The notes under the pieces were generated by a model. It was not told the DNA's origin and ran no database searches. It saw only the letters and a list, made by a program, of their open reading frames with translations. From Verrucomicrobiota bacterium (GTDB lineage Bacteria > Verrucomicrobiota > Verrucomicrobiia > Opitutales > Cerasicoccaceae): a stretch of 64,000 nt of DNA. A program made the translations under genes and the position numbers. Positions 1 through 64,000 of this stretch are shown here, one piece after another. Every line of letters starts with the position of its first letter. The first letter of the stretch is position 1. The DNA is taken from positions 53,192-117,191 of the forward strand of contig JBCBUK010000014.1 of assembly GCA_039818205.1 (NCBI GenBank), in the 5' to 3' direction.

Positions 1-427
1 CTATCACGCGACCGAGGACATCCTGCAGTCGACCGCTATTGTGGTCGCACAGAAAGCCACCGAATTCGACTTTACCAAGCCAGAGACGCCCTGGTTTATT
101 GGCATTGCTCGAAATTACATCAGCAAGTGGTATCGCACGCAAGGGCGGGCGAATCGCTATGTAAGTCTGGATATTCTAGAAGAATACATGCCGGACTACG
201 AATCTTTCGAGAGCGAGCCCATATCGGAACGCCGCTATGCGCTCAAAATTTGCATCGATCGCCTCCCCAACAAGCAAAAGGAGGTTGTTCGCTTGCGCTA
301 CCAGGACGGTATGGACTGCCAGAATATTGCTGAGCAGCTGGATCGTCCTATCCAAGGCATCTACTCACTACTAAAACGCATTAAAATCGAGCTACGTAAG
401 TGTGTCGAATTTCGACTCGGCACCTAG
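1..427 (+). CDS. ECF RNA polymerase sigma-70 factor (5'-truncated by window edge)
   Basis: Frame is open from position 2 (YHATEDILQSTAIVV...). Region 2-like WFIGIARN and region 4 HTH LPNKQKEVVRLRYQDGMDCQNIAEQL. Directly upstream of a FecR-like gene. Confidence 0.88.
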   Translation, partial: YHATEDILQSTAIVVAQKATEFDFTKPETPWFIGIARNYISKWYRTQGRANRYVSLDILEEYMPDYESFESEPISERRYALKICIDRLPNKQKEVVRLRYQDGMDCQNIAEQLDRPIQGIYSLLKRIKIELRKCVEFRLGT

Positions 428-439
428 AGGAATATCGCG

Positions 440-1756
440 ATGAAACCATCAGGAAACAAAGCTGAACAACTGGTCGACGCTTACTTTCTGGGGCAACTCA
501 GTGAAAGTGAAATCGCTGACCTGCAAGAGCTGCTGAAAACCGATTTTCGCGCGCGCAACTATTTTGCGTCCGCTGCCCGCGACGAATGGCTACTGCACCA
601 CCTGCACTCCGACCTAGACGCTCAACTCGTTGAAGACGAGGGCAGGAGCCGAATTATTTCCGCCCCGATGATGCTGTTCGTTCGCGCTGCGGCCATCATC
701 GTGGTTATGCTAACCGTCGCTAGCCTATTCATTTACCACGACGGCTCCCATCCCTCCGGGCGCTCACTAGGAGACCGTTCATTCGCGGCTCTTGTGACCG
801 ATAACGAGTCCAAAGCTGTCGCTACCGTGACCGACATCTTTACCCTGGTAAACGACAACATCACCGCGACAATCAACAATGAGTCGCGTAATCTCAATGC
901 TGGCATGCCACTTAGAAATGGCGATGAGATCGAGCTTCCTACCGGTGCCCGCCTGACCTTTCAATATGACGGCGAAGAAACCTACGTGAAGATGGGCAGC
1001 GGAACACGCTTCACCCTAGCGGAATCCAATGGCGCTAAATACATTCTCTTGGATACAGGCGAAATGTCTGCCGATGTCGCTCCCCAGCCCGTTGGCAAAC
1101 CAATGACGATTCGCACCAAGGACGCTGAGGCCGTGGTGCTCGGGACGGAGTTTGAGGTCAAGACCGGCGAGGTGACTCGCTTAGCCGTGCTCTCTGGCAA
1201 AGTCGGGTTTCAATCCCCGGACAAAGTGCAGAACATCGAAGTCGATGCCGGACAGTTCGCAACCTCCACCACTGACCAAGACTGGGTCGCTCGCCCATTC
1301 ATCGAAAAGGTGCTAACGCCAGTCTTTGACCGCACGCTCAACACCGAGCAACACGATCGCTACATCATTATCGATCCAAAGCGGAATTTCGAGGCCCTCC
1401 TTCGCTTTGATTTCGGCGATTTAGACGGCTCCTTGATGGAAGCGAAACTTCAGCTGCGAGTCGAAGCCTTTGGCCAAGACTATGGCGGCGCAGGAACGGT
1501 TCGTTTATACATGGACCCAACAAACGCAACCGACGGTGATCCTGCTCGCGACTCGTTGGTGGAGATCGCTTCCTACTCCGGACGTGTCGACGCGAAGATG
1601 AATCTTGAATTTGAGATCGATCCTTCGGACCTGAAAGAAGGAATTAACACTTTTATCGTCAAGCTGGACGAAAAGGGAAATGACTTTTGGTTCAGCTCAA
1701 GCCGAGGTCCAAATCCGCCCAAGTTCATTTTGAAGATCGTAAACACCAAGGCTTAA
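440..1756 (+). CDS. FecR-domain anti-sigma factor with C-terminal beta-sandwich (DNRLRE/CBM96-like) domain
   Basis: N-terminal anti-sigma helix region, one TM segment ([17 protein letters not shown]), FecR motif [12 protein letters not shown]...LAVLSGKV. C-terminal ALLRFDF...AKLQL...PPKFIL. Confidence 0.8.
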
Positions 1757-1773
1757 CCCCTCAAAAACCATAT

Positions 1774-4700
1774 ATGCGACCCTGTACTAAAACTCGCCAT
1801 TTTCTGGCAGTTGGTGCGATAATATCCGCGTTGTTACAATCAGCAGTTGCTCAGCAGGCCGTGACCTCGCTGACGCTCATGAACGCCGATACCGACCAAC
1901 CAATTGCTGGACACGATCCGTTTACCAGCGGAGCCACGCTTGACCTGAATACCCTTCCGACGAGGAATCTAAACATTCGGGCCAACACCAACCCAGATCC
2001 GGTTGGAAGTGTCCGTTTTGCCTATGATGGAAATGCAAATTTCCGCACCGAAAGTACCGCACCCTATGCTTTCGCCGGTGACGGTTCCGGTGACTACTTT
2101 GATTGGACACCAACAGTTGGCAGCCACAGTGTAATCGCAACTCCCTTTACCGCAGCAAGCGGTGGCGGAACCGCCGGGACAGCGCTAACAGTCAACTTTA
2201 CTGTCACCGATTCCGGCAGCGGAGGCGGGGGTGGTGTAACCCCAACCGAAGACACCGTTGACTGCGGCCAACTGCCACTTTCAATTGCGCCACAGGCTTC
2301 CTACACGGTCAACGTCCCTTATACCGCAACGGAATCACGCGATGTCGTCGTCGAGTTTTGGGATGCGGGTTGGCTTGGCCAATCCACCCAGACTGTTGAT
2401 CCTGGCACGGGCACTGCGAGCATCTCGATCACCCTAAATGGTGGGGCACCGACTGCAGGCTCCAACTATCTATGGAAGGCTAGCATTCGCCCCGTTGGCG
2501 CGAATTGGATGGAGAACATCGACGCCTGTAACTCAACGGCAGTAACCGTCACCTCGGCTGGCGGTGGCGGCGGAGGCGGTGGCGGAAGCACCGGCGCCTG
2601 GCTCGAACAGAACGGCATCGTTGTTATCGAGCCTGAAAATGGTGACTTGCTTTCCGACTGGGTCGCTCGCCCGACCACACATCCCGGTGACCCATCGATG
2701 GCCGGTAGCCTTGGCAACGGTTGGCTCGAATGGACGGGTGCACAATCCTTTGGCAATACTCTAAGTGAGTCTCAGGTAAACGGTATCCTCACCTACAATT
2801 TCGTCATCGAAACCGAGGGCGTCTACTACTTCCGTTGGCGCTCCAAACAATACAATGTCGGCACCTTTGACTCCGGCAACGACAACTTCGTCAACTTCGC
2901 TACCGGAACTCCAGTTAGTGGTTTCCAAGACTTCGGACAGTTCCACAAGGTCTGGGTTCAAAGCAAGCAAGACTGGTCCTGGAGGACTACCTTTGAGCCT
3001 CACCATGGTGATCACTACGCGGATAACCTAATCCGCCGCTATTATACCCCTGGTGTTCACACGATCCGAATCGCTGCCCGCTCACCTGGCCACTCGATCG
3101 ATCGAATCGTCCTTTTCCACGAAAGTGTCGATTTCAACCAATCCGCATTTGAAAGCGCCGCTGAATCGCCGCGCGATGGCAGCGGTGGCGGAGGCGGCAG
3201 CGACCTCGTCTTCGATGCCCGAGAAGATTTTCCGAGCCTGGACTCGGGTGAAGTCCCCTACTACGTCGACAATACCTACAATGCGCTCGCGATCAATGCG
3301 GGCAACGTCAACTACCGCGACAAGTTCGCGCGTGCTGAGTTAACCTTCGATGGCGACTCAGACGAATACGATGTCACCATCACCACAGTCGTCGAATACG
3401 ACGGTGAGTCGATCTATCGCCTCTTGATCAACGGCACTCAAGTTGCCACCTACACGAACCCACGCGTGGACGAAGCTGGCGACCTGCAACCAAACACCCA
3501 CACTTGGTCAGGTATCACGATCAACAATGGCGACACCATCGCGATCGAATCGAACACCGCTTCCAACGGTTTGATACCGGAAGATGATGCGTTCGCCTGG
3601 GCGCGCGGTCGTTGGCGTCAACTTGAACTGACGCCAACCGTCGGACCTCCTCCACCATCGTCTGCACAAAGCACCACCTCTGCTGGTATCTACGGCGAAG
3701 ATGATGGCAATGGAAACTATAAGAAGTGGCACCGCGTTACCGTCGCATTCGAAGGGCCATCCACTTCGGAAACCGCGAATCCAAATCCATTCACGGACTA
3801 TCGCCTGAACGTTACGTTCACCCATCCGGGCACTGGCAAGTCCTACTTGGTTCCCGGCTACTATGCCGCTGATGGAAACGCTGGTGAAACCAGTGCCACG
3901 AGCGGAAACATCTGGCGCGTCCACTTCTCGCCCGACGAAACTGGCACCTGGAACTACACCGCCTCCTTCCGCACGGGAACCAACGTCGCCGTCAATGGCA
4001 GCCCTACCGCGGGCACAGCCACATCATTCGATGGCGCGAATGGATCGTTCGACGTGGTTGCTTCCGACAAGGCCGGGCGCGACTTCCGTGGGAAAGGCCG
4101 ACTCCAATACGACGGCACCCGCTACCTTAAGTTTGCCGAAAACGGTGAACCGTTTTTGAAGACTGGCGCGGATGCTCCAGAGAACTTCCTGAACTGCACT
4201 GACTTCGACGGCACCTATAACCACGGTGGTACCAGTTACCTGAAGGATTGGGGAGCACACGCCCAAGACTGGAATCAAGGCGACCCAACCTGGAAAGGCG
4301 GCATCGGAAAGGGAATCATTGGAGCGGTGAACTATCTCGCGTCCGAAGGACAGAACGTATTCTCCTTCCTCACCTACAATGCAGGTGGCGACAGTAAAGA
4401 CGTGTGGATGTATACGGCCCACGACAACCCGCTTCGCTTCGATTGCTCGAAACTCGACCAGTGGGAGATCGTTTTCACTCATGCGGACGTCACGGGTATG
4501 TATCTGCACTTCAAGACCCAAGAGACTGAGAACGATGACCTCAATGGTCCCGGCGGCGCCTTCGCGCTCGACGATGGAAATCTGGGCAATGAGCGCAAGC
4601 TCTACTACCGCGAATTGATGGCGCGCTTTGGCCACCACTTAGCACTGAACTGGAACCTCGGTGAAGAGAATACCCAGACAACCGCTCAGGAGCAAGATAT

Positions 4701-6474
4701 GGCATTGTATTTCCATGACAATGATCCGTATAGCCACCACATCGTTCTCCACACCTATCCGAACCAACAAGATCTACGGTATGTCCCTCTGCTCGGCAAC
4801 AATTCGGAATTAACCGGTGTGTCATTGCAGACGAACTATAGCAACGTTCACGCCCACACACTCAAGTGGCTCTCCCAGTCTGCGAACGCGGGTAAACAAT
4901 GGGTTGTTGCCAACGATGAACAAGGCCCAGCAAACTTAGCCAATCCGCCTGACACCGGCTTCGCTGGCTACGGTGGCAACACGACCCCCAGCCAAAAGCA
5001 AATGCGTTGGATGGTTGTCTGGGGTAATCTCATGGCCGGAGGTGCTGGCGTCGAACTCTATGCCGGATATCAAAATCCGCACAGTGACTTGACCCTAACT
5101 GATTTCCGCAGCCGTGATCGCATGTGGGACTATTGCCGCCACGCTCTCAACTTCTTCGAGGACAACCTTCCCTACACGGAGATGGAAAGCGCCAACGCGC
5201 TGATCGGCAACAATAGCAATAATAACGACAAGTATTGCTTTGCAAAAGACGGCGAAGTGTACGCGGTCTACCTGCCCAACGGTGGAACCACCAACCTCGA
5301 CCTATCGGGTGCTACGGGAACGTTTGACGTTCGTTGGTTCAACCCACGCGATGGTGGTGCCTTGCAAACCGGCTCCGTTGCTCAGGTAACGGGCGGCTCG
5401 AGTGTCTCACTCGGGAATGCCCCATCCGACGCCAACGAAGACTGGGCCATCCTGGTCAAGAAGCTCACCGTAGTTAACAGTCTGCCTTTTAGTGACGATT
5501 TCGAGGGCCACCAAAATGGCGACGGCGTCTTCCAACAAGACGGCTGGAGCGTTGGTGGTAGCGGAAGCGCAGTTGCGCAAAACACCACCGCTTACGAAGG
5601 CGACTTAGCCATGGAGCTGAGCGATCAGGTTACTGCAACGCAGAACCTGGCGAGCGCGGCGGACGTGATTTGGTGCGACCTGCAGGTGCGTTTCGCTTCA
5701 ACGGAGACCGGCACCGAACCAAATCTCCCAAACGATGCGAGTGCTGCGGTCTTCCTCGATGAAGCCGGCCTACTCAATGTCGCCGACGGTTCCAGCTGGA
5801 CAGTTCCAGCTGGGCTCCAAGCCGTAGCGCCGACCGAATGGCAACGCGTCACGGTTCGCTTAGACTACGGCGCGCAAACCTATTCGGTGTGGCTAAATGA
5901 TGTCCGCATCGCCCAGGATCTTGCCTTCGCCAACAGTGTGTCTTCGTTCGGTGGCATTGAGTTTATCCACAACTCAGCGAACTCAACCTTTGTCGACAAC
6001 ATCCTTGCCGAGCTCACGGAGCCGCCGTTGCTCGACAACGATGGCGACCAGCTCACCAACTCCTGGGAGCGGGCGCACGGCTTGGACGAAGAAGACAACG
6101 GCAGCACCGACCCGAATCAGGGCTTTGCCGGCAATGCCGATGGAGACTTGTTCAACAACTTCCTTGAGCTCGCCTTTGACTTAAACCCATCGATCAATGA
6201 CTCGGAGAAGGGCCCCTACCCGCACATGTCGACCGAGAACTCCACCGAATATATTGGCATCGTTTATCGCGAAAGCACGGGTGCCGGTCAGTTCGATTTC
6301 GTTCCGGAGTGCACCTACGATTTGGGTATCGCAAGCTGGAGTCCCATAACCACCGAGCGCATCGTTTTGGACCCTGATCCAGATGGTGATGGCTCCTGCC
6401 AGTTGGTAGAAGTTCGCACCCCGATCGACGCCAATCGCAAATTCATCCGCATGCTTGTTCAACTCAGCCAATAG
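1774..6474 (+). CDS. Large secreted multidomain carbohydrate-active protein (DUF5060, TIM-barrel GH-like domain, putative collagen-binding domain, several beta-sandwich modules)
   Basis: ATG at 1774 gives a signal peptide ending [17 protein letters not shown]...[12 protein letters not shown]...PGYYAADG...[15 protein letters not shown] is DUF5060-like. WNLGEEN and ANDEQGP are candidate catalytic Glu motifs. [10 protein letters not shown] module, Gly-rich linkers, DxDGD repeats near the C-terminus. Confidence 0.75.
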
Positions 6475-6494
6475 CGGCACATCCCATAATTCCC

Positions 6495-7283
6495 ATGCAC
6501 AAGAAGCTTATCACCATCGGCCTTTCAATCGGCCTTGCAACGGCGGCCCATGCGGCCGTCATCATCGACGAAGATTTTGAGAGCTACACGAACGGTGACG
6601 GTCTGCAAACAATCACCGATTGGTCCGTGGCAACTTCGCCAGCTGCCGGGCTCTATACAATTGCTGGCGGCGCCATAAGCCTCGACACCGGCACTGCCCA
6701 AAGAAACTACCATGCCGTAAACTCCAACGGCTTCGCGATGAGCAGCGGCGATGTCGCAATCTTATCGGTTGAGTTCCGGTATACCCACACCAGTGGCGGC
6801 GATATAACCACCAACTTCAATAAGGAGGCTTTTGGGCTCTTGGTTAGCTCAACCCCAAACACCACCGGAGGCACCGTGGCCAAGTTCACCATGACCAACC
6901 GCGGCGGCGCCATTGGAACTCGTCTCCCGATCTCCCCGTGGATTGAAGGTTGGGTCCCCCACACTTCGGTCGGCGTTGATACCACTGCCGGAGGAACCAG
7001 TGACTGGGTCCGGCTGGTGTTGACCTTGACGGACAACGGGACGGACATTCAAGCCCAAGGGGCGGTTTATAACGTCGGCAACAACCAGCTGATTTATACC
7101 GGCACTGCCTACTCTACCGGCATCTCCAGTGGCTCAACCATCTATGCAGGGCTCACCACTGGCTACAATGACGTGGGTGACGTTAGCATCGAGAGCTTCA
7201 GTAAATTCAGCGAAGTCGAATTCGACAATCTCCAGTTCGAGTCAATCGACAATGCCGAAGTATCACTGCTGATTTTCAAGTAA
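6495..7283 (+). CDS. Secreted hypothetical beta-rich protein
   Basis: Signal peptide ending AHA-AV, Thr/Gly/Ser-rich beta-strand pattern, 20 bp after the preceding gene, followed by a terminator. Confidence 0.7.
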   Translation: MHKKLITIGLSIGLATAAHAAVIIDEDFESYTNGDGLQTITDWSVATSPAAGLYTIAGGAISLDTGTAQRNYHAVNSNGFAMSSGDVAILSVEFRYTHTSGGDITTNFNKEAFGLLVSSTPNTTGGTVAKFTMTNRGGAIGTRLPISPWIEGWVPHTSVGVDTTAGGTSDWVRLVLTLTDNGTDIQAQGAVYNVGNNQLIYTGTAYSTGISSGSTIYAGLTTGYNDVGDVSIESFSKFSEVEFDNLQFESIDNAEVSLLIFK

Positions 7284-7293
7284 TCAAGTTGCC

Positions 7294-7332
7294 AAACGCC
7301 CGTCCGGCAGCAATGTTGGACGGGCGTTTTTT
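7294..7332 (+). terminator. Rho-independent terminator
   Basis: AAACGCCCGTCCGGCA-GCAA-TGTTGGACGGGCGTTT hairpin followed by a T-run. Confidence 0.85.
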
Positions 7333-7361
7333 ATTGGCCCTAGTCGATATCAAATTTTGAA

Positions 7362-7892
7362 ATGAAAGCTATCACACCGATTCTTATCGTCGTCTTTTCC
7401 GCGATCACTGGCGTTGTTGGATTCTTCCTTGGTCAAAAAGTAGCCACCGACAAGTTCAATAGCCAAGCGGACTCACCGCCCGACACCGTACTAGCGGCCG
7501 AAGCTTCAGTTGTTGCCGAAGCACAGGCGTCCCCTGAGCCGACAGCCATCGAGGAGCCTGTAGCGATCGAACCGACGCCAATCGCAGTGGCCCCTTCCGC
7601 AGATCCCGGCAGTAAGTTTACCGAGCGGGCCATGCAAAAGACCTTTACCCTGACCAATAAGCAGGGGGTTTCGATTCGGGCTGCAATTCTCTCCATTTCA
7701 AATGATACCGTGAAACTACGCCGCGAAGACGGCCTGGAAACATCCATCAAAATCGATATCCTCAAGGACGAAGATCAGGAATTTTGCCATTACCTACGGG
7801 ACAATATGCTCGTTCCCCAACCTCCGATAACGGCCGACGGCCGTCCTCCCAAAGCGGATGGAATCGATTGGGGAAAAATCTTTCAAAACTAG
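7362..7892 (+). CDS. Membrane-anchored protein with Pro/Ala/Glu linker and SHD1-like domain
   Basis: N-terminal TM helix and PEPTAIEEPVAIEPTP linker. TLTNKQGVSIRAAILSISNDTVKLRREDG...ILKDEDQEF matches the SHD1 pattern common in PVC bacteria. Confidence 0.6.
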   Translation: MKAITPILIVVFSAITGVVGFFLGQKVATDKFNSQADSPPDTVLAAEASVVAEAQASPEPTAIEEPVAIEPTPIAVAPSADPGSKFTERAMQKTFTLTNKQGVSIRAAILSISNDTVKLRREDGLETSIKIDILKDEDQEFCHYLRDNMLVPQPPITADGRPPKADGIDWGKIFQN

Positions 7893-7916
7893 TCTTCGTA
7901 ACCCTTCCCCGGACTC

Positions 7917-9884
7917 ATGGTTAAATTTTCACTTGGTAATCTCAAAGGCTCACCGAGCTTTACACGTGCAGCGTTACTGGGCAGCTTCTTCGCAACCCTT
8001 GGCAGTGTTAGCGCGCAAACGTATATTGATGTCTATCCAGAAGTTACCCGGCAGATTGGCGGCGTTAGTGAGTTGAATCGTTCGGCCTACTTTGGGCTTT
8101 CGCACGATGGGGAATATTTCGATGCCCGGGTTCCCACCGAGGAGATGTATGACTATCTGATTGGAGATTTAAACATCCGCTTCGGGCGCAGCCTTGGACC
8201 AATTCGCCGAGTCGCACCTCTTAGTGCCAGCAATGAAGATCCGAAGCGCCCTGGTTTTGCCGATCCACGATACGTAAAGCAGAGAGCCGAAGGGCGACTC
8301 CGGGAAAACAGTCGGCAGATGATTCGCGACTTTGGTGACAATCTAGATGTCGCAGGACATGGTCGCGATCGGGAGTTCCCCAGATTCATGGGATCATTTA
8401 CTTCGGAGCATTCGAGTGAAGGCGGCAAACATCACCACCTTCCCCAGAATATCGAAGCGGCCTCGGAGTATGCGCTGCTCGCCATGAAGTATGGCTACGA
8501 TGACTTTACCCGGCCGCGCTATTACGAACCGATCAATGAACCTCACTGGTCTCTGTGGGGTGAGCACCTTGCCGACTGGCATCTGATGGTTCATGAGCTG
8601 TTCGAAGAAGAGCTACCCGACGTCTTAGTGGGCGGCCCATGCAGCTCCGTCGGCTACATGTATCAAAACAATTACCGTACATGGAATGGCTTCCGTGAGT
8701 TCATTGATTTGACCGAGGGCAAACTCGATTTCTATTCCTTCCACGTTTATGACTTCCTGCGCTTCGAGAATGATGACTACATCGGAAACATCCAAAGTGG
8801 TCTGCCGCTGGAGGGAGTCATTGATCTGGTCAACAACTACACGGTCAATCAGTACGGCAAAGAAACCGCAATTGTTCTCAGCGAACACGGCGGCTATGTT
8901 ACCGGCAAAAGCGGTAAGAGCGAACAAGACATTCAGAACGAAATCGCCGACAAGTATTTCGATCGTAATGGCGATGACTTTGAAACGGTCTTAAAAAAGC
9001 GCTCGATCACCAACGGCAACATGGTCCGCAGTGCCATTGGCAACACGCTCGTATTCATGGACAACCCACACACAGTGATCAAGGCCGTGCCGTTCATCCT
9101 GCTCGAATCCTTCGCCTGGGACCCCTACTACTACGCGACCGCCTATGTCATGCAGGATTTCCGAGACCGCTCCAACTGGGTCCCCACCGAAAACTTGATG
9201 TTCTATCAGCTGTTCAAAGACCTGAAGGGCCGCCGCGTATTCGCCGCCAGCGACAATCCAGCGATCCAGGTCCGTGCCTTCGCCGAGCGAGACGAGCTCT
9301 ACCTCGTCCTCAACAACCTTGGCGCAACACCCGATCAGCTTAGCATCCGTCTTCCAGAAGCCTCTACATACGAGCTGCAACGCTTCGGACGGAATCGCGA
9401 TTTCACTCCCTACCTGGTTGACGAGAGAATCGACAATGCCCAATCGATCACACTCGCGGGCTACGAAACCGTTGTGCTCATGGCAACCTACCCCGGACCT
9501 ATCCGCGAACGCATGGTCATTAATGAGGTCCCTTACTACGCGGATGAAACCGTAGTCGCGATTGCCGAAGGCGAGACTGAAACATTTTCAATCGAACTAC
9601 CCGATCCCTACGACGCGCTCTACGCCACACTGCGCATCGGCTTTCGCAAAGACCCAAGTGCCTCGCGCGAAATCGACGCCACCTTCAATGGCAAAACAAT
9701 CTCCTTGCCCATCGAAACGAACGTCGAGCGCTATGATCGTGGGTCCGACTTTGCCACCACCCGCATGGCACATATCGATGCCGACCTGCTGAAAGAGAAC
9801 AACAAAGTCAGAATCTCATTCCCCGACGATGAATCAGGAACGATTGGGTCGGTTGTTCTTCGCGTTGTCCGCAAAGTTTACTAG
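7917..9884 (+). CDS. GH86-like beta-porphyranase/beta-agarase
   Basis: Signal peptide ending VSA-QT. RQIGGVSELNRSAYFGL, clan GH-A acid/base motif YEPINEP, DFYSFHVYD, nucleophile motif LSEHG, C-terminal beta-sandwich domains. Confidence 0.78.
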   Translation: MVKFSLGNLKGSPSFTRAALLGSFFATLGSVSAQTYIDVYPEVTRQIGGVSELNRSAYFGLSHDGEYFDARVPTEEMYDYLIGDLNIRFGRSLGPIRRVAPLSASNEDPKRPGFADPRYVKQRAEGRLRENSRQMIRDFGDNLDVAGHGRDREFPRFMGSFTSEHSSEGGKHHHLPQNIEAASEYALLAMKYGYDDFTRPRYYEPINEPHWSLWGEHLADWHLMVHELFEEELPDVLVGGPCSSVGYMYQNNYRTWNGFREFIDLTEGKLDFYSFHVYDFLRFENDDYIGNIQSGLPLEGVIDLVNNYTVNQYGKETAIVLSEHGGYVTGKSGKSEQDIQNEIADKYFDRNGDDFETVLKKRSITNGNMVRSAIGNTLVFMDNPHTVIKAVPFILLESFAWDPYYYATAYVMQDFRDRSNWVPTENLMFYQLFKDLKGRRVFAASDNPAIQVRAFAERDELYLVLNNLGATPDQLSIRLPEASTYELQRFGRNRDFTPYLVDERIDNAQSITLAGYETVVLMATYPGPIRERMVINEVPYYADETVVAIAEGETETFSIELPDPYDALYATLRIGFRKDPSASREIDATFNGKTISLPIETNVERYDRGSDFATTRMAHIDADLLKENNKVRISFPDDESGTIGSVVLRVVRKVY

Positions 9885-9942
9885 TCTCTTTTAGTTCCAA
9901 AGCATCTCCCGCTTCAACCATCCAACCCATACGCCCTCTACC

Positions 9943-10596
9943 ATGTTAAAACTCATTTTATCTTACAGCTTGCTTATCGCTTTCGCAGCAACCGCGCAAG
10001 CAGCGCCACTCTTCGAAGCTAAAGACGGTTTACTAATTATCGAATCCGAATCGACCCGTTCGAAACTCGGAGAGTGGCAGGAAAAATCTGCCCTCGAGGG
10101 ATTCGCCGGCGAAGGCTACCTTGAGTTTACCGGGAACCGACCCGAAAATGGACCGCCAAAATCTCCGCTCAAATACCGCTTCCAAGTCGATAAAGACGGC
10201 AAGTATAAGTTGTGGATTCGGGCACACCAACGTCTTGTTGCCGACAATGGTGAAAAGGCTCGCTGGGACCACTGCAACGACTGCTATGTCCGACTCGATG
10301 GAAACTATAAGTCCGGCAATGACGTCCCTGTTGAGCAACTGGAAACCGACACCAAGCTCTACGTTAATGGCAAGGATACTTGGAACAGCACCAAGCAGTT
10401 AGACTTCCATCATCCAGAAACGCACAAGGCGGTTAAGCGGCAGCCAGTTTATGAGTTGAAGGCCGGACGAAAATACACACTCTACATATCTGGGCGCTCT
10501 CAACGATTCAACATGGATCGCATAATCCTGCATCACGAAAGCATACCCCAATCCAAAACTACCAACCCGGAACTTCCTGAAAGCAACCGGCGCTAA
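9943..10596 (+). CDS. Secreted single beta-sandwich (CBM-like) protein
   Basis: Signal peptide ending AQA-AP. FEAKDGLLIIESE...GYLEFTG...GRSQRFNMDRIIL aligns with a module of the 1774 protein. Confidence 0.65.
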   Translation: MLKLILSYSLLIAFAATAQAAPLFEAKDGLLIIESESTRSKLGEWQEKSALEGFAGEGYLEFTGNRPENGPPKSPLKYRFQVDKDGKYKLWIRAHQRLVADNGEKARWDHCNDCYVRLDGNYKSGNDVPVEQLETDTKLYVNGKDTWNSTKQLDFHHPETHKAVKRQPVYELKAGRKYTLYISGRSQRFNMDRIILHHESIPQSKTTNPELPESNRR

Positions 10597-10609
10597 GAAT
10601 CCAAAAAAC

Positions 10610-11620
10610 ATGCGCGCAACCCTGACATTGTTCTCCACCCTCGCCCTCACCTCCAGCGTCGTATTTGCCGATACCGCGGTCTCAAAGCCAGACACGGAAG
10701 AAACGTGGACTGTCGTCGATACCACCAACACGTGCACTGCTCGGCACGAAGCCAGCATGGTTACCCTGGGCGATAAATTGTATCTAATTGGTGGGCGCCG
10801 CAAGGTGCCTGTTAATGAGTATGACCCAGCGACCAAAACCTGGAAGGAGATGGCTAAGCCACCGTTTCAAATGCATCACTTCCAAGCCGTCGTCATTGAC
10901 GACAAGATAGCGATCATTGGTGCGTTCACGGGCGGCTATCCCTACGAGAAGCCAATCCCCAACGTTTGGTATTTCGACCCAAAGACCAACTCTTGGGAAG
11001 AGGGCGCTGAAATCCCTGCCGAACGCCGACGCGGCGCAGCAGGCGTCGTGGTTGATGGTGACGATGTCTACGTGGTTGGTGGGATTGTTAACGGCCACTG
11101 GGATGGCTTCGTGCCGTGGCTTGATCGGTGGAATACCAAGACCGGCGAGTGGACGGTTCTTCCCGATGCACCCAACGAACGCGACCACTTCCAAGCCGGA
11201 ATCATCGACAACAAGATTGTCGCTGCTGGTGGACGCCGGACCCACGCCGCCGTCAAACAGACTTTTAATCGAACCATTGCAGAAGTCGATGCCTTCGACA
11301 TAGCTAGCGGTGAATGGACCACCCTTGAACACAACCTGCCAACCAAGCGCGCAGGCACCATGGCGGCAACCTATGGTGACACAATCTTTATTGCGGGCGG
11401 CGAAAGCGGCTCCCAGAAAGAGGCTCATGCCGAAGTGGAACGGTTTTCGTTTAGCGACGGCGAATGGCACCAATGCACGCCCCTCGCTCACGGGCGCCAC
11501 GGCGGCGGCATGTGCGTCCACGGCGATGATATGTTCCTTGCTTCCGGCTCCGGAAATCGCGGTGGCGGTCCCGAGCTGGACACCATAGAAATGATAGATA
11601 TTTCAGACCTGCTACAATAG
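10610..11620 (+). CDS. Secreted Kelch-repeat beta-propeller protein
   Basis: Signal peptide and six Kelch repeats (LYLIGG, YVVGG, VAAGG, FIAGG with YDP/FD...W motifs). Confidence 0.85.
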   Translation: MRATLTLFSTLALTSSVVFADTAVSKPDTEETWTVVDTTNTCTARHEASMVTLGDKLYLIGGRRKVPVNEYDPATKTWKEMAKPPFQMHHFQAVVIDDKIAIIGAFTGGYPYEKPIPNVWYFDPKTNSWEEGAEIPAERRRGAAGVVVDGDDVYVVGGIVNGHWDGFVPWLDRWNTKTGEWTVLPDAPNERDHFQAGIIDNKIVAAGGRRTHAAVKQTFNRTIAEVDAFDIASGEWTTLEHNLPTKRAGTMAATYGDTIFIAGGESGSQKEAHAEVERFSFSDGEWHQCTPLAHGRHGGGMCVHGDDMFLASGSGNRGGGPELDTIEMIDISDLLQ

Positions 11621-11642
11621 TCTGATACTACGGTTGATAAAG

Positions 11643-11674
11643 AAACAGCCCCCACGAAAGTAGGGGCTGTTTTT
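11643..11674. terminator. Bidirectional Rho-independent terminator
   Basis: AAACAGCCCCCAC-GAAA-GTAGGGGCTGTTTTT between convergent genes. Confidence 0.8.
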
Positions 11675-11706
11675 GCTTCTAGAAAGTGAATGAATCCTCG
11701 AGCCAA

Positions 11707-13254
11707 TTAGTGGGCTGCCTCGAGAACCTTCGGTTTGTAGCCACCCTTGGACTTAAAGTAGAGGAACAAGCCAATGTAACCAATCAGCATGATTGCCGGG
11801 AAAATTGTCATCTTGGTCAATGCAGCCTGTGCTCCGTGTTCGCGAATGGTTTCAATCTTTGCCTGCGCTTCTTCCGGTTGCTTGGCAACAGCCTCTCCGT
11901 CCAACGCAGTGTATTCTCCCAGCCAGATACTGCTTTGCGTCGTTACTTCACTATAGACCTGAGGCATCTCTTCTTTCAATGAACTCGTAACGGAGCCCTC
12001 TTGAAACATTCCGATGATCGGGCCACCGACAATGCCGACTGCCAACATACCAATACCTGCAATCGCATTCAAAGTAAGCGCACCACCACGCGGTGTCTGC
12101 TCAGATGCGACGCCAAGCATGGTCGGCCAGAAGTAGGTCTTGGCAACCGCGTAGACGGTCGCAGACCCAAAAATGAAGATCAAGCCAGCTGCTTTCGAGA
12201 GCATGAAGAGACCCACGATCGCAAGTGCGGAGCACGCCATGAGCAAGCCCAGTGGCGTTAGCGCCTTGATCACAGGCCCAGCGAAGAAGCGAAGCACCAT
12301 CATAATCGCCGAAGTGTAAACCAGCACCCAGGCCGGATTCCAACCCGCTTCTTCCATTGCGCCCTCCATCAGGCCAGAAATAGCGCCATCGGTTCCGAGC
12401 TCGGTAATCGCGAGAGGCATCATGATGATCACCAACACAATCAACAGAGGATTACCAAATGAGCGGCAGTAGACTCCAAACCCGATTGTCGATACGGCGA
12501 TCAAAGAATACATCAGCCACTCAGGCATTCCGGGAAACGCACCCGCAAGTTCACGGAAAATCAAATAGGAGGCGATGAAGGCACCAACAGCACCAAACTC
12601 AGCAAGCATCTGGCGGTAACTCGAACCGGCAGCAACCCGCTCGTTCACTGGGAACTTCACCTTGAATAGCATGATCACGTAGATGATCGCTGGCGCGAAC
12701 ATGAAGATCAGCAGAATACGCCAGTCATTGGAAACCGCACCATGCAACCCAATTGCAATGATACCACCCACGACCAGACCAGCTGGCCAGCCAGCGTGGA
12801 GGATGTTCAACCATTTCGATTTTTCATCCTTGTAGATCGTGGCAACCACCGGGTTGATAAACGCTTCAACCGTTCCGTTTCCAAGACCTAGAACCACCGA
12901 TCCCCAATACAAATAATTCCAAGCCGCTGCTTGAGCATCCGCACCACCCGCTTGCAGCGCACTGTGCCCCATTAAGGCGAGAACGGCAAAACCAGCATAA
13001 CAGACAAAGCTGAACAACATGGCGAAGCGGTATCCCACATAATCGATAAACAGACTGAAGAGGATAATGCTAATCGCAAACGGCCAGAGACCAGCTCCGA
13101 AAAGTCGATTCGCTTGCACGGCATCAATGCCAAGCGCTTCGGGCCACACGCCACTGCCGATCAAGATCGCGCGAAAAATAAACGCCATCGAGGTGGTAAT
13201 CAGGGCAATAAAGCAGCCCCAGAAAACTAGTTTGTCGTTCTTATTATGTTCCAT
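11707..13254 (-). CDS. MFS transporter (sugar)
   Basis: About 12-14 TM helices. GLGNGTVEAFINPVVATIY...KWLNILHAGWPAG and KTYFWPTMLG motifs. Start placed at ATG 13254 (MEHNK). Confidence 0.85.
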   Translation of the reverse strand: MEHNKNDKLVFWGCFIALITTSMAFIFRAILIGSGVWPEALGIDAVQANRLFGAGLWPFAISIILFSLFIDYVGYRFAMLFSFVCYAGFAVLALMGHSALQAGGADAQAAAWNYLYWGSVVLGLGNGTVEAFINPVVATIYKDEKSKWLNILHAGWPAGLVVGGIIAIGLHGAVSNDWRILLIFMFAPAIIYVIMLFKVKFPVNERVAAGSSYRQMLAEFGAVGAFIASYLIFRELAGAFPGMPEWLMYSLIAVSTIGFGVYCRSFGNPLLIVLVIIMMPLAITELGTDGAISGLMEGAMEEAGWNPAWVLVYTSAIMMVLRFFAGPVIKALTPLGLLMACSALAIVGLFMLSKAAGLIFIFGSATVYAVAKTYFWPTMLGVASEQTPRGGALTLNAIAGIGMLAVGIVGGPIIGMFQEGSVTSSLKEEMPQVYSEVTTQSSIWLGEYTALDGEAVAKQPEEAQAKIETIREHGAQAALTKMTIFPAIMLIGYIGLFLYFKSKGGYKPKVLEAAH

Positions 13255-13319
13255 GGGAGATTGTGAGAGATTGAAGACGAGGTGAAGAAAAGGGTGCAAG
13301 GCAAGCGAAGGCTAGAGGC

Positions 13320-14093
13320 CTACTCGCTAAAACGACGACGGTAACGCATCGGGGTGATCTTCAACTCAAGGCGGAAGGCCCGCGTCATGTTGGTTTGATC
13401 ATTAAAGCCACAGTCGACGGCGATGGCAGCCAAACTGCGGTTCGTATCCCGAAGTAACTTACAAGCCGCGTTAAGCCGCGTCTTGCGTAAATACATCAAC
13501 GGGGTCAGCCCAAAGGTTTTGCGGAACAGCCGCTCCTGGGAGCTGACCGAGATTCCACTGACGCTAGCCATATCGGAAACCGAAATCTTCTTGCGGTAGT
13601 TCGCCCGAACAAAATCGACGATCTTATGCATCTCCGGGTAGTTGGCGTAAACGGTGTCCGTGTCCCGAATGATGCGGGCATATCCGAACAAACCAATAAC
13701 TTCGCCTTCGGCACTGCGCAGGGGGATTTTCGTGGTGCAAAACCAATCAAGCGATCCATCCGAAGCAGGGACCAACTCAATCCGATTACGAATAACCTCA
13801 CCGGTTGACATCACTTTTTGGTCATCCGTGTAGAAGGCGTCCGCCAGAAAATCTGGGCTGAATTCGTAGTCCGTCTTTCCTAAAACTGACGCAATCGACG
13901 TCTCCCCAAGGGTTTGGGCAAACGCAAGATTGCCTCCCATAAATCGGCTCTCGCGATCTTTGACAAAGCACAAGATGTCGGAAAGTGCTTCCGACACAAC
14001 GTCGACAATTTGCCCAGGAAGTAGCTCCGCCAAAAACGCAGACCGGGCTTCCTCAATTGCTTCATTCGCAATGGGGGTGGGTTTCATTTGCAT
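13320..14093 (-). CDS. AraC-family regulator with N-terminal PAS domain
   Basis: PAS motifs FVKDRESRF...GKTD...DDQKVM...TTKIPL. AraC HTH motif IAVDCGFNDQTNMTRAF. Confidence 0.9.
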   Translation of the reverse strand: MQMKPTPIANEAIEEARSAFLAELLPGQIVDVVSEALSDILCFVKDRESRFMGGNLAFAQTLGETSIASVLGKTDYEFSPDFLADAFYTDDQKVMSTGEVIRNRIELVPASDGSLDWFCTTKIPLRSAEGEVIGLFGYARIIRDTDTVYANYPEMHKIVDFVRANYRKKISVSDMASVSGISVSSQERLFRKTFGLTPLMYLRKTRLNAACKLLRDTNRSLAAIAVDCGFNDQTNMTRAFRLELKITPMRYRRRFSE

Positions 14094-14110
14094 AAAGAAC
14101 GATTAGCGTT

Positions 14111-14126
14111 TGACGGCATATGACAA
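14111..14126 (+). promoter_or_regulatory. Candidate AraC-type binding site TGACGGCATATGACAA
   Basis: Near-identical 16-mer at 21201-21216, related 16-mers at 14235-14250 (-) and 29728-29743 (-). All are intergenic. Confidence 0.45.
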
Positions 14127-14288
14127 AATGCAAACTCAAAAAAACACATTATCCATAAGATATGAAAATGCTTAAAACTGGAACTAAGCCACTGTCAAAC
14201 AATGACTTAAATCCAATTCACAAACAACTCATACTTGTCGTTTTCCGACATCGACAAACCAATCGCACTCGAAAAGTGCGGAAATATG

Positions 14289-15503
14289 TCACTTGGACAA
14301 CTCGCCAATCGCCGGGTTTTCCATCACGTGATTGATCACCGTAGCCAGGCAACCACGTAACTGATCCTCATTGGTTTGACTCACAACTACCGTCAACGGG
14401 TCAGTCATGCAGGACATCGTTTCTGCCAAAATCGCCTCCTTGATCACCGGCTCAACAAACTTCATCAGCGGACAAAGCCGACCACCCACAACGATCAATG
14501 ACGGATTGAATGCCTGAACAAGCCGCGCCGCTCCGGTACCAAATTTCTGCCCGACATCATCAAGCACTTTGAGAACCGACGAATCACCCTGCTCCGCCTT
14601 CTCAGCAACCCAGTCAATCCAATCGACCTCGGCACCCTCTTCTTGCGGGACGTCAACACCAACATCTGCCAGTTTGCGAATGACCGCGCTTGATCCGATT
14701 TCCGTGAGCCAGCAGCCCTCCTTGCCGCATCGGCATTTCACGCCGTTTGCATCAAAGCTCGTGTGTCCTACCTGTCCCGCAAAACCGCGTTCACCTCGCA
14801 TCAAATTTCCGTCGATGTAAACACCCGCGGCCAACCCGACGCCGAGACTAATATAGATGAAATTCTGTGGAGCCGCATTCGTTTCAACATAACGGGCGCC
14901 AATCGCGCCGGCATGGGCCTCGTTCTCGACGAAAACCGGAACGGCAAAACGCTTCTCCCAGTCCGCTTTCAAAGTGACATGCTCCCAACCAGAGGTCGGT
15001 CCGTAGGCCAGTTGACCATCCACGCGATCGACTAATCCAGCCCACGCGACACCAATTCCGTAACATTGTAACTCGCGATCGCGACCAACTGCGAGTGCAT
15101 CTTCAATTAATAGGGCTACTTGCTCAAGAGTTTTGCCAGGTGATTCCTTCAGGTCATAAGAGATACTTTCGCGCCACAAAACCTCTTCGCCTATATTCGT
15201 GAGAAGTAACGAAATACGGTCCAAATCGATATCGACTGCGAGCATGCACCCTGACCACGGATTTAGCTCTAGAAGCAAACCTGGGCGACCCGCTCGGCCA
15301 CCATCATAGGTCGTTTCGCTGATCAACGAGGCCTCTAGCAGGTCTGCAACGATATTCGAGACCGTGGCACGTGTCAGGCCCAGTCTAGAAGCGATGTTGG
15401 CACGCGACAATGCGCCTTGATTCCGCAGTAGATCTAGAACATTGATCGCATTGAGTCGGCGGATATCGCTTCGATCATATCGTTGTTTGGTTAATATATC
15501 CAT
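14289..15503 (-). CDS. ROK-family transcriptional repressor (XylR/NagC-like)
   Basis: N-terminal HTH LSRANIASRLGLTRATVSNIV, GRPG, VFVENEAHAGAIG, Zn motif GQVGH...CRCGKEGC. Confidence 0.92.
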   Translation of the reverse strand: MDILTKQRYDRSDIRRLNAINVLDLLRNQGALSRANIASRLGLTRATVSNIVADLLEASLISETTYDGGRAGRPGLLLELNPWSGCMLAVDIDLDRISLLLTNIGEEVLWRESISYDLKESPGKTLEQVALLIEDALAVGRDRELQCYGIGVAWAGLVDRVDGQLAYGPTSGWEHVTLKADWEKRFAVPVFVENEAHAGAIGARYVETNAAPQNFIYISLGVGLAAGVYIDGNLMRGERGFAGQVGHTSFDANGVKCRCGKEGCWLTEIGSSAVIRKLADVGVDVPQEEGAEVDWIDWVAEKAEQGDSSVLKVLDDVGQKFGTGAARLVQAFNPSLIVVGGRLCPLMKFVEPVIKEAILAETMSCMTDPLTVVVSQTNEDQLRGCLATVINHVMENPAIGELSK

Positions 15504-15535
15504 TATGGTGCTTTAGGCTTGCTTTTATTTGAAAT

Positions 15536-15560
15536 TTAGTTTGTTTAAAAACAAAACTTT
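15536..15560. promoter_or_regulatory. Candidate ROK (XylR-like) operator
   Basis: Imperfect palindrome TTAGTTTGTTTAAAAACAAAACTTT in the 110-bp divergent gap between the ROK gene and the oxidoreductase operon. Confidence 0.6.
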
Positions 15561-15613
15561 ACCTGTTTGTGGAATAAATGAAACCTTTCTGTTTCCAATA
15601 ATACAATATTAAG

Positions 15614-17098
15614 ATGCATAGAACAAAACCCCAGCTTTCGCGTAGAAACTTCCTCAAATCTAGCGCTGCAATCGGCGCATTTACGGTTTTACCATCCTAT
15701 ATCGCGCTTGGCAACAAATCTTCATCGGGTAATGCACCCAGCGAGCGCGTTCGTCTTGCAGTTATTGGTATCGGCCATCAAGGGAACGGAGATCGTAAAG
15801 CATTGATGAGCTCTAAGTTATGCGATGTTGTCGCGCTATGCGACATTGATATGTTGGGCGCACATACGCATGAAGCGCGATATACCCACGGTTTGACCAA
15901 TAAACCCCCCAAGATGAAAGACGGTAAGGCGGCACCCGCTCAAACCGCCATCAAGGCCCGTGGTTATCAGGATTTTCGCAAAATGTTCGACGAAATGGGC
16001 GACGATATCGACGCCGTTTTGATCGCCACTCCGGACCATTCCCACTTCGCTGCCGCCATGCTGGCGATGTCGCTCGGGAAACACGTTTACGTTGAGAAGC
16101 CCTTGGCGCACACCTTCGGCCAGACACAGCGTTTGATGGATATCGCCGAGCGCACGGGTGTTGCCACCCAAATGGGCAATCAGGGCCACTCAGGGGCCAA
16201 CTATTTTCAGTTCAAGGCCTGGCGCGAAGCAGGCATCATTAAGAACGTCCACCGTATCACCGCGCACATGAACAATTGGCGCCGCTGGCATGGCTGGGGG
16301 CAGGACGCCACCGAGTACCCTCAACAGGCCGTTCCCGAGGGCGTTGATTGGGATCAGTGGATCGACGTGGTCGCCCAAGAACGCCCGTTCAGCAACAAAC
16401 TGCATCCACAGGAATGGCGCAGCTGGTTCGAATACGGCAGCGGAGCCTTCGGCGACTGGGGACCGCACATCCTCGATACCTGCCACGAATTTTTGGAGCT
16501 CGGTTTACCTGAGAAAGTAACCGCGGTGAAACTGGAAGGACGCAACCCACTCGTTTACCCACAAGCATCCACCATCCGATTTAGCTTTGCCGAACGCGGA
16601 CCTGATCTGCCAGCTTGTGAAGTAACTTGGTATGATGGCCAAAAGAACTGGCCGCCGCTTGAACCCGAGCTAGGCGAGTTGGTCAAGGATCCCGCTACCG
16701 GCAAGGAAACCCGGAAGAAGCTCGAGCTGGGCGGTCCAGGAAAGATCATCTACTCGGATGACCTGGTCTTCAAGGGCGGCTCGCACGCGCGCCCACTCAC
16801 GATTGTGCCCAAGGAAAAATTCCTGGAAATGCGGAAGTCGCTGCCAAAGTTTCCCCAGAAGAACTCTAGCCACTACGCAAACTTCATCCTGGCCTGTAAG
16901 GGCGAGGAGGAGACCCGGTCCCCATTCAGCGTTAGTGGCGAACTGACTCAAGTCTTCAACCTCGGAGTTCTGGCCCAGCGATTTGGCGGGGAACTGGAGT
17001 TTGATCAGAAGACAAAAACGATTACGAACAATCCATCAGCCCAAGCATTGCTCGACCCAGCTCCGCGCAAAGGCTGGGAAGAATTCTACAGTCTCTAA
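15614..17098 (+). CDS. Tat-exported Gfo/Idh/MocA oxidoreductase
   Basis: SRRNFLK Tat motif, GIGHQG, IATPDHSH, YVEKPL, TQMGNQGHS, GAFGDWGPH. Confidence 0.92.
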   Translation: MHRTKPQLSRRNFLKSSAAIGAFTVLPSYIALGNKSSSGNAPSERVRLAVIGIGHQGNGDRKALMSSKLCDVVALCDIDMLGAHTHEARYTHGLTNKPPKMKDGKAAPAQTAIKARGYQDFRKMFDEMGDDIDAVLIATPDHSHFAAAMLAMSLGKHVYVEKPLAHTFGQTQRLMDIAERTGVATQMGNQGHSGANYFQFKAWREAGIIKNVHRITAHMNNWRRWHGWGQDATEYPQQAVPEGVDWDQWIDVVAQERPFSNKLHPQEWRSWFEYGSGAFGDWGPHILDTCHEFLELGLPEKVTAVKLEGRNPLVYPQASTIRFSFAERGPDLPACEVTWYDGQKNWPPLEPELGELVKDPATGKETRKKLELGGPGKIIYSDDLVFKGGSHARPLTIVPKEKFLEMRKSLPKFPQKNSSHYANFILACKGEEETRSPFSVSGELTQVFNLGVLAQRFGGELEFDQKTKTITNNPSAQALLDPAPRKGWEEFYSL

Positions 17099-17121
17099 CC
17101 CTTCCACCTTTACCTGATCCT

Positions 17122-17874
17122 ATGAAAACAATCCTTCTCACAGGCTTGTCCCTGCTGTGTACCCTGGGTGCATCCGCCAACCAGATATCGGCAGAACAGC
17201 AAAAATACGTCGACCAGTATAAGAAACAGAAACACATCGTTGCTCCAGAAGACGCACTCCTCAACACCGAGCCCGAGCCAAACCTAACCGAGGGGTTCAC
17301 GAACCTTTATAATGGGAAAAACCTCGATGGCTGGACTCCCCGTGGCGGTTTCTGCACCTTTGAAGCTGACGGCGATAGCATTCTGGGCACCTGTGTAAAA
17401 GGCTCCCCAAGCACCTACCTGTGCACCGACAAGGACTACAGCAATTTCATTTTCACCGCCGAGCTCAAATGGGAGGTCGATGGCAATAGCGGAATCCTCT
17501 ACCGCTCGCGCTACAAGACCAATCCCGACAAGGAGCACGAAATCGTCTACGGCCCTCAGTGCGAAATGGAAGGCTTTGCCCGCGATCGTCAGTGGTCCGG
17601 TGGAATCTATGGTCAAGGTACGGTCGCCTGGCAATATCCGCTGTGGCTGGAAGCTCACGAAGAAGCCCGCGCTGCCTTAAAGAAGGATGACTGGAACCGC
17701 ATCACCATCCAGGCCAACGGTCCCGTCATTAAGACGTGGATCAATGGCGTGCCTGCCGCACATTTTATTGACGACAAGTTTCTCGATGGCTTCTTCGGCC
17801 TTCAAGTGCACTCGGGGCACCAGGGTACCATTCGTTTCCGCAACCTAAAGGTCAAAGAGCTGGAACCACACTGA
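17122..17874 (+). CDS. Secreted DUF1080 (3-keto-disaccharide hydrolase/hydratase family) protein; probably the N-terminal half of a tandem DUF1080 gene
   Basis: Signal peptide, LYNGKNLDGW, GNSGILYR, WNRITI, GLQVH...FRNLKVKEL. Confidence 0.85.
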   Translation: MKTILLTGLSLLCTLGASANQISAEQQKYVDQYKKQKHIVAPEDALLNTEPEPNLTEGFTNLYNGKNLDGWTPRGGFCTFEADGDSILGTCVKGSPSTYLCTDKDYSNFIFTAELKWEVDGNSGILYRSRYKTNPDKEHEIVYGPQCEMEGFARDRQWSGGIYGQGTVAWQYPLWLEAHEEARAALKKDDWNRITIQANGPVIKTWINGVPAAHFIDDKFLDGFFGLQVHSGHQGTIRFRNLKVKELEPH

Positions 17875-18444
17875 AAGGATCTCTTTGCCAACAGTGACTT
17901 TTCTGAGTGGACCCAAGTGAATGGCAAACCGGTCGGTGGCGGTTGGTCCATCGAAGACGGCGTTATCCATCGCGGAAAGCTTATAGCGGGTTCTATCATC
18001 ACGAAGGAACACTACACGGACTTTGAGCTTATTTTTGACTGGAAGATTTCCGGCTCCGGCAACTCTGGTGTGAAGTATCGTGCGCGCAAAAACCTTGGCT
18101 TGGAGTATCAAGTGCTCGACGACAAGGGCCATCCCAACGGTAAAAATCCACTAACCCGTGCTGGGTCGATCTATGCACTATACCCGGCTTCGGACGACAA
18201 AACACTCAAGCCCGTTGGCGAATGGAATACCGGACGCATTCTCGTGCAGGGAAACCATGTTGAGCATTGGCTCAATGGCGAACAAGTCCTTGAAGCAGAG
18301 ATCGGCAGCGACGAATGGAAAAAACGTTTTGCGGCGAGCAAGTACCACAAACATGATGGATTTGGCACGTGGACCGGAAACATTCTCCTCCAGGATCATA
18401 GCGATCCCGTCTGGTACCGCAATGTTCGCATCCGCGAGCTTTAA
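17875..18444 (+). CDS. Second DUF1080 domain, in frame with the upstream ORF after a single TGA (first possible start GTG 17917)
   Basis: KDLFANSDFSEW...GNSGVKY...EYQVLDD...GEWNTGRI...LQDH...YRNVRIREL. No signal peptide or ATG of its own. Confidence 0.8.
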   Translation, partial: KDLFANSDFSEWTQVNGKPVGGGWSIEDGVIHRGKLIAGSIITKEHYTDFELIFDWKISGSGNSGVKYRARKNLGLEYQVLDDKGHPNGKNPLTRAGSIYALYPASDDKTLKPVGEWNTGRILVQGNHVEHWLNGEQVLEAEIGSDEWKKRFAASKYHKHDGFGTWTGNILLQDHSDPVWYRNVRIREL

Positions 18445-18479
18445 TCGACTCAAACTATCTCTCTACGACTGCGTTCAAC

Positions 18480-20084
18480 ATGAGCAACGAAAGCCCTCGT
18501 GAGGCCATTCTTGCTGCCCAGGAAAAAGGCGGCTTACACAAATTCCTGACCTACGCCAAGCTCTCCGGCCCCGGCTGGATGCAAGGCGCTATTACGCTCG
18601 GCGGCGGCTCGCTTGCTGGCGCAATGTATCTGGGCATTATCTCCGGCTTCGGGCTGCTCTGGTTGCAACCGCTGGCGATGATCTGCGGGATCATCATGCT
18701 CTCCGCGATTGCCTATGTCACGCTGTCAACCGAAGCCGCGCCCTTTGGTTTAGTTAACAAGCACCTGACACCTGCACTAGGCTGGGCTTGGCTAATTGCA
18801 ACCGTGATGGCCAACATCGTTTGGTGCATGCCTCAGTTCAATCTGGGCCGCGCAGCGATTCAGCAGAACCTGATACCCGCCGTCGGCGATGGTAACGTTT
18901 CAACGATCGTCATTTGCTTGATCCTCCTTGTCATCGCACTCGGAGTAAACGTGCTTTATGAGTCTGAGGGCAAGGGTCGCCAATTGTTTGACCTCATCAT
19001 CAAATGCATGGTGGGCCTCATTGTCCTATCGTTTATCCTCGTAGTGATTACTCTGGCGAGCAACGGCTTGATCGATGTCGGAGCCATCTTCGGCAACCTC
19101 ATCCCAGACCCCTCGCTACTGTTCAAACCGGCGGAAGGATACAGCGCCTTGATCGCTCAATCCAGCCAACCCGAGTGGTGGACGAATCGCATCGTCAACG
19201 ACCAACGCGACATCATCATAACCGCGTTCGGAACAGCCGTCGGCATCAACATGACCTGGCTGCTCCCCTACTCTCTGCTCAAAAAACGCTGGGGTAAAGT
19301 GGAGCGCGGTCTTTCGATTTTTGACTTATCAATCGGTTTGTTCGTGCCTTTCTTTTTGGCCACGAGCTGCGTCGTAATTGCCGCCGCATCCCAATTCCAC
19401 GCCAAGACACTTGATGTCCCTCCTGGCTCGGGTGACGAAACAATTGCGGCTCTCGTCGCCGCGCATCCCGGCGTTCCAAGTGAAGCGGACCAGTCCCTGG
19501 CTTTGATGCTCGTTAAGCGCGATAATTTCCAACTGGCAACCGCTCTGGAGCCCCTTGCTGGCAAAGCCGTTTCGCAATGGATTTTTGGCTTCGGTGTTTT
19601 GGGAATGGCGCTTTCTACCATCATCATCTTGATGCTCATGAATGGCCTTGCGTTCCAGGAACTGCTGGGGCAACGAGGCAAACCGGGTGAGAAGCGTGCG
19701 CACTATATCGGCTGTCTGATCTCTGGCCTCGCCGGATTTGTTGGTCCCTTCATCTGGACCGGAAAAGCCAAGGCCGCCCTGGCAATTCCAACCTCGGTAA
19801 TTGGTGGCTCGTTAATCCCGATCGCCTATTTCACATTCTTCCTAATGATGAACTCCAAGAAGGTCCTCGGAGACAATCGCCCAGAAGGCACTCAACGGAT
19901 CATCTGGAATGTCCTGATGGGCGGCGCAACCCTGATCGCCTCAATTGGTTCCGTTTGGGTCCTGTCGGGCAAGAGTCACTTTGAGAACTGGAAGGGTATG
20001 ATCCCGGCAGCGGGACTTGGTCTGCTTGTTGCCCTGTTCATTGTTGGAACGATTTCCTTTATCAAAAACGAGAAAGAGTCATGA
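18480..20084 (+). CDS. NRAMP-like (APC superfamily) transporter
   Basis: About 12 TM helices. SGPGWMQGAITLGGGS and TAVGINMT motifs of the PVC/Bacteroidetes NRAMP-like group. Confidence 0.75.
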   Translation: MSNESPREAILAAQEKGGLHKFLTYAKLSGPGWMQGAITLGGGSLAGAMYLGIISGFGLLWLQPLAMICGIIMLSAIAYVTLSTEAAPFGLVNKHLTPALGWAWLIATVMANIVWCMPQFNLGRAAIQQNLIPAVGDGNVSTIVICLILLVIALGVNVLYESEGKGRQLFDLIIKCMVGLIVLSFILVVITLASNGLIDVGAIFGNLIPDPSLLFKPAEGYSALIAQSSQPEWWTNRIVNDQRDIIITAFGTAVGINMTWLLPYSLLKKRWGKVERGLSIFDLSIGLFVPFFLATSCVVIAAASQFHAKTLDVPPGSGDETIAALVAAHPGVPSEADQSLALMLVKRDNFQLATALEPLAGKAVSQWIFGFGVLGMALSTIIILMLMNGLAFQELLGQRGKPGEKRAHYIGCLISGLAGFVGPFIWTGKAKAALAIPTSVIGGSLIPIAYFTFFLMMNSKKVLGDNRPEGTQRIIWNVLMGGATLIASIGSVWVLSGKSHFENWKGMIPAAGLGLLVALFIVGTISFIKNEKES

Positions 20085-21142
20085 AGTTCGGAATCATCGG
20101 CACCGGCATGATTGCCAATGTCCACGCGCATGCTATTCAGGACATGCCCAACGGCGAGCTTGTCGGGGTCTACGGCAGCAATCCAGCCAAGACAACGGCT
20201 TTGGCGGAGAAGTTTGGCGTAACGGCATTCTCGACTCTCGATGAGATGCTCAACGACGACTCGATCGATATCGTCACCGTCGCCACACCATCAGGTGCTC
20301 ACCTGAATCCGACACTCGCGGCAATTGCAGCCGGCAAGCATCTGGCGATCGAGAAGCCGCTCGAAATTACGACCGAACGGATCGACCAGATGATCGCAGC
20401 AGCCAAAAGCAAGGGTGTGATGCTTTCGGCCATTTTGAACCGCCGCTTTCACCCCGCCATGGGTGTTTTCAAGCAGGCGGCGGAGAACAACCGCTTTGGT
20501 CGGCTGACCTCGGCGTCGGCCTACATCAAATGGTACCGAGACCAGGCCTACTACGACTCTGGCGCCTGGCGGGGCACCTGGGAGCTTGATGGCGGTGGAG
20601 CGCTCATGAATCAATCAATCCACACGATCGACGCGCTGATTTACCTGGCTGGGCCCGTGAAGTCTGTCCAGGCAACCACCGCGTGCCTCGCCCATGAGAA
20701 TATCGATGTCGAAGACATTGGCGTCGCCGTAGTCGAATTTGCGAACGGAGCCCGTGGGGTCATCGAAGGCTCCACCTGCACCTGGTCGAAGGACGGGCAC
20801 CCAGCCCGGGTTCAACTCGCCGGTACCGAAGGTTCGGCGTTCCTCGCCGATGAGTCGTTCGAGGTGTGGGACTTCATGCATGAAACTGCTGAAGACGACG
20901 CCATCCGTGCTCAATATATGATGGGCGCGACTCCCGGCCTTGGTGCCAACGACCCGAAAGCGATCAATACGATTCAGCACCAGCGAAATTTTGAGGAAAT
21001 CGTTGCCGCGGTCCAGGAGAACCGTGCACCCAGTACCTCTGCCGAAACCGCGCGCCAAAGTGTTGAACTGATTGAAGCAATCTACCACTCTGCCCAAAAT
21101 AATGGCGAAAAAGTCGCGCTTTCTTCCGTCCTCGTTGGTTAG
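20081..21142 (+). CDS. Cytoplasmic Gfo/Idh/MocA oxidoreductase
   Basis: GIIGTGMIA, ATPSGAH, IEKPL, WRGTWELDGGGALMNQSIHTID. ATGA overlap with the upstream gene. Confidence 0.92.
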   Translation: MKFGIIGTGMIANVHAHAIQDMPNGELVGVYGSNPAKTTALAEKFGVTAFSTLDEMLNDDSIDIVTVATPSGAHLNPTLAAIAAGKHLAIEKPLEITTERIDQMIAAAKSKGVMLSAILNRRFHPAMGVFKQAAENNRFGRLTSASAYIKWYRDQAYYDSGAWRGTWELDGGGALMNQSIHTIDALIYLAGPVKSVQATTACLAHENIDVEDIGVAVVEFANGARGVIEGSTCTWSKDGHPARVQLAGTEGSAFLADESFEVWDFMHETAEDDAIRAQYMMGATPGLGANDPKAINTIQHQRNFEEIVAAVQENRAPSTSAETARQSVELIEAIYHSAQNNGEKVALSSVLVG

Positions 21143-21200
21143 GATGAGTTTAGATTATTTCACCAGCAGTGGTGGAAAACTGGTTTAACCTCGCCCAGAT

Positions 21201-21216
21201 TGACGATATATGACAA
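21201..21216 (+). promoter_or_regulatory. Candidate AraC-type binding site TGACGATATATGACAA
   Basis: 14/16 identity with 14111-14126. Lies in the AT-rich region upstream of the DoxX operon. Confidence 0.45.
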
Positions 21217-21463
21217 TACCGACCACTATCTATAGATAGCGTTTTATACCATTATCGGCAACCCACAGAGGTGACTACTTTTCCGTATACTCCTAAACAA
21301 CAATATTTTACATAGAAAAAAACCGTCTATTAAATTTACAATTATCGGCATTATTAGATTTTTTACACTTCCACTATTTGGTTGATTTATCGCCGTTTTG
21401 TTGCATCGATTGGTTTTTACACCCCCACACCCTTTCGCTTCACCCACATCACGATATACACCT

Positions 21464-21982
21464 ATGAGTTCAAACGAATCTGGCGGTAACGACCTAGGAC
21501 TAACCCTGGGAATGCTCACCCTCCGCATCTGGTTGGCAATGCGGTCCTTCCAAACCGGCCTCGAAAAGTATGCTGGTATGAAGGCCGACGACACCGCTGT
21601 CGAGTTAGATGGGGAACCCAACACCTACGGCCTGACCGAGGAGACCATGGAGAAAACCTACTCGTTTTCCGATTACCATGGCGTTCCCGCCGCCCTGGCA
21701 GACAAGTTCGCCAAGGAGCCCCTCATCCCTGGCTTTTTCCTGAAAATCTACGACGCCACCCTGGGACCCATCCTAATCATCCTGGGCATCACACTTCTCA
21801 TTGGCATCTGCACCCGCTTTACGCTGTTCGCTATGGGTCTGGTCTACTGCAGCCTGACTTTTGGTCTAATCCTCATCAAGCAAGACGCTGGCGTTGCCTG
21901 GCTCGGCATCCATATCATCATGGTTGTGCTGGCGCTCACGCTTGCAAGATACAATCGACTGGCTATAATGAATAAATTCTAG
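21464..21982 (+). CDS. DoxX-like membrane protein
   Basis: LRIWLAMRSFQTGLEKY motif then three more TM helices (GITLLIGICTR). Start at ATG 21464. Confidence 0.65.
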   Translation: MSSNESGGNDLGLTLGMLTLRIWLAMRSFQTGLEKYAGMKADDTAVELDGEPNTYGLTEETMEKTYSFSDYHGVPAALADKFAKEPLIPGFFLKIYDATLGPILIILGITLLIGICTRFTLFAMGLVYCSLTFGLILIKQDAGVAWLGIHIIMVVLALTLARYNRLAIMNKF

Positions 21983-22002
21983 CCACGTGACTCATACATA
22001 AG

Positions 22003-23412
22003 ATGAATAAGCAACAATCCCCTATCCACCGCCGCGATTTCCTCTCGAAATCCACGTTGGGAGCCGGGCTCTTGCTCGGTGCGCCCGCTATCCTGAAGGC
22101 CTCGACCTCTGACTCTTCAAAGGACGCTCCAGCAGCGTCCGGTGCTGACGACATTCGTGTTGGCTTTATTGGATGCGGGAAACAACACATCGTCCTCCGG
22201 GACGCGATGCTCGACCTGCCCGGTGTTCGCTACGTAGCGGCTGCCGACATTATGAAATCCCGTCTCCAAGAAACGACGGGCACGATCTACAAGAAATTTG
22301 ACTACCGTCCGAAGCCTTACCTGAGCGCCGAAGAGATGCTCGAAAAGGAAGACTTGGATGCCGTCTTCGTCGCAACGCCCGATTTCTGGCACGCACCGCA
22401 TACCGTGATGGCCCTTGAAGCCGGCTGCCACGTTTATTGCGAAAAGATGATGTCCAACACCATCGAAGGCGCGCGCAGCATGGTTGAAGCGATGGACCGC
22501 ACTGGTAAACTTTGCCAAATTGGTCACCAACGTCGCAGCAACCCACGCTATTTGTTCACCCTCAATGAGCTCATTCGCAAGAATCAGCTCTGCGGGCAAA
22601 TCGTGAACATCAACGGCCAATGGAACCGCTCGCTCTCTGCTTCGCAGCCGATCGGTGCTCAGATGAAGAAGTCGCTGCTGCCGAAGGATGATATCATCCA
22701 AGAGTATGGCTTTGCCGCAGGTGCCGAAGGCAAACTAAGCAAAGAAGACCTGCAGGACCGCTTCCTCAACTGGCGCTTCTACAAGGCCCTCTCTGGCGGA
22801 CCCATCTCCGACCTTGGTGCCCACCAGATCGACATCTTCAACTGGTTCCTGGGCACTCAACCCACCTCGGTCATGGCATCGGGCGGGCACAATTACTTCA
22901 AGGACCGCGAACACTTCGACAACGTGATGTGTGTATTCGACTACGATACACCCGATGGCGGTGCCCGCGCATTCTACCAAGTGTTGACCACGACGAGCGC
23001 TGGCGGCGGCTACTACGAGTCCTTCATGGGCACGGATGGCACCATCGAAATCTCGGAGCGCGAAGCCTACACGAACATTTACAAGGAATCGGGAGCCGAC
23101 GGCAAAAAGTGGGACGACCTCGTTCGCCGTGGATACCTCAAGAAAGAAGCTGACGGGAAGGCCGCGGGCGGCGCAGACGCAATCGCGTCCTACGCATCGG
23201 CTCCACCCGACAAATATGCCCTACCGGGCGGCTTGAACAAGCCACCGCACCAGCCGCATATTGCAAACTTCTTGGCGGCAATTCGTGGAGAAGCGAAGTT
23301 GACGTGTGATGCCCGTCATGCCTTAGAATCCGAAGCTCCCATTTATTGGGTCAACCCGGCTGCTGAAAACCGGGGAACTATCATTCTTACTGAAGAGCAC
23401 CTGCATACCTAA
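22003..23412 (+). CDS. Tat-exported Gfo/Idh/MocA oxidoreductase
   Basis: [47 protein letters not shown]...HQIDIFNW. Confidence 0.92.
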
Positions 23413-23416
23413 CGAT

Positions 23417-24142
<726 letters not shown>

Positions 24143-24164
24143 GCTCAACAGCCACTTTTTATGC

Positions 24165-24196
24165 AAAAGGACACCGCTCGAGCGGTGTCCTTTTTT
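24165..24196. terminator. Bidirectional terminator (perfect 30-bp palindrome)
   Basis: AAAAGGACACCGCTCGAGCGGTGTCCTTTT between convergent operons. Confidence 0.85.
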
Positions 24197-24244
24197 GTTA
24201 AATCGGTTTACCGGAGTTCCTCGCTCCAGCATCGGGCACTCTAG

Positions 24245-25078
24245 CTATTTGGCGCGATTGACCGACTGTACTTGGGCGCTGCGATCAATATTTAGATTGG
24301 CGGCGCGGCCGTCTTCATCATCGGGAATGTAGACGATCAGCTTATTACACAGGTCGAGGTGCGCTTTCACATCGTCGCCGGTGGTGAAGGTCAAACAGTG
24401 GCCTCCAAAGTCCTTGGCGTCATTGAGAAAGTGGAGGTGGAAGCCTGGTGGGTTGAGCGTCGAGGCGTACTGCGGATAGTAGAAGCCAACCAAGCTGCCC
24501 TTAACATCATCTTGTTCGAAGATGGACTGAACCTTGGTGATATCCGCCAGGCTCGGGTAAGGTTTCTCGTTCTGCTTGGGGATACTGCGGCACTTCATAT
24601 ATTTGAAGGTGCCCGAAATCTGGATCGCGTAGGGTGTGTTGATGTTCGGGAGCTGTTTCTCCACAAACTTCGAAACCTCATCGTAGGTCAACCCCTCTGG
24701 AATATCGATCACTTGATCTGGCTGGAAGTTGGCCATCGTGATGTAAGGCGTCGTGGCGCTGTACGGCATCTCGTGCACCTTGCCATCGTAATCAATTTGG
24801 TAGATGACCCCATCAATCATGTAGAGCTCACCGTCGAGCTTATCGAAAGTGCCGAGACCAAAATTTCCGTAAGGTCTCAGCTCTTCGAAGCTGACGGATC
24901 CATCATACAGACCGGCAAGGAGACCGTTGTAGGACGACACTTGAGTCACACAATTGCGATGGAGATCAAGTGTCTCGTGCGAGCCCGCAGGCTTCGGTTC
25001 GCTGTGCGGCGCTTTGGCAAAGCAGGCAGCAGCGAGCGTTAAGGCGACAAAGGAGAAGAGATAATTGTTTCGAACCAT
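24245..25078 (-). CDS. budA: Alpha-acetolactate decarboxylase family protein with N-terminal signal peptide
   Basis: QVSSYNGLLAGLYDG, GNFGLGTFDKLDGE, GSLVGFYYP, Zn ligands GFHLHF...GGH. Confidence 0.88.
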   Translation of the reverse strand: MVRNNYLFSFVALTLAAACFAKAPHSEPKPAGSHETLDLHRNCVTQVSSYNGLLAGLYDGSVSFEELRPYGNFGLGTFDKLDGELYMIDGVIYQIDYDGKVHEMPYSATTPYITMANFQPDQVIDIPEGLTYDEVSKFVEKQLPNINTPYAIQISGTFKYMKCRSIPKQNEKPYPSLADITKVQSIFEQDDVKGSLVGFYYPQYASTLNPPGFHLHFLNDAKDFGGHCLTFTTGDDVKAHLDLCNKLIVYIPDDEDGRAANLNIDRSAQVQSVNRAK

Positions 25079-25148
25079 AGGAGTGATTGAGTTCGAAGAA
25101 TAGATACGACCTTTGCCGCCATAAGGCTAGCCCGAATATATCAACACT

Positions 25149-26441
25149 CTAGGTCTTGATGCGGATCTCTTTCGCTTCGCCTTGAATTGCTGGCACCTCT
25201 TCCGGCAGAACAACCTCACCGCGCTCAAAGTCGATTGGGCGAGGCGACATCTCCATCGAGTAGAACGGTGATTTCTTGTTCTCAGTAAGATCAACCCAGC
25301 GAATAAATTTTCCAGTGTATGCAGACATGCGACCACCGATCGCCGCCAGGCTCGCTTCGGCGATTTCCTGTGCTCCGTTGATGGGCTTATCCGTGCGGAT
25401 CGCCCGAATCAATTCAACCTGCTGCTGGATATTGCCATCATCAAATTCCTGCTCGATTGGATCAATTGAAACCTCTTTGCCGACGACCTTCATTCCGTTG
25501 GTGTAACCATCGACGCCGCGGAAGGTTTCTCCGACCCGATTGTAGCAACCGCTGATTTGACGGCACTGGCTTTGAACGTGAATGCCATCACCGTAGTCAC
25601 AATCGACGGCAAAGAAGTCGAACTGGTTACCGGTTTCACGGCGAGCGCGACCACCCATTCCCATAAATGAGATCGGATTTCGGCCCAGATACCAACGGGC
25701 GATGTCAAACTGGTGGACGTGTTGCTCGGCAATATGATCGCCTGAGAGTTCAACGAAGTTGAGCCAGTTGCGGGTAATGTAGTCGGCATCACTTTGGCCC
25801 GGCTGACGGGGTGAAATCCAAGGCACTTGACCATTCCAATAGATGCTTCCGCCAACGATCTCTCCGATCGCGCCTTGGTCAATCTTGGCCTTTTGCTCAC
25901 GGTACTTCTTATCGGAGCGGCGCTGCGTGCCAACGCCAATCGAAAGCCCCTTGTGGTCAGCCAACTCGCCCAGCTCCATGACCTTTCTTGCGCCGACTGG
26001 ATCCACGGCAACGGGCTTCTGCACAAACAAATGCTTGTCCGCATTCAGGCAGGCCTCCATATGCAACGGTCGGAAATTCGGTGGAGTCGCCATGAGGACC
26101 AGTTCAGCATCCGATTCGGCAACCTTATGGTAGGCATCGAAGCCGACATGTCCCACCGCAGGATCAATCTGATGCTTTTCCGCGAAGGCTTTTACACGAT
26201 CGGCAAACGGATCCGCGATTGCCACGAATTCGGGTTCGATGCCCAAAATCTCACAGGCCTTGCGGACCTGCCAAACATCGCCACCACTGCGGCCTCCGCA
26301 ACCGATAACACCGACCTTGAGTTTGCTGGTGTTTAGGCCGTTGTTTGTTTGCGCTCCAAGAATGTTAAAGCTGGCAACCGCGGCCGAGCCGAGTGCAGCT
26401 GTCTTCACAAAATTACGTCGGGTGAGGTTATACGTGTTCAT
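25149..26441 (-). CDS. Tat-exported Gfo/Idh/MocA oxidoreductase
   Basis: TRRNFVK, GVIGCGGR, ATPPNFRP, VQKPVAVD, GTQRR, SGDHIAEQHVH. Confidence 0.92.
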   Translation of the reverse strand: MNTYNLTRRNFVKTAALGSAAVASFNILGAQTNNGLNTSKLKVGVIGCGGRSGGDVWQVRKACEILGIEPEFVAIADPFADRVKAFAEKHQIDPAVGHVGFDAYHKVAESDAELVLMATPPNFRPLHMEACLNADKHLFVQKPVAVDPVGARKVMELGELADHKGLSIGVGTQRRSDKKYREQKAKIDQGAIGEIVGGSIYWNGQVPWISPRQPGQSDADYITRNWLNFVELSGDHIAEQHVHQFDIARWYLGRNPISFMGMGGRARRETGNQFDFFAVDCDYGDGIHVQSQCRQISGCYNRVGETFRGVDGYTNGMKVVGKEVSIDPIEQEFDDGNIQQQVELIRAIRTDKPINGAQEIAEASLAAIGGRMSAYTGKFIRWVDLTENKKSPFYSMEMSPRPIDFERGEVVLPEEVPAIQGEAKEIRIKT

Positions 26442-26457
26442 TATTGTATTGGCTTAA

Positions 26458-27243
26458 TTATTTGCTGCGAACGTTCTCGCTAACGGGTTTCCCTGCAGCC
26501 CACAGGAAGCCACGGGTAAGCATGTCCATGTAGTTTGGATCGAGCATCGTTTCATTGTGATGCCCAATCGACGTGGCGAAAACACGGGTCTTATTGGGGC
26601 CGTATTCATTCACCCAAACAGTCGAATGAGATTCTCCATTCTTCTCCGAGGTCGATTCCGCTAACGAAGTCATGGTCGGATAGATGGTCTTAATAAAATA
26701 GAGTTCGCCCTGCGGAGTGGTCCAATTGCTCATCCCCTCCGTGATCTCGTGATCAGGGTTCACGATCCGGACTTCGAACGGGTGCTTGGCGCCATGTCCC
26801 GGCGAATGGACGCCGCAGAACTTCCACCAGTCTTCAGCGGTCGAGCCCTCGCGATAGCAATGCATCGAGCAATGGATCATCACGGCAGGCACACCATCAA
26901 GGTGTGGTTGCAGAATACCGGCAATATACTCCTCGTCGCTAATGTGGGCAAAACACTCGTTGTGCACAACGACATCATAGCCTTTGGCCCAATCGGGATT
27001 CTTATAGAAATCAAGCAACACATCGCCTGCTTTCGTTCGCTGGTGCAATATCGTCCATTGAACTCGAAGCTTGGAGTTATCATCGATGCCACTAGGAATA
27101 ATCTCCTGCTGCGTATCGTAGTCATGGCAGCAGCCACCGGTAATCAGAAGTGCTTTAACATCCGGCTTTGGGCTTGGCTTGGGCTTTGCCACCAAACTAC
27201 TGGCGACAAAGAAACTAAGCATGAGGGTAACAATGATCTTCAT
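26458..27243 (-). CDS. Secreted ThuA-like (trehalose utilization, GATase-fold) protein
   Basis: Signal peptide, [25 protein letters not shown]...[14 protein letters not shown]...RGFLWA. Confidence 0.85.
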
Positions 27244-27250
27244 GGTAAAA

Positions 27251-28804
27251 TTAGCCGTCTTTCTTGGGTTTTGGATAGTCTTGATTCAATTCCATATCGG
27301 CCTCACTCGGAGTCCGTGACTCGACGCCCTTCTCAGGCACTTCTGACTTTGCAGTCCAAAGTAATGCGTTAAGCACCGTCTTTCGAAAATCGTCGTGCAT
27401 CCAGTTTTGATGAAAGTGTCCTCCGGTAAAACCGAAGGCGCGCCCGCCATCGGGCCGATCATAGGCCCAGGCAACCACCTGCGGTTTTCCTGCCTTAACC
27501 TCCGAGAGTACGGTTGGATTGCTACCGCGATTCTTATCTTTGGATCGCGAGGTTAAACTACGAACCGGTGGCAGAGCGGAGAGAATCGGTGTGACACCAG
27601 CCATTTCGGGTTGAAACCGCATATGATAATACCACTCGTCGCGGATCGTAAACGGCTCCACGCCCTGGGTGATCGGATGATCGGGAAACTCGGTGAATTC
27701 AGCATCCCAATGTGGGTTCACCGACCAACCAATCTCAAAGTATCCACCCATCCAATCCAAAAATGTCGGCCCCAATACCTCCGGCTCAACCTCGACCGCA
27801 AAGTGTAGGCAGGCCACTCCGACACCGTCATCGACCAAGGCTTGAATCTTGTCTTGATGCTTCTTTGCCATGTGCCCTTTAAACCCGTCACAATACATTA
27901 CCACCGTATCCGGTTGTTGGTAGCCAACCCATCGCTGCGGCCACTCGCCTTCGGTCACCACTTGAGCAACGACATCGGTATTGCTTTCATTCAAACTTCG
28001 GGCCAAGAGCAAACTTCCCGCCTTGTGTTCGTGTGCGTTGTAACCGTGACTTTTCTCTCCGGCCAGAAACAGGATTTCTTTCTTATCCTCAGGCTCAAGC
28101 ACGCGCAACTGAATGTTACGGAAACGCACTTGCATCGGTGGACCCTGATGCAACTGCAATGCGATTAGACCGTCTTCCAAACGATCATCGGCATTCTCGG
28201 AAAACTCTGAAACCACGACTCCGTTGATCTTCTGGATACATTGGTTACCCCGAGCGATGATGTGGTAGGTATTCCATCCATCAAGATCGATGGCCTCAAG
28301 GATCTCATCAGCATCGCCCACGCGGGCGACAACCTCAACGTCTCCCTTCTTCGATCCGACAACCGTCTTCTCACCGCGCCTAGCGAGCACACCCTTGTGG
28401 CGTTCGCCATAGGCGGCGCCCATCCACTGAGGATCTTCGGCGATATCGGCCTGATACCCACCGACGACCCATTGGCCCTTTTCTTCAACCGGGAAACTGC
28501 GGTATTGAATCCCGCTGTTGTGGTTAACCAACTTAAAATCGACCTTGAGCTCGAAGTCTTTAACGTTGTCACCCTCCCAGATTAGAAAGGTGTTCGCGGG
28601 CGTGCGGTTATCTGCCGTGGTTTCGCCAACAATGTCACCATCTTCAACGCGCCAAAACTTGGGATCGCCATCCCAACCATCCAACGTCTTTCCATCAAAC
28701 AGCTCGACGAAAACACTGTCATCAGCAACGGCGACAGCCACGCCAAGCAGGCTTGGCAGCAGCCAAGTCAATGCTCGTTTGAAATGGGGTTTGGAGAAAA
28801 ACAT
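27251..28804 (-). CDS. Secreted DUF1080 + ThuA-like fusion protein
   Basis: [40 protein letters not shown]. Then LAGEKSHG...HEH, CLHFAVE, HPITQGV...[18 protein letters not shown]. Confidence 0.88.
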
Positions 28805-28808
28805 AGAA

Positions 28809-29684
28809 CTACACTTCGACTCGTTTCGAGTTCTCGATGGCTTTCCATTTGGTTCTTAAAAACTGTAAGCCTTCGGTCGCCAATTGTTCCGGACTATCGT
28901 AAAGCTGTCGCCAAATCGAGGCTGCTTTGGCAATAACATGATTCTCCTCCGAGAAACTCTCGATGATGATGTCTCCATCGTAATCGATATCCGAGAGTGC
29001 GCCCAAAACACCATCCCAGTCGACCTGGTCATGCCCGAGAAGACCACGATGGCTCGCACTCGCGTGGACGTGGCCAATTAAACTACCCGCCTGGCGAATC
29101 GCCTCTCCGGAGTCCATCTCCTCGATATTCATGTGAAACGTATCGAGGTGGATCTTCAGCGCATTACTTCCCACTTCGTTGATTAGTTCTGTGGCCTGCC
29201 CCAAGGTGTTGATGCAGTCGGTTTCAAAGCGATTGAGCGGCTCCAGCGCCAATATAACACCTGCATCTTCTGCTTTCGCACAAAGTGGGCGGAGTGCGTC
29301 ACAGATCTGTGCCCGTTGTCGCGCCCGCTCCGATTCCGTATGCGAACCGGTGCGGCCGGTCTCCGAATAGAATGGCCCACAGATCACCTTCGAATTCAAG
29401 CTGACGGCAAGGTCGATCAACTCACAAACATAGTGAACCGTGGCCGCGCAGTCCTGCGGCGAACCCCGAAGATCACGACCTGGACCAAAGGCGCCGCAGA
29501 TCACAGGCTCATCAAGCCCAGCAACTTCCAACTGATCCTTGAGCCGGATCGGATCAACCGATTCTGGATCAACAATGGCCAGCTCCACGGCCTCAGCCCC
29601 ATAAGACTTGAAGGTCTCAATCAAGGGTAGATCCGCATTGGTAAAACCAGGACTGACGAGAAAGGTATTTAAGCCAAATCGCAT
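28809..29684 (-). CDS. Sugar phosphate isomerase/epimerase (D-tagatose/psicose 3-epimerase-like, AP-endonuclease-2 TIM barrel)
   Basis: LALEPLNRFE, HLDTFHMNIEE, HVH...HRG, IIESF metal-binding motifs. Confidence 0.9.
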   Translation of the reverse strand: MRFGLNTFLVSPGFTNADLPLIETFKSYGAEAVELAIVDPESVDPIRLKDQLEVAGLDEPVICGAFGPGRDLRGSPQDCAATVHYVCELIDLAVSLNSKVICGPFYSETGRTGSHTESERARQRAQICDALRPLCAKAEDAGVILALEPLNRFETDCINTLGQATELINEVGSNALKIHLDTFHMNIEEMDSGEAIRQAGSLIGHVHASASHRGLLGHDQVDWDGVLGALSDIDYDGDIIIESFSEENHVIAKAASIWRQLYDSPEQLATEGLQFLRTKWKAIENSKRVEV

Positions 29685-29727
29685 AAGGTAACGGTGATAA
29701 GCTTACACGAAATAGGAGTAATATAGC

Positions 29728-29743
29728 TTGTAAATATTCCGCA
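29728..29743 (-). promoter_or_regulatory. Candidate AraC-type binding site TGCGGAATATTTACAA
   Basis: Lies in the short divergent gap between the epimerase operon and the PAS-AraC gene. Same TG-N10-ACAA frame as the other sites. Confidence 0.4.
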
Positions 29744-29778
29744 ATTTTGTGTATAGATTCGGCAACCCGCTAATTGTC

Positions 29779-30525
29779 ATGCCTCAACTGGAATCCGTCG
29801 TCGATCGCTCGGAATACGATCCAACCTCCATCTTGGCTCTATTTTCCGCCTTAAAGGACGTGTATCTATTCATAAAGGATCGAGACGGGTGCTTCATTGG
29901 GGCAAATGCCCTGCAGCTCGAAAAACTCGGGCTGAAGTCGGAAAACGAACTCATTGGCAAAACGGATTTCGATTTTTTTCCGAGCTACATGATCGCCCAC
30001 TACGCGCAAGACGACGCGAAGGTGATGCGCGATGGCGAACCGATCCTGCAACGGGTGGAGCTCGTGGCCAACCCCGATGGCTCAGTGTCCTGGCACGTCA
30101 CGAGCAAATTCCCCCTACGTGATCGGTCGGGTGATTGCATTGGCATCATTGGCTGCATGCGCGATTTCGTCCGAAGCGACAGCGCTTGGCAACCCTACCG
30201 CAGCATGAACGATGTCGTGGGCTACATCAACGAACACTATGCGGACTCCATTGAGATCGCGGACCTGGCTAAGATTGCTGGCTTGTCCGTCAGTCAATTT
30301 GAACGCCGCTTCAAAAGCGTTTTCCAGAAAACCCCGACAAGGTTCCTGATCCAATATCGCCTAACCTGTGCTAGCCGTTTGCTGATCAACACCAACGATA
30401 CCCTCAGCAGTATCGCCCACGAAGTTGGTTTCTATGACCACAGTCACTTTTCTCGCGAGTTCCAGAAACTGTTCGGAACTCCTCCGGGCGTCTATCGCCG
30501 GGAGCACAGCGCCAGCGCCTCATGA
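29779..30525 (+). CDS. AraC-family regulator with N-terminal PAS domain
   Basis: FIKDRDGCF...GKTDFDFFP...DDAKVM...TSKFPL and IAHEVGFYDHSHFSREF. Start at ATG 29779 (alternative GTG 29749). Confidence 0.9.
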   Translation: MPQLESVVDRSEYDPTSILALFSALKDVYLFIKDRDGCFIGANALQLEKLGLKSENELIGKTDFDFFPSYMIAHYAQDDAKVMRDGEPILQRVELVANPDGSVSWHVTSKFPLRDRSGDCIGIIGCMRDFVRSDSAWQPYRSMNDVVGYINEHYADSIEIADLAKIAGLSVSQFERRFKSVFQKTPTRFLIQYRLTCASRLLINTNDTLSSIAHEVGFYDHSHFSREFQKLFGTPPGVYRREHSASAS

Positions 30526-32048
30526 AGCAGAGTCTGACCTACATTTCTCTGTGGTTTGGCGTTCTGTTTGTTGGTCTATTCCTAAGGTCCGATGATCTGC
30601 TCGATCGGCCCATCCACTTCGATGAAGCAACCGGCGCACGCCTCTTGGGCAAACACCTTGAAGGCAATGGGTTCGATTTCAACCCGCAGCATTTTCACGG
30701 GCCCATACTAGCATACGTCACCGCGCCAATCGCCAAGGCGCGCGGGGAAAACTCCTGGGCAGAGCTTTCATTAACCACGCTGCGTGTTAGCCCCATCATC
30801 GCGGGCATGCTCCTCATCATCACGCCGCTGCTTTGGATTCGGGAGATTGGCCACCGCGCCACACTCGCCTCCAGCCTGTTTATCGCAACCTCGCCGTTGA
30901 TCGTCTACTACAACCGTATGTTCATCCACGAAAGTTGGCTGGCCTTGTTTGGAATGATCTCCGCAGCATTGCTTTTTCAACTGCTGTGCAAACCAACATT
31001 GCGCATCGGCGCTCTTACGGGTTTGGCGATGGCGCTCATGTTTGCCACCAAGGAGTCCTTTGCAATCTCGGTGCTTAGCTGGGGCGGAGGTATCGTGATC
31101 TACCTGGGCTACCGATTTTTTACCCGGGATAGCAATCCGATCAAGGATTGGAAACTCTACTTTAAACCTGGAATCGCCCTCGTGGTGGTCGGTTTCCTCG
31201 TCTCCGCGTTTTTCTACACCGATGGATTCCGCAACCCCAAGGGTATCGTCGATGCCGTGATGACCTACTTTGTCTACGAGACAACCGCAGGCCACGACAA
31301 AGCGTTTACCTATTATCTGGAATTGTTGCTCTGGCCCAAACATCTGCTCGGTCAGTGGTGGAGTGAGGGCTTGATTGCGATACTCGCATTGGTCGGGATC
31401 GTTCTTGCAGTCGTCCGCAAACACCAATCACGGGGACCCATTCTTTTCGTCTCCGCGATCGTCGTCGGGCATTTCCTCATCTACAGTCTGATCGGTTACA
31501 AAACTCCCTGGCTGATGGTACTGCCATGGTGCTACGCCTGCCTCCTGGCCGGTATGGTATTTCATGCGGCCAGCGGGTTGCGTCCGATTTCTGAATGGGG
31601 CCTGTATTTGGTAACTGCACTCGCACTCGTTTTCCAGATCGCCCAAAGCCGCACAAGTAGCGGACGCTTTGCTAACGATTTCCGCAATCCCTATACCTAC
31701 GTTCCTACCAGTAAGAACGCGCAGCAAATTGGCTCTTGGTTGAGCACGGTCGATTCGACAATTCAACCGCTCGGAACGATTGCCATCATCGGTCAGGAGT
31801 ATTGGCCGCTGCCATGGTATTTGCGGCAGTTTGAATCCGTTGGTTACTGGGCAGAGCTCCCCGCTGAAGCTGAGAATTTTTCAGTCTTGATCGCGACACC
31901 CTCAAAGTCGGCCGAAGCCGACGCCATGCTTGAGGCAACACACACCGCCTTGCCCCATGGCTTGAGGACAAACGTTGCCGTAACCATCTATCTAAAGAAC
32001 GATCTCTGGGACCAATGGATCCATCGACCCGAAACAGTGGACCGATAA
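30522..32048 (+). CDS. TIGR03663-like GT-C (PMT/GT39-like) membrane glycosyltransferase
   Basis: RPIHFDEA, FHGP, SPLIVYYNRMFIHE, MFATKES, GHDK...YY, YKTPW, YWPLPWYLR. Multiple TM helices. Confidence 0.8.
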   Translation: MKQSLTYISLWFGVLFVGLFLRSDDLLDRPIHFDEATGARLLGKHLEGNGFDFNPQHFHGPILAYVTAPIAKARGENSWAELSLTTLRVSPIIAGMLLIITPLLWIREIGHRATLASSLFIATSPLIVYYNRMFIHESWLALFGMISAALLFQLLCKPTLRIGALTGLAMALMFATKESFAISVLSWGGGIVIYLGYRFFTRDSNPIKDWKLYFKPGIALVVVGFLVSAFFYTDGFRNPKGIVDAVMTYFVYETTAGHDKAFTYYLELLLWPKHLLGQWWSEGLIAILALVGIVLAVVRKHQSRGPILFVSAIVVGHFLIYSLIGYKTPWLMVLPWCYACLLAGMVFHAASGLRPISEWGLYLVTALALVFQIAQSRTSSGRFANDFRNPYTYVPTSKNAQQIGSWLSTVDSTIQPLGTIAIIGQEYWPLPWYLRQFESVGYWAELPAEAENFSVLIATPSKSAEADAMLEATHTALPHGLRTNVAVTIYLKNDLWDQWIHRPETVDR

Positions 32049-32860
32049 ACCATCGCTTCGATCATGAGGCGATGAAAACGACTTTTTCTTTGCGGATAGG
32101 TTGCGAGGATCGCTCGTTGGCTTTAGCCGCAGCGAGCGAGTGCATCGATCAGATTGATCAGATAGAAAACAAACTAAGCCGCTATTTGCCTGGGAGCGAT
32201 ATCTGGCAGATCAACCACCTCAACGCAGGTGAGTCGCTCTTTGTTAGCGAACTTACCTACGAGTGTTTGCGACTCGCTCTTGAGGTCTATCAGGAAACCC
32301 AGGGCCTGTTCGACATCACCCTGGGCCAGCAGATAGAACACCGAAAAAATGAACAAGGCGGACCCCTTCCGGCATTAAGCGGTCAACTCATGATCGACCC
32401 CGATCGACCTCGAGTTCACTGCGTCGAGGCGGGGCGACAGATCGACCTCGGTGGCATTGGAAAAGGCTTCGCTCTGGACCACTTGATGAAAATTTTGCGC
32501 GACGGCGGTATCAGCTCGGCCCTGCTGGCAGCTGGCGCAAGCACCCAATTGGCCCACGGAGCCACACCATGGCCGATTCAGCTAACCGGCCAGACGGGAA
32601 CGACAACGATCGACCTGGTCAACCAATCACTTAGTGCGTCCGGCACGGCCATTCAAGGGAGCCATATTATTTCCCCTTACGACCAAGAGAGTGCCTACCC
32701 AAGAGAGAACATCTGGCTGGTCCACGACAGCGCAGCCAAGGCTGATGCCTACACGACTGCCGCCTTGCTCATGCCGGACGATATGCTTGCTGAGTTCGCG
32801 GAATCAGTTGCTGCCATTTACTTGGAAACCACCGACGGAATCACAACCCTAAGAAGCTAG
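32015..32860 (+). CDS. apbE: FAD:protein FMN transferase (ApbE family), no signal peptide
   Basis: EAMKTTF, LSRY...SDI, TQGLFDIT, IDLGGIGKGFALD, HIISP, ADAYTTA. Confidence 0.88.
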   Translation: MDPSTRNSGPINHRFDHEAMKTTFSLRIGCEDRSLALAAASECIDQIDQIENKLSRYLPGSDIWQINHLNAGESLFVSELTYECLRLALEVYQETQGLFDITLGQQIEHRKNEQGGPLPALSGQLMIDPDRPRVHCVEAGRQIDLGGIGKGFALDHLMKILRDGGISSALLAAGASTQLAHGATPWPIQLTGQTGTTTIDLVNQSLSASGTAIQGSHIISPYDQESAYPRENIWLVHDSAAKADAYTTAALLMPDDMLAEFAESVAAIYLETTDGITTLRS

Positions 32861-32919
32861 GCTAATCGCTTCGGCTCTCTTTGGATATACTTCGCCGTAA
32901 AAGGCTTGAAGGCATTGGC

Positions 32920-32933
32920 TTTATACGTGTAAC
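32920..32933. promoter_or_regulatory. Candidate LacI operator TTTATACGTGTAAC
   Basis: 12/14 match to the palindrome TTTACACGTGTAAA, about 70 bp upstream of the ATG at 33001. Confidence 0.6.
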
Positions 32934-33000
32934 TCTGGAATTTTGTGTAAATTCAATTTTGCGCCCGGGGAGAATCTCCTGTTGCCTCCCCTGTTCAACC

Positions 33001-34011
33001 ATGAAACTCGAAATTCCTAAGATCGTTTTTGGATCCAGCTCGCTGGGTAACCTTTACGAAGTCGTACCCTACGAGCGAAAGCTGGCGACTATTGAAAACT
33101 GCATCCGCCACCAATCGCCTTTGACGGTGATTGACTCGGCCGGGAAATACGGTGCTGGCCTCTCGTTGGAATGCATCGGCCGGACCTTGTCCGATCTAAA
33201 CGTTGCCCCGGATCGAGTGTTGATCAGCAATAAGTTAGGGTGGAAGCGTGTGCCCTTAACTGGCCCTGAGCCGACCTTTGAAAAAGGTGCCTGGTTTGGG
33301 CTCGAGAACGACGCAGTCCAATGCATGGGCTATGATGGAATTTTGGAGTGCTACGAGCAAGGCAATGAGCTGCTCGGAGACTACACCGCTAAGCTGCTCT
33401 CCGTGCACGATCCCGATGAATACCTTGCTGCGGCTCCCAATGCGGAGGAAGCCGAGTCTCGCTATCAGGAAGTCCTGGAAAGCTACCGCGCCCTTGCGGA
33501 ACTCAAGGCTGCTGGCAAAGCCTATGGCATTGGAGTTGGCTCCAAGGATTGGACCATTATCAAGCGCCTGTTTGACGACCAAGTGCCGCTGGACTGGGTC
33601 ATGTTTGCCAACACGTTCACCCTCTACTCACATCCAGCTGACGTCATCGAGTTCATATTGCAACTCCATGAGGCTGGCGTCTCGATCATCAATTCGGCCA
33701 TTTTCAACGGTGGATTTTTGATCGGTTCGGAGTGGTATAACTATAAACCGGTCACCCGGGAATCGCACGCGGAGCTTTTCGCCTGGCGGGATAGCTTCAA
33801 TGCCTTGTGCGATGAGCACAACGTGAAGCCTGCTTTGGCTTGCGCCGAATTTGGCCTGTCTGTGCCTGGCATTGCGGCGCTTGCTCTTAACACCACAAAG
33901 CCCGAGCGCGTGGAAAAGAACGTCGCCCTCGTCAATGAAAAGGCACCTGCCGCCTTCTGGGCTGCGATGAAAGATAAACAACTGCTTGAAGCCGACTACC
34001 CTTACCTCTAA
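33001..34011 (+). CDS. Aldo/keto reductase, D-threo-aldose 1-dehydrogenase (L-galactose/L-fucose dehydrogenase)-like
   Basis: [43 protein letters not shown]. Start at ATG 33001. Confidence 0.8.
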
Positions 34012-34040
34012 AAATTCTCCTCTCATTTTACCAAAAGCCC

Positions 34041-35060
34041 ATGAAAGCAATCTCCATAACCGAGCCCAACCAAGCGACTCTTATTGACATTCCGGAGCCG
34101 AGCGCCCCAGCAGCTGGCGAAGTGCAACTGCGCATCCACCAAGTGGGTTATTGCGGGTCGGACTTAACGTCTTTCCGCGGATTAAATCCGCTGGTGAGCT
34201 ACCCTCGAATTCCGGGCCACGAGATTGGTGCCTCCATCGTCCAAGTTGGCGACGGTGTCCCCGAAAAATGGTCGGTAGGCCAAAACGTTTTGGTATCCCC
34301 GTACACGAGCTGCGGAAAATGCGCCGCTTGTAAAGCAGGCCGCTACAATACCTGCCGCTACAATCAAACGATGGGCGTGCAGCGCGATGGCGCGATGACC
34401 GAGCTGGCTAACGTCCCACACGAAAAACTCTTTTCCTCGGAAAAACTCAGCGTCGCCGAAATGGCCTTGGTTGAGCCACTAACCGTTGGCTTCCACGCAG
34501 TTGCTCGCGGTGAGGTGACCTCCGACGATGTCGTTGTTGTCTTTGGCTGCGGCGCGATTGGCCTTGGCGTTATCGCGGGAGCCTCAGCGCGCAAAGCCCG
34601 GGTCATTGCCGTTGATATCGACGACAAGAAACTTGAGCTCGCGAAACGCTGCGGTGCAACCGACACCATCAACTCCATGAACGACAACCTGCATGATCGC
34701 TTGCAGGAAATGACCGATGGTGAGGGCCCGAATGTCATGATCGAAGCCGTCGGCCTCCCCGCGACCTTCCGCGCCTGCGTCGAAGAAGTCTGCTTCGCCG
34801 GACGTGTCGTTTACATCGGCTACGCCAAAGCAGCTGTTGACTACGAAACTAAGTTTTTCGTGATGAAGGAACTCGACATTCGCGGTTCCCGTAATGCGAT
34901 GCCCGAAGACTTTGAAGCCGTGATAGCCCACCTTGAAAGTGGCGCTTTCCCAACGGACGAAGTAATTACTAAGACCGTGCCACTAGCAGAGGCACCCGCA
35001 GCCCTCACCGCCTGGAGCGAGAATCCCGGCGAGATCACGAAGATTCACGTAAAGTTTTAA
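34041..35060 (+). CDS. Zn-dependent dehydrogenase, L-galactonate 5-dehydrogenase (YjjN/LgoD)-like
   Basis: [19 protein letters not shown]...[32 protein letters not shown]. Confidence 0.8.
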
Positions 35061-35088
35061 TCCTTCCCCCCGCAAGAAACCCAAGACC

Positions 35089-36333
35089 ATGCAGATCAAA
35101 AAATATACGATGGGTATGGGCGACCGATTCGCCCACCAAGGTAAAGCACAACTTCAAGCAGTGCTCAACGCACAAGCCGCAGGCCTCGACGTCTACCCGA
35201 CTTGGAACAAGTCCTTCCGCGAGCACAGTATCGTTAAGAGCCAACCCGACGATCTTCGCACTGAAGCCGATGCCGCCGTCGCAGCGTTGGGATGGGACAA
35301 AGACTACTACGTCGATGCCGACCATATCGGCCTTAAAACCGTCGATGGTTTTATCGCTGGCAGTAACTTCTACACGCTAGACGTCGCTGACTTCGTCGGT
35401 GAAACGCCAGAAGCAGCTGATGTTGACGCCTTTGTTTCCGCGAACCAGAAATACGTTGGCTCGCTGCAAATCCCGGGTATCGATAGCCCGTTCGAGGTTT
35501 CAGAAGACACCCTACGCGAAGTTGCTGGCAAGTTCCTGGTCGCAATCAAGGGCGCGAAGGCAATCTACAATCACATCTTGGCCGCCAAGGGTGAAGGCAA
35601 CTTCGTAACTGAAGTTTCCGTCGACGAAACCGACCTGCCGCAAACCCCGATCGATCTCTTCCTGATTCTTTCGATGATCGCGGCCGAAGGCATCCCGGCT
35701 CAAACGATTGCGCCAAAGTTTACCGGCCGGTTTAACAAGGGTGTCGATTACGTGGGTGACCTCGTTCAGTTTGAGAAAGAATTCGATGAAGACCTTTATG
35801 TAATCGCTTTCGCGGTCAAGGAATTTGGCTTGCCCGAAACCCTCAAGCTCAGTGTACACTCCGGCTCAGACAAGTTCTCAATTTATCCGATCATAAAGAA
35901 GCTCGTGGCCAAACACAGTGCTGGCCTCCACGTGAAGACCGCAGGCACGACCTGGCTGGAAGAAGTCATTGGACTCGCCGAAGCTGGTGGCGCGGCACTC
36001 GAAATCGCCAAAGAGGTTTACGCCGGCGCCTACGCTCGCTTTGACGAATTGACCGGACCCTACGCAACCGTGATCGACATCGACAAGGCGGCGCTACCAA
36101 CACCCGAAGAGGTTAACGGCTGGGACTCCGATAAATACGTCAACACCCTCCGCCACGTTCAGAGCCACCCGGACTACAACCAGAATTTCCGCCAGCTCAT
36201 TCACGTTGGCTTCAAGGTGGCCGCCGAGATGAAGGAACGCTACACCGACGCCCTCAAAACCAACGAAGCCATCATCGCCAAGAACGTGACCGAAAATCTC
36301 TGGGATCGTCACATTCAGCCGATCTTTGCTTAG
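35089..36333 (+). CDS. uxaE: Tagaturonate/fructuronate epimerase
   Basis: GMGDRF, VDADHI, EVSVDET, APKFTGRFNKGVDY, KLSVHSGSDKFSIY, HVKTAGTTWLE. Confidence 0.92.
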   Translation: MQIKKYTMGMGDRFAHQGKAQLQAVLNAQAAGLDVYPTWNKSFREHSIVKSQPDDLRTEADAAVAALGWDKDYYVDADHIGLKTVDGFIAGSNFYTLDVADFVGETPEAADVDAFVSANQKYVGSLQIPGIDSPFEVSEDTLREVAGKFLVAIKGAKAIYNHILAAKGEGNFVTEVSVDETDLPQTPIDLFLILSMIAAEGIPAQTIAPKFTGRFNKGVDYVGDLVQFEKEFDEDLYVIAFAVKEFGLPETLKLSVHSGSDKFSIYPIIKKLVAKHSAGLHVKTAGTTWLEEVIGLAEAGGAALEIAKEVYAGAYARFDELTGPYATVIDIDKAALPTPEEVNGWDSDKYVNTLRHVQSHPDYNQNFRQLIHVGFKVAAEMKERYTDALKTNEAIIAKNVTENLWDRHIQPIFA

Positions 36334-36358
36334 AACAAGCAGGCATACAGATCCTTTT

Positions 36359-36396
36359 GATGGGCAGCACGCAGTTGGCGTGCTGCCTATCTTTTT
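36359..36396 (+). terminator. Rho-independent terminator
   Basis: GATGGGCAGCACGC-AGTTG-GCGTGCTGCCTATC-TTTTT. Confidence 0.85.
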
Positions 36397-36427
36397 ATAC
36401 CTGCCAGCGGTTGATCTGCAGGGTTGC

Positions 36428-36441
36428 AATACACGTGAAAC
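36428..36441. promoter_or_regulatory. Candidate LacI operator AATACACGTGAAAC
   Basis: 10/14 match to TTTACACGTGTAAA, between the terminator and the SSS gene start. Confidence 0.5.
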
Positions 36442-36462
36442 ATCGTCACAAATGGCGACACT

Positions 36463-38343
36463 TTGCACGCCCTCGACTGGATTATCTTCGTTGCTTTTAT
36501 CGGCGGGTCCATGGCTATCGGTCTCATGTTTACGAGACGAGCCAGCGCCAGCGTCGATTCCTTTTTCGTATCCGGACGCACCCTTACGTGGTACGTCTGC
36601 GGCATGGCCTGGGTGGCCAGTGGCTTCGCCTCGGACACCCCGCTGTGGGTCAGCGCCCTGGTTCGTAGCCAAGGGCTCCACTACGCCTGGAAGTATTGGG
36701 CCGCGCTCTTCGGCTGGACACTTGCTGCGGTGCTCTTCGCCCGGATGTGGCGACGCCTTAGCGTAGTAACTGATGTCGAACTCCTTGAGAATCGCTACGA
36801 CACGAAGCTCGGTAGCTTCTTACGCTTGTGGGAAGGTGGCTTTAAGGCGCTCATCTATTGCCCCTTGATTATCGCCTGGGTCGTGAAGGCGATGGAAGTC
36901 ATCACCCGGGAAACCATGGGGCTGCCACAGGAATACCAAGTTGTTACAACCGTTATCGTGGTTGGGCTTGGATTGCTCATGTGCACGATGGCTGGTCTAT
37001 GGGGCGTAGTCGCAACGGGCGTTCTTCAGTTCGTTATCGCAACGCTCGGCACCATCATGCTCGCGGTGCTTGCCGTGCATCACGTTGGTGGCCTCGATGC
37101 GTTGGTTACCCACTTGAAGTCGATGGATGGCTGGGCAGGCAAAGACTTGAATTTCATTCCCAAGTTTGGGGACGGCGTCGATATCGGAACCATGCCCTTC
37201 TGGAACATCATCGGTTTGTTCGGCGTATTGTGGTGGGGTGGTGCCTATTGTGGTGACTACGCAGCCCAACGTGTTCTGGCGTGCAAGGACAGCCGGCACG
37301 CCAGCATGGGCGTGCTCTTCTTCGCCCTACTCTATTTTCCAATCATGGCTTGGCCCTGGTTGATGGTCGGTCTTTGTTCGCTGGTTTCTTTCCCACTTGA
37401 GATGGGCGCCGACGGTAAGTTGTTCGACCCTCTGGGCGATAGCGCATACCCGCGCATGATGGTTGAGGTGCTCCCGATTGGTCTCAAAGGCTTCATGGTG
37501 GCGGCGCTCGTTGCGGCGTTCATATCAACGATTACAACCCTCTTCAATTGGGGCTCCTCCTACACGGTTAACGACATTTACCGACGCTTCCTGGTCAAGA
37601 GCGCACCCGACAAGCACTACGTGATGGTCTCGCGAATCACAACCGTGGGCATCGCGATCCTCGGTGGATTCATTTCGTTTCAAGCCACCAGTATCGAGCA
37701 GCTATTGAAAATTAGTTGGGTGATCATGCCAGCGGCAACGGTGGTTGGGCTGATGCGTTGGTTGTGGTGGCGACAAACCGCGGCCGGTGATCTGGCAGGA
37801 ACCATTACCGCCTGGCTGCTCGGATCTACCATGGCGGTGTTAAGCTTCGATGCGATCGGCTGGACGGCAGGACCAAGGGAGGCCATCGATTCATTCGCCG
37901 CCAACGTGTTCAACGCAATTGGTCTTTCGACGAATGCGAGTTTCATTTTGAGTGATGAGCTGCTTGGCGCACGTATGCTGTTTCTGGCGTCGATGGTCGG
38001 GGGAATGTCGGTCGTTGTGTCGCTGCTCGGCAAGCCCACTAACCTCGAGCACCTCAAACGTTTTGTCCTGAAGGCACGCCCACCGAAATTTCTTTGGCGC
38101 CCAGTCTTGGAGCGCGCCGAGATCGACTACGAATCAAGTGACACACTTGGCCGTGTATTTGTCTCCTGGGTGATCGCAACGACCTCAGTGGTCAGCCTAG
38201 TGTTCGCCATTGGCAAACTCATGCTCGGAGAGCCTTGGATTGGCGTGATGAACCTCGTGATCTTCGCTGGTTCGACCTATTGGATTGTCAAACGCTTCCG
38301 AGCGGACTTTGCCCGCGAGAGCGCGATCGAGCAAAGCAGCTAG
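36463..38343 (+). CDS. Sodium:solute symporter (SSS family)
   Basis: TTG start. LDWII...FFVSGRTLTW, FASDTP, AQRVLACKD, AAFISTITTLFNWGSSYTVNDIY. About 14 TM helices. Confidence 0.9.
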   Translation: MHALDWIIFVAFIGGSMAIGLMFTRRASASVDSFFVSGRTLTWYVCGMAWVASGFASDTPLWVSALVRSQGLHYAWKYWAALFGWTLAAVLFARMWRRLSVVTDVELLENRYDTKLGSFLRLWEGGFKALIYCPLIIAWVVKAMEVITRETMGLPQEYQVVTTVIVVGLGLLMCTMAGLWGVVATGVLQFVIATLGTIMLAVLAVHHVGGLDALVTHLKSMDGWAGKDLNFIPKFGDGVDIGTMPFWNIIGLFGVLWWGGAYCGDYAAQRVLACKDSRHASMGVLFFALLYFPIMAWPWLMVGLCSLVSFPLEMGADGKLFDPLGDSAYPRMMVEVLPIGLKGFMVAALVAAFISTITTLFNWGSSYTVNDIYRRFLVKSAPDKHYVMVSRITTVGIAILGGFISFQATSIEQLLKISWVIMPAATVVGLMRWLWWRQTAAGDLAGTITAWLLGSTMAVLSFDAIGWTAGPREAIDSFAANVFNAIGLSTNASFILSDELLGARMLFLASMVGGMSVVVSLLGKPTNLEHLKRFVLKARPPKFLWRPVLERAEIDYESSDTLGRVFVSWVIATTSVVSLVFAIGKLMLGEPWIGVMNLVIFAGSTYWIVKRFRADFARESAIEQSS

Positions 38344-40505
38344 TGCGAGGAAGAGAACTTCTTGATGCGGCTGTGTAAGACCGACTCTGGAAACTCACCA
38401 GGTTTAGCACTACGAGACATCTCGATATCAGCTTCGGCATAGTCAGTTAGCGCCCCATCCCAATCAGTCCAACTCGTGCGAGCCAGCAATTGTTCTTCGT
38501 AGAGGCTGGAGACAAGCGACGCATACGCCTTCCAATGATCCAAGGCATCTTCAAGGTGTGCAATCGCTGCCTGCTGGTCTTTCTCTTCGCCGTTAACCCG
38601 ATAGCGATGCACCTTCGTGCTTCCGCGAAATTTGTCCGCATAGTATTGTGCCAAGTAGGCCATTGATTCGAAGTCCTTCAAGGTCTTTTGAAACTCCTTG
38701 GCCGACGATTCTTCTTGGAGCTTGGCTACGTTCGACAGCGTGCGTTCGGCAAGGTAATCGAGCTCCGCTGCCACCGTCATTGGATTACGGGAGTCGCCAC
38801 TGGGATTCCGGACAAACTCTTTGATCGACTGAATGCCCTGCCCTTTCAATGGCCCGAACTCGATGAAGTGATCAACACTGTGGTAGCCTTCTTTCTTCGA
38901 CGTACAGGCTTCCACCGACCACATGTGGTCCCAATCTCGCCAATGGGCAACGTTAACCAAGGGGATGATCTTTGAAGCCGTCTGCCAAGTACTATAGAGC
39001 AAACTCGAATCAACACCGGGGAAACGATCCTGCAATTCAGCCTCAAAGAACGCGCGACCCAAGCTCGGATCATATCCCAGCCGTCCCCACAACATGAAGC
39101 GATACCAGTGCTTATCGATCTCGAGCTGACGAGGCGATTGTGGGTCTTTATCGATGAACTCACGCCCCCAAACATAGCCATCCGACCCCATATGATAGCC
39201 TGCCATCAGTGGCTCCGGTGGCATATTCTTCATATACTCCCGAACGTAATCAGGGTCTCCCCACCGGAAGTGAAAGATGTCGTCGTTGCGTAAATTCATC
39301 CACGTCGCGAGATCGTATTCCTCGGCGTCAGATTGCAGCTGCTCTTTATAAAAAGGCGGGTTAGGAATCGAATACAAACGGGCGCGCGCATACTTAAAAC
39401 CGAGATCAATCGGGTCCGGATACTTGGAGATAAAGTCGTCCACCATTACGTCCATTCCGCTATACCAGACGCGGTGAATAAAATGCACTTCGCGATCCGG
39501 GTCTTCCTGCTTCGCGTCCATGATCCCTTTGCCATAGGTATTCCACATCCAATTCTCGACGGAATTCTCGCCCTCAAGTTTGTTCTGCATGTGTTCGCCG
39601 CAGGTGATGCCGATCCCTTTGAGGTCCGGATAAGTCAGCACGAATTCCTTCACGCTCTCACGCATGTAGTCGCGCGTCTTGGGATTGGTTTGCGATGTAT
39701 CGATTCCGTATTTTCCTTCCGCACCATGAACCCAAATGTTCCAAGTGATGAAATAGATATCGATGCCACGATCTTTGGCGTAGCTCATCACCTCTCGCCA
39801 AAACTCGATCTTCTCTTCGATGGGCATCTCCTTGACGATCTTGTAGTTTTTGGGATTTTGCAGCTGCCCCTGCATGTATTGCGGCAAGATGTGGTCGTCT
39901 AACTCGTAGGTGGGCACCGCTACATCATCCAAGGCTACATCCGGATACTTATCCAACTTCACCATCGCGCTGAACGGATGATTGGACCACAAGGTCAATG
40001 TATTATAGCGATGCTCGGCCATGCGGTCGAGGAAGCCACGCCAGAAGTCCATGGACCATACCTGCTCGACGTTCATCCGCGCTGACGTGCCTGAGTCATC
40101 ATAGCTCGGGCAACGCGCATCAAGCGGAATGTTCATTTTCAGGCCTCGCCGCTTGATGAATGGACTCTTCTCGATAGCCAGATTGGTGATGTCGTGGCCA
40201 TGGCGAATCTGTTCTGCCAAGGCTAAACCGCCATACATCAATCCGATCGGATCGCTGCCGAAAACCTCGATCACATCCGGGCTTCCGTTGATCACAAACG
40301 ATTGCTCACCCAGCGACTCATCGATGGCCAGGTTAACCGTTTGCGACAAACCAGCATCCGCAATTGCGGGTTCCAACTGGCTCAACGCAAATTGAACCGA
40401 CGGTGAATCGTCAACGACGTTCAGCTTCGCGAAAAGAGTTGGAGCAATAAGGGCACAACCAAGGAGCACCTTGGCAGCCAGAGAGGCAAGCGAGACGTTG
40501 GGCAT
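38340..40505 (-). CDS. Secreted uncharacterised glycoside-hydrolase-like protein (GH20/67/115-like N-terminal domain plus barrel)
   Basis: Signal peptide, GSDPIGLMYGGL N-domain, RRGLKMNIPLDAR, MAEHRYNTLTLW, LRNDDIFHFRWGDP, helical C-terminus. Confidence 0.6.
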   Translation of the reverse strand: MPNVSLASLAAKVLLGCALIAPTLFAKLNVVDDSPSVQFALSQLEPAIADAGLSQTVNLAIDESLGEQSFVINGSPDVIEVFGSDPIGLMYGGLALAEQIRHGHDITNLAIEKSPFIKRRGLKMNIPLDARCPSYDDSGTSARMNVEQVWSMDFWRGFLDRMAEHRYNTLTLWSNHPFSAMVKLDKYPDVALDDVAVPTYELDDHILPQYMQGQLQNPKNYKIVKEMPIEEKIEFWREVMSYAKDRGIDIYFITWNIWVHGAEGKYGIDTSQTNPKTRDYMRESVKEFVLTYPDLKGIGITCGEHMQNKLEGENSVENWMWNTYGKGIMDAKQEDPDREVHFIHRVWYSGMDVMVDDFISKYPDPIDLGFKYARARLYSIPNPPFYKEQLQSDAEEYDLATWMNLRNDDIFHFRWGDPDYVREYMKNMPPEPLMAGYHMGSDGYVWGREFIDKDPQSPRQLEIDKHWYRFMLWGRLGYDPSLGRAFFEAELQDRFPGVDSSLLYSTWQTASKIIPLVNVAHWRDWDHMWSVEACTSKKEGYHSVDHFIEFGPLKGQGIQSIKEFVRNPSGDSRNPMTVAAELDYLAERTLSNVAKLQEESSAKEFQKTLKDFESMAYLAQYYADKFRGSTKVHRYRVNGEEKDQQAAIAHLEDALDHWKAYASLVSSLYEEQLLARTSWTDWDGALTDYAEADIEMSRSAKPGEFPESVLHSRIKKFSSSH

Positions 40506-40532
40506 GGGATGAATAGATTTACTTGGGAGGTA

Positions 40533-40567
40533 TTTAAAAGCCGGTTAGCATTAACAGGCTAACCGGC
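40533..40567 (-). terminator. Rho-independent terminator (minus strand)
   Basis: GCCGGTTAGC-N8-GCTAACCGGC with an A-run on its left, giving a U-tail on the minus strand, just after the GH2 stop. Confidence 0.65.
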
Positions 40568-40584
40568 GAAAATCAACGAAAACA

Positions 40585-43119
40585 CTAAAGCGCACCGTCA
40601 ATGGCACTGACGTGCTTGCTGTCGGACTCTTCAGCGATCGTGGCGCGGAATATCTCGCGGAGCGGAGCTGGACTAGACTCGAGAGTGAGTTCCAAAGCCG
40701 TCGGCGCGAGACCACTTGATGTTGCCGTAACCGTAACGGTGCCGGCCTCACGGCCTGCTAACAATAGTAGCTGAGCCAAACCATGATAGGCTTTGCGCTT
40801 TGGTTCTTTATCGGACTCATGGCTGATTGGGTCACCGTTGCCGACACCGAGCAAGCTCATCTCACCTGAAATCTCGAAATCGATTTCATTGTTTGCCGTT
40901 GGCACTACACGGCCAGCATCATCAATGACTTCAACTTGAACAATCGCTGTATCGCGTGCGTCGGCGACCAAGGTGTCGCGATCAGCAACCAGGCGGATAC
41001 CCGCAGGCGCACCGGTTGTTTCGATCACCTTGCGCAAGATCTCTTCTCCCGCCGCATTGAAACCGATAGCTTCAAGTTTGCCGGGTTGGAATGGCACCTT
41101 CCATTCGATCTTTCCATTGATCGGCATCGCCTCGCGGCCAAGGCTCTCACCATTGAGAAACAGTTCAACCTCGGTGCAATTACTGTAGCACCAAACATCG
41201 ATGACTTTGCCTTCCTCACCTTCCCAATTCCAATGCGGAAAGATATGCAACATCGGCGTATCCGACCACCAAGCTTGATGGTAATAGAACGCGTCCTTCG
41301 GGAAGCCACACAAGTCCATGATGCCATAGCGAGTTACCACCGCAGGCCAGCTAAACGGATAAGTTTCTCCCCGGTAGTCAAAACCCGTCCAGAGGAATGT
41401 CCCTCCAAGGAAGTCCCGATTGGCACAATCTTGCCAGGTATCCTCGATCGAACGCCCCCACGGCGTCATCGTTTCATTGTAAGCTGTCGAATCGCCTTCA
41501 CGCTCTGGATTCAAGTCCACGTAATCGTCGATACCCAAGTCATCGGAATCCGGCAGGTGTGGTTTGCCGTTGTAGAACTCGCGGCCATAGAGTCCACGGG
41601 TTGCTCCAGAGCCACCAGTCTCGCCACCCAAGAGCGGCCAGTCCGGGAAGCGGGCATGGAATTCATCGTAACGCTCGCCTTCGCAATAGAGCTTACCGTC
41701 CTCGCCGCGGCGGGCGGTGTAGTTTGCCCCGAACACATCGACACGGAAACCATGACGATCGAAGTTTGCCGCAACTTCGTTGAAGTCGCAGTTCGCCGAG
41801 TAGGTGCAAAGACGGGTCGGATCCATCTGGTGGATGCGGTCCTGCATGCGTTGCAAGATACGCGCTCCAATCGATGTTTCTTGGATCATCATCTCCTCAT
41901 TGCCCAACGACCACAGAATTACACTCGGATGGTTCCGGTCGCGCAATACGACAGACTCCATTTGCCCCATCAGTTCGGGAGTCGTACCCGGCATGCGGAA
42001 CTCATCCATAACGAGGATTCCCAGACGGTCACACACATCAAGCAAGGCCGGTGTTGGCGGATTGTGTGCGGTTCGCATCGCATTGCAGCCCATGAGCTTC
42101 ATTTGCTCCATGCGCCACTCTTGCAAACGATCGGTGATCGCGATGCCAACGCCCGAATGGTCCTGGTGGTTGCAAACACCCTTCAACTTAATTGCCTTAC
42201 CATTCAAGGAAACGCCGGTCTTGGCATCAAAAGTAATCGAACGCACACCAAAGTTTGTGTGGATCTCATCGATCGCTACATCGCCGACTTTGATGACCGT
42301 TTTCAGCGAATACAAATAAGGTTGCTCAGGGGACCAGAGCTGAGGGGCCTGAAGGTGGAAAATTTGATCAATCGAACCCGCCGTCATCAACTCCAACGTC
42401 ACGTCACTCTCCAACTGACTGAGCTCATTGCCGTCGGCGTCGACTACCGTGTTAACGACAGTCGCGGTCGCAGCCGTGCGTCCGTCGTTCTTAACCTGCA
42501 CCGAGACCCCAACTTTAGCGGACTCCGGTGCCTCGCAGTGCTCCACCTCAGGCCGGATGCAAATACCCCAGTTATCGACGTGCACATCGTGAGTCTTGAC
42601 CAGACGGACATCTCGGTAGATTCCGCCACCTTCGTAAGACCAAAGTTCAAAGCCGCGAGCATCGACCCGAATCGCCAAAGCATTGAGCCCGCCGAATTCG
42701 CACAGCTCCGTGACATCGAAGCTGAAGCTCGTGTAACCAGAGATGTGCCGGCCAACGAAATGTCCGTTGAGCCAGATTTCGCAATCACGGTAGATTCCAT
42801 CGAACTCCAATGAAATCCGCTTCGTGCTGTCTTCAGCATCCAGCTCGAATACTTTGCGATACCAAGCTACCTCGACCGGAAGCGATCCATGAACCTGATT
42901 CGCATCAGGCGAAAACGCGGCCTCAATGACGTAATCATGAGGCAGGTCGACATCCCGCCACTCCGAATCGGGAAACGCCGCCCGGGAGAGACCTTGGTTA
43001 CCAGCTTTCATCCATTCAGGTGCCTTAAAGCGTCCTTCGTGGATGGCGGCAAAATTACGGAGCTCAATATCTCCCAGGTGGAATTTCCACTCCGGGTTCA
43101 TGGAAAAGACTTCTCTCAT
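40585..43119 (-). CDS. GH2 beta-galactosidase (no signal peptide)
   Basis: [55 protein letters not shown]. Confidence 0.93.
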
Positions 43120-43130
43120 GTCAGGGGGCT

Positions 43131-44171
43131 TTAGTTAATTTTCAGGACAACGCCAGAAGAAGTATTGTATTTACCACCGACGATCGCGCAGAACAAATAC
43201 TCTGGCTTGCCGTCCTTCATCAAAAGCTGTGGACGTTCAAAGCGGCCTTCGCGATCCAGGCCATTCGGAGGCTCTGGTAGATAAACTTGTGAATTGAGGT
43301 AGGCGATCTGTGGTTGCTGATCCCAATCGACCCCGTCCTTGGATTCCAAGTAAAGGCCATACTCATGGTTGTAGAAACCCATGTCACGAAGGACCATCTT
43401 GTAAACACCGTCCTCTTGCCAAATATAGGCGTCTTCCGTTTGGGCACCAGGAATGCGTGTGCGCATATTGATGATCGGGTTGCCATCAAACTTGGTGAAC
43501 GGACCCTTTGGAGAGGTCGCAGTCGCCAAACCATACTGACGATTGGTCAACAAGCCCGTTTCAGAAGTACCCGGCTTAGTTCCAAGATTCAGGTCGTGGT
43601 CCCAATCGCCACGATTCCAACCCTTATAGTAAAGGCGACACTCGCCGTCGGGTGTCCGGAGAAAAGCTGGATTCGATGTCACGGCAGTGTCCCAATCGGA
43701 CTCGTTCTGTCCCGCTTCAAGTAGAGGCGCATCAAAACGCTCCCAAGGACCATACAAGGAATCAGAAACCGCAACGCCCACGCGCTTGGTCGTAACCAGG
43801 CCATCGGAATTGCCCATGTAGAACAAGTAGTACAGTCCGTCGACCTTGTGGATCGTCGGGTTGTGGATCGTCATGCTATCCCAAAAATCACCACCACGAC
43901 CGACGAGGGCATTCTCCTGAACTTCATACGGGCCTTCCGGGCTCGATGCCACCGCGTGGCCAATGATGCTGCAAGTCAGCCAACCTTCGTGTGCTGACTC
44001 GTTCACCCACTTCGAATAGAAGACGTGCACGTTGCCGGCCTCATCATAGATCGGCGAACATCCCCAAACGTTGTAATCGGGATCCTCAAGGATACGGCCT
44101 ACCCCTTCGAGCCGACGGGCAAACGGGGAAAGATTTTTTTCAATTTCGGGACTAATCGACGTAGTACTCAT
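43131..44171 (-). CDS. Five-bladed beta-propeller glycoside hydrolase (GH43/GH117/GH130-like), no signal peptide
   Basis: [40 protein letters not shown]. Confidence 0.8.
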
Positions 44172-44176
44172 TGCTA

Positions 44177-45820
44177 CTATTCTTTTGGTTTTAGGTCGGC
44201 AAAAGTACCCGGGAGGGTATTCAGGGCATTGCTTAGTTCGTCCTGCATACGGGTAAGTTGTCGCGTATATTCTGGATTGCTAGCGAGATTGTTGGACTCC
44301 AACGGATCTTCGCTTAGGTGATAAAGTTGGTCAGGGTCGTAATAGTTATGAAGGAAGGGACCCTTTTCCTGAAAGGTTAGGCGAGTTAAAAAATCGCCGC
44401 CTGGAGGACCGCCGGTATGCGGAATCTTGGCGCCGGGATCGGGTTCCCACTTTACCCAGGCGTGTTTGCTTTTAACGTCATTCAGGTATTTCTTCTGGAT
44501 TTTCATGCTCTCCTCGGTGCTCATGGCAGCGCTATCTGGGAGGCGGAACGAAAGATACTTCCAATCGGCACCCGTAAGCGCCCGCGTGTATCCAAGCTCC
44601 GAGTATGCAAACTCGCGGCTCGTGCGTTTAGCCGTTCCCTCCGCCACATCCAAAAAGCTAACTCCACGCAGGTCCATATTGGCAGGTGGTGTCACATCAG
44701 TGGCTTGAAAAATCGTTGGCGCAAAATCCACGCTGGACACCACGGCCTCGGCGACCTGTGCCTTAATCGTACCCGGCCAATAGGCCATGATCGGGGTGCG
44801 AACTGCGCCATCATAGAGCGTGCTCTTACTCCCAAACTCCATCCCATGGTCATTGAAAAAGAGGATCAGGGTATTCTCGGAAATTCCATAATGGTCCAAA
44901 CGATCCAAGATCGCGCCAATACCATCGTCGACCCAAAGGGATTCTGCCGCTGACATTGGCAAGCCAGCATCTTTGACTCGTTTTAGAACTGAGTCGCGCG
45001 AAGGCTGTACGTCAATCGATTCGGTCAAAAGTCCAGCCGCCGAAATCCGTGGATCCGATTTCAAAGACTTCACGGGGTCTGGCGAATGGGGAAGTGTCGT
45101 TGAGAAAAATAAGTAGAAGGGCTCCGCATGGTAGCGATCGATAAAGTCTAAAGCGCCCTTCGTAATCCACTCCATGTTATGCTCGATCATACCGGTGTTC
45201 TTGAGCGCACGGGAGTCCATCGCGTTACCCGCATAGAGATTTGCGGCATAGTCGAAACCAAACCCTTTTAATGCCTTAACCAAGTTCTCCTGATTGCGCA
45301 GGAGCATGGCGGCGACCTCGGGATCCGCTGGATCGCTGCCGCGCGGTGGGACTTCCTCGCGGTATCCGTTGCCTCCAACGTGCCACTTGCCGACCAACCC
45401 CGTTTTGTATCCGGCCTTTTGCAATACATTTGGAATGTTCGGGCGATCGACTTCCACGTAGGTGTTAAAGCCAACGACCCGAAGGCCTTCCGGTGTTTGA
45501 TTTCGCGCGGCATTCATTGAGGAGGCCTGACTGGGGTAACGCCCCGTCAAGCAAGTGTAACGACTTGGCGTGCAAACCGTGCTGGTCGCGAAACCATTGG
45601 GAAAGTAAGTGCCCTCATTAGCCAAACGGTCAATATTCGGCGTCATCGCGGTATCCGGGCTCAGGAATCCAAACTGATTGCGGTCCTGATCATCAACGAT
45701 GATAAAGATCACATTGGGTCGGTCAGAATCATTCGCCGGGGCCGCATCTAGTGATGGAATGCACGCTAGTAGAACCGCAAAACAGACCGCGCTGAACCAG
45801 TTACTAAAAGAATTATGCAT
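44177..45820 (-). CDS. Secreted S1 (formylglycine-dependent) sulfatase
   Basis: RPNVIFIIVDDQ, CTPSR...LTG, GKWH, DHG, DFAPT, QLYHLSEDPLE. Start at ATG 45820 gives a signal peptide. Confidence 0.92.
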   Translation of the reverse strand: MHNSFSNWFSAVCFAVLLACIPSLDAAPANDSDRPNVIFIIVDDQDRNQFGFLSPDTAMTPNIDRLANEGTYFPNGFATSTVCTPSRYTCLTGRYPSQASSMNAARNQTPEGLRVVGFNTYVEVDRPNIPNVLQKAGYKTGLVGKWHVGGNGYREEVPPRGSDPADPEVAAMLLRNQENLVKALKGFGFDYAANLYAGNAMDSRALKNTGMIEHNMEWITKGALDFIDRYHAEPFYLFFSTTLPHSPDPVKSLKSDPRISAAGLLTESIDVQPSRDSVLKRVKDAGLPMSAAESLWVDDGIGAILDRLDHYGISENTLILFFNDHGMEFGSKSTLYDGAVRTPIMAYWPGTIKAQVAEAVVSSVDFAPTIFQATDVTPPANMDLRGVSFLDVAEGTAKRTSREFAYSELGYTRALTGADWKYLSFRLPDSAAMSTEESMKIQKKYLNDVKSKHAWVKWEPDPGAKIPHTGGPPGGDFLTRLTFQEKGPFLHNYYDPDQLYHLSEDPLESNNLASNPEYTRQLTRMQDELSNALNTLPGTFADLKPKE

Positions 45821-45884
45821 ACCAAAAAATAGACGATGACATGTATCGGTGGTAGTAAGGTAGATTCCCCCGCCATCAAGAGAG

Positions 45885-45898
45885 ATTCCACGAGTAAA
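45885..45898. promoter_or_regulatory. Candidate LacI operator ATTCCACGAGTAAA
   Basis: 11/14 match to TTTACACGTGTAAA in the sulfatase/LacI divergent region. Confidence 0.5.
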
Positions 45899-46018
45899 GA
45901 GGGAAAATTTTGAAGGATCTCCCGGGAAGTGCAAACTGATTCTGACGGCAAAATCCGCTTCAACACTGGCAAAACAGAATCACTTGACATCTAATCTATA
46001 CAGTAAAGTATGTAAAAA

Positions 46019-47077
46019 ATGATCAAGCTCGTCGACATTGCTGAACAACTGGGACTCTCGCGCGTAACCGTCTCAGCCGTCTTAAACGACCGCTATAAGA
46101 GCTTGGGAATTTCCGAAGCCACCGCCAAACGAGTCATCAAGACTGCGGCGGATATGGGCTACCGTCGCAACGAAATGGCGATGTCCATGAAAACTGGCAA
46201 GAGCTTCCTCATCGGTTGCATGACCGGTGCACTCGGTTTGGAATGGGGCGGCCGCACCCTCGAGGGAGCACTCCTTGGCCTGCGAGATTCGGTATATTCG
46301 ATGAAGGTCGAATCCGTGCATTCGGAAGCAGAAAACAACTCCGCAATCCAACGTTTCATCGGTGCGCGGGTCTCCTCGATTTTTGCCTGCAACGTCAACC
46401 CAACCCTCGAAGAAGCAGCACGGATCAAGGAACAGCTAAGCCGCTATAAGATCCTCATGGTCTGCAACAACTGCCGGCAAGATCTCTCGCACCTCCAAGT
46501 CGACCCGGACAACTTTGGCGGAAGCCTGCTCGCCGTTCGACACCTTGCGGAACTTGGGCACAAGCACATCGCCTTCATCAGTGGAGATGGCCGAAGCAAC
46601 GCCAGCCTGATGCGAAAAGAAGGATTTCTCGGCGCATTGGGCGACTGTGGCCTCAGCCTTGGACCCAATTTCCTCGAGCGGGGCAACTGGGACTATACCG
46701 AGACTGAAGAAGCCATTGAGCGGCTGATGTCTTCAAAGAAGGCCCCGACGGCTATCCTTTGCGCCAACGACGAAATGGCAGTCGTGGCCATTCGCCGACT
46801 TCAGCACCTCGGCTACAGTGTTCCAAATGACGTCTCGATCATCGGATTTACCAACGAGCGCTTAGGCCAACTCGCCAACCCGGCTTTGACCACCGTGGCG
46901 CAACCCGAAGTGGAGATCGGCAAAGTGGCCATCCAATTGTTGATCGAAAAGATCGAAGCGCCCGAATCCGAAAAAATGGTGCCAGAAAGCCGGGTATTGC
47001 CGTCCACCTTGATCGTGCGCGAATCAACCAGTCGCCCGCCCAAGGCAAGCACCCGCTCTCGCAAGCGCGCCAGCTGA
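46019..47077 (+). CDS. LacI-family transcriptional regulator
   Basis: KLVDIAEQLGLSRVTVSAVLN HTH, HLAELGHKHIAFI, PTAILCANDEMA, VPNDVSIIGF, LTTVAQP, LIVREST. Confidence 0.95.
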   Translation: MIKLVDIAEQLGLSRVTVSAVLNDRYKSLGISEATAKRVIKTAADMGYRRNEMAMSMKTGKSFLIGCMTGALGLEWGGRTLEGALLGLRDSVYSMKVESVHSEAENNSAIQRFIGARVSSIFACNVNPTLEEAARIKEQLSRYKILMVCNNCRQDLSHLQVDPDNFGGSLLAVRHLAELGHKHIAFISGDGRSNASLMRKEGFLGALGDCGLSLGPNFLERGNWDYTETEEAIERLMSSKKAPTAILCANDEMAVVAIRRLQHLGYSVPNDVSIIGFTNERLGQLANPALTTVAQPEVEIGKVAIQLLIEKIEAPESEKMVPESRVLPSTLIVRESTSRPPKASTRSRKRAS

Positions 47078-47127
47078 GACCACACAGTCGCGAATTGGCA
47101 AAGTAACCATCGCTACTCCGTCGCAAA

Positions 47128-48636
47128 CTATTTCCGGCGGCGGCTGTATGCGATATACGCAAAGGTCAGGATTCCGGCAATCAAAGCGTAAGTGCGGGGC
47201 TCCGGGATGCGGGCCACCTTTCCTGGTCCGCGGACCTCCAACTTGGCACCATCGAATTGGAAATCGTAGATATCGCCGGTGGTGGTATTCCCTTGAACGA
47301 ACAGTCCTGAACGCTCGTCTTCCCCCGCAAAGGTAAGCTCGACGCCTTTCTGGGAAGCTTCCTTGCGCCCGTTGATCAATTGGTCGACCTGGAAGGTGCC
47401 TCCACCCTCGGACCAAAAGATAATTTCATAGTCAAACGTTTCACCAAGACGAACACTTGAATCAGACGCCTGATCACTAGGTCGACCTCGGTAGCTAAGT
47501 CGAAGGGTGTTATCCAAATCAGCAAGCAAAAGTCCCCCTCCAGCAAACACGGCACCAGACTGCGTTTTCATTGAACTGACGTCCGCTATTCCCAGGTTCA
47601 AAATCGTAGAGTTGTCACGTGTCGGAATCCCTGTAATATTTAGCTTTTCGAGCTTAACGCTGACACTAGATCCAGGAGCCAAATTCTCGATCCCCTTTTT
47701 GGTAAGGCCTGAACTTACTCCCATAAACGCTCGCTGATAACCGCTGGTATTGGACAAGACCCTTCCAGTACCATAAACGTTGGCCACTTCAAATACGTTC
47801 TGAGCAGCGGTATCTCCATCCCAACCATTCAACCGACCATTCTCATAGCCTTCGTCGGCGGTGAAGGAGCTCTCAAAGTAAACCTTAGGCTCGAGCGGAC
47901 CACCGCTAACGGCCACGCTTGGTCGCTCAACAATCAGGCTAGCACCATCAAACGAATAAGTATAACTATCGCCATCTGCCGGAAGGCCCTGCACAAACAA
48001 TGCCGCATTCGCTCCGTTCATCTCAAAATCGACTGATTCAACACTCCGGGAAAGAACCGTTCGCCCATTGATCAACTGATCGATCTGGAAAGTACCCCCA
48101 CTCTCAGCGGTGAATCGGACCTCGTAGTCAAAGGTGTCACCAAGTTTCACCCCGGAATCGAGAACACCATCCGCATTGTATCCTTTCGGCGCGAGGAGAA
48201 TACTACCATCAAGATTTGCCACCAGCTGCCCGCCGTTCGACAACTTCGTCTCACCAATGTTAGAATGCGAATCCATTAATCCAAGCGACAGGATATTGGA
48301 TTGGTCGTTGCTAGGCTGTCCACTGATCGTCAGTCCCTTCAAAATTGTTCGAATTTGCGCCCCCTCGGGAAAACTCTTAATGTCAGTCTTCTTCAGACCA
48401 GCATCTTGGCCAAGCCCGAAGCGTTTGAAGCCCGAAGTATGGGCGTGAACCTCACCCTTTCCCGCACTATTTCGAATCTCAATTCCCTCTTGAGCCCGAG
48501 CGTCCGGTTGATTTTCCAATCGCCCGTCTTGGTAACCTTCGCCCGCGGTAAACGAAGATTCAAAATAGGCTTGTCCGTGGCATATGGCGATCGACGCCAA
48601 GGAAATCATTAAGGAATTAAAGAACTTCAGGTTCAT
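47128..48636 (-). CDS. PEP-CTERM surface protein with two tandem copies of an about 220-aa domain
   Basis: Signal peptide, two repeats starting YFESSFTA(G/D)EGY, C-terminal IPEPRTYALIAGILTFAYIAYSRRRK. Confidence 0.85.
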   Translation of the reverse strand: MNLKFFNSLMISLASIAICHGQAYFESSFTAGEGYQDGRLENQPDARAQEGIEIRNSAGKGEVHAHTSGFKRFGLGQDAGLKKTDIKSFPEGAQIRTILKGLTISGQPSNDQSNILSLGLMDSHSNIGETKLSNGGQLVANLDGSILLAPKGYNADGVLDSGVKLGDTFDYEVRFTAESGGTFQIDQLINGRTVLSRSVESVDFEMNGANAALFVQGLPADGDSYTYSFDGASLIVERPSVAVSGGPLEPKVYFESSFTADEGYENGRLNGWDGDTAAQNVFEVANVYGTGRVLSNTSGYQRAFMGVSSGLTKKGIENLAPGSSVSVKLEKLNITGIPTRDNSTILNLGIADVSSMKTQSGAVFAGGGLLLADLDNTLRLSYRGRPSDQASDSSVRLGETFDYEIIFWSEGGGTFQVDQLINGRKEASQKGVELTFAGEDERSGLFVQGNTTTGDIYDFQFDGAKLEVRGPGKVARIPEPRTYALIAGILTFAYIAYSRRRK

Positions 48637-48872
48637 CGGTAGATCGGATTGGATTCAGTTTCGAACTCAGGGACTAATTAAACGAGATAGTACATAGTTT
48701 GCCCATAATTTGCAAAGCAATTAAGCGTGCAAAATGAAATCGACAAATTTGCGCCAATTTTAAGCACAGATTCGCCATTCACGGGAAAATGAAGAATAGC
48801 GGTTGAAACCGCACTCAAATCCAACCGCTCGGGTTGAGTCGACTTCCTTTCTCCAAACCTTTTTCGTTCAAT

Positions 48873-48904
48873 AAAAAACCCACCGGGATTTCCCGGTGGG
48901 TTTT
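48873..48904 (-). terminator. Rho-independent terminator
   Basis: AAAAAACCCACCGGGA-TT-TCCCGGTGGGTTTT just past the stop of the 48931-49734 gene. Confidence 0.85.
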
Positions 48905-48930
48905 GAAAGTATTACAAAGCTCTACTAGAA

Positions 48931-49734
48931 CTAAGCTTGGCGGCGACGGCGCAAAACCAAAAGTCCAAGGGCTGCACCACCTGCGATCAACGCATAGGTA
49001 GATGGCTCAGGAACGACTACGGTCAGGTTAGCCGCATCCATCTGGAAGGTGTATGCGTCGCCATCAGCAGGAACACCTTGAATGAACCAAGAAGTGCCCA
49101 AGCCAGGATTGCCAAAATTTAAGGACTGGCCTGTCTGGGTGAAGAGAATGCTTCCGTTGACCAACTGGTCAATTTGGAACGTACCCGCACCTTCAGCGGT
49201 ATAGAGAATTTCGTAGTCGAAGGTCTCTCCTAAATCAACACCCGCGTCTACTGCACCAGCAGCATTAAACGTGGAAGGCGCGAGAAAAAGATTGTTCGTA
49301 AGGTCAGCGACCAATTGACCACCACCTGCTTGACCAGCGCTACCAGCATTAGAACCGTCAGTAGCAGTGTTTGCCAAACCGAGGGTGAAAATGTTGGAGT
49401 TGGCGTTAGTTGACGTTCCATTAACAACCAAATCGAATGCAGATACGCGAATAGTCGCGCCAGCGCCCAGACCAGAAACAGTTGCTTTAGTAAGTCCACC
49501 ATTCAAACCGAGAAGCGCACGTTGGAAACCTGCGGTGCCACCGTTGAGCAAGCCAACGCCAGCGGTGTCGGAAATGGTGTAGGCAGCCTGAGCTTCAGCA
49601 CCGTCTTGGCCTGCAAGATTACCATCGGTGTAGCCTTGAGCGGCGGTGAAAGAGGAATCGAAGAACGTTTGACCATGAGAAGCGGCAAACGGAAGCGCAG
49701 TCGCAATAAGAACAGCGGTTAACTTAGCTTTCAT
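48931..49734 (-). CDS. PEP-CTERM surface protein (single copy of the same domain)
   Basis: Signal peptide ending SHG-QT, FFDSSFTAAQGY..., C-terminal VVPEPSTYALIAGGAALGLLVLRRRRQA. Confidence 0.9.
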   Translation of the reverse strand: MKAKLTAVLIATALPFAASHGQTFFDSSFTAAQGYTDGNLAGQDGAEAQAAYTISDTAGVGLLNGGTAGFQRALLGLNGGLTKATVSGLGAGATIRVSAFDLVVNGTSTNANSNIFTLGLANTATDGSNAGSAGQAGGGQLVADLTNNLFLAPSTFNAAGAVDAGVDLGETFDYEILYTAEGAGTFQIDQLVNGSILFTQTGQSLNFGNPGLGTSWFIQGVPADGDAYTFQMDAANLTVVVPEPSTYALIAGGAALGLLVLRRRRQA

Positions 49735-49875
49735 ATATGTAGGTTTATTAGGGGGGTTAGATAAGTAGCCTTCGCAATCATCGGTAATACCAATGGCAAA
49801 AGATGCCTTAAATATGTGAGGATTAACTGAAAAGTCGAGCGAGAAAGTGAGATATTTACCTCACATGATAACGCT

Positions 49876-49889
49876 CTTTCACGTGTAAT
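49876..49889. promoter_or_regulatory. Candidate LacI operator CTTTCACGTGTAAT
   Basis: 11/14 match to TTTACACGTGTAAA, upstream of the PEP-CTERM gene. Confidence 0.55.
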
Positions 49890-49992
49890 CTTGTAAAAAT
49901 ACCAAAATATGTAAAGCAATTTCTGACCAAAACGTGCATAAAATTTCGCAATTTACACAAGGTTGGCGGCCCCCAGGACTTTCGATTCCAAC

Positions 49993-50023
49993 AAAAAGGG
50001 CCGGCATGGAATCATGCGGCCCT
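49993..50023 (-). terminator. Rho-independent terminator (minus strand)
   Basis: Minus strand reads AGGGCCGCATGATTCCATGCCGGCCC-TTTTT, after the pilin-like gene. Confidence 0.75.
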
Positions 50024-50054
50024 AGTGACTATGTTGATGGGTTTTGAACCAAAC

Positions 50055-50825
50055 CTAGTTTCCGCCGTCGCGACGGAAGTAGCGTCCGAGATTGGCCATG
50101 ACAACTTCCTTATCCATCCACTCAACGTGGCCATCAGCAAAAAAGTAGTGACCACCGCCGTCGTAGTTGCCGTTCACACCGGCTGCAGACCAATAAGGCC
50201 AGACCTGGTTATCGGCAACACCGTCCCCATCGGTCTCAGCAAACACAACGAGGTTGGATGGGTTTTCCATATCGGCGTTAGAAAAATTAGACTGGTTATC
50301 CGGAGTCTTAGCGTCGTCCTTATTCTTCCAGATGCCATGATCGTGGTTGGCATGCTTCCACTGCGTTCCCAACTGCACGTAATTATATCCATATGACGAG
50401 GTTTGGCCATGTGCCGAACGGTCATACTCAACCTCGTATGCAGGGTTCTGAAACACCGAAGTATCAGCATTTTCAACCCAGACATACTTATTGCCATCTT
50501 TGCGGGCCATACCGAGCTTTTCGCCGATAAGGTCATGCACGGTGTAGTTCGCCCAGGAGTTATCCGTTCCCGCATAACATGGATAGAAGCCAGGGGGGAC
50601 ACCCGGAGCGCCTTCGGCTACAATAATCGCCAAGCCATTACCGATTTGGCGCAAATTACTGGATGATTTCGCCGCATTGCTCTTCTCTCTTATATTACCG
50701 ACAACCGGTATCAAGATCGCGGAAAGAATCGCGATAATGGCAACAACCGTCAACAGCTCAACCAACGTGAACGCTGCGGATTTGCGGAGACAATGAGGCA
50801 AGGAATATTTCTTACTGGTAACCAT
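50055..50825 (-). CDS. Prepilin-type N-terminal cleavage/methylation protein with C-terminal H-X9-DG-like motif
   Basis: AAFTLVELLTVVAIIAILSAILIP, SNLRQIG, SYGYN, GHYFFADGHVE. Start at ATG 50825 (TTG 50837 possible). Confidence 0.88.
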   Translation of the reverse strand: MVTSKKYSLPHCLRKSAAFTLVELLTVVAIIAILSAILIPVVGNIREKSNAAKSSSNLRQIGNGLAIIVAEGAPGVPPGFYPCYAGTDNSWANYTVHDLIGEKLGMARKDGNKYVWVENADTSVFQNPAYEVEYDRSAHGQTSSYGYNYVQLGTQWKHANHDHGIWKNKDDAKTPDNQSNFSNADMENPSNLVVFAETDGDGVADNQVWPYWSAAGVNGNYDGGGHYFFADGHVEWMDKEVVMANLGRYFRRDGGN

Positions 50826-50854
50826 AACAACAAACAAAAAAGGGATACAACTAG

Positions 50855-50872
50855 TCTTTACACGGGTAAAGA
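50855..50872. promoter_or_regulatory. Candidate LacI operator TCTTTACACGGGTAAAGA
   Basis: Near-perfect 18-bp palindrome with central CG, in the pilin/sulfatase divergent region. Confidence 0.7.
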
Positions 50873-51008
50873 ATTGGCCATTAGCAAACGAAAATCAAGC
50901 AAAAAAATCCGTTATCTCTAGATAGCTTGACCTCCTACATAAGTAGACAGATCTTAGGCCCGTTTGATCCATGATCTTGCCCATTAAAACCTCCTGAGTC
51001 TTGTAGCC

Positions 51009-52327
<1,319 letters not shown>

Positions 52328-52337
<10 letters not shown>

Positions 52338-53896
52338 ACCTTAAACGTTACACCCTCCTGGCGTTGCTGGGAGCAAGCTCTGCTTTTGCCGAACTACCAA
52401 CGAATGGTTTGGTCCTCAAGCTGGATAGCTCAATCAAGGAGTCGGTTGTCCTCAATAAGGATGGCCTTGTGATCGAATGGAAAGACCAGAGCGGTCACGG
52501 CAACAACGCCACCGCCAAGGCAACCCATGCTCCGTATTATATGGCGAATTCCATGGCCGGGAAATCGGTGATTCGCTTCGACGGTGAGCAATGGCTCGAC
52601 CTCCCTGTCTTGAGTGACGAAGTTCGCGGCTATTCGATCTTCATTGTCTACCAGCGCAAAGACGGGCACCCCAGCCGGGGCAATTGGCAACGGCTTATTT
52701 CCGGCGCAACCACAGAGCGCCCGGACGACACCAAGGAGCCAAACATCCAGTTGAGCACGGAAGAGAAGGGCGGCGTCATCGGACCCCAAATCGCTTACGA
52801 TCTCTTCCGCAGCGACCTCAAAGTGCCCATGACCATCGGTGCGCGCGACATTGGCCATTTCCAACGCTTCCATGGTGATATCGCCGAGGTCTTAGTTTAC
52901 AACCACAGCTTTATCGTCTACGAGCCCATCCAGGCCGTCGAACAGTATTTGCAGAAGAAGTGGAACATAGAAATCAAGACCAAGGGAGACTGGACACGCA
53001 TGGGCCCTTTGCCAGAGCCACTACCCGTCCGTGAAACCGACAACCTTCCACTCTCCGACCAAGCCAATGAAGGCAAATGGGAACGCTACGAACCCATGTG
53101 GGACGAGTTCAATGGCGACCGGCTCGACCTCAATAAATGGTTTGACCATAACCCGTTTTGGTATGGCCGCGCTCCCGGGCGTTTCCTGGCCCGCTATGTT
53201 GATGTCAAAGATGGCATGATGCAGATCACTATGGCGAAGGATACAAGCCTGCCGCACGAGCGATTCTACGGCAAAAACCATGGCGTCTATAAAGATTATG
53301 CTAGCGGCACGGTCGTGAGTAAGGACCGCGTGAACTACGGCTATTTCGAAATTCGAGCCAAGCCAATGGACTCAGCCGCATCCAGTGCTTGGTGGTTCAC
53401 GGGCTCCTCAACTGATAAAAAGACTGGAGCCAAGAAGCGACTGGAGATCGATGTGTTTGAGATCGGTGGGAAGGCCAAGAACAAGGAATATTCCTACAAT
53501 ATGAATCTCCACGACTTCAAAACCCGTTCGACACCGCACCACTATAGCCTGGGCGGGATATGGAAGACGGAGAAGCCGCTCGCCAGTGAGTTCCGCGTCT
53601 ACGGGCTCGAGTGGACGCCTGAAACCATCAAATATTACGTTGATGGGGTGCTCATTCGCCGGGTGGACAATGAAGTCTGGCATGGTCCACAGTTTATGCT
53701 GTTTGACTCAGAAACGATGTTCGACTGGCTTGGCGTGCCGGAAGATTCCGACCTCCCCTCGACTTTTCTCGTTGATTACGTACGTGCATGGAAGAACCCT
53801 GAAACCGCCAACGACTGGCGAGAACACTACCGTGCGCTGGGCAACTACAATACCAGCCGCATCACCGACTACGTTCGATCAATGGACCCCAATTGA
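52328..53896 (+). CDS. Secreted GH16 endo-galactanase (beta-porphyranase-like) with N-terminal LamG-like domain
   Basis: Signal peptide, WKDQSGHGN...FHGDIAEVLVYN LamG domain, WDEFNGDRLD...WYGRAP, YGYFEIRAK, catalytic EIDVFE, VDYVRAW. Confidence 0.85.
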
Positions 53897-53897
53897 T

Positions 53898-56384
53898 ATG
53901 AAACGCCTCTCAATATACCTTATGTTAAGCTCACTACTTATTGCGAATTCCGTCGGCGCGCGCTCGACCGATTTTAACGAGAACTGGCAGTTCCATCTCG
54001 GCGATGTTCCAGCTGCCAAAGAGCAATCATTCGACGATTCAAAATGGCGCACGCTGACTGTTCCCCATGATTGGAGTGTCGAGCTCTCGTTTACCCAGGA
54101 GAACGCTGGCGGATCAACTGCCTTTCTGCCCGGCGGCATCGGCTGGTATCGCAAATCATTCACACTCCCGGAGTCGGCAAAAAGCCAGGTTACCTGGGTC
54201 GAGTTTGATGCCATCTACAACAACGCCGAGGTTTGGATTAACGGACACAAGCTCGGCTTTCATCCGTATGGTTACACGCCCTTCAGCTACGACCTGACGC
54301 CCTACCTAAACTACGGTAACGACGCCAACGTGATCAGCGTGCGAGTCGACCGCAGCGCCTACCTCGACTGCCGGTGGTATCCCGGTTCCGGCATCTACCG
54401 CGATGTCAAATTAGTAACCGTACCGAAGGTTCACATCCCGCAATGGGGAACCTTCATCACGACTCCAGTGGCCCAAAAGGATCGCGCCGAAGTCTCTGTT
54501 CAAACCACCGTCGTAAACCAAGGCGGCCAGGAAGAATCCGTTGCACTGAAAACCACAATCGACGGGCAAACGGAAACCACCGAAATCGCACTCGCGCCGG
54601 GCAAAAAGGAAGTCATCACTCAGACTTTCGCGATTGAGAACCCGAAGCTTTGGGACACTGAAAACCCGAACCTTTACCTCGCGGAATCCACGCTCAGCAG
54701 TGGCGATTCCTACACCACCACCTTCGGCATTCGGGATATTCGCTACGACAAGGATCGGGGCTTCTTCCTGAACGGAGAGCGCACGGTGTTCAAAGGCGTC
54801 TGCCTCCACCACGACGGTGGCGCCGTGGGTGCGGCCGTACCCGCAGGAGTTTGGGAGCGCCGCCTCAAGGAACTCAAGGCCCTTGGCTGCAACGCAATTC
54901 GGACGGCCCACAATCCGCCAAGTGAGGAGTTTTTGGATCTGTGCGACCAGATGGGCTTCTTAGTACAAGACGAAATCTTTGACGAATGGGACTATCCCAA
55001 GGACAAGCGTCACAACTACAAGGAAGTCGCTAAGTCTGAGGAAACCGAAGGTTACACCCGCTACTTCCGCGAATGGGAAAAGAAAGACACCGACGCTATG
55101 ATGCTGCGCGACCGCAATCATCCATCGATCGTTATGTGGTGCGTCGGCAACGAAATCGAATGGACCTACCCAGGCTATGGCGACGCGACAGGCTATTGGA
55201 GTAAGGACAACGATGCGGACTACTATCTGCATGAGCCGCCTTATGACGATGAAAAGCGCCGCAAGCTCTTTGACGAAGCCGATCGCGGTGAGTACGAGCT
55301 GGCCGAAACCGCCGAACGACTCGTTAGCTATGTTCGCGCCCTGGATACAACCCGCCCAGTCACCTCCAACATGGTGATGCCAACCGTTTCCCAGTTCACA
55401 GGATATGCTGAGTTGCTGGATTTCGATGGCTACAGCTATCGCCAGGCAGTTTATGAATATGGTCGGGAACGCAGCCCGGACAGACTGATCATTGGCACCG
55501 AAAACTGGGCTCAGTGGAGCGAATGGAAACCCGTCCTCGACCACGATTGGATGGCCGGAATCTTTATCTGGACCGGTATTTCATATCTGGGCGAAGCGCG
55601 GGAATGGCCGCAGAAAGCCAACACGTCCGGGATGATTGACATCGCTGGATTCTGGAATCCCAAAGCCTACTATTTCCAGAGCCTATGGACCGAGGAGCCC
55701 ATGGTAAAAATCACCAGTATGCCCTTGGCTGAGTCGAACTACCTGGTCGATGACGCCGGTGGCATCGTCGAAAACAAAGACAAGCCGCGTGAGCCGTATT
55801 GGGGTTGGCCAGACCTCGTCGAACATTGGAACCACTCAGACAGCGAAGACGTCTACGTGGAAGTCTACTCCAACGCCGAAACCGTAGAACTCTTCCTCGA
55901 CGGCAAGTCATTGGGCGAGCATACGATATCCGATCACGAGGATCGCATTTTTCGCTGGGTCGTTCCTTTCAAAGCCGGGGAGCTCAAGGCGGTTGCTCGC
56001 AAGAGTGGGAAAATTGTCTCCGAAGCGATCATTGAAACCGCAGGGAAACCTGCAGGCATCCAGATCACTCGTTATGAAGACAAGATGGATGCCGACCACC
56101 GGGATGTCGCCCATGTTATCGCGCAGCTCGTCGATAGCAAAGGCCGTCCCGTGCGCCACGAGGAAGCAACGGTCCACTTCGATATTGAAGGCGATGCGCG
56201 AAACATCGGTGTCGACAACGGCAGCTCATTCAGCGTGCAGGATTTCAAAGCAGATCAGGTGACCACGGATCAAGGCCGCTGCCTGTTAATCGTCCAATCC
56301 GGCAATAAACCGGGAGACATCACTGTCTCCGCAAAAGGCGACGGCCTCGGCCGGGAAAGCATCACGATTCCTCAGGGTGGGTAG
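53898..56384 (+). CDS. Secreted GH2 glycoside hydrolase (beta-galactosidase-like)
   Basis: ATG 53898 gives a signal peptide. VPHDWS, RWYPGSGIYR, KGVCLHHD, RTAHNPP, RDRNHPSIVMWCVGNE, GTEN. Confidence 0.93.
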   Translation: MKRLSIYLMLSSLLIANSVGARSTDFNENWQFHLGDVPAAKEQSFDDSKWRTLTVPHDWSVELSFTQENAGGSTAFLPGGIGWYRKSFTLPESAKSQVTWVEFDAIYNNAEVWINGHKLGFHPYGYTPFSYDLTPYLNYGNDANVISVRVDRSAYLDCRWYPGSGIYRDVKLVTVPKVHIPQWGTFITTPVAQKDRAEVSVQTTVVNQGGQEESVALKTTIDGQTETTEIALAPGKKEVITQTFAIENPKLWDTENPNLYLAESTLSSGDSYTTTFGIRDIRYDKDRGFFLNGERTVFKGVCLHHDGGAVGAAVPAGVWERRLKELKALGCNAIRTAHNPPSEEFLDLCDQMGFLVQDEIFDEWDYPKDKRHNYKEVAKSEETEGYTRYFREWEKKDTDAMMLRDRNHPSIVMWCVGNEIEWTYPGYGDATGYWSKDNDADYYLHEPPYDDEKRRKLFDEADRGEYELAETAERLVSYVRALDTTRPVTSNMVMPTVSQFTGYAELLDFDGYSYRQAVYEYGRERSPDRLIIGTENWAQWSEWKPVLDHDWMAGIFIWTGISYLGEAREWPQKANTSGMIDIAGFWNPKAYYFQSLWTEEPMVKITSMPLAESNYLVDDAGGIVENKDKPREPYWGWPDLVEHWNHSDSEDVYVEVYSNAETVELFLDGKSLGEHTISDHEDRIFRWVVPFKAGELKAVARKSGKIVSEAIIETAGKPAGIQITRYEDKMDADHRDVAHVIAQLVDSKGRPVRHEEATVHFDIEGDARNIGVDNGSSFSVQDFKADQVTTDQGRCLLIVQSGNKPGDITVSAKGDGLGRESITIPQGG

Positions 56385-56583
56385 ATCCCGCCCGGAATCG
56401 GGGAGCTTATTTCGATTGGCCCAATATCGGCTGAAATACATACTTAGATGCTCATCTTTGATACCTTGGCGCCTAAATGGGTGAAAGGAGTTGAATTTGG
56501 GCGACAAGGCGGCTCAGGATTCTTATCTTCTAGATTAAGAACTCGAATAACAGCCGTTTCATTTCCCCGATTTTTGGCCTCCC

Positions 56584-57459
56584 GTGTCAACCGAACGCTC
56601 ATCCGAATCCATATCCGAACCCGTCGCGATCAGCTCGCTGCGGAAATGCCGGGTAATCGTTAAACGTGACGATGATCCGCGCTACGAACTCGATCGAATC
56701 ATTGCGGAGGAACCCCTAAACATCCTCCTGAAATCGCTTGATTCTGCTCATTGCCAGCCATGGACAATGAGCATGTGGACGCCCGGTAACGGCCGCGAGT
56801 TCGTCCTTGGCCTTCTCTTTACCGAAGGATTGATCAGCCAGCCCAGTGACGTTCTGTCGATCGACTTCGTAACACCGAACGAAGCCGAGGTTACGCTGGT
56901 CGAGTTGCCCGCATTAGAACAAAACCGGAACGACCACCGACGGAGTTCGGCCTGTGGCGTTTGCGGCAAGGAATCCTTCGATGCACTGGACCTGTTTGGC
57001 CTGAAACCGGTCGAAGCAGGAAATCGCTTCCCCGACCTTGATCTCAATTCCCTGGGGTCGATGTTGAACAACAGCGAGAGCCTCTTTGCCCAAACCGGAG
57101 GAAGCCATGCCACGGCTTTGATTTCGCCGTATGGTGAGTGCCTCACGGTTATGGAAGACATTGGGCGGCACAACGCGGTCGACAAGGTCATTGGGCATGG
57201 CTTGGCCAATGACATTTCCTTTGATCACTGCGCAATCTTGCTCAGCAGCCGTATCGGCTACGAGATCGTCCACAAGGCCGCACGCGCCCAAGTCCCCATG
57301 ATCCTCGCAATGGGGGCTGCCTCGAGCCTGGCCGTTGAGATAGCGGAACGCCTCAATATCACGCTGGTGGGCTTCCTTGGCAAGAACCGCTACAACCTCT
57401 ACACCCATCCCGAACGCCTTTTAGAAACGCCCCCCAATCCGTCACCCATTGATCCATGA
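56584..57459 (+). CDS. fdhD: Formate dehydrogenase accessory sulfurtransferase
   Basis: EEPL, SSACGVCGK, FAQTGGSHA, EDIGRHNAVDK, SSR, SSLAVE. Confidence 0.93.
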   Translation: MSTERSSESISEPVAISSLRKCRVIVKRDDDPRYELDRIIAEEPLNILLKSLDSAHCQPWTMSMWTPGNGREFVLGLLFTEGLISQPSDVLSIDFVTPNEAEVTLVELPALEQNRNDHRRSSACGVCGKESFDALDLFGLKPVEAGNRFPDLDLNSLGSMLNNSESLFAQTGGSHATALISPYGECLTVMEDIGRHNAVDKVIGHGLANDISFDHCAILLSSRIGYEIVHKAARAQVPMILAMGAASSLAVEIAERLNITLVGFLGKNRYNLYTHPERLLETPPNPSPIDP

Positions 57460-59729
57460 GCACCGAACGCACACCGGAAGTCCTTGAACACTTAAAACTT
57501 TCCAAACCCAAAGACGTTGCTGGTGGCCGCAACGCCGTGATCAATTCGCTGAAGCACATCAAGCGGGAGACTGGGATGGCGAAAGGGGTTGGTGTGCTTA
57601 CCAACTTGAATCAGAAAGGCGGATACGATTGTCCATCCTGCGCCTGGCCCGATCCCGATGATCATCGGGCCGTAACCGAGTTTTGCGAGAACGGTGCGAA
57701 GGCGATCGCATCTGAAACCACCGCCAAACGCATTAAGCCAAACTTCTTTCAAGAGCATTCGATCGATGACCTGGGCAAGCAAACCGACCACTGGCATGAA
57801 CTGCAGGGACGCCTGACCGAACCCATGCACCTGGCTGACGGCGCAAAACACTATCAGCCCATTGGTTGGGATGAGGCGTTCGCATTAATCGCTGAAAAGC
57901 TGAATGCCCTCCCCGCTCCGGACGACGCCATCTTTTACACCTCGGGTCGCGCGAGCAATGAAGCGGCGTTTCTCTATCAGCTGTTCGCGCGTCAGTTCGG
58001 CACGAACAATTTGCCCGACTGCTCGAACATGTGCCACGAGTCGAGCGGCGTCGCGTTGAACCAAACAATCGGCATTGGCAAAGGAACGGTGAAGCTCGAG
58101 GACTTCGACCACGCAAAGGTCGTTTTAGTCATCGGACAAAACCCTGGCACCAATCACCCAAGAATGCTCAGCGCGCTGCAACAGTGCGTACGCAACGGAG
58201 GAAAGATCGTCGCAGTCAACCCGCTTAAAGAGGCCGGCCTTCTGGGATTTTCTCACCCTCAAGAAGTCACCGGAATGCTGGGCGCGCGCACGCCGCTCGC
58301 TTCGCATTATTTGCAGGTTAAACCAGGCGGGGACCACGCCCTGCTCAAAGCTTTCGCCAAGGGCCTTTTTGAAAAGAAGGGGTTGGACCAATCATTCATC
58401 GACGCCAATACCGCGCAGTTCGACGCCTACCAACAGTCACTTGAAGCCGAGAACTGGGAGCAGCTTTCCCATGCTTCTGGCATCGCAAAACCAGCGATCG
58501 ATGAGATCGTCGACCTCCTGGCCGCAACGGACAAAATCATTACTTGCTGGGCGATGGGCCTAACGCAGCATCGACGCGCCGTGGCCACGATCCAAGAGGT
58601 CGTCAACGTGCATCTTCTGCGTGGGGCCATTGGTAAAACTAGCGCGGGGCTTTGCCCGGTCCGCGGCCACAGCAATGTGCAAGGGGACCGTACGATGGGT
58701 ATTTTTGAAAAGATGCCCGATCACTTCCTCGACAAGCTGCGTGATGTATTCGAGTTCGAACCGCCGCGCAAACACGGGTTTGATACAGTTGAAGCAATCA
58801 AGGCCATGCATGAAAAGCCAGGCAAGGTCTTCATTGGGCTCGGAGGAAACTTTGCGTCCGCGACGCCTGACACCACTTATACCGCCGAGGCACTAAGAAA
58901 CTGCGAATTGACGGTTCACGTTTCAACAAAGCTCAATCGGTCCCATCTGGTCACCGGCAAACAGGCACTCATTCTGCCCTGCCTCGGCCGTAGTGAGATC
59001 GATGCGTCCGCAGGCAAGGAACAGTTTTTGACGGTCGAGAATTCGATGGGCGTTGTCCATTCTTCGCACGGCAAATTTCAGCCAGCCTCCCAACACCTAA
59101 AGAGCGAGCCCGCAATCATTGCCGGGATTGCCCAAGCGACCCTCGATGGGCGCAGCAGACTTCCCTGGCACACTTGGGGCGCGGACTACTCAGCCCTGCG
59201 GGACCAGATTGAACAAGTCATCCCAGGGTTCGATGATTACAATGAACGAGCTGCACAACCTGGCGGGTTCTACCTCCCAAACCACGCCCGTACGGGCGAC
59301 TTTTCATCGATTGGCGGTTCGGTTCCATTTTCGATCAATACCGTCCAAAGCATCGAGCTCGGCGAAGACCAGTTTGTGCTCATGACGATCCGCAGCCACG
59401 ATCAGTTCAATACCACGGTCTACGGCATGGACGATCGGTATCGCGGCATCCACGGCGAGCGCCGCATCATTTTGATGAATGAGGCAGACATGAAACGCTG
59501 CGGCGTCAGCCACGAGCAACCGGTTGACCTCACCAGCCATTTCAATGGCGAGACCCGCACGGCACCGCTATTCCTAGCACTCAAGTACGACATTCCTGAA
59601 GGCTCCGTCGCTGCCTACTTCCCGGAAGCCAACTTACTGGTGCCGATCAACGATACCGCCGAGCACAGCAATACGCCCGTATCTAAAGGCGTAGTCGTCA
59701 GCGTTGCACCGTACCAAGCCCAGCAGTAA
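57456..59729 (+). CDS. FdhF/YdeP-family molybdopterin oxidoreductase
   Basis: GYDCPSCAWPD, FCENGAKA, FYTSGRASNEAA, NNLPDCSNMCHE, RGHSNVQGDRTMG, RSHDQFNTT. ATGA overlap with fdhD. Confidence 0.93.
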   Translation: MSTERTPEVLEHLKLSKPKDVAGGRNAVINSLKHIKRETGMAKGVGVLTNLNQKGGYDCPSCAWPDPDDHRAVTEFCENGAKAIASETTAKRIKPNFFQEHSIDDLGKQTDHWHELQGRLTEPMHLADGAKHYQPIGWDEAFALIAEKLNALPAPDDAIFYTSGRASNEAAFLYQLFARQFGTNNLPDCSNMCHESSGVALNQTIGIGKGTVKLEDFDHAKVVLVIGQNPGTNHPRMLSALQQCVRNGGKIVAVNPLKEAGLLGFSHPQEVTGMLGARTPLASHYLQVKPGGDHALLKAFAKGLFEKKGLDQSFIDANTAQFDAYQQSLEAENWEQLSHASGIAKPAIDEIVDLLAATDKIITCWAMGLTQHRRAVATIQEVVNVHLLRGAIGKTSAGLCPVRGHSNVQGDRTMGIFEKMPDHFLDKLRDVFEFEPPRKHGFDTVEAIKAMHEKPGKVFIGLGGNFASATPDTTYTAEALRNCELTVHVSTKLNRSHLVTGKQALILPCLGRSEIDASAGKEQFLTVENSMGVVHSSHGKFQPASQHLKSEPAIIAGIAQATLDGRSRLPWHTWGADYSALRDQIEQVIPGFDDYNERAAQPGGFYLPNHARTGDFSSIGGSVPFSINTVQSIELGEDQFVLMTIRSHDQFNTTVYGMDDRYRGIHGERRIILMNEADMKRCGVSHEQPVDLTSHFNGETRTAPLFLALKYDIPEGSVAAYFPEANLLVPINDTAEHSNTPVSKGVVVSVAPYQAQQ

Positions 59730-59737
59730 CGGCTCGA

Positions 59738-60751
59738 TCAGCCCTTCACGTTGTATTTTCGGTACGGCTGTAGGTCCATTTCGTCGGCAACGTCGAGGAC
59801 CTTCTTGGCGATCTCCAGGCGATCGGTTTCGGATAATTGGGTGAACCGGCGCAGGAGCTCGGCGTTCTCTTTGACCTGCTCCGGATTCTCCATGCCGCTT
59901 ACCCAACTCGAAACCGGTAAGGAAAGCGTGAACCATTGATTCTCTTCCTTGGACAACCGATCCGGTACTACGGTTTTGCCATTCAACTTCGTCCGCAGTG
60001 CGTAGCCATCGTTCATCGTTTTCATGGCTAGCGACGCCACCCCTTGCTCCAACTCAACCGGAAGGACATTCTTAATGAAACTGTCCTGCGAGACAAAGTC
60101 GACCGGGTTCATTGGCATGAGCATCGCATTCATCGGCTGATCAGCGGTGACTTTCAATGCCTCCAACATGGCCGCGTTGCTGACATGGCCAGACACACCA
60201 AAATAACGCACCAGACCTTTCTCACGGGCCTGTTCAAACACGGCATACATCTCCGGAACCCGCTTCGCGGCATCTTCTGCGCTGACAACCGTATGCACCA
60301 TCCACAGGTCAATGTAATCCGTCTTCATCCGCTTGAGCGAAGTCTCGAGTTGGGTCATCGGATCTGGTTTCGGCGGTCGCGCCTCACACTTGCTCATGAT
60401 GAACACATCGTCGCGGTATTTCGGAGTCAGGTATTTGCCATACATCTCCTCAGACATGCCATCGTGATAATTATAAGCGGTGTCGAAAAACCGGATTCCC
60501 TCCTCCAGGGAGGCCTCGACCAAGGCCTCAGCCATCGGCTCACCGCTCTGCTTCACCGCCTTACCCAGGTGGTGTCCGCCCAATGCCAAAGCCGTTACGG
60601 GCTCACCCGAGGAACCCAGTACCCGAGTCGGAAGAATTTTTCCCAATCGATCGGATCCAGAGGTTGAAATTGGAGCCCCAACAAGTCTCTGCCCTATCGC
60701 TGTTGCCGCCGCACCCGTTACCATGTGGTTGAGAAATTTTCGCCGTTCCAT
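59738..60751 (-). CDS. Tat-exported aldo/keto reductase
   Basis: ERRKFL Tat motif, LGGHH, FFDTAYNY, MSK, SLKRMKTDYIDLWMVH, FGVSGH. Confidence 0.88.
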   Translation of the reverse strand: MERRKFLNHMVTGAAATAIGQRLVGAPISTSGSDRLGKILPTRVLGSSGEPVTALALGGHHLGKAVKQSGEPMAEALVEASLEEGIRFFDTAYNYHDGMSEEMYGKYLTPKYRDDVFIMSKCEARPPKPDPMTQLETSLKRMKTDYIDLWMVHTVVSAEDAAKRVPEMYAVFEQAREKGLVRYFGVSGHVSNAAMLEALKVTADQPMNAMLMPMNPVDFVSQDSFIKNVLPVELEQGVASLAMKTMNDGYALRTKLNGKTVVPDRLSKEENQWFTLSLPVSSWVSGMENPEQVKENAELLRRFTQLSETDRLEIAKKVLDVADEMDLQPYRKYNVKG

Positions 60752-60791
60752 GACGTCACCATTAATGATGGGCTTCGAGAACTCAACGAAA

Positions 60792-61241
60792 TTAGCTGGG
60801 GCTCGAGGATGTCGCTGACTCCTCGGGCAACTCCGGAGGCAGCACCCCGGGCTTATAAATCGCGTAGATATAGACGATGTTGAAAATCGCGACCGGGCTC
60901 AGATAAATCGAAAGTAGGTAGGGTATACTCGTGATCCAAAATAGCGCCTTGCTCCGAAACCGAAGGCATTTGTAAGCCACCAATACGCCGATGCCCAACA
61001 AGATCTGTGGAATCGCAACAGCATGCGCCAAACCGCCATCAAGGAACTGGTAGTAATACATCACCACGCCCAAGCCAAAACAAGGGACCAACACCAGATT
61101 CATTCCCAGGAAAAAGGACCCGTAACGAAAGCCTTGGGCACGCTCATTGACCGCAAAAATCACCCCAATAATCAGACCGAGCAGTAGACCTCCACTCGTG
61201 AGCCCGGCGCCCAGATACAACAATGTTTGATCCCCATCCAC
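60792..61241 (-). CDS. Hypothetical membrane protein
   Basis: 149-aa ORF with 4-5 hydrophobic segments filling the gap between the AKR gene and the tRNA. Confidence 0.6.
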   Translation of the reverse strand: MDGDQTLLYLGAGLTSGGLLLGLIIGVIFAVNERAQGFRYGSFFLGMNLVLVPCFGLGVVMYYYQFLDGGLAHAVAIPQILLGIGVLVAYKCLRFRSKALFWITSIPYLLSIYLSPVAIFNIVYIYAIYKPGVLPPELPEESATSSSPS

Positions 61242-61325
61242 TTCACCAATAAGGGCACGATATAATGACCCGACAAGTTCGAAATAGAACCCGGAACACG
61301 CAATGCAAATCGCATTATGAATAAG

Positions 61326-61400
<75 letters not shown>

Positions 61401-61639
61401 ATCTTTACGCAAAATTGCTCTGCGCTTTGCAATCTCAGAACCCTTAGTCGGAAATATTCGAGATCGAATAATGGCCGAGGGTTGGTCCCTTAATTTGCAA
61501 AGCGGGATGTATTACGCCTTGGGCCAGCAACCTGGCAAGCAAATTCGTTGAAGTTTAAAATCGAAATATCGAAAACTTGCAAAACGCCGCTGAAAGTCGA
61601 TCAAACAACAGGCGCCCTATTTCGATATGGCGGTCTGCT

Positions 61640-61981
61640 CACAGGTTCACATAACCGTAACAACAAGAAAAAGAGCCGCATCCGCGTCCAAGTCGAACAC
61701 GCCTTCGGACGAATCGCTCACCTCGGCGGAGACCGCTTCCGCCGTATCGGCAAACGACGATGTCGATTCGAAAAAGCACTAACCAACCTCACTTACAACC
61801 TCGACCGCTTCGCCATGTTCCATCGCCCGGCGTGAGCCTGAACACATGACGACAATCAACCAACAATTGCGATATAAAGCATCTCAGCAGAGCCTGCAAC
61901 GCCTGTTCAGGCAGCCCTATAGCGATCAAAATCGCTGATTAACATCACGGCCTTGAAAACACCACGTTGATCGAAGCGACC
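61640..61981 (+). mobile_element. IS5-family transposase C-terminal remnant with putative right end
   Basis: NKKKSRIRVQVEHAFG...FRRIG...LTNLTYNL is a DDE C-terminal motif (ORF ends 61835). TTGATCGAAGCGACC followed by TTA (61967-61981) resembles an IS5-type terminus. No N-terminal part seen. Confidence 0.7.
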
Positions 61982-62075
61982 TTACCTAAACCGTTCTTAA
62001 TCAAAACCAAATAAAGCAAAATAACGAGAACGTCCGGACAATCTCAAGGTAAACGAAAAACTGAATCGTTTTTAA

Positions 62076-62105
62076 TTGATGTCGAGAATCTGGCTCAGAT
62101 ATACT
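62076..62105 (+). promoter_or_regulatory. Candidate sigma70 promoter (TTGATG-N18-TATACT), possibly giving a leaderless mRNA
   Basis: The -10 hexamer ends 8 nt before ATG 62114 and no Shine-Dalgarno sequence is visible. Confidence 0.4.
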
Positions 62106-62113
62106 GTAGCAAA

Positions 62114-63685
62114 ATGAAGCATCTTTTTAAAGGTTTAACGTTTCTGGCGGCTTGTATTGCCCTATCCAATTCTTTCGCAGATCTCATGCCACAGGACTAC
62201 TGGGTAGAGAATTTTGATGCATACACCAACTCGTCCACTCAAGAAGAGTTTCGCGGTATCGATGAAGGGCCAGACGGATTACTCTACGTTGCGGCTCACA
62301 GCACTGCAAATTATCGGTGTTTTGTTGTCGTATTCGATCAGGACTTTAATGAACTGCGACGTTGGGGAGACTTTTCAGATATTCGCGGTATTGCAGTGAA
62401 TTCAAAGAATGAAGTCCACATACTTGACGTTGGCAGCCCGCAGAGAATACGAGTACACGATACCAATGGAAATCAGATCCGAGCTTTTGGCGACGTTGGT
62501 GACGGACTAGGCCAATTTGCAATCGAAACTTTAGTTCGAAGTGATTATACGGCACGTCGGACAGGCTTCGAGCGTCTGTGTATTGGTATGGATGACCTCG
62601 TCGTGGCCCTGGACCACGATGATTTCGAGGCGATTGCCTTCGACAACAACGGATCATTAGTCCGAACTTTTGGTTCACAAGGCCTCTTCGACGGCCAGTT
62701 TGAAGGACGCAATGGTTCGATAAATTTTGTCGGCGATATCGGATACGCAGTAGCATACAAATATCTTTCTAATAGCTTAAGAATTTCATACTGGAGCAAC
62801 GACTTCAACTACACCGGGATAGACGTCATTAGTCAGGATAGAAGTTATGACTATCCAGTCGTCGAGCATACAAGTGACCATGCTTTAGTTCTTCTGACCA
62901 CCCGAATTAGGCCTGATAACGTTCGGTTCTCGTTACTCAGTGCTGGCGTCTCCAGCACCATAAGCGGAATAGGTTCAGTTTTTGGGGTAGGTATGTGTAT
63001 CGTGTCCAATGACGATATAATCATCTCTGGCACCAAAGACCTCGTAAGGTTTTCCCGAACATATCTAGCTAGAAGTAAACCGCACAACTCTCAAAGTTTA
63101 CCCCTTCCGCGCATCATTTCAGTCCAACAACGACCTAACTCGACACTCATTGACATTGATTATCAGATCATTGATACTGATAGCGCTACGGTTGAGACTG
63201 CCTTACTCATCTACACCCCAACAACGGAATCGCTCGCCAACGCCATCGTTCCGGCGACTTTTGTGGAGGGAACCGAAACAAACCTCGGAGAAAACATCTC
63301 AACAAATGTCACCCATCGGATCACCTGGGATGCGGCTGCAGATCTTGATATCGATGTTGGCAACATTCAGGCAGAGGTTTTAGCTCAAGATGACCGCGGT
63401 CTTTACCCCTTCCATTGGGTAACCATTCCCGGTGACAGTGAGCCAGACTTGACGGTGAGCCAAGAGGCAATTCCTAGCGAAGAGTTCTATTTTCTTTGGC
63501 CATGGCTCGTTGCTACAGAATCGACCGATATCGAATTGGTTAACGGACAAATTGTCGGAGTTGGCGGAGAACATGATTCCGAGTTGCTTTACGACGGGAC
63601 CAGTACAACCGATGCCGGCCGTGCATTTCTGCTCAAACTGCTCAATGTCCAAACCTACTCTGGCGACGTCGTTCAGCCTTTGTAA
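62114..63685 (+). CDS. Secreted NHL-repeat/beta-propeller protein with C-terminal Ig-like domain
   Basis: Signal peptide, repeats GIDEGPDGLLYV, GIAVNSKNEVHI, FGDVGDGLGQF, FGSQGLFDGQF. C-terminal IDIDY...HRITWDA domain. Confidence 0.75.
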   Translation: MKHLFKGLTFLAACIALSNSFADLMPQDYWVENFDAYTNSSTQEEFRGIDEGPDGLLYVAAHSTANYRCFVVVFDQDFNELRRWGDFSDIRGIAVNSKNEVHILDVGSPQRIRVHDTNGNQIRAFGDVGDGLGQFAIETLVRSDYTARRTGFERLCIGMDDLVVALDHDDFEAIAFDNNGSLVRTFGSQGLFDGQFEGRNGSINFVGDIGYAVAYKYLSNSLRISYWSNDFNYTGIDVISQDRSYDYPVVEHTSDHALVLLTTRIRPDNVRFSLLSAGVSSTISGIGSVFGVGMCIVSNDDIIISGTKDLVRFSRTYLARSKPHNSQSLPLPRIISVQQRPNSTLIDIDYQIIDTDSATVETALLIYTPTTESLANAIVPATFVEGTETNLGENISTNVTHRITWDAAADLDIDVGNIQAEVLAQDDRGLYPFHWVTIPGDSEPDLTVSQEAIPSEEFYFLWPWLVATESTDIELVNGQIVGVGGEHDSELLYDGTSTTDAGRAFLLKLLNVQTYSGDVVQPL

Positions 63686-63693
63686 TCTGAGCT

Positions 63694-64000
63694 ATGTCTC
63701 GCTCCAACCACTGTATTCAACTGCTTCAGTTGACCGCGATTAAACTCTCGGTTGCGACTACCTGTGTTTGGGGCCAATCGATAGTACAGCTCACACAAGA
63801 GTCCTTTCCGGCTGGAATTGTTGATTCGGTCTCAGAGGTTACCTCAGGCACTCCCGTTACCACCCTTGAAGCTCCAGAGTTATCCAATAGCTACCGATTC
63901 TACGAATGGCAGCTAAACGGGATACGACAGGAGGATCATTTGGGGGTTTCACTCAACCCGTTCACGTTCAATATTCTCGAGCCGAAAACCGTTACCGCAT
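63694..64000 (+). CDS. Hypothetical secreted protein, 3'-truncated by window edge
   Basis: ATG 8 bp after the previous stop. Frame is open to the window end (MSRSNHCIQLLQLTAIKLSVATTCVWGQ...YRFYEWQLNG...). Absent from the ORF track because no stop falls in the window. Confidence 0.65.
   Translation, partial: MSRSNHCIQLLQLTAIKLSVATTCVWGQSIVQLTQESFPAGIVDSVSEVTSGTPVTTLEAPELSNSYRFYEWQLNGIRQEDHLGVSLNPFTFNILEPKTVTA

Follow-up and report, generated by a model that had tools for sequence, protein, structure and literature searches.

The segment at 15614-32860 raises the question of how a sugar dehydrogenase with bound NAD is re-oxidized in the periplasm, where there is no free NAD pool for such an enzyme. 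In the AL/BT pathway, purified AL/BT3 stalls without a re-oxidant, protein re-oxidants were raised as possible, and the in-cell re-oxidation of Tat-exported Gfo/Idh/MocA (Gfo) enzymes was left open (10.1101/2024.03.25.586180). We examined this segment within a 64,000-nucleotide stretch of a Verrucomicrobiota contig (the window). The original prediction had read the 17 kb as one expanded 3-keto-glycoside pathway for red-algal galactans, with DoxX and ApbE as a possible electron-exchange or cofactor module. Gene calls were checked by Pfam/NCBIfam profiles and a motif scan.

Core genes and variable blocks

The 17 kb is a mosaic rather than a single cluster. Its conserved core comprises five genes on the + strand: a DoxX/MauE-like four-helix membrane protein (21464..21982), the predicted quinone-side electron exit; the Tat-signal dehydrogenase Gfo3 (22003..23412; profile and RRxF motif); an F5/8-type (discoidin-like) lipoprotein with lipobox LSGC and a conserved N-terminal arm (G60-T61) (23417..24142); a TIGR03663 (Agl23-like) GT-C protein (30522..32048; 137.2 bits vs. 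the cut-off of 126.25); and an ApbE-type FMN transferase (32015..32860; PF02424, 118.8 bits). The lipoprotein and the GT-C protein are as predicted, and ApbE was named correctly with the correction that it has no signal peptide. The RRxF motif is present in three Gfo genes (15614-17098, 22003-23412, and 25149-26441) and absent from the fourth (20081-21142), which confirmed the predicted three Tat-signal enzymes plus one without. The inventory was mostly right; it missed an acetolactate decarboxylase (24245..25078, - strand) and a PAS-AraC regulator (29749..30525, + strand), the latter overlapping the TIGR03663 start. No glycoside hydrolase family was matched within 15614-32860 by Pfam/NCBIfam, as had been noted.

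Among 28 relatives' loci with good flanks, DoxX-like and Gfo3 genes were found in all 28, vs. DUF1080 in 9, Nramp in 5, and ThuA and the TIM barrel in 1 each, both in locus L047. The segment has three transcription directions and its genes do not travel together as a single unit; the Gfo genes other than Gfo3 are, like those for DUF1080 and ThuA, additions to the core that vary. The acetolactate decarboxylase, which has a signal-like N-terminus, is an insertion outside the module (0/28 loci). AKR and UxaE, which are neighbours of the 17 kb, were likewise found in 0/28 loci, and a galactan-specific role did not hold up: the link to galactan is not conserved among the relatives' loci. The genes at 33001-36333 may concern L-galactose. 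PDB sequence searches with AKR, and also with the DoxX-like, F5/8, and GT-C proteins, gave nothing useful.

Block A consists of Gfo1 (15614..17098), a tandem DUF1080 gene (17122..18444), an Nramp-fold transporter (18480..20084; 66.8 bits), and the cytoplasmic Gfo2 (20081..21142), all on the + strand. Gfo1 is related to BT2158/AL3 and glycoside 3-dehydrogenase-like: it matched the AL3 structure 8tdf at E 9e-48 and has, by alignment, four of the six named AL3 pocket residues (Q161, W195, D248, and H252; the equivalents of R192 and Y349 differ). With NF058561 it scored 276 bits (equivalog cut-off 750), Gfo3 50 bits, and Gfo4 35 bits. Gfo2 is closest to the WlbA C3 dehydrogenases 3q2i/3q2k. The NRAMP-like assignment was correct, and the metal import suggested for this protein is not borne out. 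The DPGN motif in TM1 is the metal-binding motif of Nramp Mn/Fe transporters; the protein lacks it and has GPGWMQGAITLGGGS in its place. It likely imports a sugar product. Block B (25149..29684, - strand) sits between the F5/8 and TIGR03663 genes and carries the Tat-signal Gfo4 (25149-26441), two ThuA domains by Pfam/NCBIfam, one of them fused to DUF1080 as predicted, and a TIM barrel (28809-29684). This barrel does match AP_endonuc_2, but the exported lyase envisaged for it is not supported: it has no signal peptide, 22 of 24 PDB matches carry an epimerase label with ketose 3-epimerases at the top, and its sequence places it in the ketose 3-epimerase family. It does not qualify as an exported TIM-barrel beta-lyase of AL1/BT2156 type.

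Block A fits the AL1-4/BT2156-2159 non-Koshland pathway, which combines a Tat-exported Gfo holding NAD tightly with a DUF1080 lyase/hydratase and, in the cytoplasm, another Gfo (10.1101/2024.03.25.586180; PMC8121099). In that pathway the 3-keto product itself does the recycling, and the description includes neither membrane nor flavin components; here, by contrast, DoxX-like/cytochrome, ApbE, F5/8, and GT-C go with a Gfo subfamily of their own. The predicted 3-keto-glycoside chemistry is upheld in part, for Gfo1 and the DUF1080 domains. The match of Gfo1 to AL3, the presence of DUF1080 domains, and the window's genes for a porphyranase domain, GH16, GH2, sulfatase, and UxaE could suggest that all 17 kb serve a single redox-neutral pathway cleaving red-algal galactans by 3-keto-glycoside chemistry, with the membrane genes as accessories. 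We consider this very improbable: most loci have the core but not blocks A and B, AKR and UxaE are missing from 28/28, the TIM barrel is of an epimerase family, AL enzymes are not inhibited by galactosides (10.1101/2024.03.25.586180), and a redox-neutral cycle leaves the cytochrome exchange described below unaccounted for. Blocks A and B would instead be variable, sugar-specific 3-keto-glycoside-type add-ons for which the core circuit would be the net oxidant.

Profile matches place two regulators upstream, on the - strand. A PAS-AraC protein (13320..14093), whose gene is divergent from the DoxX-like gene in close relatives, is likely the regulator of the core, and a ROK-family protein (14289..15503), which adjoins block A in locus L049 too, likely controls block A. 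Promoter and terminator scans gave chance-level counts (13 vs. 13.4 and 25 vs. 21.3, respectively).

Co-occurrence of the core genes and the DoxX/cytochrome exchange

Across 151 sampled Verrucomicrobiota genomes, a phylum of polysaccharide degraders, Gfo3 was found in 26. F5/8 was present in 25, all with Gfo3; GT-C in 29 (E<1e-60), 25 of them Gfo3-positive; the core ApbE type in 25, of which 24 were Gfo3-positive, with G112 added by locus; and DoxX-like in 22, every one Gfo3-positive. The 26 Gfo3 genomes thus include 25 with F5/8, 25 with GT-C, and 25 with the ApbE type, a near one-to-one correspondence in profiles that were built from module neighbours and in genomes that are in part related and hence non-independent. 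DoxX-like and Gfo3 were linked in 56 of the 58 F5/8 loci having enough upstream DNA. The exceptions are G181, which lacks GT-C and ApbE and has F5/8 at a contig edge; G077, with GT-C and ApbE but no Gfo3; and G067, with a seven-haem cytochrome but no Gfo3. The five genes likely form an undescribed circuit across many Verrucomicrobiota. Our search of the non-subscription literature showed no paper on this module, and none that brings together three or more of FMN transferase, DoxX, MocA, and Verrucomicrobiota, or four or more of multiheme cytochrome, Gfo, ApbE, periplasm, and sugar oxidation. "Dox" and "Gfo" are absent from the main text of PMC8238504 and "Dox" from PMC11334425; the gene-cluster tables of both could list the module.

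The DoxX assignment stands for the family and not for the window's own protein: 11 of 16 relatives matched DoxX and MauE weakly (best E 2e-5 and 3e-7), the window protein had no Pfam match at E<=1, and the label "DoxX-like" holds at family level. The family has no invariant His or Cys, and the DoxX-like protein has no redox ligand residues. Four Gfo3 genomes lack the DoxX-like gene (G124, G129, G138, and G159), and all four carry a cytochrome c with seven CxxCH motifs, which was otherwise found in G067 only. The two were never together in the 26 Gfo3 genomes, and either DoxX-like or a cytochrome c/b pair was the linked membrane component in 26/26. In a second phylum, seven of eight Gfo3 loci have the seven-haem cytochrome and one has DoxX-like. 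Of five small partners of this cytochrome that were tested, three gave a weak match to cytochrome b561. The exchange and the co-occurrence support a route by which electrons leave a periplasmic dehydrogenase with bound NAD, in line with the original view that DoxX and ApbE may serve electron exchange or form a cofactor module; the redox role of the DoxX-like protein itself we infer, and its exact replacement by haem proteins would amount to a redox assignment for the family.

The DoxX-like protein could also be a mere membrane anchor or assembly factor, with the co-occurrence arising from a shared mobile island rather than from electron transfer. The best fold match of the predicted model is NACHO/TMEM35A (Z 13.4, rmsd 3.3, 127 aligned), an assembly factor/chaperone, and none of five same-genus genomes has DoxX-like, F5/8, or Gfo1, so the copy here looks recently gained. 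But the core genes co-occur also when they are split across distant loci or contigs, and the haem-protein replacement is exact in 26/26 Gfo3 genomes. We give this explanation hardly any credence.

LacA is a flavin dehydrogenase of the GMC type. LacABC and ThuAB are cytochrome c-dependent glycoside 3-dehydrogenases (PMC8121099) that resemble the electron circuit proposed here, in that sugar undergoes net oxidation in the periplasm and the respiratory chain takes up the electrons. They use other dehydrogenases; in the circuit here, a Gfo of NAD type is the catalytic unit, with DoxX-like or a seven-haem cytochrome as its exit.

Gfo3, ApbE, and a candidate flavin site

On balance we favor, with modest confidence, a core that works as a periplasmic, membrane-coupled sugar dehydrogenase with FMN on Ser399 and electrons delivered to the quinone pool. 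Gfo3, which is predicted to leave the cytoplasm by Tat with its NAD in place, would oxidize a sugar hydroxyl (likely at C3); ApbE would put FMN onto loop Ser399; and the FMN would take electrons from NADH trapped in the enzyme and pass them to the DoxX-like protein and then to quinone, or in relatives to the seven-haem cytochrome c and cytochrome b and from there to quinone. The F5/8 lipoprotein may tether the enzyme or bind substrate, and GT-C would be a required partner of ApbE, most likely one that presents the transferase or the flavin at the periplasmic face. If true, the module is a concrete answer to the re-oxidation of exported Gfo enzymes, and the about 18 Gfo3-related genes of this genome could depend on it.

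Gfo3 retains E147-K148, Q176, R209, D270, and H274; its best match among solved or characterized proteins is at E 1e-19, none being close. The candidate attachment site, Ser399 (codon 23197-23199), lies in loop 385-402 (23155..23208, + strand), a variable loop and the least ordered one in the predicted model. Ser or Thr occupies this position in 16/16 family members and, by eye, in 74/74 close homologues and 8/8 second-phylum Gfo3. In distant homologues it is found at the fixed offset in 40/64 vs. 3-14/64 at other offsets, and in the farthest group the signal is gone (3/27). The context, D-x-R/S-x-S/T, is outside the canonical D-x-x-[S/T]-G-A-[S/T]. Among 30 more distant relatives, three show a canonical [ST]GAT at that place. 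A motif scan detected no canonical FMN motif in the window's core genes; those of the genome are located elsewhere, one next to another ApbE on contig C2. From this conservation pattern Ser399 is likely the FMN site of Gfo3.

The core ApbE keeps the Ser209-His217-Asp244 triad, named as such in PMC12052999, and DLGGIGKG; across 31 sequences, S209 and H217 never vary and D244 is conserved in at least 90%. Two surface segments of solved ApbEs are shortened or absent, and the core ApbE might transfer something other than FMN. ApbE-flavinylated extracytosolic systems (PMC8238504; PMC11334425; PMC12052999) share with the module an ApbE, a redox protein that is exported, and a membrane component for electron transfer that can be exchanged; unlike them, the core has no FMN_bind, DUF2271, DUF3570, or canonical motif, and its ApbE is signal-less or fused to GT-C. 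In PMC8238504, 670 genomes with an orphan ApbE remained; if true, the module would supply one class of these orphans with a substrate.

In a rival reading the electron circuit is correct but the flavin is elsewhere, for example on F5/8 Thr61, or non-covalent, and Ser399 is glycosylated by GT-C or structural. Thr61 is invariant in 15/15 and conserved in at least 90% of 76 sequences; GT-C (about 11 TM, predicted N-in/C-out) keeps outward-facing invariants and the outward DE motif D34-E35 in at least 95% of 54; and TIGR03663 relatives outside the module adjoin glycosylation-type genes. Against this, Thr61 was never seen swapped for Ser, as position 399 is, no glycosyltransferase partner was seen in the module, and ApbE follows Gfo3 where F5/8 was not found (G112). 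We regard this reading as unlikely, though worth keeping in mind.

ApbE is right behind GT-C in 32 of 44 loci. Of the 44 ApbE copies, 41 are separate, with no lipoprotein export signal in any of the 41 N-termini read, and 3, all in the second phylum, are fused to GT-C. The fused copies are joined to a predicted periplasmic domain, which would place ApbE outside by hydropathy-based topology. A programmed GT-C/ApbE frameshift was rejected: the relative frames are 22/8/2 among the 32 adjacent pairs, and ApbE is often elsewhere. Haloarcula hispanica Agl23 belongs to the same TIGR03663 family with a GT-C layout; its partner is the glycosyltransferase Agl22, vs. ApbE here, and it translocates lipid-linked glycans in proteoliposomes (PMC11182771). 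With the module, an Agl23-type GT-C appears in a bacterial setting for the first time. A lipid-carrier relay may be imagined: ApbE in the cytoplasm would charge a polyprenyl carrier with FMN or another phospho-group, which the Agl23-like protein would flip across the membrane and hand over to periplasmic Gfo3; the adjacency, the fusions, the lack of signals on separate copies, and archaeal Agl23 would fit. Cytoplasmic loading makes no sense for fused copies predicted on the outer side, and a Tat substrate could be modified before export without a carrier, so we consider the relay improbable. We know of no precedent for a lipid-linked flavin.

The broadest form of the favored dehydrogenase model is a new flavinylation and periplasmic NADH-oxidation route. 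GT-C and the divergent ApbE would deliver FMN, possibly lipid-carried, to NAD dehydrogenases exported by Tat, where a non-canonical serine on a loop that swings would receive it. This would couple the dehydrogenases to quinones via DoxX/seven-haem cytochrome, as a general recharging station for the many exported Gfo of Verrucomicrobiota and Planctomycetota. This generalization is a speculative one that we think quite unlikely to hold in full.

The interrupted DUF1080 gene

Pfam confirmed the predicted three DUF1080 domains, but the two block A ORFs are a single frame interrupted by a lone TGA at 17872-17874. By eye, the domain after the TGA has GNSG, EYQ, SIY, SKY, and LQDH, which are the BT2157 residues (N, E-x-Q, Y, K, and Q-x-H); the domain before it has the variant QCE. 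A TGA is present in 4 of 14 homologue junctions between the domains, and in 401 genomes of the order 10 of 11 full-length matches have no stop; trees leave a single or repeated origin of the TGA undecided. Selenocysteine is unlikely, fused forms having Trp, Tyr, Phe, or Ser there. Filtered ARAGORN output contained tRNA-Trp(CCA) only, and no hairpin after the TGA was shared. Past the TGA the frame has pS of 0.75-0.80 vs. pN of 0.13-0.25, as under purifying selection, with no common start codon among the three compared. The TGA is thus a candidate for read-through, and it would be a rare case of this in a cellular bacterial gene.

Co-occurrence of the core genes and structure of the locus

Five genes of the window form one unit: those for a DoxX-like membrane protein (21464-21982), the Gfo/Idh/MocA protein Gfo3 (22003-23412; nearest named relatives in Opitutales and other Verrucomicrobiota), an F5/8 lipoprotein (23417-24142), a TIGR03663 GT-C protein (30522-32048) and ApbE (32015-32860). 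We examined their distribution in 151 genomes of the phylum, each at least 90% complete and with the genome of the window included. Gfo3 was found in 26 genomes and F5/8 in 25, every one Gfo3-positive; GT-C (E<1e-60) was present in 29, 25 of these Gfo3-positive, with weak matches in five further genomes, and this type of ApbE (E<1e-45) in 25, of which 24 carry Gfo3 (G112, with an ApbE beside its GT-C, narrowly missed the cut-off). Presence also varies in step within families (8-9 of 15 genomes in f34; 4 of 8 in f22). The exceptions are G181, which lacks GT-C and ApbE and has its F5/8 at a contig edge, and G077, which has both without Gfo3. Because the profiles derive from neighbours of the module and related genomes are not independent, these figures are given as counts, without P values. 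As the original prediction expected of DoxX, Gfo, discoidin, TIGR03663 and ApbE, the genes do co-occur in this 151-genome sample.

The single 17-kb cluster originally proposed turned out to be a mosaic. We collected the DNA around 17 DoxX-like matches and 80 F5/8 relatives, the best of 582 in species genomes; the F5/8 set was chosen for closeness, not at random. In 56 of the 58 loci with sufficient upstream DNA, F5/8 is preceded by DoxX-like and Gfo3 genes, and many relatives have the unbroken order DoxX-Gfo3-F5/8-TIGR03663-ApbE, with PAS-AraC and MFS genes upstream and divergent. The window carries the cassette with two insertions: ahead of it lies block A (ROK, Gfo1 at 15614-17098, tandem DUF1080, Nramp-like, Gfo2 at 20081-21142), and within it lies block B (decarboxylase, Gfo4, ThuA, DUF1080-ThuA, epimerase). 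Among 28 well-flanked loci (at least 9 kb on each side), all have Gfo3 and DoxX-like, 14 TIGR03663 and 13 ApbE, versus nine with DUF1080, seven with PAS-AraC, five with Nramp, four with MFS, and one each with ThuA and TIM; block A adjoins the core in only five, and decarboxylase, AKR and UxaE genes were found in none. Searches of five same-genus genomes (one of them 72% complete) recovered no DoxX-like, F5/8 or Gfo1 gene. The genome of the window has a second DoxX-like and Gfo3 pair (G000:C5:241864-243834, locus L035), which has no F5/8 and keeps the loop serine discussed below. The F5/8 genes of three loci (L225, L227, L228) are tandemly duplicated immediately ahead of TIGR03663.

Family scans confirmed most of the genes listed earlier for the window; the list had missed an acetolactate decarboxylase (24245-25078, minus strand), inserted in the window locus, with a signal-like N-terminus and no second copy found in the genome, and a PAS-AraC regulator (29749-30525). 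The latter and another PAS-AraC regulator (13320-14093; 37% identity between the two) bracket the module and are possible flavin or redox sensors. A third paralogue, on contig C9, likewise adjoins a Gfo gene.

Proposed electron exit and candidate flavin site

No Pfam match was obtained for the DoxX-like protein of the window (172 aa); 11 of 16 family members match DoxX and MauE weakly, and the family has no invariant His or Cys. The model of the window protein (pLDDT 85) gave NACHO/TMEM35A as best fold match. One homologue (L033:9908-11230) carries a soluble insertion of >200 aa in its first loop.

DoxX-like occurs in 22 of the 151 genomes, all with Gfo3, and a cytochrome with seven CxxCH motifs in five, namely the four Gfo3 genomes without DoxX-like plus G067 (a 580-contig assembly), so that 26 of 26 Gfo3 genomes carry exactly one of the two. 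A second phylum (that of G206, titled Planctomycetota) was also searched in 201 genomes, and F5/8 was found in 14 of them. Gfo3 was present in eight of the 18 regions examined around F5/8 matches, one with DoxX-like and seven with the 7-CxxCH cytochrome instead, adjoining Gfo3 or ApbE. The cytochrome is followed by, or fused to, a protein of four to five helices, with a weak cytochrome b561 match in three of five tested. We infer, chiefly because a haem wire to the membrane replaces it, that the DoxX-like protein is the electron exit, its own chemistry being putative; the swap across all 26 Gfo3 genomes supports the earlier idea of DoxX/ApbE as an electron-exchange module. Ten loci (L222, L224, L227, L229, L230, L232, L236, L200, L203, L217) encode a seven-haem cytochrome c of ~630 aa with a cytochrome b561-like partner, in some loci fused; weak c7/MtrC matches aside, it matched no named family.

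The canonical FMN motif is described as D-x-x-[S/T]-G-A-[S/T] (PMC12052999), and it is absent from all core proteins of the window. One loop of Gfo3 varies in length, and within it the position of Ser399 is constantly Ser or Thr: in 16 of 16 aligned sequences and, read by eye, in all 74 close homologues that include the loop (of 75 ORFs, one being a fragment without it) and in 8 of 8 second-phylum proteins. Since aligners can stack serines, we also counted at set distances from a conserved proline column, using representatives at 50% identity. Ser/Thr occupies offset -9 in 40 of 64, versus 3-14 of 64 at the other 18 offsets; the farthest group has it in just 3 of 27, with [ST]GAT in the same loop in 3 of those 30. 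The Gfo3 model (pLDDT 95) has Ser399 between two strands, within its lowest-confidence stretch. One loop of AL3, the dehydrogenase of the AL/BT 3-keto-glycoside pathway, extends into the partner's active site (10.1101/2024.03.25.586180). Ser399 is likely to be the flavin attachment site of Gfo3, a candidate drawn from sequence. ApbE keeps its catalytic Ser, His and Asp and is missing two segments of solved ApbEs, which could be compatible with another acceptor motif or another donor.

The module has its basis in the observed linkage, profile, swap, fusion and Ser/Thr conservation. Gfo3 would oxidise a sugar, its NADH would reduce FMN on Ser399, and the electrons would pass through the DoxX-like protein or the cytochrome to quinone. 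This would work like ApbE-type extracytosolic electron-transfer systems, but the core has no canonical FMN motif and its separate ApbE no export signal; it would also work like LacABC, with which it has no catalytic family in common. Our literature search found no paper on the module, the cluster tables of PMC8238504 and PMC11334425 probably lying outside it.

GT-C protein and its tie to ApbE

Hydropathy and Lys/Arg bias averaged across 54 sequences suggest that GT-C has 11 helices, N-in and C-out, and that the invariant D34-E35, E137, H258, YKTPW and WPxP face outward. Among 44 ApbE copies, 32 lie directly behind GT-C and three are fused to its C-terminus (~845 aa; L229:5839-8373, L230:9379-11910, L232:9545-12082); the 41 separate copies all lack a signal, and that of the window has no signal peptide at its start. 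RRxF Tat motifs were found in three Gfo genes and a lipobox in the F5/8 protein, and from motifs alone export of these four products is predicted. The fused form would place ApbE in the periplasm; the separate form would act in the cytoplasm ahead of Tat export, or exit together with Gfo3. ApbEs of the cytosol are known (PMC12052999). GT-C and ApbE might instead bring FMN or another phospho-group to Gfo3 via a lipid carrier, a relay motivated by archaeal Agl23, which flips lipid-linked glycans (PMC11182771), and which we consider improbable. Where a genome has no module, relatives of GT-C are often neighbours of DUF2298, exosortase or sugar-nucleotide genes.

Block A, the in-frame TGA and neighbouring genes

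Gfo2 groups with WlbA-type C3 dehydrogenases and the TIM barrel of the window with ketose 3-epimerases, and Gfo1 appears to group with AL3. The AL/BT system cleaves glycosides by oxidation and elimination (10.1101/2024.03.25.586180; PMC8121099), and Gfo1 and DUF1080 of block A would act in the same way. Should the keto sugar be imported by the Nramp-like protein and then reduced inside by Gfo2, the periplasmic cycle would be left without an oxidant of its own and would need the core circuit.

The frame of 17122-17874 continues open beyond its TGA (17872-17874) into a complete second DUF1080 domain. Fifteen such junctions were tried and 14 read (one was not located), giving TGA in four, TGG in six, TAY in two, TTC in one and TCA in one; the codon is usually Trp in homologues. 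The TGA carriers are the window and three relatives (L041, L130, L198); CAC TGA AAG GAT CTC TT is common to three of the four copies, and the fourth has a different context. The three that share it do so despite near-saturation of the synonymous sites between them (pS of 0.75-0.80, pN of 0.13-0.25, with pN of 0.03-0.10 over the first 13 codons past the stop), and they have no start codon in common. We lean slightly towards programmed read-through as a candidate explanation, although trees do not resolve a single origin of the TGA, and 401 genomes of the order gave 11 full-length matches of which 10 are plain fusions. If read-through occurs, the exported first domain would gain a domain having the complete residue set of BT2157, the DUF1080 lyase/hydratase of the AL/BT pathway.

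The window also holds porphyranase-domain, GH16, GH2 and sulfatase genes. The red-algal galactan context first proposed for the cluster is positional and confined to this genome, AKR and UxaE being absent from all 28 well-flanked loci. AKR, Zn-dependent dehydrogenase and UxaE genes stand in a row (33001-36333, plus strand) that we presume to resemble L-galactose catabolism, a likeness unsupported by database match. Three proteins without a Pfam family lie among the algal-glycan genes (38340-40505, minus; 47128-48636, minus; 6495-7892, plus), the first of which matches an alpha-galacturonidase model in part. Elsewhere in the genome, an open frame runs for 16,270 codons (G000:C1:377972-426784).
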